DNA of 64,000 bases, from positions 384,001 through 448,000 of the forward strand of contig OY970325.1 in assembly GCA_963717145.1 (NCBI GenBank). The letters are read 5' to 3'. Made by a program: the position numbers and the translations under genes. Below the pieces are notes generated by a model, which saw only the letters and a list, made by a program, of their open reading frames with translations, was not told where the DNA came from and searched no databases. Below are positions 1-64,000 of the stretch, piece by piece. The DNA comes from an uncultured Armatimonadetes bacterium. Its GTDB lineage: Bacteria; Armatimonadota; UBA5829; DTJY01. Numbering within the stretch: the first letter of the stretch is position 1; the number at the start of each line of letters is the position of its first letter.

Positions 1-406
1 CTACGTCTACCGTCACATGCCGCAGGTCGGAGGCGTCATCCATACGCATTCGAACTACGCGACCGCCTTCGCCGCGCTCGGGAAGCCGATCCCATGCTAC
101 CTGACAGCGATGGCAGACGAGTTCGGCGGCCCGATCCCGATCTCGGACTATGCGCGGGTCGGCGAGGAGGAGATCGGCCGGGAGATCGTGGACAAGATCG
201 GCGACTGCCCGGCGATCCTGATGAAGAACCACGGCGCCTTCACCATCGGGCGGACCGTCCCCGATGCGTTCAAGGCGGCGGTGATGCTCGAGGACATCGC
301 GAAGACGTGCCACCTCGCGCTCCAGGTCGGGCGTCCCCTCGAGATCCCGCCCGAGGAGGTCGCCCGCGCGCACAAGCGGTACGTCGACAAGTACGGACAG
401 AAATAG
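1..406 (+). CDS. araD: L-ribulose-5-phosphate 4-epimerase / class II aldolase, 5'-truncated by window edge
   Basis: VIHTHS..ATAFA and LMKNHG zinc motifs; frame open from the window edge; upstream of ribulokinase. Confidence 0.85.
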   Translation, partial: YVYRHMPQVGGVIHTHSNYATAFAALGKPIPCYLTAMADEFGGPIPISDYARVGEEEIGREIVDKIGDCPAILMKNHGAFTIGRTVPDAFKAAVMLEDIAKTCHLALQVGRPLEIPPEEVARAHKRYVDKYGQK

Positions 407-441
407 AGTATGGGAGTATGGGAGTATGGGAGTATGGGAGT
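406..441. repeat. (GAGTATGG)n octamer tandem repeat, left part, split by IS3
   Basis: 4.5 perfect units starting within the araD stop codon. Confidence 0.95.
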
Positions 442-495
442 TGATCTTGCCTCGAATTAGTGGGCACCGGATAATAAGAGATGAGGTGACCCAAG

Positions 496-777
496 ATGAA
501 GAGGCAGTATTCAGAAAGCTTCAAGGCGGAGGCGGTGAAGTTGGCTTTTTCCGGCAGGGCGAGCAAAGCTCGGATCGCAAAGGAACTGGGAGTCAACATC
601 AACAGCCTGGACGCCTGGATCAGGAAGTACAAGGAGAGCCTGGGAGAGATCGATCCCAGGAAGAGAGAGTCCCTTGAGGACGAAGTGAAGCGTCTCCGCA
701 AGGAGAACGATCTCCTCCGAGAGGAGAGAGACATATTAAAAAAAGCGGCGGCGTACTTTGCGAGGGAGCAGCAGTGA
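496..777 (+). CDS. IS3 transposase OrfA (HTH)
   Basis: KRQYSESFKAEAV...IAKELGV...ILKKAAAYF, typical OrfA. Confidence 0.95.
   Translation: MKRQYSESFKAEAVKLAFSGRASKARIAKELGVNINSLDAWIRKYKESLGEIDPRKRESLEDEVKRLRKENDLLREERDILKKAAAYFAREQQ
738..745 (+). other. -1 programmed ribosomal frameshift motif A7G of IS3
   Basis: AAAAAAAG near the end of orfA; orfB lies in the -1 frame. Confidence 0.8.
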
Positions 778-1643
778 AGTACGCCTTCATCGCTGCTCAA
801 GACGGTCGCTTCAGGATCGGGACGATCTGCGGGGTGCTCGGTGTGAGCCGGAGCGGCTACTACGCGTGGCAGGGGCGTCCCGAAAGCGATCGCGCCAGGA
901 AGAACGAGAAGCTGCTCACACGGATCAGGGAGGTCCACGCCGAGAGCAGAGACACCTACGGTAGCCCGAGGGTTCACATACGGCTTCGGCAGGCGGGTGA
1001 GACCTGCAGCAGAGGCCGTGTGGCCAGGCTCATGACAGCAAACGGAATCCGCGCAAGACAGAAGCGGAAGTTCCGTGTTACGACTAACTCCAGGCACAAC
1101 CAGCCTGTGGCGGCGAATCTGCTCAAGAGAAACTTCGAGGTAGCCAGACCGAACAGTGTCTGGGTAAGCGACATAACGTATGTGCATACCCGTGAGGGTT
1201 GGCTCTATCTTTCGGCGGTGATGGATCTTTACTCGCGCCAGATAGTGGGCTGGTCGATGAAAGAGACGCTTGGGAGTGTGCTCGCAAGTGAGGCGCTCAG
1301 GATGGCATACAAGAACAGAAGACCGGTCGGTGAAGTCATCCATCATTCGGATCGAGGGTGTCAGTACGCGAGCGGCGAATTTCGTAGGCTTCTCGAAGCC
1401 TACGAAATTCGAGCCAGCATGAGCGGCGCCGGGGATTGCTATGACAACGCCCCGATGGAGAGCTTCTTTGCGACGCTTAAGGCCGAGCTGATACATCATC
1501 GAACATACTCCTCACGAGAGGAAGCGAGATCTGATATCTTCGAGTACATCGAAGTGTTCTACAATCGACAGCGACTCCACTCGAGCCTCGGCTATCGGAG
1601 TCCCGCCGATTTCGAGGCGGCCGCTCTCGAACGAGCGGCCTAG
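774..1643 (+). CDS. IS3 transposase OrfB (DDE core)
   Basis: WVSDITY, HHSDRGCQY, DNAPMESFF; GTGA overlap with the orfA stop. Confidence 0.95.
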   Translation: MKYAFIAAQDGRFRIGTICGVLGVSRSGYYAWQGRPESDRARKNEKLLTRIREVHAESRDTYGSPRVHIRLRQAGETCSRGRVARLMTANGIRARQKRKFRVTTNSRHNQPVAANLLKRNFEVARPNSVWVSDITYVHTREGWLYLSAVMDLYSRQIVGWSMKETLGSVLASEALRMAYKNRRPVGEVIHHSDRGCQYASGEFRRLLEAYEIRASMSGAGDCYDNAPMESFFATLKAELIHHRTYSSREEARSDIFEYIEVFYNRQRLHSSLGYRSPADFEAAALERAA

Positions 1644-1674
1644 GTGATCTGTCCACGAAAACGGGGCAGGATCA

Positions 1675-1768
1675 AGTATGGGAGTATGGGAGTATGGGAG
1701 TATGGGAGTATGGGAGTATGGGAGTGTGGGAGTATTTCGGACTCCCATACTCCCATACCCCCACACTC
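1675..1768. repeat. (GAGTATGG)n right part plus inverted (ACTCCCAT)n arm, forming a hairpin
   Basis: About 7.5 forward units, TTCGG loop, then ACTCCCATACTCCCATACCCCCACACTC directly before the araB RBS. Confidence 0.95.
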
Positions 1769-1781
1769 TGAGGAGGTTATC

Positions 1782-3533
1782 ATGGATCGCAAGTTTGCAT
1801 TGGGCATCGACTACGGGACGAACTCCGTCCGCGCGCTGATCGTGGATGTCGCCAACGGTGAGGAGATCGGGACCTTCGTCCACAACTACACCCGTGGGCG
1901 CGACGGCATCATCCTCGATGAGCGCGACTCGAACCTCGCGCGCCAGGATCCTCGGGACTACGTCGAGGGTCTGGAGTCGTCCGTCCGAGGCGCGATCGCA
2001 GAGGCGGAAAAGACGCCCGAGTTCAGCGCGGATGAGATCATCGGCATCGGCATCGACACCACCGGGAGCACCCCGATGCCCGTCGATGAGAAGGGCACTC
2101 CTCTGGCATTCTACGACGAGTTCAAGGATAATCCGAACGCCATGGCCTGGCTCTGGAAGGATCACACCAGCCACGCGGAGGCGGAGATGATCACCCGCAA
2201 GGCCCACGAGCATGACCCCGACTACACGAAATACTGCGGAGGCATCTACTCGTCCGAGTGGTTCTTCGCCAAGGTGCTTCACCTCGCGAACGTGGACCCG
2301 AAGGTCTACAGCGCGGCTGCCAGCTTCGTCGAGCACTGCGACTGGATGCCCGCGCTGCTCGTCGGTGACACCCGCCCGAAGAGCGTCAAGCGGGGACGGT
2401 GCTCCGCCGGGCACAAGACGCTATGGAACGTCGAGTGGGGCGGCCTCCCGAAGCAGTCGTTCTGGTCGAGCGTCAGCCCGAAGCTCGACGGACTGATCGA
2501 CAAGCTCTACACCGACACGTACACAGCGGACACGATGGTCGGCGGCCTTTGCTCCGAGTGGGCGGGGAAGCTCGGCCTGCCCGAGGGGATTCCGGTCGCC
2601 GCGGGGGCGTTCGACGCGCATATCGGGGCGGTCGGCGCGGGGGTCAAGCCCGGCACGCTCGTCAAGATCATGGGCACATCCGCCTGCGACATGATGGTCG
2701 CCCCACCGGCGGAGGTCGATGGCACGATCAAGGGCATCTGCGGCCAGGTAGATGGAAGCATCGTCCCCGGCATGATCGGCTTCGAGGCCGGGCAGTCGGC
2801 GGTCGGCGACATCTTCGCCTGGTATCGAGATCAGATGGCCTGGCCGTTCGCCAACCTGTTCAAGTCCGAGCTTACCGACAAGGCCTTCATGGAGGCCAAA
2901 GCATACAGCGCCGATATGGCCAAAGCGAACGCTCTCCCGGTCCTCACCGATCTCGCTGCCAAGACCCGGCCCGGTCAGTCCGGGCTCCTCGCGCTCGACT
3001 GGCTGAACGGCAACCGCACGATCCTCGTCGATGTGAACCTGACCGGTCTCATCCTCGGCCTGACGCTCGGCACGCGGCCGGAGGAGATCTTCCGGGCGCT
3101 CATCGAGTCGACCGCGTTCGGCGCGCGGGTGATCATGGAGCGCCTCGAGGAGTACGGCGTCGAGGTCAAGGACGTCATCACGTGCGGCGGGCTGGCGGAG
3201 AAGAACCCCTGGCTGATGCAGATCTATGCCGACGTGACCGGCCGGCCGATGAAGGTCTCGCGGTCGAGCCAGACATGCGCGCTCGGATCGGCGATGTTCG
3301 GCGCGGTCGCGGGTGGATACTACAAGAAGGTCGAGCAGGCGCAGGAAGCGATGAGCGGGCTCAGGGATGTCGTCTACACCCCGAACCCCGAGGCGCAGGC
3401 GGTCTACGACCGGCTCTACGCCATCTACCGCCGACTCCATGACGCTTTCGGCACGCGCGACTACTCCGAGTCGCTCTTCGGCGTGATGAAGGAGCTTCTC
3501 GACATAAAGAGGAATACTCTAGCTACCGACTAG
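1782..3533 (+). CDS. araB: Ribulokinase
   Basis: LGIDYGTNSVRA, GGIYSSEWF, LDWLNGNR; AGGAGG RBS before ATG 1782. Confidence 0.93.
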   Translation: MDRKFALGIDYGTNSVRALIVDVANGEEIGTFVHNYTRGRDGIILDERDSNLARQDPRDYVEGLESSVRGAIAEAEKTPEFSADEIIGIGIDTTGSTPMPVDEKGTPLAFYDEFKDNPNAMAWLWKDHTSHAEAEMITRKAHEHDPDYTKYCGGIYSSEWFFAKVLHLANVDPKVYSAAASFVEHCDWMPALLVGDTRPKSVKRGRCSAGHKTLWNVEWGGLPKQSFWSSVSPKLDGLIDKLYTDTYTADTMVGGLCSEWAGKLGLPEGIPVAAGAFDAHIGAVGAGVKPGTLVKIMGTSACDMMVAPPAEVDGTIKGICGQVDGSIVPGMIGFEAGQSAVGDIFAWYRDQMAWPFANLFKSELTDKAFMEAKAYSADMAKANALPVLTDLAAKTRPGQSGLLALDWLNGNRTILVDVNLTGLILGLTLGTRPEEIFRALIESTAFGARVIMERLEEYGVEVKDVITCGGLAEKNPWLMQIYADVTGRPMKVSRSSQTCALGSAMFGAVAGGYYKKVEQAQEAMSGLRDVVYTPNPEAQAVYDRLYAIYRRLHDAFGTRDYSESLFGVMKELLDIKRNTLATD

Positions 3534-3551
3534 CCTGCCGAGGTGGACCGC

Positions 3552-4982
3552 ATGAGCAAGAAGAGCCAACAAAAGAAGAGCCGCACCTACGTGCCTGGAA
3601 ACATCGAGAGGCAGGTGCTCTTCGAAGCGCGCTACAAGTGCAGTGTGCCCCACTGTGGTCAGAAGGCCGCGCTGGACGTGCACCATATAGACTACGATCG
3701 GACGAACCACGCCCCTGCAAACCTCCTGGTGATGTGCCCGACTTGCCACCGCCTGGCTACGGATAAGAAGATCGACCGCTTGGCCTGCCTCATGATGAAG
3801 CAGCAGTTGAAGCTGAAGGACCGGAGCAAGAAGGAACTGGAAGAGTGGAAGGACGAGGCCATTTCTGAGATCAGTAACGCCGTCGGTAGCCAGGAAACGC
3901 CGAAGCCCCTGGAGGACAAGGACAGGGGAACTCAGAGGCCGAATAGCCGGGTCGAGGTAGCCGCCGAGCAGGTTCTGACCTACGATAAGGCAGACATCGA
4001 ACTGCCGGCAGACGTTCTCCGCTCGCTGGCCGCGTCGTTCTACCATTCGAGCGAGCTCAACGCATCGCTGGAGATATTCCGCATAGTAACCAAGTCGGAC
4101 GGTGTAACAGCAGTCGACTATTACAACGCAGGGTTTGTGCTTCAGAAGACCGGGCGAACGAAAGAGGCTGAGGAGTCATACCGGCTGGCACTTGATGAGG
4201 ACCCGACTGACGCCGTTGCCTGGTCCAGCCTTGGGAATCTGCTGCATAACGCTAGACGGCGGGAAGAGGCAGACAAGGCCTATCGGCGGTCACTCGAACT
4301 TGATCCCCAAGATGCCATGACTTGGAGCAAGCTTGGAGTGCTGCTAGGTGAGACCGATCAGTGGGAGGATGCTGAGAAGGCACATCGCACGGCTCTTGAT
4401 CTGGACCCCAGGATTGCTGGTGTCTGGAACAACCTTGGTGTCTCGCTTGAGAAGACTGAGCGGCGTGAAGGTGCAGAGGAGGCCTACCGCAAGGCTATCG
4501 AACTGGATGTCCAGTTTGCCGAGGCTTGGTTGAACCTTGGCAGACTTCTCAAGAAGACGGATCGAAAGGAAGAGGCGGCGGACGCATTTGAGAAGGCGAG
4601 CGAGTCCGGTGCGTTTAACGCCGACGAGCACAGCGGCCTGGCGTATGCCCTCTGGGAATGCGGGCGACTCGATGACGCGGAGTTGGAGGTCATGAGAGCG
4701 CTGGAGGACGATCCCAACCACGCCTACGCCCACGCCACGCTCGGGCTCATCCGCTTCGAGCAGGACAAGCTCGACGAGGGGCGTGCGGGCTACGAGAAGG
4801 CGATCGAGGTCAAGCCGGACGACTTGCCCCTCCAGCAGAAGTACCACTACGAGTACGGTCGCGCGCTCGCACGAAACAAGCTCATACCCGACGCCCGCCG
4901 GGAATTCGAGGCCGCACTCGCGGTCAAAGCCGACTACGTCCCCCGCGACCAGATCGAGACCGCCCTCTCCGCGCTCACCTGA
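3552..4982 (+). CDS. HNH endonuclease domain fused to TPR repeats
   Basis: CSVPHC...DVHHID...NLLVMCPTCHR, followed by multiple 34-aa TPRs (AWxNLG...AY.KA.ELDP); alternative GTG start at 3543. Confidence 0.8.
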   Translation: MSKKSQQKKSRTYVPGNIERQVLFEARYKCSVPHCGQKAALDVHHIDYDRTNHAPANLLVMCPTCHRLATDKKIDRLACLMMKQQLKLKDRSKKELEEWKDEAISEISNAVGSQETPKPLEDKDRGTQRPNSRVEVAAEQVLTYDKADIELPADVLRSLAASFYHSSELNASLEIFRIVTKSDGVTAVDYYNAGFVLQKTGRTKEAEESYRLALDEDPTDAVAWSSLGNLLHNARRREEADKAYRRSLELDPQDAMTWSKLGVLLGETDQWEDAEKAHRTALDLDPRIAGVWNNLGVSLEKTERREGAEEAYRKAIELDVQFAEAWLNLGRLLKKTDRKEEAADAFEKASESGAFNADEHSGLAYALWECGRLDDAELEVMRALEDDPNHAYAHATLGLIRFEQDKLDEGRAGYEKAIEVKPDDLPLQQKYHYEYGRALARNKLIPDARREFEAALAVKADYVPRDQIETALSALT

Positions 4983-5014
4983 CCGTTCCGAGACCCCGCG
5001 CAAGGAACCGTCTA

Positions 5015-5131
5015 GTCCTGAGTATGCCGGTGAATGACGGCATGTAACGAAGGACGGTGGCATATGTCCAGTGTTTGGCTGCACAAGGCCGCCCTTCGTT
5101 ACATGCCGTCATTCACCGGCATACTCAGGGC
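5015..5131. repeat. 43-bp inverted repeat element (REP/MITE-like) between convergent genes
   Basis: Arms 5015-5057 and 5089-5131 match 41/43; each arm holds an internal ATGCCG..CGGCAT hairpin. Confidence 0.9.
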
Positions 5132-5148
5132 TGACGGTGTTCGGTTCC

Positions 5149-5194
5149 CCAACATCCAACACCCGACACCCAACACCCAGTACTCCAGTACTCC
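5149..5194. repeat. Degenerate CCAACAC heptamer tandem repeat
   Basis: CCAACAT CCAACAC CCGACAC CCAACAC CCAGTAC..; related units near 41066-41082. Confidence 0.75.
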
Positions 5195-5201
5195 GCCCTC
5201 C

Positions 5202-6754
5202 TCACTCCTTGAACAGCCCCCGCACGATCCCGACGAGTCCCCAGCGCACTTCCGGCGGGAGGTCAGGGTATGCCGGCATCGACGTGCCTGGGTGGCCGTT
5301 CGTGATCACGTCGAAGGAGCGCTCGGACGTGAGCGTGTACTGCGTGAGGTCCGGCGGCATGGGGGCGAGGCCTTTCCCCATCACGGTGATCCGCCCCGAC
5401 TTGCCGTGACACAGGGCGCAAGTCGTTGCGTACACCTCCGCAGCCTGTTTCCGCGCCTTCTCAGGGACGGGACGCGCGAACGGCTCGGGCGCTTGGAGCA
5501 CTCCAAAGCGCTTATCGAGCGTGCTCATCAGTGAGTCCAGCTTGTCCGTCGTGAAAAGGGAGAAGTACGGCATCGCGCTGCCGTCGACCCCGTGAAGCAG
5601 GATGCCTTGGAGATAACTACGATTGGTTCGGACCGCCGTGAGGTTCTCGGGCGGGATGCTCAGGTTGTGCGCCTCGGCGCCTTTCCCATCGCCCTTGTCA
5701 CCATGGCAGAATGCGCAGCTTCCCGCATAGATCGTGTCCCCGTTGTCGTACACGGTGCGCAGGTCGCTCTTGTACCTCGCGAGCGCGTCGGGGCTGAACG
5801 GCTTCAAGCGCGTCTGGTACGCCCGCTCCGACTTCTCGATCTTCCTCTGGAGCGGCACGATGGCGCTGTATTGGTGGAACTGCCTCGCGAGCAGCATCGA
5901 GACCAGCAGCACACCGAGGAGCCCGGTCCCACCCGGACCTCGATACTGCGCCGGCCGTAGATATGCCAAAGGAGTGACATGGCTGCCAGAATGCCGACGA
6001 AGAGCCCCAGGTTCGAGCCGAGACTGAGTCCCCTGGGCACGGAAGTGTAGAGCATGACCCCGAGCAGCACCTGGAAGAGCAGGCCGCCCACGATCCATCG
6101 CAGTAGGGACTGCTTCTTCTCCGCGTCATCCGCCTTCGACGTGAGGTAATGGAACGCCGCGCCGAAGACGACCGCCGCGCCGAGTATGTGCAGGTATCGA
6201 AACAGCCAGTGGATCGAAAGCTCCGGGGGCATTCTGTATCCGCGCATCGTCATCGGAAGCCACTTGTCGGGGTTCTCCGTCACCGAGAGGACGGCCACGA
6301 ATACGCCGGGAATCGCGAGCAGGCACGTCAGGCCGATCACCCCGAGCGCGAGGCCTACCACGCGGCGCGGGTCGCGGTAATCCCCGAGGAGATCGAGCAA
6401 CAGGAACGCGGTGACCAGCAGGAGGATGACCCCCAGCCAATACGGCGCGAGCATGGTCACAGCGGTGAAGAACGGCACCGTGAATCCGACCTGCATCAGG
6501 AGCAGCGGACCGATCCCGAGGACGACGGCGATGCTCTTGTGCGCCATGAATGTGTGGACGATCTCCCTGTGCCAGCGCCGTTCCTCGATCCTGCCCCGTC
6601 TCCACGACCGCAGGAGGTAGTACACGCTGAGGATCCCCGTGCCGAGCGTGAAGAGGACGAACATGAGGTGGAGCACGAAGGCGCTGAAGAGCAGCCCCGT
6701 CAGCCAGGCGTCGGAGATCGGCTTGCGCAGAAGCAAATCCGTCAGGCTGTCCAC
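5202..6754 (-). CDS. Polytopic membrane protein with C-terminal diheme cytochrome c; one frameshift near 5928-5930
   Basis: GTG 6754 after AAGGAGG; multiple TM segments, then CAFCH and CALCH in the second frame; one extra G in a G3 run joins the frames. Confidence 0.75.
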
Positions 6755-6776
6755 ATCGTCCTCCTTTCCTTGTTCA

Positions 6777-8129
6777 TCACGGGCGGATTGCCGGATAGCG
6801 CGACCCAGGCCTGCGGGCGCCGTCCGCCAGCGAGATATCGTAAAGGTAGTCGGCCAGGATGTGCCGCTCCTCATCGTTGCCCGAGAAGGGCGGCATCCAT
6901 GGGATCATCTCGCGGGTGTGCCCGAGGATCACGTAGATCCCGTCGGCTGTTCGACCCCGGACCCGGTCACCGATGTCATTGACGCCGCCGATGGTGTGGC
7001 ACGCCCCGCAGTTCTGGCCGAAGAGGTACTCGCCGGGTGAGGGTCGGTTCGGCTTGACGCTCGTCGCCGAGTACCAGTAGCTGTTCCGGAGCATGCCATC
7101 TCTTACGATGAGTTCGTGTTCGTCGACCAGAATCTGGTTTGCATACATGTATCCGGGCATCAAATACGGCCCGCGTATGAACTCCCTGATGTACTCGAAC
7201 TGGGCAACGAATGCGATCGCTGCGATCGTCGCGGGGATCAGCAGGACTCGCGTCGCGAGCGCCTTGCCTCTTGCCGCTACCGGTGCGAGGACCAGGAGAA
7301 CCGCGAGGGCCGATGCATTGAGCGCCCAGAAGACTGCGGGGTTCCTCGGGAGCATCCTCCCGAGCACTGCGCCGATTGCGTGCGTCTTGAAGGTCGGCGG
7401 GATGGTCTGGAAATACCACCATGCGAAGACCACCGTCGCAAGCGTCGCGACGACCATGATCCCTCCGAACACGCGCGAGGCTTCTCGGCGGAAACCGACG
7501 TTCCAGCGAGTGATGTACAGGTATGCCAGGGATATCAGGCCCGCGAGCGCGAATGAGCCGGTCAGCCTCAGGAAGAGGTGCGGGAGGAACGACGGATTCA
7601 GGAACGCCTGCCAGAAGCTCCGGCTCCACGGCCAGCCGTCGCTTGTGAGCATGAAACTGATGATGCCGGCGATCAGGATGGCTGAGCAGATCGCCCAGGC
7701 CAGGTAGCTTGCCCCGAGTCGCACGTGCGCCATCTTCCGCGCTCCCTGCCACCTGTCCCAGAGGTAGTAGTACGCCAGCAGGACAAGGAGTTCGCCGATG
7801 AATGTGAACCATTCGATCCACCACGGCCAGAAGAAGACCCGAAGCATCGAGCCGATCGCGCGAGGAGCGAGGACGCTCGTGTAGAACCAGATGCCGACTC
7901 CCGATACCGCGCCGGCGGACGTTATGGTGATGGCGGTGACTCGGATGAAGCTTCGGGCGAAGGATTCCCAGTCCTGTGAGGCCCTTCGAATGCCGATGTA
8001 CTCCGCGAGCACTATGAGCCCGAACACGCCGACGGAGAACCCGTGGCTGATGAGTACGTGGATAACCGCCTCGAGGCCGATAGTGAGTCCATCGCCCATG
8101 TGGCCTGGGTGGTAGATAGGGAACTGCAT
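6777..8129 (-). CDS. Cytochrome bd subunit I-like membrane protein with C-terminal cytochrome c
   Basis: HVLISH, FFWPWWIEWFTF, EYIREFIRGPY, CGACH; multiple TM helices. Confidence 0.75.
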   Translation of the reverse strand: MQFPIYHPGHMGDGLTIGLEAVIHVLISHGFSVGVFGLIVLAEYIGIRRASQDWESFARSFIRVTAITITSAGAVSGVGIWFYTSVLAPRAIGSMLRVFFWPWWIEWFTFIGELLVLLAYYYLWDRWQGARKMAHVRLGASYLAWAICSAILIAGIISFMLTSDGWPWSRSFWQAFLNPSFLPHLFLRLTGSFALAGLISLAYLYITRWNVGFRREASRVFGGIMVVATLATVVFAWWYFQTIPPTFKTHAIGAVLGRMLPRNPAVFWALNASALAVLLVLAPVAARGKALATRVLLIPATIAAIAFVAQFEYIREFIRGPYLMPGYMYANQILVDEHELIVRDGMLRNSYWYSATSVKPNRPSPGEYLFGQNCGACHTIGGVNDIGDRVRGRTADGIYVILGHTREMIPWMPPFSGNDEERHILADYLYDISLADGARRPGSRYPAIRP

Positions 8130-8247
8130 GCAGGAGGGCCTCCGTCCCAGTGATACTCCGCCCTATCTTGTTCCCCATAACGGATGAGTTAAAACCGCCG
8201 AGTGCGCAACCTCTAGCTGGATTGCTTGTGGGAGGCGGGACCATGTT

Positions 8248-8272
8248 GGGGAGGGAGTGGTACTCCCTCCCC
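8248..8272 (-). terminator. GC hairpin downstream of ferritin-like gene
   Basis: GGGGAGGGAGT-GGT-ACTCCCTCCCC, 11-bp stem; no strong U-tract. Confidence 0.45.
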
Positions 8273-8310
8273 TCCTATTGGCACTGTCGTCCTCTGTGCC
8301 CGGTCTGCGC

Positions 8311-9303
8311 TTACCTCACGAGCTGGCCGAGGAGCCACGCATGCTCCATGTCCTCGCGGTAGAGATCGCTGAAGACCTCCTTTGCCAGGTCGTTCGTCTC
8401 GGTCTCCATCAGCCTCTGGTAGTTCTGCATCTCGACCTGCTCGTGAACTAGCGCTCTCTCGAGCATGGTCTCGTTCGGATCGATGATCGACCCCAGGATG
8501 CTGACGTGCTGGTCCTCGATGCTGCTGAACGCCGCATAGTGCGTCCTTTGGTCCTGGTCCCGCTCCATGTGCATGGAATACATATAGCCGGTCCATGCCG
8601 ACACCTCGCCCGCCATCGCCATATCGACGTTGAGAGCGGTGCGGGGGTCGGCTGTGTTTTTGTCGTAGCAGCCACTCCAGTCGCCCTGCCAGATGGTGTC
8701 CTCCGGCTTCATGAACTGCTGATCGAGCGAACGTCCGCCTTTGAGGTCGGCGCCGCCGGTGTACCAGTCGGCCGGGCAGCCTGCATTGCGGACGAGATCC
8801 TCAGCGTACCGGGCATGCTCAAGATGGTCGTCGAAGATGTGACGATAGGCCTTCTTGATCGTCTCGCTGGCTTCGTTCTCCATGCACATCGTGTATGCGC
8901 TGAGTGCCGCAGTCTCCGCTGCCAGTACTGCCTCCGATGTTGCATGTGGCGTGGGCAGCAGCGACATCAGTCTCATGTGGTGGAGATGCTCGGCCCGAGC
9001 TATTTGGCCGAACAGGCTCTTCATCTCGGCATCGGCAGTCCACGCCCCATATGCGCGATAGTCGGCCCAGTGCTGCGCCTCGACCGCCATCATCTGTATG
9101 ACGCTCTGTAAGGTCCGCGGATCGCCCTCATGGAGCGGCAGTTGATCGTGCGTGTCCTTCCTGACGCCGTCAACGCTCCAGGGAAAGATCTGCTCCTCGA
9201 GTGGTTCACCCCGCTCCGAAGGGATGAAACCTCTGTAGTTGTCGTTCACGCCCCGCATCCAATCGGCGAAGCTTTCCTCCCATACCTTCATCTGGATTGC
9301 CAT
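8311..9303 (-). CDS. Tandem ferritin-like domain protein
   Basis: Repeated E/D-x-x-H motifs (EAQH, EHLH, EDQH, DMEH); internal duplication DPRT...E. Confidence 0.65.
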   Translation of the reverse strand: MAIQMKVWEESFADWMRGVNDNYRGFIPSERGEPLEEQIFPWSVDGVRKDTHDQLPLHEGDPRTLQSVIQMMAVEAQHWADYRAYGAWTADAEMKSLFGQIARAEHLHHMRLMSLLPTPHATSEAVLAAETAALSAYTMCMENEASETIKKAYRHIFDDHLEHARYAEDLVRNAGCPADWYTGGADLKGGRSLDQQFMKPEDTIWQGDWSGCYDKNTADPRTALNVDMAMAGEVSAWTGYMYSMHMERDQDQRTHYAAFSSIEDQHVSILGSIIDPNETMLERALVHEQVEMQNYQRLMETETNDLAKEVFSDLYREDMEHAWLLGQLVR

Positions 9304-9419
9304 TCCTCATGGTCTCCTCTCCGGGAAATCGTACAGCTCGAACGTTGTACCACGCGTGCATGTTCCCAGCGCCGGGCACTGCGAAACGTGTTTCTTGGCT
9401 CCAAATCCGAGGGAGGTTT

Positions 9420-10316
9420 CTAGCCGAGGAGTGCGTTGTGAATGGCGGTACAGGCGATCGCTGCATGTCCCATCCCGACGACCACTTGAGCCACGTCACC
9501 GCTGACGACGTCACCCGCGGCATAGACCCCTGTGAAGCTTGTCTGCTGCTGGGCATCAACTTCGATGTAGCCGCCGGAGTCCAACTCGATGCTCATCTGT
9601 TTCGCCAGCTCGTTGTTCGGGGAGAGGCCCATGGTGCTGTAGCCTCGGAAGACTCCCTCGATCCTGTCGCCGTCGTCGAGGATGACGGTCCCGAGTTCGT
9701 CGCCCGTTTCCACGATGTTGGCGACCTTCGCCTCGAGGATCGGGATGCCGGCGTCCCGGAGCTGCTCCCTGAGCAGAGGTTCGATCTCATCGGCGCTGTG
9801 ACCGCAGGTCAGCAGGGTGAGGTCTCTGGAGTAGTGCGCCATCCACAGAGTCTCCGACGCGGCATGGTTGCCGTCGCCGATCATGACGATCTTCCGTCCG
9901 CGGGACTCATACGCATCGCAGACCGGGCAATGACGGATCGTCAAACCTTTGTAGCGGTCGGCGTCCGGAATCTCCGGCGGGATGTCGAACACCCCTGTGG
10001 CAAGGATGATCTTGCCGGCGGTCAACTCGCCCTCGGACGTGCGGAGGCGGAAATCGCCGTCTGATCCGTCTATCGAACGGACACGCTCGGCTCGGATCTC
10101 TGCGCCGTAGAGGAGAGCCTGATCTCTGAGGCATCCCAATAAGGCGCTGCCCGTCACGCCGCCCGGGAAGCACGGGAAGTTGCGGGTGACGGGAATCCAC
10201 GACGCCCGCGGCCTTCCTCCGTCAAATATGATAGAATGTCGCAGAAACCTGCCGAGATATGTGGCGCAGTGTAATCCCACCGGCCCGGCGCCGACGATCG
10301 CGCAGTCGAAGTCCAT
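9420..10316 (-). CDS. Thioredoxin reductase-like NAD(P)/FAD oxidoreductase
   Basis: IVGAGPVG, CPVCDAYE, GVYAAGD. Confidence 0.88.
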   Translation of the reverse strand: MDFDCAIVGAGPVGLHCATYLGRFLRHSIIFDGGRPRASWIPVTRNFPCFPGGVTGSALLGCLRDQALLYGAEIRAERVRSIDGSDGDFRLRTSEGELTAGKIILATGVFDIPPEIPDADRYKGLTIRHCPVCDAYESRGRKIVMIGDGNHAASETLWMAHYSRDLTLLTCGHSADEIEPLLREQLRDAGIPILEAKVANIVETGDELGTVILDDGDRIEGVFRGYSTMGLSPNNELAKQMSIELDSGGYIEVDAQQQTSFTGVYAAGDVVSGDVAQVVVGMGHAAIACTAIHNALLG

Positions 10317-10419
10317 GTGTCTGATCACCTCTGGTTAGTCATACCCAGAAGTGGCCCGGAATGCGCACATGGTTTGGGTTGCTCTCCGGCACAGGTAGAA
10401 TAGGTCAGAGGTGTGATGC

Positions 10420-10998
10420 ATGATTAGAGGCGAAAAGGTAATACTCCGGGCGATCGAACCCGACGATGTGCCCCAGCTTTGGGAGTGGATGCAGGACGAG
10501 GAACTGATGCGGTTGCGTGACTACCCGATGCCCCCGACATCGCTCGATCAGGCGCGCAGGGAGTTCGAGCAGTCGCCGGACAACAGTGCAGATCATCTGC
10601 ACCTTGCGATCACCACCCTCGATGGCGAGTTGATCGGCGAGACGACTCTTCGCGACATCGACCAGCGGAATAGGGGTGCGATCTTCACGATTGCGATCGG
10701 AGACAGGAAGAACTGGGGGCACGGATACGGCTCGGATGCGACTCGCTGCCTGATGAAGTACGCGTTCGAGCAGATGAACCTGCATCGCATCGACCTCTTT
10801 GTCCATGCCACGAACGAGCGCGCGATCAAGGCTTACGAGAAGTACGGATTCCAGCACGACGGCCGGCTCCGTGAGGCGCACTACATGGATGGCAAGTACT
10901 CCGACGTGCTGCTCATGGGCCTCCTGTATGACGACTTCAAGGCAGCAGAGGAGGCTCGGACGCAGCCCGATGTGGCTCGGATCCCGGCTCACATGTAG
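10420..10998 (+). CDS. GNAT N-acetyltransferase (RimJ/RimL family)
   Basis: WGHGYG, N.RAIKAYEK.GF..EG-like motifs. Confidence 0.9.
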   Translation: MIRGEKVILRAIEPDDVPQLWEWMQDEELMRLRDYPMPPTSLDQARREFEQSPDNSADHLHLAITTLDGELIGETTLRDIDQRNRGAIFTIAIGDRKNWGHGYGSDATRCLMKYAFEQMNLHRIDLFVHATNERAIKAYEKYGFQHDGRLREAHYMDGKYSDVLLMGLLYDDFKAAEEARTQPDVARIPAHM

Positions 10999-11064
10999 TG
11001 GCCGCGCCTCCGTGCCGGCCTGAGGCGTGCCATGGCCGGCACGGAGGCGCGGCCACTACATGTG
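10990..11064. repeat. GTAG-type REP doublet (REPIN-like)
   Basis: 31-bp perfect inverted arms CACATGTAGTGGCCGCGCCTCCGTGCCGGCC; relatives at 52747-52775 and 57278-57344. Confidence 0.9.
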
Positions 11065-11071
11065 CCACTGT

Positions 11072-12124
11072 TCACTTCGCCAACGGATTCTGCCGGTGGC
11101 ATTCCTCGATCACTTCGATCTGGCGGCGAACCTGCTCCGGTGGGATCGCGAGCGGTGTGCCCTTCGTCAGCGCGTCGTACAGATTGCCGTAAAACTGCTT
11201 GGCCATGTACCCGAACCAGCTCTTCTGCTCCTCCGGTATGTCCCAAGTCTCCGTGTGCCAGGTCAGGTCCTCGCCGCAGTACTTCCGGCCCTCGAGCGGT
11301 TCGCGGATGAGGTGCTGCTCGGGCGCTTCCTCGGGCTTGTAGTACTTCCATTCGAGGTGGTTCGCCGTGCCGTTCAGGCCGCCGTACTGAGCATAGATCT
11401 GATACATGGAGGTCGAGTAGGGCGCGCAGGATGAGATCTCGAGGTCGATAGTCGGCCGATCCTTGCCGGTGAGCAGGACTTTCACGTGGTCCTCCGCGTT
11501 GCCGAACGTGTTCACCCGGTCCATGATGCAGTGGACCTGGGGCATCATATCGAAGCCGAAGAGCCGGAGCACCTGGTCCATCGGATGCGGGCCGGTGTTG
11601 AGCAGGCTTCCCGCGTTCATCTCCTGGAGCGTCTGCCAGTCCCACCGTCGTCCGAAGCCGTTGAACGCAACCTTGATCTGGATGATGCGCCCGAGCACGC
11701 CGGAATCGAGCACCTTGAGGATCTGCTGGAAGTACGGCGCGAACCTCGACTGCTGGAAGATCGCGAAGACCTTGCCGGTTTCCTTCGACTTGGCGACGAG
11801 CTTATCGACGTCCGCCGCGTACCGGGCGATCGGCTTCTCGCAGAGAACGTTGTGGCCCGCGTCCATGATCTCGAGCGTCACGGGCACGTGGTCCGGGCTC
11901 ATCGTGGCGTTGACGACGAGATCGAGGTCGTCGCGCTTGAGCATCTCCTTGTAGTCGGTGTAGGCGGCGCACCCGGTCGCGTTCACGGCGTCGTCACATC
12001 GTCCGTCGAGCGGATCGGCGACGGCGGCGATCTCGTACTGGTCGGGCATCTCCTTCAGCGTGGCGATGTGGATGTTATGGCCGCTTCTCCCCTGGCCGAT
12101 AACGGCGGTTCGTATCTTCTTCAT
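11072..12124 (-). CDS. Gfo/Idh/MocA oxidoreductase
   Basis: VIGQGRSG, VLCEKP, GSLLNTGPH. Confidence 0.9.
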   Translation of the reverse strand: MKKIRTAVIGQGRSGHNIHIATLKEMPDQYEIAAVADPLDGRCDDAVNATGCAAYTDYKEMLKRDDLDLVVNATMSPDHVPVTLEIMDAGHNVLCEKPIARYAADVDKLVAKSKETGKVFAIFQQSRFAPYFQQILKVLDSGVLGRIIQIKVAFNGFGRRWDWQTLQEMNAGSLLNTGPHPMDQVLRLFGFDMMPQVHCIMDRVNTFGNAEDHVKVLLTGKDRPTIDLEISSCAPYSTSMYQIYAQYGGLNGTANHLEWKYYKPEEAPEQHLIREPLEGRKYCGEDLTWHTETWDIPEEQKSWFGYMAKQFYGNLYDALTKGTPLAIPPEQVRRQIEVIEECHRQNPLAK

Positions 12125-12140
12125 GGTTATTTCCCTTCTT

Positions 12141-12230
12141 TGGAGTGCGGAAGCGGAGTCTGCGGAGCTTCCGCTTTGGCTCGTCTGCAAAGCAAAGCGG
12201 AAGCTCCGCAGACTCCGCTTCCGCACTCCA
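12141..12230. repeat. TGGAGTGCG-type REP doublet
   Basis: 38-bp perfect inverted arms 12141-12178 and 12193-12230; relative at 46018-46137. Confidence 0.9.
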
Positions 12231-12233
12231 TAC

Positions 12234-13667
12234 CTACTGCTTTACCTTCTTGAACTCGACCTGGAATCCCTCCCCGCAGGTCTTGACCGATGCCGGTTCG
12301 CCGTCGAGGCCGAGAGTGAACGTCATCTTCACATCCTCGTGCTGCTCGGGATGCTCGTTCTTGCCGATGAACGTGTCGAAATGGTGGTGCTTCAGCTTGT
12401 AGTCGGTCCCGTACTTCGCATGGAGAGCGCCATCCACAAGTGTGATCGCCAGTGTCCCGTATGCGGCATCCTCGTAGTCGCCCACGTATGCCTCCAGCGC
12501 GCGTGAGGTCTTGGTCCGCTTGTGATGGACCTCCTTGGCCTTCTTCTCCTTCGCCTCCAACTTCTGGGCTGCCTGGACCTTCTTGATGTCGGCATTCCAA
12601 TCCCGCTTCGGGAGGTCGAGCAGGATGTCCCTGAGCGCGTTGGCGAGGCACCCGGACGGCCCATCCATCGCGATGTTCGTCAGCACGGTGAAACCGCTCT
12701 TCCTCCCAGGGATGAGCGTCGTATTGCTCGTGAATCCCCTGAGCCAGCCGCCGTGACTAACGATGATCTCGCCGCGATACTCCATCTTGTTCCATCCCAG
12801 GCAGTAAGTCGAGAGGTTCGAGCCGTGATCGATGCCGTACTTGTCGGGATTCTCGACCGGAACGACCATGTGCGGCTTCTTTGTTTCATCGAGGCTCTTC
12901 TTGGAGACGACCTGCTTCCCCTTGAACTCCCCGTCGTTCAGATGAAGGCGGATCCACTTGCTCATGTCCTCGGCGCTCGCGTTGATCGCGCCGGCCGCGG
13001 TCGAGTTGTCGTGCTTCGGCGCGGGAACCATGACGGTCTTGCCCTTGTGCGGCACATGTCCGTGCGAGTGGTCCGCCGATGCCTCTGTTTCGCTGACCTT
13101 GGTGAGCGCCTTCATGCCAAGTGGCTTGAAGATTCGCTTCTTGACGAACTCCTGCCAGGTGCTCCCCGATGCCGCCCCGACGCAGAGGCCCGCCGCGGAG
13201 AACGGGACGTTCGCGTACTCGTAGGTCGATCGGAATGAGGTCGACTTGGGAGCGAGCCCGTATCGGCGGACGATCTCCTCCGCATCCCGATCCTCTACGC
13301 CCCAGAGCGCGTCGTGCCGGGGCATGCCGGTTCGATGGCTGACGAGGTCGCGCATGGTGACCTGAGCGTCGGCGTGCGGGTCGGAGAGCTTGAAGTACGG
13401 CAGATGCTTCCTGGGGTGGTCATCCCATGACATCTTCCCCTCGTCGACCAGGATCGCCATGCAGGCGGTCGTGAACGCCTTGGTCATCGAGGCGATGGCG
13501 AAGAGGGTGCTCGGCGTGACCGGATCGTCCGTGCCGACCTCCTTGACGCCGTACCCCCTCAGGTATACCTCATCGCCCTGGACGACGGCGACCGCCACTC
13601 CCGGTATCTTCCATGCCTTCATTCCGGCCTGGATTGCTTTATCGATTGCGGATGTGTTGATTGCCAA
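12234..13667 (-). CDS. Serine hydrolase (class C beta-lactamase/AmpC-like)
   Basis: SMTK (SxxK), YAN (YxN), HGG motifs. Confidence 0.9.
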   Translation of the reverse strand: MAINTSAIDKAIQAGMKAWKIPGVAVAVVQGDEVYLRGYGVKEVGTDDPVTPSTLFAIASMTKAFTTACMAILVDEGKMSWDDHPRKHLPYFKLSDPHADAQVTMRDLVSHRTGMPRHDALWGVEDRDAEEIVRRYGLAPKSTSFRSTYEYANVPFSAAGLCVGAASGSTWQEFVKKRIFKPLGMKALTKVSETEASADHSHGHVPHKGKTVMVPAPKHDNSTAAGAINASAEDMSKWIRLHLNDGEFKGKQVVSKKSLDETKKPHMVVPVENPDKYGIDHGSNLSTYCLGWNKMEYRGEIIVSHGGWLRGFTSNTTLIPGRKSGFTVLTNIAMDGPSGCLANALRDILLDLPKRDWNADIKKVQAAQKLEAKEKKAKEVHHKRTKTSRALEAYVGDYEDAAYGTLAITLVDGALHAKYGTDYKLKHHHFDTFIGKNEHPEQHEDVKMTFTLGLDGEPASVKTCGEGFQVEFKKVKQ

Positions 13668-13805
13668 TCTGCTCTCCCGTGGGGTTGAAGCCCCAGTCTA
13701 TCACCGAAGCATGCTGAAGCAAGCTCGCACCATTATACTATGCGCGGGGTTGCTTACTCCAGCGTGCCTGGTTGATCATATGTGGTGCAAGGACTGACTG
13801 CGCGG

Positions 13806-14720
13806 TCAAAGGAGCCTGCTGACTGTGGACACGACGTGATCGTGGATGTCGGCCGGGATGCATCCGTTGACGATCTCGATTGACATCAGTCTGCCGGGAC
13901 GTCCAGCTATCTTGATAGTCGATCCCGACAGATCAAGGCAGCCACTCAGAGGCTTGACCGCGTGTGCGATCCCCGGTCTGAACGCGAGCTGCCACTTAGT
14001 GGCCGAGATACGGACGAGTGAACAGTCTACCGCATGTCGGGCGAAAACCTTGCTGCCCAAGTATACGCTGCGATTCGCTGACATATCGTACACGGCCATT
14101 GTCATCCCTCCGAGTGTCGCAACTGCAAGGGGCTCCTCGGCTAGTATCTGTTCCGCAAGTTCCTCCAGTCTGATCTGAGCCTCGATTCTCACGAAGTCAT
14201 CGCTGGTGAATGCCTGACCAAATGCAAGTCGTTCCAGGACTCCGTGGTCACACTTGCCCACGTAGCCCGATAGCAGGCGGAACCAGTCGCGCTCCCAGGG
14301 TGTGCCTTTCTCACCTGCGTAACATATGTTGCCTATACCCGCGTAGTGCTGATCGTCCGATGCCAGCCACCTGGCCAACAATACTCCTGCGGGTGTGGAC
14401 AATGCCTCGTTATACTCGATGTGCTGGCATAGCCGCTGTAGTTTCTCAAGCACTGTCGGGGGCCAGGGATGGTGGTCAATCCAGAACACTTCCACGCCGG
14501 CATCCTTCAAAGCCTGCACCGCTTCGACCGAGGGCTCGTCGGCGGGAACATCGGTCACGTACAGCCTGGTCGGCGGGTACTTCAGGGCAGAGTGCAGCTT
14601 GCTCGCGATCCATCTAGCGTTAGAGTACTGCACTCGGTAGTCGGACTGCTCGCGCCGAATGAGTTGGGCCGCGCAGGTCATGCCGTCAACATCGCCATGT
14701 GTGATGATGAGCGCGGTCAT
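13806..14720 (-). CDS. DHH-family phosphoesterase
   Basis: THGDVDG, VTD, WIDHH; ATG 14720 overlaps upstream TGA (ATGA). Confidence 0.8.
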   Translation of the reverse strand: MTALIITHGDVDGMTCAAQLIRREQSDYRVQYSNARWIASKLHSALKYPPTRLYVTDVPADEPSVEAVQALKDAGVEVFWIDHHPWPPTVLEKLQRLCQHIEYNEALSTPAGVLLARWLASDDQHYAGIGNICYAGEKGTPWERDWFRLLSGYVGKCDHGVLERLAFGQAFTSDDFVRIEAQIRLEELAEQILAEEPLAVATLGGMTMAVYDMSANRSVYLGSKVFARHAVDCSLVRISATKWQLAFRPGIAHAVKPLSGCLDLSGSTIKIAGRPGRLMSIEIVNGCIPADIHDHVVSTVSRLL

Positions 14721-15571
14721 AGCTGCTCCCACTCTTCCGAAGGTGGCAGGCCGTAGCAGCCTTCTTCAATCAGGACCAGCTTCGGGCGTAGTGCCGACGA
14801 GCGTGCTGACTCTCTCAATCTGTCCAGCAGCCTGCTCTTGGGATTGTAGGCGTACAGAACGAGCAGGCATTCTACTCTCGGTGGCTGAGAGGGATAAGTG
14901 ACGTTGTCCGGTATCACCCCGAGTTGCTTCTTCTGGTGAACCACAGTCTGGTACGAAGAGGTGACATCCTGGCGGAGACCACCGCCGGGTGCAAAGACAT
15001 CATGGTACTCACGTATCTGCGTCATCAGTTCCTGGATGCGATTGTCCAGCCCCTGCTTGATCTCGACCAGAATGACCGATGCTTCCTCATTACAAGGACA
15101 GGATAGTGCAACCAAGTCCAGGCGTTTCCTGATGCCGTGGGTCTGTATCTGCCTGTCAAGGAAGACGACTGGCGAATCGGTGAGGCAACTCCGTCGGATC
15201 ATGTGTTCCTCGATGGCAGCCTCGGATTTCGCCGTTGCCAGTGCGTTGGATATTACGGTACCCATCTCTGACAGGTAGGTCATTACGAAGGCATCATCCG
15301 CAGCAAAGCAGCGGTACTGCCGGTCTGCTGTATCTGCAAGTAACGTGTTGTCGCGGAACGTCCGGTGGATGTTGGCCTCATATGCCAGGCCCCTCTCACG
15401 AAGCTGCAGCACACTCCGGCCGCTTGCGTACACGTTGATGTAGTTCTCCCTGATCTGGAGGTCCAGACCCCGGTCGAGCGAGGCGCTGAGCAAAGGGGTG
15501 AATCTGCCTTGTATGAGTTCACGCATGAAATCCTCGGTCAACCCGCGCGCGAATGGCTTGTGTCTAGTCAC
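14717..15571 (-). CDS. Putative PD-(D/E)XK nuclease
   Basis: GTG 15571 after AGGAG; RLDLVAL...LVEIK...QIREY fits D..ExK..QxxxY. Confidence 0.65.
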   Translation of the reverse strand: MTRHKPFARGLTEDFMRELIQGRFTPLLSASLDRGLDLQIRENYINVYASGRSVLQLRERGLAYEANIHRTFRDNTLLADTADRQYRCFAADDAFVMTYLSEMGTVISNALATAKSEAAIEEHMIRRSCLTDSPVVFLDRQIQTHGIRKRLDLVALSCPCNEEASVILVEIKQGLDNRIQELMTQIREYHDVFAPGGGLRQDVTSSYQTVVHQKKQLGVIPDNVTYPSQPPRVECLLVLYAYNPKSRLLDRLRESARSSALRPKLVLIEEGCYGLPPSEEWEQL

Positions 15572-15614
15572 GATATACTCCTGCAACGTTCCGCCAGCGC
15601 TCGATCTCGGTGGT

Positions 15615-15863
15615 TCATCGGAGTTTCCCTGTATCATCGTGTTGGGCAGCGCTTTGGCGTCCCACTCTGTAGCTGTAGACACAGGCCCAGATGACGTGCC
15701 CGAGCGCGAACAGGAAGTAGACGACGCCGAAGAACAAGTCATGCTCATCATGATGAATGCCATCGTCCCGAACTCTGGCGATCCCGAGTGTTGCCCATGC
15801 GATTGCGAAGAGCAGGCTGCTGGCTGTCTGAAGTCTCAGTTTCCCTCTGGCTGATAGTCTCAT
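15615..15863 (-). CDS. Small two-TM membrane protein
   Basis: GGAGG RBS before ATG 15863; two hydrophobic segments. Confidence 0.55.
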   Translation of the reverse strand: MRLSARGKLRLQTASSLLFAIAWATLGIARVRDDGIHHDEHDLFFGVVYFLFALGHVIWACVYSYRVGRQSAAQHDDTGKLR

Positions 15864-16035
15864 CGCTGCCTCCAAGGTGTCGTACAGAGATGGCTCAGCT
15901 TGCCTTCGACAAGAAGGATGGGCAGGAGTACAGGCGTATCTCGTCCTGCACATCCTGCCCATCCTTGTCAGTCGGCAAGCGGCAACAGATGCACTCACGG
16001 CTGCTTGCATCGGTTGCCGCTTGCTACTCCAGTTC

Positions 16036-18897
16036 CTAGCCCACCATCACCGACGCGATGCCGAATGCGGGGACCTTGACGATGAGCGTGTCGCCCTCCA
16101 TCTTGGCCTTCAACTTCGGGATCGGCTGCTCCATCAGATCGACCTGGCGTGCGGGCGTTCCGGGCGAGACCAGACCCGTGAGCTTGACCTTCGCCTCGGT
16201 GTCCTTGCCCTCGACCTCGTACACGCGGACGATCAGCGCATCGGAGTCCTCGGCCTTCTTGATCGAGGCCAGCATCACGTTCGGCGTCAAGACCTCCGCG
16301 AAGCCCTTGCTCGGCGGGAGCTTGCCCTTGTGGATGTCCGTGCTCGCCACGTTCATCGGCAGGTTGAACGCCGCGCCCTGCTTCGTCGCCGCCGAGACAG
16401 AGACCGGTCCGTCGTGCGGGATGATGGCCAGCCGGATCGTGTGGTCTCCGGTCTCCGGGATGGGATCGGGATCGAAGCTGGACCGGAGAAGCGTCAGTCT
16501 CAGCGTGTTCTCGTCCGCGTTGTGGCCGTACTTGTCCGCATTGACCATCGTGATTCCGCATGCGCCCTTCGCGCCGATGCGGTCGCCGGAGAGGTCCGCC
16601 CACTTGAGCGCCGGGACCTCTTGTCCATTCGAAGGCCGCTGGATGCTGCCGAACGGGATCTCGTAGGTCGCCTTGGGGTCCGATATCCTTGTCGGGAAGG
16701 CGATCCTGATCTGCGGAATGCCGGCCTCCGGGGTGCCGATCTCGACCCAGTGTACCTGGACGGTGAAGTCGATCATCGGACTGCCGGCATTGAGGCCGAC
16801 CTCCACGCTGACGGTTGAGTCTCCCACCTTGCGCTTCGTGACGACGGTCGCTCGATGCGGCCCTCGTTGGCCGACATTGAAGTCGCCGTCCTGAGAAAGG
16901 ATGTCGACCCTGTCGATCTTGCCGATCACCCATGAAGTCATGCCCTTGGACACCTCGTGGACGTGTTCGAGCACTCCGAGCAGTTGCCCATCGGGAACAA
17001 GGTCGTAGCCGGTGGCCTTGTCGATGAGGTGCTTGATCGCACCCGAGGGCGGGTCGATCTCGACGCTCACGAACTCGTTCTCCATCGTCACCGGTGCAGC
17101 GCCTGAACTGAACTGCTCGCCCTTCTGGGTCAACTTGACGCCTTCGGTCGCAACCGGCGTGGCGACTCGGTCGATGGTGTAGACCTTGTAGCCTGTCGCG
17201 GGGACCTCGGTTGCAGGGAAGGCCACCGTGATGAAGTTGTGCCCCCAGTAGCCGCCCTTGCCGACGACCTGGCCGGCGGTCGCTTTGCCCTTCTCGTCGC
17301 GAACGGCGATCCGGTCGTGGGGGAACTCCTTGTTCCAGACCTTGGCGCAGATGACTTCCGATCGCGGGAATCCGAGCTGGTTGAAGATGACAACCGGCTC
17401 GGCAGAGACCGCGCCGACCGCATATGCCGAAACACCGCCCGCGATGCCGGGGTCGCCCGCTCCTGCGCCCGCACTGTCTCCAAGAGATGATCCCAGGTTG
17501 CCCCTCGGTGGCTCGATCCCGGATGCCTTGCTCGTGTCGATCTGAGCCGCAAGCCGACGGAGCGCCCTGGTCCGGATCGCGCCCGCGATCGCCTGAGTCT
17601 CCTGGAAGAGGCCCTGCGCGTACTCGTAGGTCGCGTGCACGCCCGAGCCGGGGAGGATGTCGTGGAACTGGTTGAACATCGCCATCCGCCAGCCCTTGCG
17701 GATCTGGTCCATGGGGTAGGGGAATCCGGCCGCCGCGCCCGCCACCAGGGAGATCGCCTCGACCTCCGGCAGGATGTTCTCGCTCACGCGGTTCGCGCGC
17801 TTGATGTTGCTCTGCGATGTGTAGCAGCCCTCGAAGACGTAGTTCAGCTCGCCGTCGACGACGGGCATGCTCCTCGGCCTTCTCGACGATCGAGAAGAAG
17901 TCGTCTGTCGTGGAGAGCTTGACTGCGGGAAGATCGGCCACGTATTCAGCTCGATCGCCTTCATGAGGTCGCGCCGAGTCGGTCCGCCGCCGTGGTCGCC
18001 GACGCCGTACATGATACATCAAGTCCTTCAGGCCGGTCTCCTTGACGTAATCGACCATCCACTGCGCCATCCACGCGTCGATCTGGCCGTTGTAGCCGCG
18101 CTTGTCGCGGTATCCGAGCACCTTCGAGCCGTCGGGCGCCTTCCACCAGAAGAGCCACTTCTCCGGGCCCGTGCGGTGGAAGTAGTAGCGGCGTGACGCC
18201 GCCGCGATTGAGGATGCCGGGGAGCGTGTGCGCGTGGCCGAAGGTGTCGCACTCCCAGTCGATCTTGATCGCGTCGTACGGCAGGCCGAAGCTTCTCGTT
18301 GAAGTAGCGGCGGGTGTAGAGCATGTGCCGGCAGAGGATCTCGCCGGACGCGAGGTTCTTGTCGCCCTCGACCCACATGCTCGCGGTCAGCTCCCAGCGT
18401 CCCTCGGCGATGCGCTTCTTGATCGCCTCGAAGATCTCCGGGCAGAACTCCTCCATGCCGATGTACGTCGACGCCTGGCTCTGGGAGAAGTGGAACTCCG
18501 GGAACTCGTCCATCAGCCGGTCGACGGTCGGGAAGGTGTCGTGGGTGACGCTGACCGTCTCCTGCCAGGGCCACATCCAGTTCATGTCGATGTGCGCGTG
18601 CCCGCAGCAGTGGATGGTGTACTCCTTCGCGGCCTCACCGATCGGCGCGAGGATGAGTTCGGCCTCAGAGATCACGGCGGTAAGATCGATCGCCCCCGAG
18701 GCGCTCAGCCTGTCCTTGACGACCCCGGCGGCCTTCAGGATCAGTCTCTGCCACTTGTGAGTCTTGTCCGGGAAGAGATCGGCGAATTTCGCCGCGAAGT
18801 CGATCTCCGAGCGGATGCGTTGCACCATCGGCGATGCGCCGGTCGGAGTCTCGGCGATGCCTCGAAGCGTGCTGTCCAGCGGTTCTGCAAAATCCAT
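16036..18897 (-). pseudogene. GH38 alpha-mannosidase with about 5 indels in 17860-18300 (probably assembly error)
   Basis: GHAHIDMNWMW, DTFGH, YGVGDHGGG, NQFHDILPG distributed over three frames. Confidence 0.85.
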
Positions 18898-19098
18898 AAC
18901 AGGTCCCTCTCAAATTCGAGTTGTGTTAGTTACCGGATAGACTATTGGTGAATGGGTGGTGGTATTCCTTCGCGGGAAGAGGGGCATTGTCCGCAGGTAC
19001 GAATCGGGCTGATGATGAACAGAATGTTACCTTTGCCCACTCCGGTTGCACTAACCATATGAAGATCGATCCCGGTCACGTCGGTGAGGAGCAATCCT

Positions 19099-19671
19099 AT
19101 GCAATCACAACTCGATTCGGCCCGAAGGTGCAGGTCGAACGCCGAGGACATCTGCCTGATAGCGAAGTTTCTCGACGGGAGCGAGTCTGCCTTCGAGGAG
19201 CTGTTCCGCAAGTACCAGGGCAGGCTGCTCTCGATCTGCAGGCACTTCCTCTGTAATGATACCGACGCCGAGGACGCGGTCCAAGATGCGTTCTTGAGCA
19301 TCTACCACGGCTTGGCGCGTTTCAGAGGTGATTCCAGCTTCTACACCTGGGCCTACGGTATCGCGGTCCGAAGCTGCATCTCGCACCGGCGAAGGCATCG
19401 GCCTGCGACCGAGCCGCTCGACGACGTGCCCGAGGCTGCGGACTGCCGAGTGGGTGACGACATCGACCGCATCATCGTGCAGCAGGCCGTCTCGAAGATG
19501 CCTGAACAGTATCGGATCGTCCTCATCCTGAAGTACTACGAGCAACTCTCGATGGAGGAGATCGCTGCTATCCTCGGCTGCTCGGCTGATCGGATCAAGA
19601 TGCGGCTCCACCGCGCACGGAATGCCCTCAGGGGCGTCCTCGACCTCGATATGGGAGGCGACCGAAGATGA
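19099..19671 (+). CDS. ECF RNA polymerase sigma factor
   Basis: DAEDAVQDAF, FYTW, EIAAILG...IKMRLHRAR; GAGGAG RBS. Confidence 0.9.
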   Translation: MQSQLDSARRCRSNAEDICLIAKFLDGSESAFEELFRKYQGRLLSICRHFLCNDTDAEDAVQDAFLSIYHGLARFRGDSSFYTWAYGIAVRSCISHRRRHRPATEPLDDVPEAADCRVGDDIDRIIVQQAVSKMPEQYRIVLILKYYEQLSMEEIAAILGCSADRIKMRLHRARNALRGVLDLDMGGDRR

Positions 19672-21805
19672 ACTGCAAGCAAGTGACTAATCTGCTTTCT
19701 CAATACATGGATGGGGATCTCTCTCCACGCGATGCTTCTCAGGTGCAGGCGCACATCCTCGCATGCCGGTGCTGCGCAGATGCCCTGGAGAAGCTGACGA
19801 AGGCCGTCGAGACTCTTGACGCCATGCGGAGGGACGAGCCGGAGGTCGATCTCTACAACGCGTTCCGAAGCCGACTGGCGCAAAGCTCCCGCAAGCGCCG
19901 GCCAGCTATTGCCCTCCCGGCGATCCGTAGATGGGCGGTTGCAGGGATGGCGCTCATGCTCATTCTCGGCGGGAGTCTGATCGGTTCGTGGCTCAAGCGG
20001 CCTCAGGTGCTCTACGTCTCGCATGCCCGATCGGCGGGGTACTCCGCTTACTCCTCGATCGCCATCGCGGCCGATATGGCTCAGAACCGCTGGGACGTGG
20101 ACGCGCCGTTGGTTGCTGATACCAGGCTCCAAGCGAGGATCGATGTAAGGGCGCGTGGCGAAATGCTCGGCAAGGTGCTCAGTGTGATCAGCGACCGGTC
20201 CGGGGTGGAGATCGGGGCCGCGCCTGACGTGGCTTCCCAACGCGTCTACTTGCGCCTCGATGATGTTCAGATTGCCGAAGCGTTGGCGAAGATCCGCCGC
20301 CTGCTCGATCTCGACTGGAAGGTGACCGGAACCGGATCCGGGCGCAGCTACCAGCTCATCTGCACCGAGCACGTGAGGAGGATGTCGTCTGCGGTGGCCG
20401 AGGCCCAGGCATTCTCCCAGGCCGAGGAAACCCTGCGGAGGATCAAGCAGGCCATCGAACTTCGCGATCCCGGCCTGATTGAGAAGCTGCCGTTCAACGG
20501 CGCCTACTCCGTCAGCTCAGACATCCGAAAGCTGCGGACGGATCCGACCACAAGATCGATCCTCAGTCCGCTCCGTATTTCCTCATCGACGACGAGGTCA
20601 TCTCGACATTGATGGCCGGTCAGCAGTATGTGAGGCAGTATGGTCGCATGACGGAAGCGCAGAAGGCCCTCTTCCTGCGCTGGTTATATCAGGAAGAGCG
20701 TAAGCCTGATGCGAAGGCAAAGCTGATCATCCGTCTTGCAGACCTGGATGACGGCTCAATCAACCTGCAGTTCGAGAACGATTGGGGTTACGGTGTCTCC
20801 ACGACAGGCACGAGCGTGTTCAGTCCAACGATCGCCAACCGCAACACCAACAGGCTGACGGCTGCCCACGTGGATGAGGTCTATCGGACCGCACGGGAGT
20901 CTAGCGGGATGTACGACGATCCGCGGCTCAATGTGAACCTGGGAAATGGCGTCTACGGCGACAATACGCTCTTTCGGCACAAGCCGACGTACACACTCAT
21001 GGAGATGCTCGATCTGATCACCGAGCGCACGAACCTGTCGATCCTGTCAGACTACTACACCATCCAGGAGCAGGATAACCGCATGCTTCCGAGGGAGCTT
21101 ACCCTCGGCGAACTTCTGGCGCTGCTGGACCACGACTTCAACATCGCGTGGGACCTCTCGCCGGACAACACGCTCCGCCTGGTACACAGGCAGTGGCCTC
21201 TCCTCCGTGAGTCCGAGCCGGACTGGGGTATCGTGGCGGAACTGAAGTCCTCACTTCGCTCGACCGGTAAGTTCACCATGTCGCAGTTGATCAGGCTGAC
21301 AGGGCTCAGTAAGCTGCGACTCAACGGCACAATGTCGGCGGTCGGCGATGCGGGTATCAAGGGCAATGCGATCGGCCTGGTCGAGAACATGCGGGAGGAA
21401 CTCAAGGCGTACGCGTGCCTGTCGCCGGATCAGATCCTTTCCCTAGAGTCCTCCGCCGGTCTGTCGAGCGCTACGCTCAACCGGGAGCAGAAGCGCCTGC
21501 TCTGTCTGGCCGCGCACGAGATCCTGTACGGGTGCAGTTCGAACTACACAGCGGCGGATATGGAGAAGGAGTTCATGGTGCGCCTGATCCGGAAGCGGTG
21601 TGCCGGCACGGAGGTTGAGAGGATCGTCGGCGCCAGATTGTTCATGCCGGGTGGGGGAATCATGGTTGGCGGGAAGCAATTCAAGTTCTGGACCGACAAC
21701 AGCGCCGATTCGAGCAACTCGAAGACCGTCAAGGACTACGTGGTGATGAAGTTCACCGGAGATTACGACTGTGCCGCGGCGTTCAGCATGCCGGAGGCAC
21801 ACTGA
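19668..21805 (+). CDS. Zinc-finger anti-sigma factor with TM helix and large extracytoplasmic region; one frameshift near 20575
   Basis: HILACRCC (HxxxCxxC), TM segment, ATGA coupling to the sigma gene; continues in ORF 20609-21805. Confidence 0.7.
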
Positions 21806-21897
21806 CCGGCCTAGCGTTGACGGCCCGCCGCTCGTCTGCTATCATCAGGGCGAGCCTCTCAGCATTCAAACTGAGGCTGCGCGAAAGAGGAGCCGCC

Positions 21898-22902
21898 ATG
21901 TCCGGATCCCGGTTCTATCACATCTCTCCGCAGGGACAACTCGATCGTGTCTCCGCCCTGGCTGATGCGCTCGAGGCGGTCAAGACCGGGGGGTACATAT
22001 GGCTGGATTACTGCGAGCCGACGAAGGCGGAGCTTTCGGTTCTCATCGAACCCCTGGGCCTCCATCCGCTCTCCATCGAGGATTGTGTCGATCAGAACGA
22101 GGTCCCCAAGATCGAGGATTTCCCGGGAAACGTCTTCATCATCTTCAATTCTTTCAGCTATGCCGACACGGAACTCTCGATCGATGAGGTGGACCTGTTC
22201 CTCGGCAAGGACTTCCTCGTCACCGTGAGCGGATTCTGCGCGGAGGGGCGACGGCCTCTGCAGGGAATCGAGCAGATCATCGAGACCCATCCGGAAAGCG
22301 TTGCGGATGGGCCGGCCTTCCTGATGCACGTGATCCTTGACCGCATCGTCGATGAGAAGTTCGTCGCGATCGAAGCGCTCGAGGACGACATGGACAAGGC
22401 GGAGGAGGCGCTGTTGGCCGCCCCGGCCGATTTCAGTCCGCAGGAGATTCTCCGCCTGCGCCGCGATCTACTGGCGCTTCGAAAGAGTCTCTTCCACGAG
22501 CGAGAGATCCTCGTGAAGATCTCCCGCAAGGATTTCCCGTTCATTTCGGACAAGGCGATATTCCACTACCGGGACATCTATGACCACCTCGCCAGGTCGT
22601 TCGAGTTGGCCGAAACCTACAGAGACATCCTGACCAGCCTCATGGAGCTGTATGCCTCGATGCTGAACAACCTCATGGCGAAGAGCGCGAACGAGATGAA
22701 CTCCACCGTCAGGCGGCTGACGTTCATCACGACTGTCTTCATGCCCCTCACGCTTCTCGCCAGCATCGGCGGGATGTCGGAGTGGACGATGATGACCGGG
22801 CCTCACAACTGGAAGGTCGCGTATTCCGTGTTCATACTGGCGATGGCTGTCATAGGAGTCGTGAACTACTACCTGCTAAGGCGGATCGAAAGGCCGCGCT
22901 GA
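21898..22902 (+). CDS. corA: CorA-family Mg2+/divalent cation transporter
   Basis: LHPLSIED, YRDIYDH, C-terminal TMs with GGMS (variant of GMN). Confidence 0.88.
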   Translation: MSGSRFYHISPQGQLDRVSALADALEAVKTGGYIWLDYCEPTKAELSVLIEPLGLHPLSIEDCVDQNEVPKIEDFPGNVFIIFNSFSYADTELSIDEVDLFLGKDFLVTVSGFCAEGRRPLQGIEQIIETHPESVADGPAFLMHVILDRIVDEKFVAIEALEDDMDKAEEALLAAPADFSPQEILRLRRDLLALRKSLFHEREILVKISRKDFPFISDKAIFHYRDIYDHLARSFELAETYRDILTSLMELYASMLNNLMAKSANEMNSTVRRLTFITTVFMPLTLLASIGGMSEWTMMTGPHNWKVAYSVFILAMAVIGVVNYYLLRRIERPR

Positions 22903-22929
22903 AACCACCAAGCTGGAGGGAGCACCGAT

Positions 22930-24993
22930 ATGCATATCCGATCTGCGACACTTATCATAGTCATCTGCGCGACGCTGATCTTGATCCGAACCGCAGAGTG
23001 CGCCAACCTGGGTCTGGACGGAGAACGGGAGTTTGCCAAGTTCGATGAGTCAACCGGACGCCTCATCGAACTCGGGGCAGGGCCGGAGGTTCCGATCGCA
23101 GAGTCGGGTGGAGGATTCAGCGCCTACGACTTCAAAGCCAAGCGCGAGATCCCGTTCACCCCGCGAGTGCCGACGAGGTCAGGTGAGGTGATCTCATCGG
23201 TCTGGTCGGGCGAGGACCTGTCGTGCGAGATCGAATACAAGCTCGTCGGCTCGGCCGTGATGGTCACCGGCAAGCTGAAGAACTCCCTTCCGATGAATCG
23301 CGCGGTCGTGCTCTCATACACGATCCCGCTCACCGGCGAGAAGCTGATGTTCTCTCCATCCCTGAACGAGACCGTCGCCATCGGACCGGGGGTCTCCGGG
23401 GAGGGATCGGTGTATCCGATCGCGGCGATGTGGGGGAAAGGGCCGGGAGTCGCGTTGGCGATCCCGCCGACCACGCCATGCATGTTCAAGATGACCGGCT
23501 CGACGGAGGGACTCACGCTCCGCATGTACCTCGGGCTCTCACCATATACCAATCCGGCGGGAATGGCGTCGTTCTCCTTCATGATCTATATGTCCAACCC
23601 GCAGTGGGGCTTCCGCGACGCACTCCAGCGATACTACGACATGTTTCCCGACCACTATCGACATCACGGGAAGGGCGACGGCCTCTGGATGTTCCAGACC
23701 TCCGGCCCGCCGAACCTCGGTGACTTCCTGTACGACGAGACGTCGATGAGTGCGAAGTACTCCGAGACCCTGGAGCGCGATCACAAGAACGGCCAGCTCA
23801 CGTTCCCCTACATGATCGTCGGCCAGCGCGAGATCAAGGGCCTCGACGGATTGCCCAAGACATACGAGGAGGCGATGGCCGCCTACGATGCGTGGAGTCC
23901 GCCGAAGACTGCTCTTGATGTGAAGGAGGCGCTCGCGGCAGGTGGGGATGTCTTCCTCAAGCAGGAAGTGGAAAGTTCGGCACTCAAGGAACTGGACCGC
24001 AGGTACAACATCCAGATCCGCAACACCGACTGGGGCGGCGATTCAGTGACGTTCGTGATGAACCCCGATCCCGACCTCTTCGAGGGAATGGGCATGCACA
24101 CCACCGGCGGCGATGCGATGAAGCGAATCCATGAGCGGCTGAAGGAGTACCCCGCGACCGACGGCATCTACATCGACTCGCTCGGCTCGAACTGGTGCGC
24201 GAAGTTGAACTACCGGCGGGATCATTTCCGATTCGCCGATCAGCCGCTGACCTTCGATAAGGATGGAAACGTCTGCCTGCACAACCAGATTTCGCACTAC
24301 GAGTTTCTGCAGCCGCTCAGGGACGAACTCCACCGCGATGGGAAGCTTCTCTTCGCGAACGGTGTCTACAATTACTTGTCGAAGGAGATCGAATACGCCG
24401 ACGTGAAGGACACGGGGCGTTTCTTCCTCGCAGCGCTGGTCGATGTCGCCGGCGCGGAGTCGAGCACTCCGTCGCAGGACCGCTGGGAGTTCTACCGCGC
24501 GGCGATGTTTCAGAAGCCATACCTCGTCCTCAAGTACCATTGGGAGAACGCCGAGAATGTGCAAGAGGTCTTCAACCAGGCGGTCTGCTATGGGGTCTTC
24601 GTCACATGCTCCAACGGCCTGGGGAAGGTTTACTGGACCGACCCGAACGGTTTCCCGAGGGACACAACACTCTATGAGTGGTACGTCCCCCTCGTCCGAA
24701 CGCTCTCCAAGGCGGGATGGGAGCCGGTTACCTGGGCCTCGTCGCCAACGGAGGGCCTCCGCTTCGAGCGATATGGCAGCGGGGACGAGGTCTACTTCAC
24801 GATGTACAACCCCGGCCCGGAACAGGAATGCGCGCTCCACATCGACGCCGGATCGCTCCGACTCCCGAAGGACGCGAAGGTCGAGCAGATCTCGGGCGCT
24901 GGGTTCGTCTCAGCGGAAGCCACCGGCACCCGGCTCACCGTCCGCACGAAGATAGCATCGAAGCGCACAGCGGTGATCCGGGTCTCATCGTAA
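22930..24993 (+). CDS. Secreted protein, possible glycoside-hydrolase-like
   Basis: N-terminal signal peptide; DGIYIDS barrel-type motif. Confidence 0.55.
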   Translation: MHIRSATLIIVICATLILIRTAECANLGLDGEREFAKFDESTGRLIELGAGPEVPIAESGGGFSAYDFKAKREIPFTPRVPTRSGEVISSVWSGEDLSCEIEYKLVGSAVMVTGKLKNSLPMNRAVVLSYTIPLTGEKLMFSPSLNETVAIGPGVSGEGSVYPIAAMWGKGPGVALAIPPTTPCMFKMTGSTEGLTLRMYLGLSPYTNPAGMASFSFMIYMSNPQWGFRDALQRYYDMFPDHYRHHGKGDGLWMFQTSGPPNLGDFLYDETSMSAKYSETLERDHKNGQLTFPYMIVGQREIKGLDGLPKTYEEAMAAYDAWSPPKTALDVKEALAAGGDVFLKQEVESSALKELDRRYNIQIRNTDWGGDSVTFVMNPDPDLFEGMGMHTTGGDAMKRIHERLKEYPATDGIYIDSLGSNWCAKLNYRRDHFRFADQPLTFDKDGNVCLHNQISHYEFLQPLRDELHRDGKLLFANGVYNYLSKEIEYADVKDTGRFFLAALVDVAGAESSTPSQDRWEFYRAAMFQKPYLVLKYHWENAENVQEVFNQAVCYGVFVTCSNGLGKVYWTDPNGFPRDTTLYEWYVPLVRTLSKAGWEPVTWASSPTEGLRFERYGSGDEVYFTMYNPGPEQECALHIDAGSLRLPKDAKVEQISGAGFVSAEATGTRLTVRTKIASKRTAVIRVSS

Positions 24994-25012
24994 ACAATGA
25001 GCCTGGCGCGGC

Positions 25013-25070
25013 CAAAGCATGCTGAAGCAAGCTGCGGACCCCAATCCCCAGCTTGCTTCAGCATGCTTTG
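25013..25070. repeat. 22-bp inverted repeat between convergent genes
   Basis: CAAAGCATGCTGAAGCAAGCTG and its reverse complement; lone arm at 13707-13725. Confidence 0.85.
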
Positions 25071-25076
25071 TGACGA

Positions 25077-26642
25077 TTAGCATGGGGGTTTGAACCCCAT
25101 GCCGCCGAGCGTCCGTCGCACCGCATCTTCCCATCCGGCATAGAGTGCATCGGCTTCCGCCCGAGTGATCGTTGGGGAGAAGATGCGGTCCTCCTGCCAG
25201 CAGGCGCGGATCTCGTCGGCGTCCGTCCAGTATCCGACCGCCAGGCCCGCGAGATACGCTGCCCCGAGTGAGGTCGTTTCTATCGTCCTTGGGCGGACGA
25301 CTTCGACCCCGAGAATGTCCGCCTGGAACTGGCAGAGGAAGTCGTTCGCCACCGCACCACCATCGACCTTCAGGCTCGGGATCGCGAGGCAGGAATCCTT
25401 CTGCATCGCCTCCAATACGTCGCGGGTCTGGTAGCACATCGCCTCCAGGGCGGCCCGGACGAGGTGCGCGGAGGTCGTGCCGCGTGTCAGGCCGAAGATC
25501 GCCCCGCGCGCGTCCTGGTCCCAGTAAGGCGCTCCGAGACCGGTCAACGCCGGGACGAAGTACACCCCCGCGTTGTCCGGGAGTGACGCCGCCATCCGCT
25601 CGGATTCCTGCGCCGACGGGAGGATGCCGAGTCCGTCCCTCAGCCACTGGATCGCCGCGCCTGCCACGAACACGGCTCCTTCCAAAGCGTAGACCGGCTC
25701 TCCTTTCGACCCGCAAGCGATGGTGACGATCAGCCCGTGCTCGGAGCGGGGGCGAATCTTCCCGGCGTTCATCAGGATGAAGCTGCCCGTGCCGTAGGTG
25801 TTCTTGATCGTCCCCGGCTCGAAGCATGCCTGGCCGAAGAGCGCGGCCTGCTGGTCGCCCGCGATCCCGCTGATCGGTATCCCCGCCGGAATCCCAATCC
25901 CCCCCTTGCCGCCACAGATGTCCCCCTTACGAAGGGGGACCGGCCTCTGGGCCGAGGGGGTTAAGTCCGCCGTATACCCGATGACGCCGGACGAGGGCCG
26001 GACCACCGGGAGCATGGACACGGGAATCCCGAAGCGCCCGAGGATCTCCTCGTCCCAGCAAAGTGTGTCGATATTGAAGAGCATCGTTCGCGAGGCATTG
26101 GTGAAGTCGGTCGCATGGACCTGCCCACCTGTGAGCTTCCAGAGGACCCACGAGTCCGTCGTCCCGAAGAGCAGCCGCCCCGCATCGGCCTTTTCCCGCG
26201 CACCGGGGACATTGCGGAGGATCCATTCGATCTTCGTCGCCGAGAAGTAGGCATCGACCGGGAGGCCGGTTCGCTCGCGGATCGAGTCGGTGAGGGCCGG
26301 AGTGCGGTTCAGCTCGTCACATCGCTCGGCGGTCCGGCGGCACTGCCACACAATCGCGTTGGAAACCGGCTCACCGGTCTCCCGGTCCCAGACAACGGTT
26401 GTCTCCCGCTGGTTGGTGATCCCGATCGCCGCGATGGATGAGGGCGGGACCTGTGCGAGGACCTCCATCACCGTGGAGTGAACGCTCCGCCAGATCTCCT
26501 CCGGGTCATGCTCGACCCATCCGGGCCTGGGGAAGTGCTGGGTGAACTCCTGGTACGCGGCGGCGACCTGCATCCCCTGCCTGTCGTACACGATCGCCCG
26601 GCTCCCGGTCGTCCCCTGGTCTATCGCGAGGATGTATTCCAT
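25077..26642 (-). CDS. glpK: Glycerol kinase with in-frame palindromic insert
   Basis: [32 protein letters not shown]. Confidence 0.95.
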
Positions 26643-26643
26643 G

Positions 26644-27036
26644 TCATTCCTCGAGCCAATGCCCTGGAAGCAGTTCCCGCAGGGGAACGACGACTTCCTC
26701 CGACATGATCACCATGCAATCCAGGTTGCGGATATCCAACTGAGCCATGGTCTCCCTGCACCGTCCGCAAGGTGGCAGGACTCCGCCACGTTTCACTGCC
26801 ACCGCGTCGACGATGTGGGTCTCGCCATTCTTGATCATCTCTGCCATTGCCGCAACTTCCGCGCAGAATCCGAGGCCGCATGCCAGGTCAATGCAGACCC
26901 CGGTGTAGATGTTGCCGGCCACAGTGCGGATGGCAGCACCTACTCCGCCGGCGGAGAAATCCTTTCTGAGCGGGATATCCCTGCAGACAGCCGTCGCCGC
27001 CTGAATCAACTCGTTCCGCGATTTCGCATTCCGCAT
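26644..27036 (-). CDS. cdd: Cytidine deaminase family
   Basis: FCAE and PCGRCRE zinc motifs. Confidence 0.85.
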
Positions 27037-27042
27037 TCCACA

Positions 27043-27948
27043 TTACCCCTTGATCCCGCTCAGCTTGATGCCCTCGACGAAGTAGCGCTGGTTGAAGATG
27101 AAGAGCAGCAGGACGGGGATCAGCGCGATCATCGAGCCGGCCATGAGCTGCGTGTAGTTCGTCGCGTGCTGGCCGACGAAGTACCGCAGGCCGATCGGGA
27201 GAGTGCGCAGCGCCTCGGTGACGGTCACGATCAGCGGCCACATGTAACTCCCCCAGAAGCCCATGAACGTGAACGTCGTCAGCGTCGCGAGCGCGGGCTT
27301 GCTGAGCGGGAGGATCACCCTCGCGAAGATGCCGATGTAGCCCGAGCCGTCGATCTTCGCGGCGTCCTCGAGTTCCGACGGCAGGCCCATGAAGAACTGC
27401 CGGAGCATGAACGTGCCGTACGCGCTGAACAGGCCGGGGATGATCAGCGCCTGATAGGTGTTGATCCAGCCCAGACTGCTTCATGATCACGAACACGGGG
27501 ATCATCGTCACCGAGCCGGGGATCATCATCGTCGCGAGGTAGGCGAAGAAGAGCTTGTCGCGGCCGGGGAACTGCAGCCGGGCGAAGGCGAAGGCCGCCA
27601 TCGAGCTGGTCAGCACCTGGCCGAATGTGCCCACGATCGCCACGAATATGCTCGACAGATACAGGCGCGGGAAGCTGATCTCCTTCCAGGCGTCCGGGTA
27701 GTTGCCCCACCACGCGCGGATCGACTGGCCGCCGATGACCGTGTCCTGCCAGAAGAGATGCTCCGGGAGCAGGTTGATCCCGCCGCCGGGCGCGAAGACC
27801 TCGTTCGGCTGCTTGATCGACGTGCTGATCATCCACAGGAACGGCACGAGCATGCTGACCGCCCCGATGCTCAGGATGGTACAGGCCGATACGAGCCGAC
27901 TAGGCCGGTTCTGTTCCGAATCGGATTCGGATTCGAATTCCTAGTCAT
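27043..27948 (-). pseudogene. Sugar ABC permease (MalG-like), frameshifted
   Basis: FAFARLQFPGR, ELEDAAKIDG (EAA motif), NQRYFVEGI across frames. Confidence 0.85.
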
Positions 27949-29106
27949 AGGTCACCACCCTTCCGCCGAGCTCTCCACGTCAGCAGCGTCATCACGAAGT
28001 ATCACGGCGAAGAGGAACCAGGCGATCGCGGACGCGTAGCCCATGTTGAACTTCTCGAACGCCGTCTGGTAGAGGTAGTACTCGACTGTCGTCGTGCTTC
28101 CGGCGGGACCGCCGCCGGTCATCACGTTGGCGGTCATGAACCCGCCCTGGAATCCGCCGATCACGCTCATCACGAGGATGAAGAACGTCGTCGGGCTGAT
28201 CATCGGCCAGGTGACCGCCCAGAACTTCTGCCCACGGCCCCGCGCCGTCGATCTCGGCGGCCTCGTAGTAGGAGCTCGGGACGCCCTGCAGCGCGGCGAG
28301 GTAGAGGATCATGTTGTAGCCGCCGAGCCCGCCCCAGAGGCCCATCAGGATCAGCGACGGTTTCGCCCATTGCACCGTTCCGAGCCAGTCCGGCGGTGTG
28401 CCGAAGAAGACGCTGATGATCGGTACGCCTGCCGCCCGTATACTCCCATGGCCGATGAAGATCGCCGCTCCGGCACAGACCATCAGCCCGCGGAACAGCC
28501 ATTCCGGCCAGGCGAACTTCAGCTTCTCGGAGAGCCAGTGGACGAGCGACAGAACGCAGGCCGACGACCCCGAGCGCGATCACCCCGAAGAAGGCGGCGC
28601 AGAGCACGGTGAATGCGATCGCCAGCGGTTTGCTCGCGTAGATCGATTCGCCCACCATGCGGATCGATCTTGTTGATCAGGCCGATGTCCGCGTTGTAGA
28701 GGTACTTCCACAGGATCAGAAGCGCGACGCCCGAGCAGACCGCCGGCAGGAAGTAGAGCGTTCGGAAGATGACGATCCCCTTGATCTTCTGGTTCATCAT
28801 CAGCGCGGTAATGAGGCTCGCCGGCCATCCCGACCGGTATCCCCGCCATGAGGAAGACGGTGTTGTAGACGTACTGCCAGAAGAACGGATCGTTCGAGGC
28901 CAGTCGGCCTGCCCTCCCGGTGGAACCAGAGCAGGCTGTCGAAGTTCTCCAGTCCGACCCAGGTTGGCGGCTTGAAGATGTTCCAGTGCGTGAACGCCAT
29001 GACGAGCGAGACCACGACCGGGATGACTGGTGAACACCAGGAACCCCAGGAAGTTCGGCAGCAGGAATCCGTATGCGGCGAGCGCCTCGCGCTTCTTATA
29101 TGTCAT
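27941..29106 (-). pseudogene. Sugar ABC permease (MalF-like), multiply frameshifted
   Basis: YGFLLPN, FRTLYFLP, YEAAEIDGA, MGYASAIAW in different frames. Confidence 0.85.
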
Positions 29107-29147
29107 ACCGTCTCCATAGGTCACATCCGTCCCATCGGTCCCATCGC

Positions 29148-30495
29148 TCAATCCAGGAAATTCGGATTCGCCAGGTTGCGGCGGATGATCGCGTTGATCC
29201 GCCTGGCGATCGCGTCGCACGCCTGATCAGGGCTCTGCTGTCCGAGCCACATCTTGTCGAGCTCGACGCGACATGATCGCTGCCGAATCGAGCGTCGTTG
29301 ATGTACGGCGAGAACTCCTGCACCCGGGCGTACTTCATCTCGTCGAGGTGGAGCTTGTTGTTCTTCTCGTTCGGGTACTCGGGTTGTATGAGAAACGCCT
29401 TCTGTGATCGCGGCATCCTGAAGAGTCGGCATGCCGTCGCCGTAGTTCGCCACCAGGAGTTGATTGTCCATGCTCAGGAGGTGCTTGATGAAGACCAGCG
29501 CCTCGTTCTTGTTGCCGGCAGGTCTTCGGGATCGAGTAGCACTTGCTGGCAAGCAGCGTGACGCGATTCGGGCCGTGCGGGACGCTCGTCACATCCCAGT
29601 CGAGGTCCTTCTGCTCGCGGTATTGGATCGCCAGCCAGCGCCCGGAGATCATCATCGCGACCCTCGACTCGCGGAAGAGGAGCGCGTCGCTGCCCCACGC
29701 GCCGGTCGGGGCCATGCTCTGGGCCTCGCTGGTGGTCGGCATCACGTGGTGCTTCAGCCGGAGGTCTGCCCAGAAGCGAATGCCCTTCTTCGCGGCCTCG
29801 GAGTCGATCACGCAGCGCCTTGCCGTCCGGGCTGTAGAGATGCCCGTCGTGCATCCAGATGAAGAACCACCAGTCGTAGTTGCCGACGTAGAGGCCCTTC
29901 TGCGTCGGGAGCTTCCGCCCGTTCACCGTCCCTGTACTTCGTCAGCTTCTTCGCGACATCGAGGCATTCGTCCCAGGTCCAACCGGGCTTGGGGTAGGGG
30001 ATGCCCGCCTCGCGGAACAGCTTCCTGTTGTAGAAGAGCACGTATGGCCCGCAGTTCTCCGGGACGCCGACGATCTTGTCGCCGTAGTAGATGTACGGCC
30101 TGAGGCCGGGATAGAGCTTGTCCACCGGGAGCTGGTATCTCTCCACGAACGGTCGGAGGTCGAGGAGCACGTCGTTCTTGGCGAAGAGGCGGATGGTCTG
30201 CGGGTCGTAGATCGCCATCACGTCCGGCGGGACATCGCCTGCGAGCTGGGTTAGAAGCCGCTGGGCCTCAGCGCCGGGATCGTTGATGACGTCGGATGTC
30301 GGGGTGCATCGATTCGAAGAGCTTGATCTGTTCCTTGCGTATCGGATTCGGATCGACGCACCAGCGGATGACGGTCTTGCCGGGCACACTCGGGTTCGCG
30401 GTGGCGACCAGATACACACCGATTGCTATGGTGAATGCCGCGCCGAGGATGACGCCGGCGTATGTGAGGAATCTCGAGAGCTTCCCGTCCTCCAT
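29148..30495 (-). pseudogene. Sugar ABC substrate-binding protein, multiply frameshifted
   Basis: PPDV, LFYNRKLFREAGIPYP..WTWDE, VAMMISGRW across frames. Confidence 0.85.
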
Positions 30496-30686
30496 GGTAG
30501 CCCCATGATAGCTGATCGGTCGTGATCTATGCAAGGGACTTGGGATCGGGGGTACGCAATGATCTCTGAGCAGGCCAGTCGGCGATCGTCGGCAGGAATC
30601 CGATTGTGTGCCGCCCAACTGAATGACTTGGACGCCTGTGACGATCCGGCTGTTCTGACCGTCAAATCTGTAGAGGGGGCTTACGT

Positions 30687-31061
30687 ATGGCAAGAGAGAT
30701 CAAGATCAACTCCGGAGGTGTCGAGGTGGTCGCCGAACTGAACGACAGCAAGACCGCGGACGCAATCTGGAATGCCCTGCCGATCAAGGCGCAGGGCAGC
30801 ACCTGGGGTGACGAGATCTACTTCGGGATCCCGGTGCATATCGGTTACGAGAACGGACGGGAGATCGTCGATCTGGGCGACATTGCTTACTGGCCGCCGG
30901 GAAACGCCTTCTGCATCTTCTTTGGGCCGACCCCGGCGAGCAGAGGGTCTGAGATTCGCCCTGCCAGCGCGGTGAATGTCGTGGGCCGGATCAAGGGCGA
31001 TCCGACGGTCTTCAAGTCGGTGGACTCGGGGGAAGTCGTGGTCCTGGAGAAGGTCGAGTAG
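30687..31061 (+). CDS. Cyclophilin-like fold protein
   Basis: WGDEIYF, GDIAYWPPGNAFCIFFGPTP. Confidence 0.85.
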   Translation: MAREIKINSGGVEVVAELNDSKTADAIWNALPIKAQGSTWGDEIYFGIPVHIGYENGREIVDLGDIAYWPPGNAFCIFFGPTPASRGSEIRPASAVNVVGRIKGDPTVFKSVDSGEVVVLEKVE

Positions 31062-31127
31062 CTCGCCCTCCCGCTGCACATGGTGATCTGCTATAATAGT
31101 CCTGCAATCAGGATAAGGAGTTGACAA

Positions 31128-32060
31128 ATGTCTACGGCATTCATGAGAAGATCAGTTGTTGCATCCTCGGTTCTGCTGCTCATGCTGTCCGCATTCCCCA
31201 TTCACAGTGCGGATGAGCCGACCGCCGGCGTGGTCGCCGAATCGAACACCGAACTCAAACAACTCGGCGACGAGGTGGATATGCTGCAACTCGTCACCAA
31301 CCTTGGTCTGAGCAAGGAGCAGGTCACTCAGCTTGCAGCAAAGGTTGCGCAGATCAACGCAAAGCGGAAGGAGTATGCCGCGAAGGAACGGGATGTGCTG
31401 CTTAAGATCAAGTCGCCGCTCGACGAGATGAAGAATGCGCTGATCAACGGGAGGCCCGTGCCGGATGCTGCCAGGATGCAGGCGGATTCCGGCCTGAAGA
31501 GCCTGGAAGCGCTAAGGAAGCTGGGTTGGGCCGACTATGACATTTTCGTATCATCCGCCGCCAAGGTGCTCACCCCCAAGCAGGTCCGAGACATCCGACG
31601 CAGCCCGGAGGCTCGAAAGCGCGCCGGGGAGATGGTACAGGATATCCGGTTCAGCTCGCCCGACAAGTACCCTCAGATCCGCGAGAAGCTGGTCAACGAA
31701 CTGGTCGAGGTCAAGAGGATCGACAAGCAGGAGGAGTGGCTCAGGACTGCCGCGGATAAGCTTGAGGGCCTGACCGGTGAGGCTCGGAACGAGGCCATAA
31801 AGGATCTCCAGAGCATGAAGGATACCGACATAGCTCAGATGAAGGCGGAACTCAGCCAGTTGATCGACAGCATTCAGGCAGCCGATTCGAGGATACTATC
31901 GGTCGGCATTGACAAGCTCGCGTCAGCTCTGAGGTCTGACATGGAGGTCGATGCGGAGATCAAGTCGATGATGTCGCGTATCCTCGACTCCCCAACAGCC
32001 GAGACTGTACTGAAGGAGCGGGTGGATCACATGAAGGAAACCCCCGCCGAGTCCGAGTAG
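31128..32060 (+). CDS. Secreted helical hypothetical protein
   Basis: Signal peptide; AAGGAG RBS; TGcTATAAT at 31089-31097. Confidence 0.7.
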   Translation: MSTAFMRRSVVASSVLLLMLSAFPIHSADEPTAGVVAESNTELKQLGDEVDMLQLVTNLGLSKEQVTQLAAKVAQINAKRKEYAAKERDVLLKIKSPLDEMKNALINGRPVPDAARMQADSGLKSLEALRKLGWADYDIFVSSAAKVLTPKQVRDIRRSPEARKRAGEMVQDIRFSSPDKYPQIREKLVNELVEVKRIDKQEEWLRTAADKLEGLTGEARNEAIKDLQSMKDTDIAQMKAELSQLIDSIQAADSRILSVGIDKLASALRSDMEVDAEIKSMMSRILDSPTAETVLKERVDHMKETPAESE

Positions 32061-32163
32061 TGAATACGGCGGGCGCCCGGGGTCATCCAGACTTTCCCAG
32101 GAGCGAAGCGAAGAATCCGGGCGGCGGAGGGTCGATAGTACGCCCGCTCGTGCCAACTCAAAC

Positions 32164-32194
32164 AAGAACGCCTGCCATTGAGGCAGGCGTTCTT
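32164..32194. terminator. Hairpin terminator between convergent genes
   Basis: AAGAACGCCTGCC-ATTGA-GGCAGGCGTTCTT, 13-bp stem. Confidence 0.7.
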
Positions 32195-32281
32195 ACACCA
32201 TCGGTAGTGGTTGTGAAGGCGGCATTATCAGCCGTCTCAAATATCACTGTCAGTCAATACGATTGGTTGCGCCGATACCGA

Positions 32282-32923
32282 CTACGAAGATTCAAGGATC
32301 AGAGCGATCTTGTCCACGTAGCTCTGCACCCAGTAGCCATGCCAAGCCTGCAAGACCCCGGTCGACGCGAAATCTTCGGGTATGCCGAAATCACAGAGAC
32401 TCTGAGTCGAACCGTCCCACCAGAATCCGAATGAGTTCAGCCAGCCCTCTGTCTTTGCGGCCTGCTGAAGGCTGATGGTGACGTTGCCGTCCACAACCTT
32501 AGCATTCTCCCAAGTGAACTCCGTGCTGAAGGGATTGCCGATGATAGCCCAACCGGCTTTCGGCAGGCTGACCCAGACGTCCATAGCGTCGTTGTCATCC
32601 AGGCCGGGGTAAGAGATTGTCCCAGCCGCGTCGGTGACCAGCCAGTATCCATCCGTCAGGAGCATGTTCCCGAACGCCTCGGGAGACCATGTGTCGTAGA
32701 GAAGGATGCTCTGTGTAGCCGCGTCCCAGCGATAGAGGCTCCCGTCGATCGGGATGCTGCCAAAAACGCTGGTGGGTGTGGGATCGACAGGTATGCCTGG
32801 CAGAGCCAAAAGGTTCCAACCAGCATTCACTGTTCCAGCCGGGGACGTGATCGTTGTGAGAGCCGCCGTTGCAGGCACTGAAAGAACCGCAATCAGTGCC
32901 AATCCGATGAGCAATCGCTTCAT
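32282..32923 (-). CDS. Secreted protein with two GWN/GW..GYW repeats
   Basis: Signal peptide; AGWNLL..GYW and AGWAII..GYW; AGGAGG RBS. Confidence 0.75.
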   Translation of the reverse strand: MKRLLIGLALIAVLSVPATAALTTITSPAGTVNAGWNLLALPGIPVDPTPTSVFGSIPIDGSLYRWDAATQSILLYDTWSPEAFGNMLLTDGYWLVTDAAGTISYPGLDDNDAMDVWVSLPKAGWAIIGNPFSTEFTWENAKVVDGNVTISLQQAAKTEGWLNSFGFWWDGSTQSLCDFGIPEDFASTGVLQAWHGYWVQSYVDKIALILESS

Positions 32924-33051
32924 TTCGTTACCCTCCTACCGATGAGTTAGAAACTTGCCGGCCTCGGCTTCATGGCATGTTTACCCATCAATCAGCGGGA
33001 TGATGCGCGAACACGCCTGACGTTACGTACCGAGAGTCAGCCTCGGTTACT

Positions 33052-33080
33052 AATTTAGCATCTTGTGACAAAAGAGTCAA
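33052..33080 (-). promoter_or_regulatory. Sigma70-type promoter
   Basis: TTGACT-17 nt-TAAATT with extended TG. Confidence 0.6.
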
Positions 33081-33132
33081 CAGGTAAAAATACCTAATTT
33101 GTGTTGCTCGGGCAGATGAGCACGATCCAACC

Positions 33133-34122
33133 CTAGCGTCTCAACTCCTCTGGCACGGTGGAGTCGAGGTTCGACTCGACCTCACCGGCGACTTCTATGC
33201 CTGCCTCTTCGAGCGCGAGCATCAGTGCGCCGACGACCGGCTCGTACCTCGGGGTGATGACGAGTGCCCTCGGAGCGACCGGCTTGATGATCCCTTTGAT
33301 GGTGTCGAGCATCAGCGGGCCCTTGCCTTTGAAGACGCTTCCGGCAAGCACGACCTCGAACTCGTCGTCTTCGAGTCCGAGCTTCCTGATGAGATTGTTC
33401 GCCGAGATGCCGGCTTCGACCCCGAACCTGGTGATAAGTTCGATGGCCACTTCGTCGCCCTCGAAGGCCGCCTCGAAACAGATGGGGCAGAGACCGGGAA
33501 TGCGCTTGTGCGGCTCGCGGTTGTAGTAAAGGTAGCGGGCGAGTTCGTACATATCGTCGTAGACGAAGTATTCCCTGACCCTCTGCTCCAGGACGGTCTT
33601 CTTGCCCCGCCCGTCCCACGAGCGGAAGGCATGATGAAGGACCTCCCGCGCGATCGTATGCCCGCCCCCGACATCGCCGTAGAGAAACCCTTCTGAGATG
33701 TACCGTACCTCCGTGCCGTCCTTCCCGAGACCGGCTCCGTTGAACCCGCTGCCCATGATGATGCAGACGCCGAACGGACGGCGAATTCCCGCCCTCAGTC
33801 CGGCGATCGAGTCGTTCTTCACGGTGCACTTGCGGGCGACATGCAGATCCTCCATCGCCTGGGTCAGCATCTCGAAGTCCTCGGGGTAGAAGTCGGCGCC
33901 TGCGAGTGCGAAGACTCCCTGCCGGACCTCGTCCTTCGCCGGGCCGCCCTGATTGATCGCCTGCTCGACGCACTTGAGGATGTTGACCTTCGCGGTTTCC
34001 AGGCCGACGACCTCGAAACTCCCCGGGCCGGCTTTCCCGAAACCCTTGATGGTTCCATCAAGTTCAGCCGCCAGGCAGAAGGACTTCGTACCTCCCGCGT
34101 CAACACCGATAACGTATGTCAC
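33133..34122 (-). CDS. BadF/BadG-type sugar (N-acetylglucosamine) kinase
   Basis: IGVDAGGTKS, KNDS, GSG, GDVGGG; GTG after AGGAGG. Confidence 0.85.
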   Translation of the reverse strand: MTYVIGVDAGGTKSFCLAAELDGTIKGFGKAGPGSFEVVGLETAKVNILKCVEQAINQGGPAKDEVRQGVFALAGADFYPEDFEMLTQAMEDLHVARKCTVKNDSIAGLRAGIRRPFGVCIIMGSGFNGAGLGKDGTEVRYISEGFLYGDVGGGHTIAREVLHHAFRSWDGRGKKTVLEQRVREYFVYDDMYELARYLYYNREPHKRIPGLCPICFEAAFEGDEVAIELITRFGVEAGISANNLIRKLGLEDDEFEVVLAGSVFKGKGPLMLDTIKGIIKPVAPRALVITPRYEPVVGALMLALEEAGIEVAGEVESNLDSTVPEELRR

Positions 34123-34138
34123 GAGAACCTCCTGCGGA

Positions 34139-34196
34139 GAATGGGAGAGTGGGGGAATGGGAGCGCCCAGTCTCCCATTCCCCCACTCTCCCATTC
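34139..34196. repeat. Octamer-based 25-bp hairpin overlapping the GH4 stop codon
   Basis: GAATGGGAGAGTGGGGGAATGGGAG and perfect reverse complement. Confidence 0.9.
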
Positions 34197-35469
34197 ATCT
34201 CCGCTGTCTCCCAAACTGCGGCAGATACTCCGCGTTTGCCTCCAGAATGCGGTCGAGAAGCTGCTGGGCTACCGTGAACGACGGCACGAGCGGATGAGCC
34301 ACCAACGCCTTGAGCGCTATCTTCTTTGACCCTTCGACTGCCGCCTTGACCGTAAGCTCCTCGTAGGATTTCACCGCCTGAAGCAGCCCGCGGATCTCCA
34401 GCGGGATGTCTCCGATCGCCAGAGGATGTGCGCCTCCGCCGTCGATCATGCAGTTCGCCTCGATCGCGCAGTCCGGCGGAAGACACGGGATCGTGCTCCC
34501 GTTCCGCGCGTTCACGATGTGCAATTCCTTCTTGTTGTTGTGGATCGCGCTCGCGAGCGACACGGCCGCGGTCGAGTAATGCGCTCCACCTCGCTTCTCG
34601 AGTTCCTTCGGCTTCCTCTTCAGATTCGGGTTCTGGTATTTCTTCAACAACGCCGCCTCGACCTCGGCCACTATCTCGCCGCGCGTCTTCTCCGCCTTCT
34701 TGAGCGCTTCCATAACCTTGTCTCGGGCATAGTAGTAGTGGAGGTATCCGTTTGGGATCATGCCATATGCCTTGATCCACTCCTGATCTTCCTCCGGACG
34801 CCCGGCGAGCGACTTTTTCACGGCTTCTTTGGTGACGTCCTTCCCCTTGACAGTGACCTTTGTGATCCAGCTCAGGTGGTTCAAACCGACATATGTGAGC
34901 AGAAGGTCCTCCGGCTCACATTCCAGCTTCTTGGCAAGGGATTTCGTCATGCCGATCGGAACATTGCAGAGCCCGATGACGTTGGTCCTGGAGTGCTTAA
35001 GGAGCGCCTCCGTGACGATGCCGCTCGGGTTCGTGAAGTTGATCCACCAGGCATTCGGCGCGAGTTTCTCGATATCGCGGGCGATGTCGAGCATCACGGG
35101 GATGGTCCGGAGCGCCTTGGCGAATCCGCCCGGACCGGTTGTCTCCTGGCCGAGGATGCCGAACTCGATGGGTATATGCTCGTCGCGAATCCGCGCCGGG
35201 ATACCGCCGACCCTGATCTGCGTAAGCACGAAATCCGCGCCTTCAAGGGCCTTCTTCCGATCGGTGAGGAGTTCGACTCTCGCGCCGAGGCCCGCCTTTT
35301 CCACCATTCGTGTGGCGAGGCTGCCCACGATACTGAGTTTGTCGCCGTCGATATCCATGAGGGCGATCCTCTCGACGGGCAGCTCTTTCTTTCGCTTGAT
35401 GAACCCCTCGATCAGTTCAGGAGTATATGTGCTTCCCGCGCCGATGACGCAGATCTTCAGCCCATCCAT
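34195..35469 (-). CDS. GH4 6-phospho-beta-glucosidase
   Basis: IGAGSTYTPE, GQETTGPGG, INFTNP, GLCN, GLNH. Confidence 0.92.
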   Translation of the reverse strand: MDGLKICVIGAGSTYTPELIEGFIKRKKELPVERIALMDIDGDKLSIVGSLATRMVEKAGLGARVELLTDRKKALEGADFVLTQIRVGGIPARIRDEHIPIEFGILGQETTGPGGFAKALRTIPVMLDIARDIEKLAPNAWWINFTNPSGIVTEALLKHSRTNVIGLCNVPIGMTKSLAKKLECEPEDLLLTYVGLNHLSWITKVTVKGKDVTKEAVKKSLAGRPEEDQEWIKAYGMIPNGYLHYYYARDKVMEALKKAEKTRGEIVAEVEAALLKKYQNPNLKRKPKELEKRGGAHYSTAAVSLASAIHNNKKELHIVNARNGSTIPCLPPDCAIEANCMIDGGGAHPLAIGDIPLEIRGLLQAVKSYEELTVKAAVEGSKKIALKALVAHPLVPSFTVAQQLLDRILEANAEYLPQFGRQRR

Positions 35470-35484
35470 GAGGATTCACCGCCC

Positions 35485-36765
35485 TTACATCGTTCTCATC
35501 ACCATGCCGGTGAGGAGCTTGGGGTAAAAAAACGTCGATTTCTGCGGCATGATGTCGCCCGCCGCCGCGACCTCGCGGACCTCTTCGACTCTCATCGCAT
35601 TCATCAGAAATGAGAGACGGAACTCCCCGCTGTCCACGCGCGTCATCGCCTCCGAGTCGTCTCTCGTGTAGGCGACCCTGGCCTGACCGTCGGGAGTCTT
35701 GGTGTCGACGCCGAGGATGCCGTCGAGGATCATCGAATGCAGCACCGTGACGTCGAGCCGCTTGAGCGCATCCGAGCCGGGGATCTCCAGTGCCGTCGGG
35801 TCGAAATCAGCCCTCAGACGGATCATGTATGCTTTCCCCTCGCCGAGGTAGAGGCCGAATACCGCGCCGGCGTCATGCTCTGATGCAACGGCCGTCGCCA
35901 GGTCGTCGGGACTGAACTCGGCAACATCGAAGCTCCCTCTCAGGCGCTCGATCAGCGAGTTCTCATCGATCTCGATGTCGCAGACGAGTCTGTGGGTGGG
36001 GAGAATCGTGAGTCCGTCGTCCTCAAATGAGACGATCGTCATCATGACGAACTCGTGCGGCGCATTCGGATCTGTTGTTCCCGACTTGGCTCTCATCTCG
36101 TTTCGGTATGCCAGCGCCGAGTCGTAGCGGTGATGACCGTCCGCGATCAGAATCGGCTCGCCCTTCAGACGCCTGCTGAGTTCACCTGCGATCGCCGGAT
36201 CGGACACCATCCACATCCGGCACTTGATGCCCGCGGAGTCGGTGGCCTCCGCGCTCGGGATGCCCTCCGTGATCGTCTGCAGAACAGCCTGGACGCCTTT
36301 ACCGTCGTGAAGGCCGAAGATCGAATCGAGATTGGTCCTGGTCGCGCGGATCAAGTTCAAGCGATCTTCCCTCGCAAGGGCGAGCACTCGCTCATGAGGA
36401 AGAATCGCACCCGTGCCGTAGTCCTCAAGGCGTATCAGGCACGTCAGGCCGATGCGGCACATGGTCGTCCCGCCCGTATCGTAGGACTGCTCGCACACGT
36501 ACATCATCGGCGCGCGATCCTCGATCAGGATGCCATAATCGAGCCACTCACGCAGGAGACGCCCCGCCTCGGAGTACTTGTCTTGCCCGGGAGTCGCGTC
36601 GGGCAGAATCAGCCGGACTACGTTGTTTGGATGCTGCGCGAGGAGGCCTTCCTTCTGCTCCGGGGAGATGACGTCATAGGGTGGGGCAACAACTGAGTCG
36701 AGATCTCGAATCTTCTCGCTGTTGTACCTGATGCCGTGAAACGCCTGAACGTTCGCCGTCTCCAT
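35485..36765 (-). CDS. DUF1015 family protein
   Basis: APPYDVIS, ILPHE, IADGHHR, MPQKSTFFYPK; TAATG coupling to GH38. Confidence 0.88.
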   Translation of the reverse strand: METANVQAFHGIRYNSEKIRDLDSVVAPPYDVISPEQKEGLLAQHPNNVVRLILPDATPGQDKYSEAGRLLREWLDYGILIEDRAPMMYVCEQSYDTGGTTMCRIGLTCLIRLEDYGTGAILPHERVLALAREDRLNLIRATRTNLDSIFGLHDGKGVQAVLQTITEGIPSAEATDSAGIKCRMWMVSDPAIAGELSRRLKGEPILIADGHHRYDSALAYRNEMRAKSGTTDPNAPHEFVMMTIVSFEDDGLTILPTHRLVCDIEIDENSLIERLRGSFDVAEFSPDDLATAVASEHDAGAVFGLYLGEGKAYMIRLRADFDPTALEIPGSDALKRLDVTVLHSMILDGILGVDTKTPDGQARVAYTRDDSEAMTRVDSGEFRLSFLMNAMRVEEVREVAAAGDIMPQKSTFFYPKLLTGMVMRTM

Positions 36766-39572
36766 TATCTCCGGACCTCCGCCTTCAGGGTGACTATCTG
36801 CCTGGTCTTGATCGCCAGGTTCGCGGATCCGCCGCTCCACTGCTCGCCGCCCTCGGGCACATCCTCATTGAGGTCCGTCTGAACGACGCTGTGCAGGCCC
36901 GAGAGATGAATCTTGCACGAAGCTGTATCGGCATGCGTCATGTTGACCGCGCGCAGGACGAGAGCATCCTCCCTTGAAGCTTTCTTCAGCGCGGTCATCA
37001 CGACCTCCGGCGAATCGATGCCGACGAAGCTACTTTCGCCGGGAAGGTCCCCGGAATGGATGCCGGTCTGGACCGCGCGCATCGGAACGTTGTGCGCCCA
37101 CGCCTGCTGCCAGGCCTTCGACTCCTGCCAGCCGTCCTTGTGCGGGCTGATTGCGTAACTGAACCGCTGCTTCCCGATGAGCTGCCCACCCTCCTGGTTC
37201 TCCGGTCCGCCGACGCCGCCGATGACCGAGCGCATCAGTGTGACGGCCACCGTCCGATCCACATCGTCCAGTACCTCGAACTCCGGCTGCCCGGCGTTGA
37301 TGACGGTGAGCCCGATCCCCTCGCCGCTGACGTCGACGAACGACTTCTGCGGGTGGGTCGAGGGCATCGGCTCGATCCAGTCGGGGCACTCCATGGTCTT
37401 GATCGGCCGGGTGACGACATCGAAGAGGCTCTCGGAGTTCGACTCCTCGGCTTCGACACCCGAGGGGAACAGCACTCTCAGCCGGTGATCGCGCGCCGTG
37501 TTGTCCACGTGAGTGACAATGTCCACGCGTCTAGAACCTCGCGCGAGGCTGACGTAGCTGGTGAAGGGGATGTCCGTCGTGTTGGCGCTTCTCTCGCGGC
37601 CGTTCGGATTCATCGACCCCGGCACGGTCAGAACCGTGTCGACCTTGAACGTGGCGCGCGCCGGACCGTTCTCGACGAGCGAGACCTGCGCCCGGCTGCC
37701 GATGCTCATCACCACCGTGTCCTTGAGCGGCTTGCGGTAGTTCCATCCGTCGCCGAAATCGCCGCCGTCCTCGAAGATCATCCCGCCCGCGTAGACTTCC
37801 TCGGTCTCTTTGTCTATCACAGTCAGCGTGCCGTCGGAATCGATCGCTACGATGAGGTGCTCGTTCTCGGCGGAGTTCGGGCCGTTCACGAGCGTCCCGA
37901 CCGGTCGATAGGGCGTATCGAGCGCCCGGACGTAGAAGGTCTTGTATCCGACCGAGGGAACTCCATTGGCGAGGAATGCGATCTTGTAGAGCTTAGTCGG
38001 AGTGCCGGTCGGGATATCGTACCACTCCTGATCGAACAGGCTGCCTTGATGCGCGTCGAGCACCTGGAACGGGACTTCAGATCCATCCGCGTCCACGACC
38101 TTGATGCCCTTCACATGCCAATCGTTCGGCAGATTGACTTCGGCGTCCACGACCTCCGAGCGTTCCCAGGACAGCGGGTTGAAGACGACGAGGGCGATGG
38201 CTGATGGGGAATGGTTGATGGTTGATGGTTGATGGGGGATGGTTGATGCTTCCGGCTCCCCATTAGCCATTAACCATGAACCATTGACCGTCGTCGTCAC
38301 CTTTCCCGCTATGAACTGAAGGCTTGTCGATGCGACCGGCTCGGCGATCATGCGCGCCTGATCGAAGCGGTAGACCATGTCCTTGTGTACGTGATCGAGG
38401 CTGCAGCCGCAGATCGAGTCGTGCGGGTGGTTCTGGAGCAGGTACTTCCACGCCAGCGCGATGTACGACGACGGATAGTCCCGCCCAAGAGTCCACGCGA
38501 TCGCGGAGAACGGCTCGGCCCACTTCTCGAGCAGCGTCTCGATCTGATGGTTCGCCTGCTTGAGATGGATGCGCGATGACATCACGCCGGCGAGAACGGC
38601 CTGCAGTTTCCACTTGCGGTTGCTCCATCGAAGCTCGCCCTCGATCGCCTGCAGTTCGGGGTTCTCCGACCTCACTGCCTCGACGAAGTCCGGGAGCGTG
38701 CTGTGGACCATCGCGCCGAGGTCCGTGTTGTGGTTCACGTCGCGAATGATTGCCGGGATCAGAGGGTTGGCGAGGATGTGATCGACCCCATCCATGAAGA
38801 GCAGGTGCGAGGTTGTCGGCTTCTCGCGCTCGCAGTCGGCCACGAGATCGGCGACCTCCTGCCGTGCCTTCGTGAGCCACTCGGTATCGGACGCCGGATC
38901 CCAGTCGGGTGCTTCGGATGGCTGAGGGGTGGGCGATGGTCCGGCTGACTGCAGTCGGTTCTCGCTCGCAGTCTTCAATCTGTTCGCTAGCGCGAGGGTC
39001 GTTCTCAGTCTGTAGTAGAAGTTGGAGTATGCATTGTCGTCCGGCATCTTTACGCACAGCACCTCTGAGCCGTCCGGACTGCGCCATGTAAACTCCGACT
39101 TAACCTGGTCGGCGCTGATGCCGCGGAAGAGCACAGCGTTGTCGATCCCGAAGCTGCGCATGAGTTGCGGGAACTGCGAGATGTGGCCGAAGCAGTCGGG
39201 CACGTATCCGATGCGCATCCAGTTGCCCCAGTCGTCGCCCATCGCGCGGCCGAGCATCAGGTTGCGGATCATCGACTCGCCGCTCACCAGGAACTCGTCC
39301 GGCTGGTTGTACCACGGGCCGATGAGGATTCGCCCCTCGCGCACCAGGCTCCGCAGTACCTCCTCGTTTTCTGGGCGGATCGCGAGGTAGTCGTCGAGCA
39401 TGATCGTCTGGCCGTCCATGTGGAAGTGCTTATACTCAGGGTTGGCCTGGAGGAGCTTGATCAGCTCGTCGATCAGGTCCACAAGGCGCATGCGGAAGTG
39501 TTGGAACGAGCGATACCACTCCCGGTCCCAGTGGGTGTGGCTGATGACATGCATGGTGTACTTCTTGGGCAA
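36765..39572 (-). CDS. GH38 alpha-mannosidase / mannosylglycerate hydrolase-like
   Basis: HTHWDREWY, DGQT, PDCFGH, HPHDSICGCS. Confidence 0.92.
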   Translation of the reverse strand: MPKKYTMHVISHTHWDREWYRSFQHFRMRLVDLIDELIKLLQANPEYKHFHMDGQTIMLDDYLAIRPENEEVLRSLVREGRILIGPWYNQPDEFLVSGESMIRNLMLGRAMGDDWGNWMRIGYVPDCFGHISQFPQLMRSFGIDNAVLFRGISADQVKSEFTWRSPDGSEVLCVKMPDDNAYSNFYYRLRTTLALANRLKTASENRLQSAGPSPTPQPSEAPDWDPASDTEWLTKARQEVADLVADCEREKPTTSHLLFMDGVDHILANPLIPAIIRDVNHNTDLGAMVHSTLPDFVEAVRSENPELQAIEGELRWSNRKWKLQAVLAGVMSSRIHLKQANHQIETLLEKWAEPFSAIAWTLGRDYPSSYIALAWKYLLQNHPHDSICGCSLDHVHKDMVYRFDQARMIAEPVASTSLQFIAGKVTTTVNGSWLMANGEPEASTIPHQPSTINHSPSAIALVVFNPLSWERSEVVDAEVNLPNDWHVKGIKVVDADGSEVPFQVLDAHQGSLFDQEWYDIPTGTPTKLYKIAFLANGVPSVGYKTFYVRALDTPYRPVGTLVNGPNSAENEHLIVAIDSDGTLTVIDKETEEVYAGGMIFEDGGDFGDGWNYRKPLKDTVVMSIGSRAQVSLVENGPARATFKVDTVLTVPGSMNPNGRERSANTTDIPFTSYVSLARGSRRVDIVTHVDNTARDHRLRVLFPSGVEAEESNSESLFDVVTRPIKTMECPDWIEPMPSTHPQKSFVDVSGEGIGLTVINAGQPEFEVLDDVDRTVAVTLMRSVIGGVGGPENQEGGQLIGKQRFSYAISPHKDGWQESKAWQQAWAHNVPMRAVQTGIHSGDLPGESSFVGIDSPEVVMTALKKASREDALVLRAVNMTHADTASCKIHLSGLHSVVQTDLNEDVPEGGEQWSGGSANLAIKTRQIVTLKAEVRR
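38197..38291. repeat. ATGGTTG heptamer hairpin element inserted in-frame in GH38
   Basis: 7 forward units and 5 inverted units; same family at 57991-58013 and 59086-59156. Confidence 0.88.
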
Positions 39573-39597
39573 CTGATCGCGCCTCCTCCATCCGAGA

Positions 39598-39666
39598 TCA
39601 TACTCATACTCCTACTCCTACTCAAAAGGCCCGGAAGCATGAGTACGAGTAGGAGCATGAGTATGA
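39598..39666. repeat. Hexamer (TACTCA/TACTCC) tandem hairpin
   Basis: TCATACTCATACTCCTACTCCTACTC ... GAGTACGAGTAGGAGCATGAGTATGA. Confidence 0.85.
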
Positions 39667-39809
39667 GCAGGCAGCCGACGGCTACTGGCTAGATGATAGC
39701 CGTTCAACAGGCGAGGTGTCAAGGAATCCGACTGCCGCCGTGAAGGTCTATTCCCCTCGCGGGTCTAACGTCATGACGTAACAACTTCGAGGAGGAGACC
39801 GCAACAACA

Positions 39810-41024
39810 ATGCCACGCAATCGTATCTACATTGCGATGATCGCCATCATCCTCGTCTGCTCGGCGGCATATGCCCAATTGCCGCTGATCCAGGAGGCCG
39901 AGGACTGCGCGGTCACCTGCAAAGCCGGGATGCAGATGCAGGACAACATCTGGGCGCGCAACTACAAGGAGACGCCCGCATTCTGGGGCAGGGACAAGGA
40001 AGACTCGATCGTCTGGGAGTACACCTTCAAGACCGCGCACAGCGACCTGAAGTTTGGCCTGCGCTACTCCTACGCCCAGGGCCACTACAGCGGGTTCGCC
40101 ACCCACAATCCCAAGCGGGTCCTCCATCTCATTGTGGACAGGAACAAGCCGATCGAGATCAAGGTGCCGGATACCGGTTGGTGGGACCTCTTCGAGACGG
40201 TCGCCGTCCCGCTCCCAAAGCTCTCGGCCAGGAAGCATACGTTCAAGATCACGCCGCCCGAGCCGGACATGACGACCAACATCGACAGCCTGATTATCTT
40301 CAACGGCAAGCTGGAGGCGCTTCCGATCAAGCTGCGGACAACGATCATCGCCCAGTCGAAGCACTTCATCCTGCGCACCTCGTTCGGCGCCACGCTGCCG
40401 ATGAAAGAGGACGCGATCCTGAAGGAGTTCGAGCGGATCTACGATCACTACAGCAAGTTCATGGGCTGGGAGTTCGTGGGGAAGATCCCGATCAACGTCA
40501 TCGAACAGGCGAAGTGGCCCTCGAACGCAACCGCATTCCAGAACGCCGGCGGGGTCTTCTTCCGGGCCGAGGTGATGGCGACCGAGCAGGGCAACTGGAC
40601 CCACGAGATGATCCACCAGATGTACGTCGCGCATTTCCCCGGCTGGTTCGACGAGGCGTCGGTCCGCGTGCTGACGACGCTCGTCTTCTATCAGGAGCTT
40701 TTCCCGCCCAAGAGCGGCGGTCCCATGTCCGACCCCGGGTACGTCGAGTATACCAAGGCGGGCCAGGACGTGCTGGCGACCCGTGACAAGACCTACGACG
40801 GCCTGGAGCCGATCCTTTGTGCACTGGCGGTGAAGTACGGGCCTGATGTCTACAGCAAGTTCTTCCATGCCTGTGCCGAGGCGGGGAAGAACAAGGAGAT
40901 CGACTTCACGCCGGGCCGCTGGCTCTCCAAAGACGAGATGATGAAGATGATGTCGAAGGCCGCCGGCGAGGATGTCACCCCGCTCTTCAAGCGCTGGAAC
41001 GGATTCGAGGGAGCACAGCCGTAA
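39810..41024 (+). CDS. Secreted protein: CBM-like beta-sandwich plus zinc metallopeptidase
   Basis: Signal peptide; LRYS..TGWW..F..NID (CBM6/35-like); HEMIH and WFDEA (gluzincin). Confidence 0.6.
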   Translation: MPRNRIYIAMIAIILVCSAAYAQLPLIQEAEDCAVTCKAGMQMQDNIWARNYKETPAFWGRDKEDSIVWEYTFKTAHSDLKFGLRYSYAQGHYSGFATHNPKRVLHLIVDRNKPIEIKVPDTGWWDLFETVAVPLPKLSARKHTFKITPPEPDMTTNIDSLIIFNGKLEALPIKLRTTIIAQSKHFILRTSFGATLPMKEDAILKEFERIYDHYSKFMGWEFVGKIPINVIEQAKWPSNATAFQNAGGVFFRAEVMATEQGNWTHEMIHQMYVAHFPGWFDEASVRVLTTLVFYQELFPPKSGGPMSDPGYVEYTKAGQDVLATRDKTYDGLEPILCALAVKYGPDVYSKFFHACAEAGKNKEIDFTPGRWLSKDEMMKMMSKAAGEDVTPLFKRWNGFEGAQP

Positions 41025-41106
41025 TGCGGAAGGCTCGGTCCGGGTGCTCGAGAGGACCGGGTCATCCCAACACCCAACACCCCCGTCCAGCCAGCGGCTT
41101 CCCCAA

Positions 41107-41136
41107 TTGACATGCCGATTTTGCCGGTGTTATACT
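41107..41136 (+). promoter_or_regulatory. Sigma70 promoter, likely leaderless accB
   Basis: TTGACA-18 nt-TATACT with extended TG; ATG 6 nt downstream. Confidence 0.7.
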
Positions 41137-41142
41137 TGCGGC

Positions 41143-41619
41143 ATGCCGATTGACCATGACAAGATCAAGAAGCTGATCTCGCTGGTTGAGCAGAACAGCC
41201 TCACCGAACTCACGGTCGAGGAGGAAGGGCTCAGCGTCACCATCAGGGCCGAAGCCGCCGTCGCGCCTCAGGTCGTCTCCATGCCGGTGACGGAGGTTGC
41301 CATCGGGGTCGAATGCCCCGCCGGCGAGGTGACTGAGGCCGTGTCGGTTGAAGCGGTTGACGAGTCACATCTCTTCCGAGTCGAGTCGCCGATGACCGGA
41401 GTCTTCTACCGAACGCCCGCGCCCGACCAGCCGAACTACGTGGAGATCGGCGACGAGATAGAGGTCGGCCAGACCATCGGCCTTATCGAGGCGATGAAAG
41501 TCTTCAGCGAGGTACCATCGGATGTCGCGGGCATCGTCGTAGAGATCCCGGCGGAGGGCGGCAAGCTGGCCCAAGTCGGCGACGTGCTCGTCATCGTTGA
41601 CACCTCGGCAGCAGTTTAG
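41143..41619 (+). CDS. accB: Biotin carboxyl carrier protein
   Basis: SPMTGVFY, IEAMK. Confidence 0.9.
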   Translation: MPIDHDKIKKLISLVEQNSLTELTVEEEGLSVTIRAEAAVAPQVVSMPVTEVAIGVECPAGEVTEAVSVEAVDESHLFRVESPMTGVFYRTPAPDQPNYVEIGDEIEVGQTIGLIEAMKVFSEVPSDVAGIVVEIPAEGGKLAQVGDVLVIVDTSAAV

Positions 41620-41806
41620 AACACAGAGGCACAGAAGGCAGAGGAAGGCACAGAAAAGGCGTTTATCAGGAAACCAGGAAGATAGGAATCCAGGAAGGGA
41701 GAAAAGGCAAGACGGGGAACTCATCCGTTCTACCGCTCTCCGATTTCCTTCCTGCCTTCCTCATAGAGAATTCCGTGTTTCTGTGTGTTTCCGTGCTTCT
41801 GTGTTC
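41619..41806. repeat. Nested palindrome (ACACAGAA outer arms, CAGGAA inner arms)
   Basis: Purine-rich left half and pyrimidine-rich right half; sibling at 43109-43279. Confidence 0.8.
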
Positions 41807-41820
41807 TCCGGAGAATCATA

Positions 41821-43107
41821 GTGAAAGAGCAGATCAACGTCGGTATCATCGGGCTCGGGACGGTCGGGACTGGCGCGCTGAGGGTCCTGATCGAGAACGA
41901 GAAGGAGATCGCGCGCAAGGTCGGATGCCCGATCGAGGTGATCAAGGTCGCCGACCTGGATATCACCAGCGAACGGCCGGTGCAGTTCGACAAGAGCATC
42001 CTCACCACGGATGTCAGCGAGGTGGTCGACAACCCCGAGATCGACATCGTGATCGAAACCATCGGCGGCGTGCAGCCGGCCAAGGATTTCATCCTCCGCG
42101 CCATGAGGAACGGCAAGCACGTGGTCTGCGCGAACAAGGAGCTTATCGCCAAAGAGGGCGCGGATATCCTCGGCACGGCATGTGTCAAGGGCGTCGATTT
42201 CTACTTCGAGGGTGCGGTCGGCGGCGGAATCCCGATCATCCGGGCTATGAAGACCTGCCTGGCCGCGAACAAGATCCTCGAGGTGATGGCGATCCTCAAC
42301 GGCACGACGAACTACATCTTGACCAAGATGGCGAACGAAGGCAGGGATTTCGATGAGGTCTTGCAAGAGGCTCAGGCTGCCGGTTACGCCGAGTCCGATC
42401 CGGCAGCGGACATCGAGGGCCATGACGCGAAGTACAAGCTCTCGATCGTCGCGAGCATCGCCTTCACGAGCCGCGTGAACGTGAACGATATCTACTCCGA
42501 GGGCATCACCAAGATCGCCCCGCAGGACATATGCTATGCCCGCGAACTGGGCTACGTGATCAAGCTGCTCGCGATCGCCAAACGGAACGGCGAGCAGATC
42601 GAGGCGCGAGTACATCCGACGCTGATTCCCATCGGCCATCCTCTGGCAACGGTGAACGACGTCTACAACGGCATCTACATCCGCGGCGACTTCGTGGGTG
42701 ACGTGATGTTCTACGGGAGGGGAGCGGGTTCTCTCCCGACAGGGAGCGCGGTGGCCGGCGACGTGATGGATATCGCGAGGAACATCAACTACGGCTGCCC
42801 GGGTAGGATCCCATGCACGTGTTTCGACAAGCGCGAGATCCGAAGCATCGACCTCGTCGAGACTCGCTACTACATGCGGATGCTCGTCGCGGACGAGCCC
42901 GGCGTACTGGCGAGCATCGCGCAAGCATTCGGGGACAACAGCGTCAGCATCGCCTCGATGGTCCAGAAGGATATGTACGGCGACAAGGCGGAGATCGTCA
43001 TGGTGACCCACCAGGTGGCGGAGAAGAACTTCCGCAAGGCCATAGAGACGATCGAACGCCTCCCGAACGTCGCCGAGGTCAGCAACTGGTTGAGGGTAGA
43101 GGAGTAA
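41821..43107 (+). CDS. hom: Homoserine dehydrogenase
   Basis: GLGTVG, CANK, EGAVGGGIP, LNGTTNYIL, C-terminal ACT domain. Confidence 0.95.
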   Translation: MKEQINVGIIGLGTVGTGALRVLIENEKEIARKVGCPIEVIKVADLDITSERPVQFDKSILTTDVSEVVDNPEIDIVIETIGGVQPAKDFILRAMRNGKHVVCANKELIAKEGADILGTACVKGVDFYFEGAVGGGIPIIRAMKTCLAANKILEVMAILNGTTNYILTKMANEGRDFDEVLQEAQAAGYAESDPAADIEGHDAKYKLSIVASIAFTSRVNVNDIYSEGITKIAPQDICYARELGYVIKLLAIAKRNGEQIEARVHPTLIPIGHPLATVNDVYNGIYIRGDFVGDVMFYGRGAGSLPTGSAVAGDVMDIARNINYGCPGRIPCTCFDKREIRSIDLVETRYYMRMLVADEPGVLASIAQAFGDNSVSIASMVQKDMYGDKAEIVMVTHQVAEKNFRKAIETIERLPNVAEVSNWLRVEE

Positions 43108-43108
43108 C

Positions 43109-43279
43109 GAACACAGAAACACAGAAGGACACAGAAAGTCGGAAGTTTGGTCAGGAAGCCAGGAAGGGAGGAAACCAGGAACAACTGATTTCGAATTCTT
43201 CCTGGTTTCCTCCCTTCCTGGCTTCCTGATAGAAAAGCTTTTTCCGGGTCTTCCGTGTTCTTTCCGTGCTTCTGTGTTC
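43109..43279. repeat. Nested palindrome (ACACAGAA outer arms, CAGGAA inner arms)
   Basis: Inner arms TCAGGAAGCCAGGAAGGGAGGAAACCAGGAA with perfect reverse complement. Confidence 0.88.
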
Positions 43280-43295
43280 CGAAGGAGTTTACGCC

Positions 43296-44378
43296 ATGGT
43301 TATGGAGAAGACAATGCCGATGCCGCGGACGGTCGGCATCATCGAGCGGTACAGGGAGTTCATGCCGGTGACCGACCGGACCCCGATCATCAGCCTGCTC
43401 GAGGGGAGCACGCCGCTCATCCGAGTCGACCGTCTTGCGAAGGAGATCGCGCCGAACCTCACGATTTACGTCAAGTACGAGGGCCTCAACCCGACCGGCT
43501 CGTTCAAGGATCGCGGCATGACGATGGCCATCTCCAAGGCCGTCGAGGAGGGCTCGAAGGCCGTCATGTGCGCCTCGACCGGCAACACGGCGGCGTCGGC
43601 TGCGGCTTATTCGGCGCGCGCAGGGCTCGACTGCATCGTCCTGATCCCTAAGGGCAACATCGCATACGGCAAGCTCTCCCAGTCGATGATTCACGGTGCG
43701 AAGGTCGTGCAGGTCGAGGGCAACTTCGATGAGGCGCTCAACCTCGTGAAGGAGATGACCTCCAACTATCCGATCACACTGGTGAATTCGCTCAATCCAT
43801 ACCGCATCGAGGGCCAGAAGTCCGGGGCATTCGAGGTCTGCGATGTTCTCGGTGAGCCGCCCGACTTCCATGCGATCCCCGTCGGCAACGCGGGCAACAT
43901 CACCGCGTACTGGAAGGGCTACAAGGAATACCTCGAAAACGGCAGGATATCGCGCCTGCCGAAGATGATCGGCTTCCAGGCGGCGGGATCGGCCCCGATC
44001 GTTCTCGGTCATCCGATCGAGAATCCCGAGACGATCGCGACCGCGATCCGCATCGGCAACCCGGCGAGCTGGATTCAGGCCGAGGCCGCCCGCGACGAAT
44101 CCGGCGGCCTGATCGACATTGTCACCGACGAGGAGATACTGGAGGCATACAAGATGCTTGCCCGCATCGAGGGCATCTTCTGCGAGCCTGCATCGGCGGC
44201 ATCGGTTGCCGGGGTGCGGAAGAAGGCATCGCAGGGATTCTTCAGGGAGCCGGCGACCGTCGTCTGCGTCCTCACGGGCCATGGCCTCAAGGATCCCGAC
44301 TGTGCGGTCAAGCAGGCCTCCGCGCCGTTCAACGTCCCGCCGACGATGGACGCGCTGCTGAAGGTGCTGGGATATTAG
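43296..44378 (+). CDS. thrC: Threonine synthase
   Basis: NPTGSFKDRG, CASTGNT, PVGNAGN, TGHGLKDP. Confidence 0.95.
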   Translation: MVMEKTMPMPRTVGIIERYREFMPVTDRTPIISLLEGSTPLIRVDRLAKEIAPNLTIYVKYEGLNPTGSFKDRGMTMAISKAVEEGSKAVMCASTGNTAASAAAYSARAGLDCIVLIPKGNIAYGKLSQSMIHGAKVVQVEGNFDEALNLVKEMTSNYPITLVNSLNPYRIEGQKSGAFEVCDVLGEPPDFHAIPVGNAGNITAYWKGYKEYLENGRISRLPKMIGFQAAGSAPIVLGHPIENPETIATAIRIGNPASWIQAEAARDESGGLIDIVTDEEILEAYKMLARIEGIFCEPASAASVAGVRKKASQGFFREPATVVCVLTGHGLKDPDCAVKQASAPFNVPPTMDALLKVLGY

Positions 44379-44435
44379 GATGTAGCACCGCTGCCAGGTA
44401 TCCTTTTTCCGTACTTTGCTTGCGAGAGGAGGTTC

Positions 44436-45044
44436 TTGGCGATGCATCTGCGATTCCTGGGCGATGCGCTTGATCACTGGAAGGGATCTGCGCTTGAGTG
44501 GCTATGCGGCGGAGACCTTCTAGAGGAATTGGCTGTCGATGCCATGACTACCGATGCGTGCGACTGGTCGGACAACGATTGGCAGACGTACTCTCGCCTA
44601 CTTAGGGTTCCGGACGATCATCTTGTAAGACACTCGAGCAGTCTAGTATCAGAGCGCCTTCAGTATTTCGCTGAGATTCCTAAGCACGCTGACCTATTTC
44701 TTGATCCTGACACTGGGATCGCAACTCATGGCGTCAGTCGCAAGGATAGGCCCCGCTATATAATGCCAGGCGAATTGCTTGGCTTGCTGACAGATAACGA
44801 TGCACGAGTCGTCGCCGTGTATCAGCATGGGGCGCGCGGGTGCGAGATGAGCCGGCGCGCGGATGCTGTACTAGGCTGCGTATACGGGCAGAACGCCTGC
44901 ATAGCTTGTGCCTCATATGAGGCCACGAGCGTGGCAATGCTGTTCTTGTCACTGAACTGCCACCGGGTAGCAGCAATCGCTGATTATCTTGGCCGTATGC
45001 TGGAAGGTCGCGCTGCAAGTCGGGTTCGTCTCTACCGGCCATAG
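44436..45044 (+). CDS. Hypothetical protein with LFLDPDTG motif
   Basis: GAGGAGG RBS; codon style atypical for the flanking genes. Confidence 0.65.
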   Translation: MAMHLRFLGDALDHWKGSALEWLCGGDLLEELAVDAMTTDACDWSDNDWQTYSRLLRVPDDHLVRHSSSLVSERLQYFAEIPKHADLFLDPDTGIATHGVSRKDRPRYIMPGELLGLLTDNDARVVAVYQHGARGCEMSRRADAVLGCVYGQNACIACASYEATSVAMLFLSLNCHRVAAIADYLGRMLEGRAASRVRLYRP

Positions 45045-45090
45045 GTCTAGATTTGGCCGCAGAGAGTTCTTGCCCGTTCCAGGAGGACAC

Positions 45091-46017
45091 ATGGTTATCA
45101 CATCGACAGACATCAAGGGTCTGAACAAGTTCATTTCCGGCAAGGTGCGCGACGTGTACGATCTGGGCGATGAGCTGCTTATCGTTGCGACCGACCGGCT
45201 GTCCGCGTTCGACGTCATCATGCCGACCGGCATCCCCGACAAGGGGCGCGTGCTCACTCAGCTCTCCCTGTTCTGGTTCGACCTGACCCGGGATGTCGTC
45301 GAGAACCACCTCATTACCGCCGACACGGACGAGATCCTGGCGAGGCTCAAGTCGCTCGGCGTTGAGACGGAGGGGCTGCGCGAGGTGCTCGACGGCCGCT
45401 CGATGATCACGCGCAAGGCGAAGACATTTCCGGTCGAGTGCGTTGTCCGCGGCTACATCTCCGGCTCGGCGTGGAACGATTACAGGGACCTCAAGGCGTC
45501 ATCGAACAGCAAGGTCGTCCTGCATGGGATCGACCTTCCCGCCGATCTGGTCGAGTCCGACAAGCTGCCCGAGCCGATCTTCACCCCGGCGACCAAGGCG
45601 GAACTCGGCGACCATGATATCAACATAAGCGGCGCACAGATGGCCGAGATCATCGGTGAGGCCGATGCGAAGGCCCTGCGCGAGAAGACCCTCGCCGTGT
45701 ACACCAAGGCCTCCGAATATGCCGCCTCCAGGGGCATCATCATCGCAGACACCAAATTCGAGTTCGGACGGGTAGGGGACGATATCATCATCATCGACGA
45801 GGTATTGACCCCCGATTCGTCACGCTTCTGGGATGTCGAGACCTACAAGCCCGGCGGGGCGCAACCGAGCTTCGATAAGCAGTATGTCCGCGACTGGCTG
45901 CTCAGCGTCAACTTCAACAAGCAGCCCCCGGGCCCGGAGCTTCCGGACGATGTGGTAAGGAATACCGCCGACAAGTACCGCGAGGCCTACCGCCGCATCG
46001 TAGGCAAATCGCTCTAG
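45091..46017 (+). CDS. purC: SAICAR synthetase
   Basis: GKVRDVY, DRLSAFD, DTKFEFG, LTPDSSRFW. Confidence 0.95.
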   Translation: MVITSTDIKGLNKFISGKVRDVYDLGDELLIVATDRLSAFDVIMPTGIPDKGRVLTQLSLFWFDLTRDVVENHLITADTDEILARLKSLGVETEGLREVLDGRSMITRKAKTFPVECVVRGYISGSAWNDYRDLKASSNSKVVLHGIDLPADLVESDKLPEPIFTPATKAELGDHDINISGAQMAEIIGEADAKALREKTLAVYTKASEYAASRGIIIADTKFEFGRVGDDIIIIDEVLTPDSSRFWDVETYKPGGAQPSFDKQYVRDWLLSVNFNKQPPGPELPDDVVRNTADKYREAYRRIVGKSL

Positions 46018-46137
46018 TTTGGAGTGCGGCGGCTTGACGCCGCTTCGGAGTGCGATGGCTCGACATCGCTTTGGAATCCGGCGCCGCCGTGTCAAGCCAC
46101 GGCTCAGCAAAGCGATGTCGAGCCATCGCACTCCAAA
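46018..46137. repeat. TGGAGTGCG-type REP composite
   Basis: GGAGTGCGATGGCTCGACATCGCTTTG and its reverse complement, plus an extra GGAGTGCGG unit. Confidence 0.85.
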
Positions 46138-46148
46138 GGAGCATCAGC

Positions 46149-46874
46149 ATGGACCTGCAGTCGTTGGCAGAGACGAACTTCGAGGCGTTGGCCGCGAACC
46201 CGTACCCCGGTCGCGGCATAATCCTCGGCCGCAGCCCGAACGGCGAGTCGCTCGTTCAGGTCTACTGGATCATGGGCCGGAGCGAGGGCAGCCGGAACAG
46301 AGTCTTCGTCGAGGAAGATGGCTTCCTCAAGACGAAGCTCTGGGACGAATCGAAGGCGACCGACCCGACGCTGCTGATCTACTACCCGATGAAGCACATC
46401 GGGAGCGTCCACATCGTCTCGAACGGCGACCAGACCGACACGATCTACAAGGCGCTCCAACAGGGCGGCACATTCGAGTCGGCGCTCGACACGCGGACCT
46501 TCGAGCCGGACCCGCCGATCTACACGCCGAGGATCTCCGGCCTGACGAATAGCAGCACTCCCGACGAGTATAAGCTCTCCGTCTTGAAGCCGATGTCGGG
46601 CGACTCGGACTCGGTCGTCCGGTGCTACTACAGCTTCGTGACCCCCGCGAAGGGCATCGGCAACTGCGTCCACACTTACTGGATCACCGCGGAGGGCCAG
46701 CCCGTGCCGTTCGTCGGCGAGCCCTACCTGTTGCCGCTATTCGACGACCTCGAAGAGACAGTGGAGGCCTACTGGGATGCTCTCGATGAGGACAACAGGG
46801 TCTCTCTCGCGGTGAAGTTCATCAATATCACATCAGGTCAGTTCGACCTGCGGGTCATCAACAAGCATGGATGA
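46149..46874 (+). CDS. IMP cyclohydrolase (PurO-like)
   Basis: YPGRGI, MGRS..SRNR, SNGDQTD, FEPD.P.YTPRISG. Confidence 0.85.
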   Translation: MDLQSLAETNFEALAANPYPGRGIILGRSPNGESLVQVYWIMGRSEGSRNRVFVEEDGFLKTKLWDESKATDPTLLIYYPMKHIGSVHIVSNGDQTDTIYKALQQGGTFESALDTRTFEPDPPIYTPRISGLTNSSTPDEYKLSVLKPMSGDSDSVVRCYYSFVTPAKGIGNCVHTYWITAEGQPVPFVGEPYLLPLFDDLEETVEAYWDALDEDNRVSLAVKFINITSGQFDLRVINKHG

Positions 46875-46901
46875 GTGCCGGTAGCGGAAGGATGTACGCA
46901 G

Positions 46902-47258
46902 ATGAAGCGTACCATGTTGGGACTGCTCCTGTTTTATGGTGTCATAGGCCTGACCTATCTAAGCGGTTCCTGTGGCGAGGAGTTGCCAACTCGAGGCATC
47001 GGGCTTTTCTTTGTGATAGCGTGCGTGGCTTTTCTGCTCCGCCCGAAAGCCGGGTGGTGGATGTTAGTAGGGCTGACTGCCATCTTCATGGTCATTCCTA
47101 CTGTCGAGGTAATACTCGATGGTTTCAGGCAGCCGGAGCCTCTACTGTATCCGTTCTTCTTCGGTATCTGCTTGCTCGTCTTGCTAGACGGCAAGCCTGC
47201 TAGAACAAAGGGTGTGGATCGATCGGCAGACGAGATCGGCAACTCTGTTCCAAGGTGA
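46902..47258 (+). CDS. Small four-TM membrane protein
   Basis: Four hydrophobic segments. Confidence 0.6.
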   Translation: MKRTMLGLLLFYGVIGLTYLSGSCGEELPTRGIGLFFVIACVAFLLRPKAGWWMLVGLTAIFMVIPTVEVILDGFRQPEPLLYPFFFGICLLVLLDGKPARTKGVDRSADEIGNSVPR

Positions 47259-47264
47259 AAACAC

Positions 47265-48464
47265 ATGGCAACCACCTCTGGTATCAAGTACATCCTTCTC
47301 GTGCCCGACGGCATGGGTGATCGGCCGCTGCCCGAGTTGGACGGCAAGACCCCCATGCAGGTCGCGAAGAAGCCGAACATGGATCGGCTCGCGGCGAACG
47401 GTCGGGTCGGCGCGGTGAACACCATCCCCCAGGGCATGGATCCGGGAAGCGATGTCGCCGCGATGTCGCTCCTCGGCTACGATCCGCACAAGTACTACAC
47501 CGGGCGCGCCCCGATCGAGGCCGCCAGCATGCAGATCCCGCTCGATAAGAAGGATGTCGCCTTCAGATGCAATCTGGTGACCTCCGATGGCGAGACGATG
47601 ATCGACTACAGCGCCGGGCATGTGACCACTGAGGAGGCCCGCGAGTTGATGACATTTGTCAACGAGAAGCTCCGCACGCGGATGATCTCCTTCTTCCCGG
47701 GAGTCAGCTACCGGCACATCATGGTCTGGCGCGATGCCTCCCCCGAAGTCAAGACGACTCCACCGCATGACATCCTCGGCAAAGGGATTGCCGAGTACCT
47801 GCCCGCGGGTGACGGCGAGAGCACCCTCCGCGGCCTGATGTTCGACTCCCATGAGCTTCTGGAGAACCATCCGATCAACCAACGGCGGCGCGCCGAGGGC
47901 CTGAATCCCGCCAATATGATCTGGCTCTGGGGACAGGGGCGGGCGCTCAGCGTCCCGAGCTTCTCCTCGAAGACCGGGCTCACCGGCGGGGTCATCTCGG
48001 CGGTCGATCTGCTGAAGGGCCTCGGGCGCGCGACAGGCATGGCGGTTCCCGACGTTCCCGGCGTGACCGGATTCCTCGATACGAACTTCGAGGGCAAGGC
48101 TCAGTACGCGCTCGATGTGCTCAAACAGCGCGATTTCGTCCTCATCCACGCCGAAGCGCCCGACGAGGCGGGCCATATCGGTAGTCTCGACAAGAAGATC
48201 GAGGCGATCGAGTTGATCGATCGGCGTCTCCTCGGGCCGCTGTTGGAGGGGCTGAGGGAGGTCAAATGCTTCCGAATCATGATCCTGCCCGACCATGTGA
48301 CGCCGATCTCCATCCGCACCCATGCCTCAGACGCCGTGCCGTTCCTGCTCTACTCGTCCTTCGAGCCCGCCGAGACGAACCTTCCGTTTGACGAGCGCGC
48401 CGTCGAGGAAACAAAGCTGAGGGTGGAGGAAGGGTATCGGCTGATCGAGCTTCTCTTGGGATGA
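47265..48464 (+). CDS. apgM: Cofactor-independent phosphoglycerate mutase (ApgM type)
   Basis: PDGMGD, PGSD, EAPDEAGH, PDH.TP...TH. Confidence 0.88.
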   Translation: MATTSGIKYILLVPDGMGDRPLPELDGKTPMQVAKKPNMDRLAANGRVGAVNTIPQGMDPGSDVAAMSLLGYDPHKYYTGRAPIEAASMQIPLDKKDVAFRCNLVTSDGETMIDYSAGHVTTEEARELMTFVNEKLRTRMISFFPGVSYRHIMVWRDASPEVKTTPPHDILGKGIAEYLPAGDGESTLRGLMFDSHELLENHPINQRRRAEGLNPANMIWLWGQGRALSVPSFSSKTGLTGGVISAVDLLKGLGRATGMAVPDVPGVTGFLDTNFEGKAQYALDVLKQRDFVLIHAEAPDEAGHIGSLDKKIEAIELIDRRLLGPLLEGLREVKCFRIMILPDHVTPISIRTHASDAVPFLLYSSFEPAETNLPFDERAVEETKLRVEEGYRLIELLLG

Positions 48465-48530
48465 CCCGTGTGGCTGGTTGGGCCGGATGGTGTGTGGTAT
48501 AATGACAATGGAACTGAGAGAGGTTTGTTG

Positions 48531-48905
48531 ATGACATGGCGTGAGATGAGCGTAGATTGCCGCCGAGCGGCACAGTACCTCCTCAAAGAAGAGTGCCTGC
48601 GCAGCAGCATCAGCAGGTCCTACTATGCGGCGTATGCTGCGGTTGCCTCCGGCCTCGAGGAAGCGAAGATCAGTTACCCGGATGGGCGCGCCAATCCGCG
48701 TCATGCAGATATGCCGAGATACATAAAGAGCTGCTTGCGTTCGGTCTCTGCGCATGAACGGCAGGCCATTTCCAGGGCAGTCAGGCGGTTATGGCGGGCA
48801 AGGGTGGAAGCCGATTACATTCCGTCAGCATCTTTTGACCGAGCCGGTGCTCTGAATGCTCTCCATGATGCCCTGCGCGTAATGGAGACCATTGGGGTCA
48901 AGTAA
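48531..48905 (+). CDS. HEPN domain protein
   Basis: SRSYYAAY, PRH, RVEADY; own TGgTATAAT at 48495-48503. Confidence 0.8.
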   Translation: MTWREMSVDCRRAAQYLLKEECLRSSISRSYYAAYAAVASGLEEAKISYPDGRANPRHADMPRYIKSCLRSVSAHERQAISRAVRRLWRARVEADYIPSASFDRAGALNALHDALRVMETIGVK

Positions 48906-48916
48906 GGGGAAGGGTT

Positions 48917-49156
48917 ATGGATAAGCTCAAGATAATCCAAGCTGTCAAACGTCATCTCGCGGAACGGCAATTGGAAGGCATAACCATCAGTATTATTGAG
49001 CAAGGGGTGAGAAACGATCAGAACTGGTGGTATGTCCCTGTGCGCGCTGATCGAGAGCCGAGGAAGACATATGAGTACTACGAAGCGCTGGCAGAGATAG
49101 AGGACGACCTGAAGAGCAAGGAGAAACTCGATGTTCTGCTTGTTCCTGCGGCTTGA
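48917..49156 (+). CDS. 79-aa HEPN partner protein
   Basis: 11 nt after HEPN stop, purine-rich RBS; no GSxARG/DxD MNT motif. Confidence 0.7.
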   Translation: MDKLKIIQAVKRHLAERQLEGITISIIEQGVRNDQNWWYVPVRADREPRKTYEYYEALAEIEDDLKSKEKLDVLLVPAA

Positions 49157-49192
49157 TGGCCGAGAGCCGGTGCCCTTATCCCAGAGACCGGG

Positions 49193-50617
49193 ATGACCCA
49201 GGATTCTGACCTGATCAGCCGTGTACGCCTTGCCATCCGCCGATTTTCCATGGTGGATTGCGACAGCACGGTCCTCGTCGCCGTGTCCGGTGGCCCGGAT
49301 TCGGTCGCACTCCTCCACGCCCTCCTCACACTCCGTGAGGAACTCGGCCTCACGCTTCACGTCGCGCACCTCGATCACTCCTTCCGCGGCGAGGCGTCTG
49401 ACGAGGATGCCGAGTACGTGCGTCGTCTCGCCGACGAGATGGGCATCCCTGCGACGATAGAGAAGGCCGATGTTCCCCAGATCCAGCGAACGCTCAGACT
49501 ATCACCAGAGGAAGCCGCGCGCCTCGTCCGCTACGAGTTCCTCAATCGAGTCGCCGACGAGGTCGGCGCCGCACGCATTGCGCTCGGACACACCGCCGAC
49601 GATCAGGTCGAGACGGTGCTGATGAACCTCCTGCGCGGAACCGGGATCGATGGACTCAGGGGGATGCCGCCCGTGCGCGACAGGATCATCCGCCCGCTCA
49701 TCAAGGTCCGCCGCACGGAGATCGAGGAGTATATCAGGGCGAACGGTCTCCATCCCCGGACCGATGAGACGAACCTGATGCCCGCATTCACGCGCAATCG
49801 GATCAGGCTGGAACTGCTTCCGATGCTGAGGCGTCAGTATAACCTGGGAGTGGATGCGGCGATTCTCAAGTTGGCGGAACTAGCACGTGCGGATACCGCG
49901 TATATGAATATGGTGGCCGATGATGCTGTAAGGGGTATCACCCTCGCAACCGGCGATGGCATGCTGTCACTCGACACGGCGGGAATGAGCGGTATGACTC
50001 CCGCGATAGGTCGAAGGGCCGTGCGGAGCGCCGTGAAACAGGTGCGGGGCGATATCGCCGATATCGGGCTTCGGCATGTGGACGAGCTTCTGTCGCTCCT
50101 GGAGTCGTCGAGCAGCTTTCGGTATGAGCTGCCCGGAGGAGTTTTCGTCGAGAGGTCGGGGGACACACTCACATTCCTCTCTCAGCGGCCCTCCGATCAG
50201 CCGATCATATACAGTTGCGAGTTGACGGTCCCGGGTGAGACCCGCGTGCCCGAGGCGCAGGCAGTCATCACCGCGGAGATCGTGGATCAGTGGGCAGACC
50301 CGACGCGATCGCATGGGAGCATGGAAGCCGTATTCGATCTCGGGTTGATCGTGGGGACACTGGTCGTAAGGAATTGGCGGCCGGGAGATCGGATCCGCCC
50401 GCTTGGAATGCAGGGGTCCAAGAAACTGCACGACATCTTCGTCGATGCGAAGATTCCCCGGAGCGAAAGGCATCGGATCCCGGTCGTCGCTGACGACGCA
50501 AAAGTGGTGTGGGTTTCCGGCCTGGCGGTGTCCGATGAGGCCAGGGTGACGGAAGCCACACGGCGTTCCCTGGTGCTTGCCGTTCGACCGGATCAGAGTT
50601 GCGTCGGGGCTGATTGA
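49193..50617 (+). CDS. tilS: tRNA(Ile)-lysidine synthetase
   Basis: AVSGGPDS, GHTADDQVET, RNRIR. Confidence 0.95.
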   Translation: MTQDSDLISRVRLAIRRFSMVDCDSTVLVAVSGGPDSVALLHALLTLREELGLTLHVAHLDHSFRGEASDEDAEYVRRLADEMGIPATIEKADVPQIQRTLRLSPEEAARLVRYEFLNRVADEVGAARIALGHTADDQVETVLMNLLRGTGIDGLRGMPPVRDRIIRPLIKVRRTEIEEYIRANGLHPRTDETNLMPAFTRNRIRLELLPMLRRQYNLGVDAAILKLAELARADTAYMNMVADDAVRGITLATGDGMLSLDTAGMSGMTPAIGRRAVRSAVKQVRGDIADIGLRHVDELLSLLESSSSFRYELPGGVFVERSGDTLTFLSQRPSDQPIIYSCELTVPGETRVPEAQAVITAEIVDQWADPTRSHGSMEAVFDLGLIVGTLVVRNWRPGDRIRPLGMQGSKKLHDIFVDAKIPRSERHRIPVVADDAKVVWVSGLAVSDEARVTEATRRSLVLAVRPDQSCVGAD

Positions 50618-50627
50618 ATGGTATAAT
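50599..50627 (+). promoter_or_regulatory. Sigma70 promoter of ftsH
   Basis: TTGCGT-17 nt-TATAAT with extended TG. Confidence 0.6.
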
Positions 50628-50652
50628 CTAATACTCTCGGAGATGGATTGAC

Positions 50653-52593
50653 ATGGGAGGAGAGCATTTGAACAGGTTTCTCAAGAGTTTCATGGTCGCG
50701 GCGCTGGTGCTGTTCGCCATTTACATGGCCGGGCAGCCACTGGCGAAAAAGAACGCGCCCAAACAGATATCCTACGCCACTTTCTACAAGCTGATCGAGG
50801 ACGGCAAAGTCAGGTCCGGAACATTCTTCAAGGACAATCATTTTGAAGGTGTACTGGCCAATAACGACAAGATACGGGTCACTCTCTCGACATCCGATCA
50901 AGCGCGCTCCGCTCTCGAATCCGACCTGCGGAAGCATGGCACGAACTACGCCTACGACAAGCCGATGCTGTCGGACGGCCTGCAGAGCCTGCTGCTCACG
51001 TTCCTGCCCATGGTGGTCCTGATCATCTTCTTCTACATGCTGATCCTGCGTCAGGCGCAGGCCGGCGGCAATCAGGCCCTGTCGTTCGGACGAAGCCGAG
51101 CGAAGCGGCTTTCCGAGAACGTGCCCAAGGTCACATTTGATGACGTTGCGGGCATTGACGAGGCCAAGGCCGAACTCGAGGAAGTCGTCGAATTCCTGAG
51201 GAACTCCAAGAAATTCCAGGCGCTGGGGGCAAAGATTCCCAAGGGCGTACTACTTCTCGGGCCTCCCGGGTGCGGCAAGACGCTCCTGGCCCGCGCGATT
51301 GCGGGAGAAGCGGGCGTCCCGTTCTTCCACATCAGCGGTTCGGATTTCGTCGAGATGTTCGTCGGCGTCGGCGCATCGAGAGTGCGCGACCTTTTCGAGA
51401 CTGCGAAGGCCAACCGCCCAAGTCTCATCTTCATCGACGAGATCGACGCAGTCGGTCGCCAGAGAGGCGCAGGCCTCGGCGGTGGGCACGATGAGAGGGA
51501 GCAGACACTCAACCAGCTCCTCGTCGAGATGGACGGATTCGATCCGAATGCCGGCGTCATCCTGATTGCCGCGACGAACAGACCGGACGTTCTCGATCCG
51601 GCGCTGCTCAGACCGGGCAGGTTCGATCGACGCGTCACAGTGGACAACCCGGATGCCAGGGGTCGCGAGGCGATCCTCAAGGTGCATATGCGTGGAAAGC
51701 CGCTGGACAAGGACGTCAATTCCGAGAGCCTCGCACGGCGCACACCTGGATTCTCGGGTGCAGACCTGGCGAACCTCGTGAATGAGGCGGCGCTGCTTGC
51801 AGCGCGACGTGAGAAGACCAAGATCGCGATGTCGGAGTTCGAGTCCTCCGTCGACCGAGTGATCGCGGGCCCGGAGCGGAAGAGCCGCTTGATCAGTGAG
51901 AGCGAGAAGGAGATGGTCGCCTACCATGAAGTCGGCCATGCGATAGTCTCCGAACTGCTCCCGCTGGCAGATCCGGTTCACAAGGTATCGATCCTGCCGC
52001 GTGGCATGGCTCTCGGATATACGATGCAGCTTCCCCTGCAGGACAAGTACCTGACGACTCAAGGCGAGCTGCTCGATGATATCGCCGGACTCCTCGGCGG
52101 GCGTGCCGCGGAGAAGTTGATCTTCGGAGAGGCGACCACCGGCGCAAACAGCGACCTCGATCGCGCGAGTGAGATCGCCCGCGCGATGGTCTGTGAGTTC
52201 GGCATGAGCGACAATCTCGGCCCGATCACTCTGGGCAAGCGGCACGGCAACCCGTTCCTCGGGCGCGACATCATGGAAGATCGCAACTACAGCGAGGACG
52301 TAGCGAAGTCGATCGATCAGGAGATCAGGAAGATCATAGATGCCTCGTATGAGCGCGCTGAGCACCTCCTGGTCGAGAACAGGGACAAGATGGACCTGAT
52401 CGTCAAGCAACTGCTCGAGAAGGAAACCATCGAGCGCGAGGAGTTCGAGATCCTGATGTATGGCGAGAAGCGCCCGGCCAAGGATACGACGCCGAATGAG
52501 CCGATGACGGCCTCTGAGGAGCCGCAGGATGGCCAGGCGGAAAAGCCGAACAAGCAAGAGGGGAAGACTCGCCTCGAGCCGGGTGTAGCATAG
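50653..52593 (+). CDS. ftsH: ATP-dependent zinc metalloprotease FtsH
   Basis: [19 protein letters not shown]. Confidence 0.97.
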
Positions 52594-52620
52594 GCACCCC
52601 GGATTGGCTTGTGATAGAGT

Positions 52621-52655
52621 AGAAGCGGCCGTCCATTGGGGCGGCCGCTTCTTTT
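52621..52655 (+). terminator. Intrinsic terminator after ftsH
   Basis: AGAAGCGGCCGTCC-ATTG-GGGCGGCCGCTTCT-TTT. Confidence 0.8.
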
Positions 52656-52662
52656 ACTGATG

Positions 52663-52775
52663 AGGGCTGTAGGGGCGATCCTTCAACGGTCGCCCGTTCG
52701 GTTTCGGCGGGCGACCGTTGAAGGATCGCCCCTACAGCCCTGGCAACATGGCCGGCACAGAGGGACGGCCACTAC
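52663..52775. repeat. GTAGGGGCG REP doublet plus a lone GTAGTGGCC REP arm
   Basis: 33-bp inverted arms 52663-52695 and 52709-52741. Confidence 0.88.
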
Positions 52776-52790
52776 AGACAGAGCACCGAT

Positions 52791-53678
52791 ATGCAACAGA
52801 TCATCCAATCCGCGCCGAATTTCAGCGAAGGACGTGACCGGGCGACGATCGAGGCGATTGCCGATGCCTTCCGATCCGTGGAGGCAGTCCGACTCATCGA
52901 CCACTCGTCTGATGTCGATCACAACCGGTCGGTCTATACGATCCTCGGCGGTCCGGTAGCGGTCAGAGCCGCCATATTCGCCGCCGTATCCGAAGCCATC
53001 AAGCTGATCGACTTGGGGGAACACCAGGGCGGCCACCCCCGCATCGGCGCGGCGGATGTCATTCCGCTCGTCCCGCTCAGAAACATCACCATGCGGGAAT
53101 GTGTCGAGGCCTCCTACCTGATCGGCGAGGACCTGTCCTCCCTTGGCATTCCGGTCTACTACTACGAGCAATCGGCGAGTCGGCTGCATCGCACGAATCT
53201 GGCCGATGTCCGTCGCGGTGGATTCGAGCGCCTCTGCACCGTCCGCCTTGAGGGCGAGTGCGAGCCGGACGCCGGACCGCGTGCGGTCCATCCCAGTGCG
53301 GGAGCGACCGCCGTCGGCGCGCGAGGTCCTCTGGTCGCCTACAACATCAACCTCGACAGCGAAGACATCGATGCGGCCCGTCAGATCGCTCGCGATACCC
53401 GGGCGCACCGATCCGGGCTCGTCGGCGTCAAGGCGATAGGCGTGTGGCTGGCAAGCAGGTCTGTCGCCCAGGTTTCGATGAACATCACCCGGCCCGACCA
53501 GGTTACGCTGAAGCGCGTGTTCGAGTATGTCAGCGACCGAGCGGCCGAACGCGGAATCAGTGTGTTGGAGAGCGAGGTCATCGGCGCCATCCCGCGGAAA
53601 GCCCTCGAAGCAACGACCCCGGAAGCGCTAAGAATCGCCGGATTCAAAGACACGCAGGTCCTCGAGACCTGGCTGTAA
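52791..53678 (+). CDS. ftcD: Glutamate formimidoyltransferase
   Basis: PNFSEGR, DHNRSV, HPRIGA.D. Confidence 0.9.
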   Translation: MQQIIQSAPNFSEGRDRATIEAIADAFRSVEAVRLIDHSSDVDHNRSVYTILGGPVAVRAAIFAAVSEAIKLIDLGEHQGGHPRIGAADVIPLVPLRNITMRECVEASYLIGEDLSSLGIPVYYYEQSASRLHRTNLADVRRGGFERLCTVRLEGECEPDAGPRAVHPSAGATAVGARGPLVAYNINLDSEDIDAARQIARDTRAHRSGLVGVKAIGVWLASRSVAQVSMNITRPDQVTLKRVFEYVSDRAAERGISVLESEVIGAIPRKALEATTPEALRIAGFKDTQVLETWL

Positions 53679-53870
53679 ACGCTGTGCGCACCCACCAGTA
53701 TTCTGCTCGCATATTCTTCCTGCCTTGGGAAAAAGGAATACCCGCGATCAGCGTAGAAACCAGAAACGGATTCTCGGCACATGAGCATGCGGACGGCGAC
53801 TAATCGAGTGCAAGTCTGGGTATGGAATTATCGGCTGTGTGCCTGATATGAGAGAATAGAGGTCTAGACG

Positions 53871-54638
53871 GTGAAGACGATAAGTGGTATCGGAGCCCAT
53901 CTGGAGCGGGCGAAGCTGCTGCGCGAAGAGGGCGACCTCGAAGGCGCGATTGCGTCGCTGCAGAAAGCGCTGAAGTCGGTCGGCGACAAGTCGCCCGTCT
54001 ATCTCGAGCTTGCCGATCTGTATCGCGACCAGCGGAAGTCCGGGATGGCGATCGAGGCGATGCGCAAGGCGATCAAACGCCGTCCGAACGACGTGCAGGT
54101 TCGTGAGACGCTCCTCGAGATGCTGCTCGAGATCGGCCGGTTCGACGACTGCATCGAAGAGAGCAAGGCGCTCCTCAAGTTGAGTCCCAAGAGCCTGAGC
54201 GCGCGGGATGTCCTCAGCATCGCCTATATCCAGAAAGACATGATCGAGAGGGCGATGCAGGTCACCAACGAGATGATCAACCTGGACCCCAGTTCGCCGG
54301 GAAACCATTTCAAGAAGGCACTGCTCTACCAGCAGAAGGACGACATCGGGAATGCGATCCATGAGTTCACCCGCGTTCTCGAGATGGGTGCCGACGATGA
54401 ACTGGCGGAAGGCGCTCAGCAGGCGATCGAGGTGCTCGACCAGTTGCAGATCCGGCACATCGTGATGCTGGCGGTCGAGGACTTCATATTCCGGGCCAAG
54501 CTGATGCGCGATCCGGAGTCGGCGGCCCTCGAGCGGGGTTTCAGCCTCAGTTACATGGGGATGTCGATGCTCAAACAGATCGAGTTCGACGAGCTGTCCG
54601 ACGTCTGGAGCGAATGGAAGCAGAGGTTCTACCATTGA
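53871..54638 (+). CDS. TPR protein with short C-terminal helical domain
   Basis: About five TPR-like repeats, then LAVEDFIFRAKLMRDPE. Confidence 0.75.
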   Translation: MKTISGIGAHLERAKLLREEGDLEGAIASLQKALKSVGDKSPVYLELADLYRDQRKSGMAIEAMRKAIKRRPNDVQVRETLLEMLLEIGRFDDCIEESKALLKLSPKSLSARDVLSIAYIQKDMIERAMQVTNEMINLDPSSPGNHFKKALLYQQKDDIGNAIHEFTRVLEMGADDELAEGAQQAIEVLDQLQIRHIVMLAVEDFIFRAKLMRDPESAALERGFSLSYMGMSMLKQIEFDELSDVWSEWKQRFYH

Positions 54639-54641
54639 GCA

Positions 54642-54710
54642 CTGACCCCGGATGACCCTCACCCCAACCCTCTGAGGGAGAGGGTTGGGGTGAGGGTCAT
54701 CCGGGGTCAG
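54642..54710. repeat. CCCTCACCCC-type palindrome
   Basis: 32-bp perfect arms; relative at 60104-60204. Confidence 0.9.
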
Positions 54711-54759
54711 CGCGGTATCCGCTCGTGCAGCGCCGGACCAACGGGAGGGTTCAGTTCTC

Positions 54760-56004
54760 GTGACTGAGCAGGGACAGAGCGACAGATACAACGTCCGGAT
54801 CCATACCACACAACGAACCGCGGAACTGGCGGCCATGATGACGAGAGTCGGGGCGGAACCGCCCGGAGTAGCCAGGATGGTCCCAAAGGCGGTTCATTAT
54901 GTTGTGGAGGTACATGGCGTCCGCACGCCTGCCGCTCTGATCATGAAGGAGGAGATGCTCTCCAAGGGCGGGGACGCCGCCATCCACCGCGACTGCATCA
55001 CGGGAGGGGGCGATCGCTCTGACGTGATCCTCATGGGCAGTGAGAAGGCGTTTCGCCGTGTGATCGCGGCTCTTCCGGTCCAGCCATTCTCCCTCAAACG
55101 GATTGCGCGAGAGATCCAGGAGGCCATCGACGGCTTCAATCGCGTGGACTTCCGCCGCCCACCGGATGACCTCCCTTCTGATTCCATCCACAGGCTCTAC
55201 GATACCATCTCAGAGCGCACGGTCATCATGGGCATCCTCAATCTTACGCCCGATTCGTTCTCCGATGGCGGACTCCATGCGAGCGTCGATGCTGCCGTCG
55301 AGCATGGGATGCGCATGATCGGTGACGGCGCGGACATCATCGACATCGGCGGCGAGTCGAGCCGTCCGGGAGCCGATCCGGTTTCCATCGACGAGGAGAT
55401 GTCGCGCGTTCTGCCGGTGATCGAGAGATTCGCTCCCAAGACGTTGGTCTCGGTGGATACGTGCAAGCCTGAGGTCGCACGGGCCGCTCTCGATGCCGGG
55501 GCGCACATCGTCAACGACATCACCGGCCTGTCGGAACCGGCAATGAGAGAGCTCGTGGCCGAGCGGAAGTGTCCTGCGGTGATGATGCACATGAAGGGCA
55601 CCCCTCAGACGATGCAGCAGGAGGCGGCCTACGACGACGTGACCTCCGAGGTGATGGCGTATCTCCGCGAGCGGATCGCGTTGGCGGTCGAGGCCGGCAT
55701 CGCGCGGGAGCTGCTGATCGTCGATCCAGGGATCGGTTTCGCGAAAACGACCGAGCACAATATGGAGATCATCCGCAACTTGGGCGACTTCAGGTCGCTC
55801 GGACTTCCCATCCTCATCGGCACGTCACGCAAGCGGTTCATCGGTCAGGTGCTCGGCGATCTCCCCGCAAACGAGCGGGTCGAGGGCACGGCCGCGACGG
55901 TCGCGCTCAGCGTCGCCAACGGAGCGAACGTCATCCGCGTCCATGATGTGAAGGAGATGTCCCGAGTGGCCCGAATGACGGATGCGATTGTCCGGGGCAG
56001 GTAG
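54760..56004 (+). CDS. folP: Dihydropteroate synthase, long form with N-terminal extension
   Basis: MGILNLTPDSFSDGG, IGGESSRPG, SRKRF, RVHDV. Confidence 0.93.
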   Translation: MTEQGQSDRYNVRIHTTQRTAELAAMMTRVGAEPPGVARMVPKAVHYVVEVHGVRTPAALIMKEEMLSKGGDAAIHRDCITGGGDRSDVILMGSEKAFRRVIAALPVQPFSLKRIAREIQEAIDGFNRVDFRRPPDDLPSDSIHRLYDTISERTVIMGILNLTPDSFSDGGLHASVDAAVEHGMRMIGDGADIIDIGGESSRPGADPVSIDEEMSRVLPVIERFAPKTLVSVDTCKPEVARAALDAGAHIVNDITGLSEPAMRELVAERKCPAVMMHMKGTPQTMQQEAAYDDVTSEVMAYLRERIALAVEAGIARELLIVDPGIGFAKTTEHNMEIIRNLGDFRSLGLPILIGTSRKRFIGQVLGDLPANERVEGTAATVALSVANGANVIRVHDVKEMSRVARMTDAIVRGR

Positions 56005-56010
56005 GACAAT

Positions 56011-57051
56011 CTACCGCGTCATCTTTTTCCGTCCTCGCAGCAGCAGGAATCCGACTCCTCCTGCGAGCGCGAGCAACGACGATGGTTCGGGAACCATGGT
56101 TGAGAGATAGATATCCGTGCGCCGTTCGGTGCCTTCTCCTGCCCAAGCTACCTTATTGCCGTACACGGAAGGGCTCCAGCCATAAGTGCTTTCACTAACG
56201 CGGCTGATGCCGTGAACAGGATCGAAAGACCGGACCCGGGCCAGATCGATCCCACTCTGCCACACGACCAAGTCGCCCCATAGCTGCGTATATTGGACTT
56301 GAGACCACTCGGTGAACCAATGTTCAGCAAGCGTCCTCCACCCCCCTGCTGGTGTCCATTCATTAAGGTAACCTGGTATCAGATCATAGCCATTGCCGTT
56401 CCAATGATCGTAGCCAAGCGACCAGGCGACCACCTTGTCCTCATACACGGCGGGCGATATCCCACTCCCCAGGTTTACCGCTCCTCCTTCCGCAGTCCAC
56501 ATATACGTCCCGTGCTGGCTGTCATCCCAGACCACGCGGTTTCCCCAGATCTTTGGATCTTCCTGCCACGTGTTGCTCGGGAACAGCGCTCTATTGCCGT
56601 TTATGGGGTCATACATGTAGACCTGCGGTCTGCCGCTCTCCCAATTCTCATAGACAACGGTGTCGCCGAAGATGGATGCGTCGTATTGATCTCCCGGCGC
56701 GGTGCTTATCGGCCTCTCGCCGTTGATGGGATCATAGATATACAGATCGAGTTGGTCGTTCACGTAGTGGTTCGTCACCAGCTTGTCTCCATACACGGCG
56801 TTTATATTCCGATTTACGCCATCGCCGCCCAGCAGTCGTCTTGATGCCTGAGCCTGATCCCGAACGTAGATTTCCCCGTAGCTGCTCTCCCAGCTAGCAT
56901 AGTAGAGGTTGTCTCCCCAGACTTTCGGTGTATGTTCAGCCCATGGCGTGTTGGTGATCCTTTGTTCCTGCCATATCTGCTGGGAGAACGCATGCGTGGA
57001 GAGGATGGCCCCAAGAGTGAGGGCCAGGAGGGTAATGCGAGTCGTCTTCAT
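56011..57051 (-). CDS. PEP-CTERM protein with beta-propeller-like repeats
   Basis: Signal peptide; P..wG..vv repeats; VPEPSSLLAL..TM..RGRKK. Confidence 0.88.
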   Translation of the reverse strand: MKTTRITLLALTLGAILSTHAFSQQIWQEQRITNTPWAEHTPKVWGDNLYYASWESSYGEIYVRDQAQASRRLLGGDGVNRNINAVYGDKLVTNHYVNDQLDLYIYDPINGERPISTAPGDQYDASIFGDTVVYENWESGRPQVYMYDPINGNRALFPSNTWQEDPKIWGNRVVWDDSQHGTYMWTAEGGAVNLGSGISPAVYEDKVVAWSLGYDHWNGNGYDLIPGYLNEWTPAGGWRTLAEHWFTEWSQVQYTQLWGDLVVWQSGIDLARVRSFDPVHGISRVSESTYGWSPSVYGNKVAWAGEGTERRTDIYLSTMVPEPSSLLALAGGVGFLLLRGRKKMTR

Positions 57052-57180
57052 TCGTGTACCGCCTTCCGTTCGGTGTGCTGGTACTGCTGAAAACCTTCCG
57101 CTACTATGTGAGACACTGCTTGGCCGCAAAAGGTTAGGCCGTTGAAGTGGAAAAGCCGGCAAACCTCACAGTACTCTATC

Positions 57181-57196
57181 TGCAAGATTCGTGCCA
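57181..57196 (-). promoter_or_regulatory. Sigma54 (-24/-12) promoter
   Basis: TGGCACGAATCTTGCA. Confidence 0.85.
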
Positions 57197-57277
57197 GTTA
57201 CGCGTTTGTCGGCATATCTACGGAAAGTCGTCGTTGGGGCAGGCGATCGACGTGCTGGGCGATCGTGCGCGGTGTCG

Positions 57278-57344
57278 TGTAGTGGCCGTGCCTCTGTGCC
57301 GGCCATATCACGTTGCAGGCCGGCACAGAGGCACGGCCACTACA
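57278..57344. repeat. GTAG-type REP doublet
   Basis: TGTAGTGGCCGTGCCTCTGTGCCGGCC and its reverse complement. Confidence 0.9.
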
Positions 57345-57347
57345 TGC

Positions 57348-57992
57348 TCAGTAGAGCCCTTCGAGGAGCACTTCGCGGCCGAGAGGGATGACCTCGCAGT
57401 ACTTCCACAGGCTGTCCAGGAAGCAGCGGTTGGCGCACAGTCCGCCGGAGACGTAGAGCCTCTCGGGCTTCTGCGCGAAGGTGTGGACGTTGAACGCGAT
57501 GCCGTGAACGAACGCCGCGAGCGCATCCTCCGCCAAGCCCCCGTGGATGATCGCGTCGAAAATCCTCTCGATGGCGAACACCCCGCAGGTCACCGGCAGG
57601 CGCTGATCCGAGACCGGCAGCCTGCTGTAGTCCACCTTGTAGTACTCGCCGAGCAGCTCCAGCGTGAACCCCGTCGTCGCCCCGCACGCCTGGTTCCAGT
57701 CGAGCTTGTCGAGCTTGCGATCGGTGAACCGAACGTACTTCGTGTCCCGGCAGCCGATGTCCACCACCGTGAAGTTGTCCTCGTGTACCAGCTTGAGGCT
57801 CCCCTGTGCGAGGGCGACAAGCTCGTTCTCGTAGCAGTCGGTCCGTCCACGTCCGAGGTGCCCGGTCGCGACATCGAAGCGGATCGACTCGTCGGCCAGG
57901 ACCTGGCGTGTCGGCGCAATAAGAACTTCATTCACCTCGAGGTTCTTGATCTTGCTCCACGAACTTCCACAGTCAGCAATCACAGTAGGCAT
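57348..57992 (-). CDS. 2-hydroxyacyl-CoA dehydratase activase-like ATPase (short)
   Basis: DCGSSWSK, ATG, VDIG.RDTK, N..CGA.TG, CGVFA, SGG. Confidence 0.8.
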   Translation of the reverse strand: MPTVIADCGSSWSKIKNLEVNEVLIAPTRQVLADESIRFDVATGHLGRGRTDCYENELVALAQGSLKLVHEDNFTVVDIGCRDTKYVRFTDRKLDKLDWNQACGATTGFTLELLGEYYKVDYSRLPVSDQRLPVTCGVFAIERIFDAIIHGGLAEDALAAFVHGIAFNVHTFAQKPERLYVSGGLCANRCFLDSLWKYCEVIPLGREVLLEGLY

Positions 57993-58013
57993 GGTTGATG
58001 GTTAATGGTCTAT

Positions 58014-59085
58014 TGTCCAGTCTCATGACATTATGAACACCGTGGGTTGAAAAGAAGGAGGTGCATGCGGTAGTCTCTTTGATGATCGCCAAACCAAAAA
58101 AGGAGACCACTCGCATGCAGATCCATTCTAACGCAACCAGCAATATGAAGCAACGGCGGTTTTTCAGGCAGAGTCCCAAGAGCTGCAGAAAGCTCGCAGA
58201 TATCTGCCATGTATCGCCGGCAACAGTCTGCAAATGGAAGGCCCGGGGTGACCAGCAAGACCGCAGCAGTCGGCCCAGGAAGATCCATTATGCATTCAGC
58301 CCCGAAGAGGAGGAGATCATCCTCTCGCTCCGGGACAAAGGTCTAGCACTCGATGCACTGGTGCGTGCAGTAGTCACAGTTCTGCCGAATGCAGAACGCG
58401 CCAGTATACATCGCTTACTGAGCAGAAAAGGGGTGAGCAGACTCCCCCAGTACCAAAAAGAAAAGAGAGAAAGTCCAGGCAAGTTCAAAGAGTATCTGCC
58501 TGGATACCTTCACATAGACTGTTTCTACCTGCCCAAGATCGGGGGCAAGAGGAAGTATTGCTTCGTTGCGGTAGACAGAGCAACAAGGCTAGCCTTCCTC
58601 CAGGTGTACGACAACCTAACCAAGGAATCCGCAGTGGGCTTCCTTGGACTGTGCATGTGGTTCTATCCGTTCATGATCCACAAGATCCTGACAGACAACG
58701 GTAGAGAGTTCACTCTGGCCAATTGGAGCCGTTGGGGCAGTCCGGCGAAGAGACCTCACTTCTTTGATGAAGTATGCTCAGCCTGTGGTATTGAACACAG
58801 GCTCACCCGGCCGTATACACCAAAGACCAACGGTCTGGTGGAACGCATGAACGGACTGATCCAGGAGGGCACGTACAAGATGCACAGATATCCTGGATAT
58901 CCGGAGTTGATAGATGGACTCCACCAGTGGCTGACCATCTACAATCTAAGGAGACAGCACAGCGCGATCGGTGGCAAGACACCCTATGAGAAGGTCTGCG
59001 ACTGGTACGCGCAAAGACCAGATCTGTTTATCAAAGAGCCTACCGACTTACTGAACTACCGTTCACAACGTGGTGGGACTTGACA
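58014..59085 (+). mobile_element. IS481-family insertion sequence (1072 bp)
   Basis: TGT...ACA ends; 25-bp IRs match 19/25; single transposase whose stop lies in the right IR; no perfect TSD. Confidence 0.9.
58115..59083 (+). CDS. IS481 transposase
   Basis: IHSNA, PGYLHID, LTDNGREF, PKTNGLVERMN. Confidence 0.92.
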   Translation: MQIHSNATSNMKQRRFFRQSPKSCRKLADICHVSPATVCKWKARGDQQDRSSRPRKIHYAFSPEEEEIILSLRDKGLALDALVRAVVTVLPNAERASIHRLLSRKGVSRLPQYQKEKRESPGKFKEYLPGYLHIDCFYLPKIGGKRKYCFVAVDRATRLAFLQVYDNLTKESAVGFLGLCMWFYPFMIHKILTDNGREFTLANWSRWGSPAKRPHFFDEVCSACGIEHRLTRPYTPKTNGLVERMNGLIQEGTYKMHRYPGYPELIDGLHQWLTIYNLRRQHSAIGGKTPYEKVCDWYAQRPDLFIKEPTDLLNYRSQRGGT

Positions 59086-59148
59086 GTTGATGGTTCATGG
59101 TTAATGGGGAATGGGAATGGGAAATGAGACTTGGTCTGCCATCAACCA

Positions 59149-59880
59149 TCAACCATTTCCCCGTAGTCTGACGAACGCCGAGACCTTCGCGACTACGCTG
59201 TTTGTCACCGGGCCGTCGCAGTCCACATACAGGCCGTGGTGCTTCTCGGCCAGATACCGCGCCAGGCTGTTTTTCGCACAGAACGACTGCGCGTAGAAGA
59301 CCGTCGGGACAGCCGGATCGACCTCCATCTCGAGTTCGAGGTCGGCTGGCGCCCCGGCCTCGACGCACCTCGACCAGCCGTAGACGTGAGTCGTATCCGG
59401 GAAGAGTCGCAGCAGATCGAAGTCGTGCGGAGGAACGCCCCAGAACCCGTGAGTCGGCTCGACCCACTTGTGCCGCTTGCGGTTCGGTGCGACCACCGTA
59501 TTGGTGATCCGTTTGATCTTCTCCACGAGCGGCAATCCGCACGTCGAGATCGTGATCGGCCCCCGCTCCGTCTCGGTGTTGCGTGTCTCCACGATCGGAA
59601 AGCCCAAGTCGCTCAGGATGATAGCCGCGAACCGTCCGCCGTCGCATTTATCCTCGCCGATCGCTGCGATGATGATTCGAAGCTCCTTGCGGAGGTGGAC
59701 CGAGTTGTCCACGATGTTGGTGATGATCTGGCAGTACGCATCCGGCACAAGGCCGCACGGAGGCGCGCTCATGTCCAGGTCCAGGTCGATGAACTCATCG
59801 AACGGGTGCTTGCGCCTGTACTGATCTATCACCTGTCGGGGAGGCACTCCCCAGTAGCCGATTAGCTTTGACTGAGCCAT
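59149..59880 (-). CDS. Cys-rich hypothetical protein, partner of the activase
   Basis: G(Y/F)WGVPP twice; YC, DKC, RC, FC cysteines; co-oriented with the activase across the IS. Confidence 0.7.
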   Translation of the reverse strand: MAQSKLIGYWGVPPRQVIDQYRRKHPFDEFIDLDLDMSAPPCGLVPDAYCQIITNIVDNSVHLRKELRIIIAAIGEDKCDGGRFAAIILSDLGFPIVETRNTETERGPITISTCGLPLVEKIKRITNTVVAPNRKRHKWVEPTHGFWGVPPHDFDLLRLFPDTTHVYGWSRCVEAGAPADLELEMEVDPAVPTVFYAQSFCAKNSLARYLAEKHHGLYVDCDGPVTNSVVAKVSAFVRLRGNG

Positions 59881-59925
59881 ATGATCCGCGCGTAGTATAG
59901 CACGCGGCCCCTTCGGCAGTCCATC

Positions 59926-59955
59926 TTGACCGAGAGGGCCGATACAGGCTATAAT
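59926..59955 (+). promoter_or_regulatory. Sigma70 promoter of tRNA-Gln
   Basis: TTGACC-18 nt-TATAAT. Confidence 0.75.
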
Positions 59956-59965
59956 GCAGTAGCAT

Positions 59966-60039
59966 TCCGGGGTCGTCCAACGGCAGGACACGGGCCTTTG
60001 GAGCCCGGTATTCAGGTTCGAATCCTGACCCCGGAGCCA
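59966..60039 (+). tRNA. tRNA-Gln(UUG)
   Basis: Acceptor TCCGGGG/CCCCGGA; anticodon arm CGGGC-CT TTG GA-GCCCG; T-arm TCAGG-TTCGAAT-CCTGA; encoded CCA. Confidence 0.95.
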
Positions 60040-60103
60040 CATCTTTCACCCCAACTCCCACCACCGCTTGACACATCCGACGCTTCCTGCCATCATCGGT
60101 GTG

Positions 60104-60204
60104 CGGACCCTCACCCCCGACCCCTCTCCCTCAGAAGGGCGAGGGGAGCAGCTTGCAGTCCCCCCTCGCCCTTCTGAGGGAGAGGGGTCGGGGGTGAGGG
60201 TCCG
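60104..60204. repeat. CCCTCACCCC-type palindrome
   Basis: 43-bp perfect arms 60104-60146 and 60162-60204. Confidence 0.9.
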
Positions 60205-60227
60205 TGCCAAAGGGAGGAATCGAACCA

Positions 60228-61451
60228 ATGGACCATTCGAGGAGGGATTTCCTGCGCCGAAGCGGTATGGCACTCGTGGGAGTCGCGCTGGCACCGGAAC
60301 TGGTCGGCGCGCAGACGACAGGAGGCACGGAGAGAAGCATGGACAAGAAGATCAGGATCGGCGTGGTCGGCGGCGGATTCGGGGCCGCGTTCCACTGGCA
60401 TCGGGACCCGAACTGCATCGTCGAGGCGGTGAGCGACCTCAGACCGGACAGGCGCAAGCATCTCCAGGACGTCTATGGGTGCAACAAGCCCTACGATTCG
60501 CTGGAGGATCTGATCAAGGACAAGGACGTGGATGCGGTGGCGATATTCACCGGCGCGCCGGACCACGTGAAGCATGCCGTCGCCTGCATGAAGGCCGGCA
60601 AGCACGTGATCTCCGCCGTTCCCGCCTGCATCTCGCTCGACCAGGCGGAGGAACTCCTCGCCGCGCAGAAGAAGACCGGCCTGACCTACATGATGGCCGA
60701 GACGAGCTACTATCACCCCGTCTTCATCTCGGCGCGCAAGTTCTATGCCGAGGGCAAGTTCGGCGATATCTACTACACCGAGTCCGAGTACCACCACGCG
60801 GGGATGGAATACTCGCTCTGGGAGGACGCGCAGGGCAAGACCTGGCGATGGGCCTACCCGCCGATGCTCTATCCGACCCACTGCACCTCGTTCCTCGTCG
60901 GGCTCACGGGCGAGCGGCTGACGGAGGTCTCCTGCATCGGCTGGGGCGACGGCGACCCGATCATGGACGGCAACATCTACAACAACAAGTTCTGGAACGA
61001 GACCGCGCTCTTCAAGACCGACAGGGGCAACGCCTTCCGCGTCTCGATCAACTGGCGAGGGGCGTTCGGCGGGACGGAGCGGGCGCAGTGGTATGGCAGC
61101 AAGATGAGCCTGTTCGAGGGGCATCCGAACGGTGTGGGACCGGTAATGCGAAGATCGACGGACAAGTTCGTCAAGGACGGGGCAGGGTATGATGTCGGTC
61201 TGGCGGCGTTCGAGCAGTACGATACGCCGAAGTGGGCCGAGATGCTGCTCCCCGAGCCGATGCGCGTCGGCGGCGGACACGACGGGGCCGAGCCGTTCCT
61301 GACGCACGAGTTCATCGATGCGCTGGTGAACGGTCGCAAGCCCGCGATCGACATCCACGAGGCGCTGGCGTATACCGTGCCGGGGATCATCGCGCACAAG
61401 TCGGCGGTCGAGGGCGGCAAGCAGATGAAGGTCCCGAGCTTCGACCGGTAG
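60228..61451 (+). CDS. Tat-exported Gfo/Idh/MocA oxidoreductase
   Basis: SRRDFL signal; IGVVGGGFG; GGGHDG. Confidence 0.85.
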   Translation: MDHSRRDFLRRSGMALVGVALAPELVGAQTTGGTERSMDKKIRIGVVGGGFGAAFHWHRDPNCIVEAVSDLRPDRRKHLQDVYGCNKPYDSLEDLIKDKDVDAVAIFTGAPDHVKHAVACMKAGKHVISAVPACISLDQAEELLAAQKKTGLTYMMAETSYYHPVFISARKFYAEGKFGDIYYTESEYHHAGMEYSLWEDAQGKTWRWAYPPMLYPTHCTSFLVGLTGERLTEVSCIGWGDGDPIMDGNIYNNKFWNETALFKTDRGNAFRVSINWRGAFGGTERAQWYGSKMSLFEGHPNGVGPVMRRSTDKFVKDGAGYDVGLAAFEQYDTPKWAEMLLPEPMRVGGGHDGAEPFLTHEFIDALVNGRKPAIDIHEALAYTVPGIIAHKSAVEGGKQMKVPSFDR

Positions 61452-61458
61452 CGGGGAA

Positions 61459-61530
61459 GTGAACAGTCGACGGTGAACGGTGAATGGTGAACGGTGCAAA
61501 TGGTTGGGGCAGGAGTTGGACTCCTGCCCC
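61459..61530. repeat. TGAACGG heptamer run followed by a GC hairpin
   Basis: TGAACAG TCGACGG TGAACGG TGAATGG TGAACGG; GGGGCAGGAGT-TGG-ACTCCTGCCCC. Confidence 0.75.
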
Positions 61531-61562
61531 GTGTGGAAAAGCTGTTTGATGCGAGGGATGAT

Positions 61563-62612
61563 CTACCGTCGCCTTCGGATGAGCCCAGCCAGTGCGAGCA
61601 GGCCGCTCCCCAGTGCGAGGAGGCTCGACGGCTCGGGGACGACGTTGTGCCACAGGACCGCGTCATACTTGTTTGTGGCCCAGTTGTGCGCGTAGCCGGA
61701 GATCCAGATATCGTTGCCCACCACCTCGATGCTTCGTGCGCTGGATTCCTGATGCCCAGTGCCCAGTAAGGCGTGGAGATCCACAAAGCTCTCCGCCGTT
61801 CCGCTCCATATGCCCGCGTGGCCACCGCTCCCGAAAGACGCGCCTCCGACCTGCAGGCCGCCGGAGACGTCTCCGATAGACGAACTGATGGCACCGGCGG
61901 GATTGAGGTCCATCCAGCTTGCCGCCGTGCCACTCCACATGCCGGCATGATCATGCGCCTCTCCGAACTGCTGCGCACCTGAAGCGTCACGGACCATAGA
62001 CCAGTTGCTCCCGATGGGATTGAGGTCCACGAAGCTCTGCGCCGTTCCGCTCCATATGCCCGCGTGACCTCCTGCAATCCCATACTGATGGCCGCCTGAG
62101 GCGCCGAAGGCATAGGAAAAAGTCCTCCCGGCGGGATGCAGATCCACCCAGGTCGCCGCTGTCCCGCTCCACATGCCGGCGTGACTAGCTCCGCCGATTG
62201 TGGCATATCCGACCTGCTGACCGCCTAGGACTCCCAAGGCAATGGACCACGGGCTCCCAGCGGGATGGAGATCCACCCAACTTGCCGCCGTCCCGCTCCA
62301 CAGCCCGGCGTGCTGGACGCCGCCGGTGACGGCGAATCCGACCTGCTGGCCTGCTGCGACGCCATAGGCTCGGGACTCGGTGGCTCCGGCGGGATTGAGG
62401 TCCAGCCAGCTCTCGGCCGTCCCGCTCCAGATGCCGCCGCGAGTGCTGCCGCCGATGGTCGCGTATCCGGCCTGCTGGCCTCCGGACATGCCGTAAGCAC
62501 GGGACTCAGTGGCTCCGACGGGAGTGAGGTACGTCACCGTCCATCCGGCCAAAGCGGAGGTGGTGACTACGAAGACAAGTAGTGCGGTGAAGATGAGCCA
62601 ATGCTTGTTCAT
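61563..62612 (-). CDS. PEP-CTERM protein with about 7 tandem 35-40-aa repeats
   Basis: HAG.WSGTA.S..DL.P.G repeats; VPEPSSLLAL..TM..RRRR. Confidence 0.9.
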   Translation of the reverse strand: MNKHWLIFTALLVFVVTTSALAGWTVTYLTPVGATESRAYGMSGGQQAGYATIGGSTRGGIWSGTAESWLDLNPAGATESRAYGVAAGQQVGFAVTGGVQHAGLWSGTAASWVDLHPAGSPWSIALGVLGGQQVGYATIGGASHAGMWSGTAATWVDLHPAGRTFSYAFGASGGHQYGIAGGHAGIWSGTAQSFVDLNPIGSNWSMVRDASGAQQFGEAHDHAGMWSGTAASWMDLNPAGAISSSIGDVSGGLQVGGASFGSGGHAGIWSGTAESFVDLHALLGTGHQESSARSIEVVGNDIWISGYAHNWATNKYDAVLWHNVVPEPSSLLALGSGLLALAGLIRRRR

Positions 62613-62672
62613 TCCGAATCTCCTCTAATACAGGATTGTGGCGAGAAGACTGGTCCGCCAGTAGACTACACA

Positions 62673-62688
62673 TGCAAGATTCGTGCCA
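62673..62688 (-). promoter_or_regulatory. Sigma54 (-24/-12) promoter
   Basis: TGGCACGAATCTTGCA, identical to 57181-57196. Confidence 0.85.
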
Positions 62689-62804
62689 AAGCGGGCAGCA
62701 AGCCGGTAATACTGCCTGGAGATGGCCAGGAGAAGTCGAATTGCCCATGACTTTGCATCACGCCAGGTGGTATACTAGGCGAAACGGCGATGAGAGGTGA
62801 GATC

Positions 62805-63590
62805 ATGACACACGCGCGAATCATGTACGACATGACCGTCAAGGAGATAGTCGAGGGCCTGGAGGAGACCCGGACCGTCGTCATCCCCATCGGGATGATC
62901 GAACAGCACGGGTATCATCTGCCGACGAGCGTGGACGTCCACAACTCCGCGGAGATCGCCCGCAGGACGTCCGAGGCGACCGGCTGCTTCGTGACACCCT
63001 CGGTCCACTACAACATATCCGGCGGGATGCTCCCCGGCACGATCAACATCACCCCGCAGGTGTTCTCGCTCATGCTCATGGACATCATGCAGAGCCTCGT
63101 GATGCAGGGGTTCAAGAACATCATCCTGCTGCTGGGACACGGCGGCCTGGAGAGCGGGACGGCTGCCAAGGATGCCGCCACGTTCTTCCAATGGCTCAGA
63201 CCCGAGATGCCGGGGGTCAACGTCTGCCTGCTCGGATTCTGGGAGCTTTCGCCGACGTACTGGGAGATGTGCCAGAAAGGCGACTGGCATGCGGGCCTGC
63301 TCGAGACCTCGATGATGCTCTACTGGAAGCCCGAACTCGTGAAGCTCGACCAGGCGCAGTATGACGAGGGAGAGATACTCCCGCTCATGCGCAAGGACCC
63401 GTATATGTTTGCGAACAAGCTCAAGAACGTGGACAACAAGTTCGTCGTGCCGAGAATCATCCAGGACCCGCGAATCAAGGTGGGCGTCATGGGCGACTTG
63501 ACGGGCGCGAACCCGGAACTCGGCCGCAAGATCGCGGAGGAGTGCATCTCCGGCCTGGCCAAGTTGATAGCGGAGTTGGAGGCAGATTAG
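62805..63590 (+). CDS. Creatininase family amidohydrolase
   Basis: EQHGYHLP..VD, GHGG, HAG..ETS. Confidence 0.9.
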   Translation: MTHARIMYDMTVKEIVEGLEETRTVVIPIGMIEQHGYHLPTSVDVHNSAEIARRTSEATGCFVTPSVHYNISGGMLPGTINITPQVFSLMLMDIMQSLVMQGFKNIILLLGHGGLESGTAAKDAATFFQWLRPEMPGVNVCLLGFWELSPTYWEMCQKGDWHAGLLETSMMLYWKPELVKLDQAQYDEGEILPLMRKDPYMFANKLKNVDNKFVVPRIIQDPRIKVGVMGDLTGANPELGRKIAEECISGLAKLIAELEAD

Positions 63591-63591
63591 T

Positions 63592-63698
63592 CTGTAGGGG
63601 CGTGCCTTGTGCCGCCCACCCGGCGTACCGTTCCTGTAGGGGCGTGCCTTGTGCCGCCCGGCATGCGGTTGCAGGCGGCACAAGGCACGCCCCTACAG
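63592..63698. repeat. GTAGGGGCG REP triplet
   Basis: Two direct copies of CTGTAGGGGCGTGCCTTGTGCCGCCC and one inverted copy. Confidence 0.9.
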
Positions 63699-63718
63699 CG
63701 AAAGTGCAGGAGGATAGG

Positions 63719-64000
63719 ATGCCTAAGGACAAGCTGCTGGAGCAGGAAGAACAGACCGGCCGCACATACGGCGGGAACGAACTGAAGTACCTGCGCGAGG
63801 TGATCGAATCCGGGCGGCTCTCCAGCCTCAACGGAGGGACGTTCGTCCCGCGCTTCGAGGAGGCCTTCTCGCGACTCCTCGGCGCGAACCACGCGATTGC
63901 GATCAATACCTGTATGAGCGCCCTCCACGCCGCCGTCCTCTGCGCCGATGCCGGTCCTGGCACGGAGGTCATCTGCGACTCGGAGTTCGTCTTCGGCTCG
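63719..64000 (+). CDS. DegT/DnrJ/EryC1/StrS aminotransferase, 3'-truncated by window edge
   Basis: AGGAGG RBS; translates to ..EVIESG..FEEAF..HAIAINTCMSALHAA..GPGTEVI. Confidence 0.8.
   Translation, partial: MPKDKLLEQEEQTGRTYGGNELKYLREVIESGRLSSLNGGTFVPRFEEAFSRLLGANHAIAINTCMSALHAAVLCADAGPGTEVICDSEFVFGS

What the first reader, a model, noticed from the sequence alone, without database searches (positions are those of the whole stretch)
406..63698. About 10 unrelated families of small palindromic elements that dock at stop codons
Seen: GAGTATGG octamer (406, related 34139), CCTGAG..CGAAGG (5015), GTAG REPs (10990, 52663, 57278, 63592), TGGAGTGCG (12141, 46018), AAGCATGCTG (13707, 25013), hexamer (39598), ACACAGAA/CAGGAA (41619, 43109), CCCTCACCCC (54642, 60104) and several heptamer types (5149, 27020, 38197, 57991, 61459). 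Many begin inside or within about 4 nt of the upstream stop: araD, GNAT (TAG is within GTAG), GH4, accB, hom, purC, TPR gene, creatininase, both ABC junctions. Established: GTAG REPs are mobilised by RAYT HUH transposases. Inference: the other families are non-autonomous passengers of other, largely undescribed mobilisers encoded elsewhere. Candidates to test are GxxExxY, four-helix-bundle/IVP, DUF559 and GIY-YIG genes, with insertion favouring stop codons. No mobiliser is in this window.
Basis: partly seen in the sequence, partly recalled or inferred. Interest (0 to 1): 0.75.

Follow-up and report, generated by a model that had tools for sequence, protein, structure and literature searches.

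The report
Hairpin repeats with matching small genes
The short hairpin repeats between the genes are gene-less copies of small cassettes in which the same hairpin arms enclose one of five kinds of tiny gene; two pairings are known, while three, including a candidate partner for the long-unexplained E. coli BoxC repeat, look undescribed and can be tested.

Summary
Real. All listed elements exist; the genome holds about 1,200 such loci (2.1% of its DNA). Every family named has a gene enclosed by its own arms, here or in relatives: Y1/RAYT transposases (GTAG, TGGAGTGCG, AAGCATGCTG), a small GIY-YIG nuclease (CCTGAG..CGAAGG; compare the published Ssn system), DUF559 (CCCTCACCCC, a BoxC-type repeat), GxxExxY (CACAGAA, CAGGAA) and four-helix-bundle proteins (hexamer, heptamers, octamer). 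Arm word follows protein clade; dispersed GATGGTT copies and their clade occur in the same 3 of 53 genomes (a second test, CAGGAA, did not agree). Orthologous junctions are empty in a relative at 10 of 12 sites, often refilled by another family. Stop-codon docking is a strong tendency (315 of 762 within 4 nt; 47 of 126 against 7.5 expected in long spacers), not a rule: divergent spacers are filled equally often and some copies sit inside genes. Mobilisation by these proteins is inferred, not shown. This scan found the GxxExxY, four-helix-bundle and DUF559 pairings before on other DNA; I found none of the three in print.

The parts
406..441 (.). GAGTATGG octamer element, left part; begins in the araD stop codon
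442..1674 (+). IS3-family insertion sequence inserted in the octamer arm, 3-bp AGT duplication by eye; a parasite of the arm, not its mobiliser
1675..1768 (.). Octamer element, remainder with inverted arm; arm type encloses a four-helix-bundle gene in G004 (L149)
5015..5132 (.). CCTGAG..CGAAGG hairpin (44-bp arms); arm type flanks one clade of small GIY-YIG genes
5148..5194 (.). CCCAACA heptamer array (single arm), four-helix-bundle type
10990..11064 (.). GTAGTGGCC REP doublet; its TAG is the GNAT stop; cognate RAYT at G000:3783917
12141..12230 (.). TGGAGTGCG doublet; arm type flanks a Y1 transposase in G001 (L220)
13706..13765 (.). AAGCATGCTG element, decayed; cognate IS200-like Y1 gene at G000:1557731
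25013..25070 (.). AAGCATGCTG doublet between convergent genes
27014..27044 (.). TTCCGCA/GAATGCG heptamer array at the ABC permease stop, overlapping the start of an inserted deaminase gene
29108..29146 (.). GTCCCAT 9-mer array (single arm); partner class not tested
34136..34196 (.). GGGAGAAT octamer hairpin at the GH4 stop; site empty in G006 and G009
38192..38292 (.). GATGGTT heptamer hairpin in frame inside the GH38 gene (not at a stop)
39598..39671 (.). Hexamer hairpin between divergent genes; arm type encloses one four-helix-bundle clade in G001, G004, G006
41618..41807 (.). Nested CACAGAA[CAGGAA] element at the accB stop; both arm types enclose GxxExxY genes in this genome
43109..43279 (.). 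Nested CACAGAA[CAGGAA] element at the hom stop; site empty in G008, filled by four other families in G001, G004, G007, G009
46018..46138 (.). TGGAGTGCG element at the purC stop
52663..52741 (.). GTAGGGGCGATCC REP doublet, about 70 nt behind the ftsH stop; related arms flank the RAYT at G000:242007
54639..54713 (.). BoxC-like CCCTCACCCC hairpin at the TPR gene stop; site empty in G006
57278..57344 (.). GTAGTGGCC REP doublet
57991..58009 (.). GATGGTT heptamer element, left part
58014..59085 (+). IS481-like insertion sequence inserted in the GATGGTT arm; all 13 hits in the genome adjoin such arms
59086..59156 (.). GATGGTT element, remainder; supplies the TGA stop of the gene ending at 59149; cognate four-helix-bundle cassette at G000:3610364-3610956
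60104..60204 (.). BoxC/TM-type doublet (43-bp perfect arms) between divergent genes, behind a tRNA
61459..61524 (.). GTGAACG heptamer array plus a GGAGTTGGACTCC hairpin
63592..63698 (.). GTAGGGGCGTG REP cluster at the creatininase stop; cognate RAYT at G000:827258; site empty in G006 and G007

Best explanation
The window shows the gene-less members of several families of selfish hairpin elements. Each family has a rare 'master' form: the same inverted arms enclosing one small promoterless gene, lodged just behind a host stop codon in the host's direction so that it is transcribed with the operon (shown as anatomy). Three steps are inferred. (1) The protein recognises its own arm sequence as a single-stranded or cruciform hairpin; the four nuclease-type partners (HUH Y1, GIY-YIG, DUF559, GxxExxY) cut it, as published for RAYT and Ssn. 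(2) Host repair or fold-back synthesis copies the hairpin into new sites, leaving mirrored flanks. (3) Copies land widely; those that survive lie between a stop codon and the next ribosome-binding site, often lending or sharing the stop, with some real added bias towards gene ends. The four-helix-bundle protein has no known catalytic activity; it most likely binds its tandem-word arms and depends on a host or neighbouring nuclease.
For: 18 gene-bearing cassettes in this genome, each in its own arm type; all 18 face the same way as the upstream gene and 14 begin within 20 nt of its stop. Inverted arms around 26 of 28 four-helix-bundle and 27 of 30 GxxExxY genes of the class against 18 of 400 control genes, 37 of 39 further four-helix-bundle loci; BoxC-type motif on both sides of 16 of 25 DUF559 genes against 2 of 615; CCTGAG..CGAAGG on both sides of 5 of 6 genes of one GIY-YIG clade. 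Arm word follows clade across genera. Dispersed GATGGTT copies and the GATGGTT clade occur in the same 3 of 53 genomes. Empty or differently filled orthologous sites. 63 of 510 complete elements have mirrored flanks of 7 nt or more found in no other family member. No orientation bias or G-U bias towards the transcribed strand, as expected of DNA-level elements. Published biochemistry for the GIY-YIG counterpart (PMC11893778).
Against: No movement, cleavage or binding was observed. Arms and gene are inherited together, so their agreement on a tree does not prove recognition. CAGGAA copies are dispersed in G007 (16) and G009 (11), where no cognate GxxExxY gene was found. This complete genome holds octamer, hexamer, TGGAGTGCG and BoxC copies without a close cognate gene. 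The three GATGGTT genomes are also repeat-rich in general. No exact filled/empty pair, so no breakpoint or target duplication could be read. No catalytic function is known for the four-helix-bundle family (own knowledge).
Confidence: 0.6

Rival explanations
1. The gene-less copies are not moved on their own: whole cassettes insert, and the gene is then deleted between the arms, leaving a scar at each site.
For: Arms flank the gene as inverted repeats that favour deletion; broken cassettes exist (split RAYT at G000:4205435; stops inside several GxxExxY hits); families persist without the gene.
Against: Hundreds of copies per family against one gene; loops of gene-less copies resemble each other and the nested CACAGAA[CAGGAA] form recurs at several sites; cognate proteins gave no extra remnant hits in the genome (best three hits per query only).
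Confidence: 0.15
2. The hairpins are host RNA elements (mRNA stabilisers, cleavage signals or ribosome-stalling elements) kept behind stop codons by selection; the small genes are incidental.
For: Strong excess next to stops even in long spacers; E. coli REPs within 15 nt of a stop are reported to act on translation (PMC12306157, passages).
Against: Sites are empty or hold unrelated families in relatives; divergent spacers are filled as often; no strand or G-U bias (63 of 123, p = 0.86); it does not explain the arm-gene pairing. It may still act as a secondary filter.
Confidence: 0.12
3. The arms serve only the enclosed gene (for example to be cut out of, or to insulate it within, the host transcript, as for rRNA intervening sequences), and gene-less copies spread by slippage, template switching and gene conversion without the protein.
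For: The four-helix-bundle proteins are Pfam 23S_rRNA_IVP; tandem-word arms are prone to slippage; mirrored flanks show template switching happens.
Against: The 23S gene here has no insert; no reverse transcriptase found in the genome; dispersed GATGGTT copies track the cognate gene; four of five partner classes are nucleases.
Confidence: 0.13

Closest known systems
REP/REPIN elements with RAYT (TnpA-REP) transposases (PMC3733652, PMC3116915, PMC6006769; passages read)
   Same: GTAG-headed inverted doublets, many extragenic copies, single RAYT flanked by its own REP; GTAG ends often supply the TAG stop (stated in PMC3733652).
   Different: At least eight Y1 genes with distinct arms in one genome; the AAGCATGCTG partner scores as IS200/IS605 transposase, not REP-associated type, in NCBIfam; most other families pair with non-HUH proteins.
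NTS/SRM repeats with Ssn GIY-YIG single-strand nucleases (Chenal et al. 2025, PMC11893778; abstract and passages read)
   Same: Single-domain GIY-YIG gene of about 100 residues between hairpin repeats that also occur in many gene-less copies; authors propose a RAYT-like origin.
   Different: The CCTGAG..CGAAGG arms do not match the SRM consensus (0 of 80) and go with a separate GIY-YIG clade.
BoxC / PIT / TMECO triplex-motif repeats (Holder et al. 2015, PMC4666352; passages read)
   Same: Same C-run hairpin plus purine tail, intergenic, often as inverted pairs, variable between strains.
   Different: The paper names no partner gene and leaves the origin open; here the motif brackets DUF559 genes, and E. 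coli ycjD has one about 170 nt beyond its 3' end. The window copy has a 5-nt spacer where the E. coli consensus has 3.
23S rRNA intervening sequences carrying an S23p/four-helix-bundle ORF (recalled; Pfam PF05635)
   Same: Same protein family inside inverted arms that could pair in RNA.
   Different: Here the cassettes sit in operon junctions, the 23S gene is uninterrupted, and gene-less copies number in the hundreds.
Insertion sequences that target REPs, such as ISPpu9 (PMC8450116, PMC12288879; search listing only)
   Same: An IS uses a repeat family as a safe landing site.
   Different: Targets here are heptamer and hexamer/octamer tandem arms, used by an IS481-like and an IS3 element.

Membership tests
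REP/REPIN-RAYT | GTAG tetranucleotide before an imperfect palindrome, arranged as inverted doublets | tested here: met
   10990, 52663, 57278, 63592
REP/REPIN-RAYT | A Y1 transposase gene flanked by the same repeat | tested here: met
   G000:3783917, 827258, 242007; 3783917 passes the NCBIfam REP_Tyr_transpos cut-off; TGGAGTGCG partner in G001 only
REP/REPIN-RAYT | AAGCATGCTG family: partner is a REP-associated type transposase | tested here: not met
   It passes the IS200/IS605 cut-off (88.5 against 55) but not REP_Tyr_transpos (25.2 against 80); single copy, hairpin doublets on both sides
REP/REPIN-RAYT | Cleavage of the repeat by the transposase | not testable with these tools
   needs purified protein
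Ssn/NTS-SRM | Short single-domain GIY-YIG gene flanked by hairpin repeats | tested here: met
   16 of 23 short GIY-YIG loci have inverted arms scoring 24 or more; CCTGAG arms on both sides of 5 of 6 genes in one clade
Ssn/NTS-SRM | Arms match the SRM consensus | tested here: not met
   0 of 80 CCTGAG loci (consensus)
Ssn/NTS-SRM | Protein belongs to CDD cd10448 | not testable with these tools
   CDD not held
BoxC/PIT/TMECO | TMECO consensus | tested here: inconclusive
   Two matches at 60108 and 60163 when the 3-nt spacer is relaxed to 3-5 (0 in 100 shuffles); strict spacing not met; 58 relaxed matches in the genome
BoxC/PIT/TMECO | Intrastrand triplex formation | not testable with these tools
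   needs physical assay
23S rRNA intervening sequence | Located within the rRNA gene | tested here: not met
   23S model 1-2925 spans 2,992 nt, no room for a cassette; cassettes lie between protein genes
23S rRNA intervening sequence | Encodes a PF05635 protein within inverted arms | tested here: met
   for the gene-bearing cassettes outside the window
MITE of a DDE insertion sequence | Ends shared with a resident DDE transposon and a target duplication | tested here: inconclusive
   The two IS in the window have their own ends and sit inside arms; no exact empty site found to read a duplication
Fixed intrinsic terminator or RNA stabiliser | Conserved at orthologous sites and oriented with transcription | tested here: not met

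The most novel reading that the evidence does not exclude
RAYT-REPIN is only one case of a general design: five unrelated small protein families each recognise their own hairpin or tandem-word arm and spread gene-less copies of it. DUF559 (E. coli YcjD) would be the site-specific hairpin nuclease behind BoxC, GxxExxY a second PD-(D/E)XK class of this kind, and the four-helix-bundle proteins a large, diverse set of arm-specific binders whose 6-8-nt word is read by clade, able to promote copying without a catalytic site of their own.
Probability: 0.35. Interest if true: 0.82.

Novelty: new variant of a known kind. Interest (0 to 1): 0.6.

Why it matters
It assigns candidate partner proteins to repeat families whose origin is open in print (BoxC) and candidate substrates to three widespread protein families of unknown function (DUF559, GxxExxY, four-helix-bundle). 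Each pairing gives a protein, a cognate arm and many non-cognate controls from one genome, so the claim can be tested in a simple cleavage or binding assay, as was done for Ssn; new sequence-specific single-strand nucleases would also be useful tools. It also shows how about 2% of a bacterial genome can be built from competing hairpin families that replace each other at the same operon junctions.

Tried and rejected
Strict stop-codon targeting: rejected (divergent spacers filled equally, no excess in 30-60-nt spacers: 43 of 106 against 42.2; no single stop codon required). RNA-level insertion: no orientation bias to transcription in 17 families beyond chance (lowest p 0.03, uncorrected) and no G-U bias; no reverse transcriptase found. 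Lagging-strand bias: weak at most (two families at p about 0.04, uncorrected). Rfam: only a tRNA. Exact empty sites within the genome: only one local tandem duplication. Sequencing runs: three small-share DNA holders, no RNA holder listed; laying them gave no usable joint across an element. Single-sequence fold of a GxxExxY protein failed (pLDDT 38) and was not used. Genome-collection scan for DUF559 gave 2 loci only. No phage record matched the GATGGTT-clade protein. PDB sequence search tied one four-helix-bundle protein only to an uncharacterised pentamer, 2rld. Second test of gene/solo co-occurrence (CAGGAA) did not agree.
Full report
Setting. The window is G000:C1:384001-448000 of a single-contig 5.37-Mb genome, 60.6% G+C. 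Earlier notes of this scan call the lineage Armatimonadota; I did not test that beyond a record title for a genome of the same class. Genes were called with my own hexamer model (4,507 genes, 84% coding); it misses some weak genes, so junction statistics use only neighbours scoring 25 or more.

Observation. Every coordinate listed carries the motif stated. Of 14 elements folded, 13 give hairpins no shuffle matched (z -5.5 to -16); 13706 is decayed. Clustering of intergenic inverted and tandem repeats gave 1,386 elements in more than 30 clusters. I wrote 39 family motifs by hand from these; 1,197 loci have support from an inverted or tandem repeat and cover 110,637 bp, 2.06% of the genome. Motif hits deep inside genes were filtered before this count. 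Rfam finds only a tRNA in the window. Two elements are split by insertion sequences: an IS3 at 442-1674 and an IS481-like element at 58014-59085. One, 38197, is translated inside the GH38 gene, and the G001 orthologue has a shorter insert of similar sequence there.

Partner genes. Family searches found 3 GxxExxY, 4 four-helix-bundle, 7 Y1, 2 DUF559 and 3 GIY-YIG hits in the genome, none in the window; two GIY-YIG hits are long UvrC-like frames; one more Y1-like gene (4878131, HUH motif by eye) came from an arm-enclosure scan. The remaining 18 genes each lie in or beside their own arm type: GxxExxY in CAGGAA, CACAGAA and CACGAAT arms; four-helix-bundle in GATGGTT, TTCGAAA, TGCAAAA and GGGTT(A/T)T arms; Y1 genes in four GTAG types, AAGCATGCTG and three other types; DUF559 in two C-run/G-run types; GIY-YIG in CTCTCGTTATG arms. 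All 18 face the same way as the upstream gene and 14 start within 20 nt of, or overlap, its stop; in the other four a weakly scored gene or an IS fragment intervenes. Pfam places GxxExxY in PDDEXK_3, the bundle proteins in 23S_rRNA_IVP, DUF559 near REase_MTES_1575.

Relatives. In 53 genomes of the class I took the best-scoring loci the tool returned. Inverted arms (local score 24 or more) flank 26 of 28 four-helix-bundle loci (2 of 30 dropped at contig ends) and 27 of 30 GxxExxY loci, against 18 of 400 control genes, and 37 of 39 further bundle loci (1 of 40 without hit). A BoxC-type motif lies on both sides of 16 of 25 DUF559 genes against 2 of 615 controls. The window families without a cognate gene in G000 have one in relatives: octamer (L149), hexamer (L160-162, L166), GTGAAC (L175), GAATGCG (L080, L152, L165), GGGTGTT (L059, L064, L065) with bundle genes; CCTGAG..CGAAGG with 5 of 6 genes of one GIY-YIG clade, whose sixth member is G000's own gene; TGGAGTGCG with a Y1 gene in G001. 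By a rough ORF rule, cassettes face the upstream gene in 24 of 25, 24 of 26 and 17 of 19 loci, and start within 30 nt of its stop in 18 of 24, 18 of 24 and 5 of 17 (the rule leans towards co-oriented calls). On a tree of 71 bundle proteins (120 columns, many forks weak) arm word follows clade across genera: GATGGTT-type (100/100), TTCGAAA (100/99), hexamer (100/100). Arms and gene travel together, so this shows a unit, not recognition. A more independent test: dispersed GATGGTT copies on both strands occur in G000 (75 matches), G007 (13) and G009 (12); four other genomes have 1 to 14 matches at one or two spots. The GATGGTT-clade protein is found in the same three of 53, and not in G001, the closest relative, which has 15 bundle genes. 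The second test failed: CAGGAA copies occur in G000 (32), G007 (16) and G009 (11), but only G000 has the close GxxExxY gene; G007 and G009 are fragmented assemblies.

BoxC. An earlier scan note pointed to BoxC. The 60104 element matches the published TMECO consensus when one spacer is widened from 3 to 5 nt. Holder et al. (PMC4666352, passages) leave the origin open and do not mention ycjD or DUF559 in the main text; I did not see the supplement. In E. coli K-12 one TMECO lies about 170 nt beyond the 3' end of ycjD, and a partial one overlaps that end. Eight of 27 plasmid-collection hits that I fetched (Deinococcota, Cyanobacteria, Alpha- and Gammaproteobacteria) show a BoxC-like arm on at least one side by eye, 5 of 8 score 24 or more, none matches the strict consensus; 16 of 16 scorable viral-collection loci (of 17, many near-identical) have inverted arms of a variant type.

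Filled and empty sites. Twelve window junctions with an element could be compared in relatives (judged by eye). Ten are empty in at least one relative (gaps such as 0, -4, 5, 13) and ten hold an unrelated family in at least one. The hom-thrC junction has no gap in G008 and carries five arm types in six genomes, each starting within a few bases of the same stop. C-termini match the orthologues at accB, hom, purC, the TPR gene, GH4, the permease and badF2; at 59149 the heptamer arm replaces the stop and adds three residues. Relatives are too distant (55-91% amino-acid identity) to read breakpoints. Junctions unfilled in G000 are often filled in relatives too, so I cannot show special hot spots.

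Stop codons. Of 762 loci in scorable junctions, 315 lie within 4 nt and 411 within 10 nt of a stop; by class within 4 nt: bundle-type 110 of 199, GxxExxY-type 43 of 93, REP-type 138 of 357, GIY-type 20 of 96, DUF559-type 4 of 17 (some class labels are inferred). In co-oriented spacers with 120 nt or more left after removing the element, 47 of 126 lie within 10 nt against 7.5 expected, or 13.8 if only the upstream half is open (0 of 100,000 simulations); in long convergent spacers 11 of 30 against 5.5 (p = 0.011). Where the stop falls inside the core motif it is family-specific: TAG in 32 of 32 GTAG cases, TGA in 16 of 23 heptamer cases; the GTAG case is in print (PMC3733652). Against a targeting rule: divergent spacers are filled as often as others at matched length (75 of 243 against 285 of 935, p = 0.94); 30-60-nt spacers show no excess; the far end clusters 11-20 nt before the next start, so many elements simply fill the room between stop and ribosome-binding site. 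I read this as survival plus a real but partial bias to gene ends; the two cannot be separated from one genome.

Mechanism. Shown: anatomy, pairing, turnover, no strand or G-U bias, mirrored flanks (123 of 510 complete elements extend 7 nt or more against 18 expected from swapped partners; 63 are unique), no reverse transcriptase found. From papers: RAYT flanked by cognate REPs and REPIN excisions; Ssn nucleases cut their own repeats as single strands. Inferred: that DUF559, GxxExxY and this GIY-YIG clade do likewise, and that copying uses host repair. The role of the bundle proteins is the weakest step.

Print and prior notes. Paper searches for GxxExxY, four-helix-bundle with repeats, DUF559 with inverted repeats, STRR heptamers, GIY-YIG with REPIN and BoxC gave listings in which I saw no report of the DUF559, GxxExxY or bundle pairings; I read only listings for these, one search timed out, and subscription papers are not covered. 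This scan had noted the GxxExxY and bundle arms in at least ten other genomes and the DUF559 and GIY-YIG pairing in one; these notes are leads, and the counts above are my own.

Verdict. A real, dense set of selfish hairpin families; about half are of known kinds, and three pairings extend the REP-RAYT design to other small proteins. New variant of a known kind; interest 0.6.

Noticed in passing
window 58014-59085 and 12 other places in G000: An IS481-like element inserts only into GATGGTT heptamer arms: 13 of 13 hits adjoin such arms; its ends also mark many contig breaks in G009 and G004.
   Followed up: partly
window 442-1674 and 7 other places in G000: An IS3 element has a GAGTAT hexamer or octamer array within 60 nt of its right end at 8 of 8 full-length hits, always in the same orientation.
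   Followed up: partly
G000:C1:1557531-1558193 (L207): Single-copy IS200-like transposase with a Y---Q--HH motif (subclass 1.2 signature in PMC6006769) flanked by AAGCATGCTG doublets that also occur alone; that subclass is described as generally lacking terminal structures.
   Followed up: partly
window 27400-30500: The sugar ABC transporter genes break into several short frames in my gene calls, while relatives align over them at 79-88% DNA identity; possible frameshifts or assembly errors.
   Followed up: no
window 26644-27036, 44436-45044, 46875-47258, 48468-49156, 13806-15863, 56011-57162: Extra genes absent from the orthologous junctions of relatives sit in otherwise conserved operons; thrC-purC and apgM-tilS hold different inserted genes in different relatives.
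   Followed up: no
window 61563-62612: PEP-CTERM protein with 39-43-residue internal repeats.
   Followed up: no
G000:C1:4725401-4728342, 4912366-4943702 and others: Arrays of 1.2-1.4-kb genes bounded by inverted GTAACAGTTCA or AAGAGTTCACGATC ends, which look like integron-like cassettes or tandem IS copies.
   Followed up: no
L273 (Sphingomonas) 243-728: A complete BoxC-like arm, DUF559 gene, arm cassette lies between sufB and sufC.
   Followed up: partly
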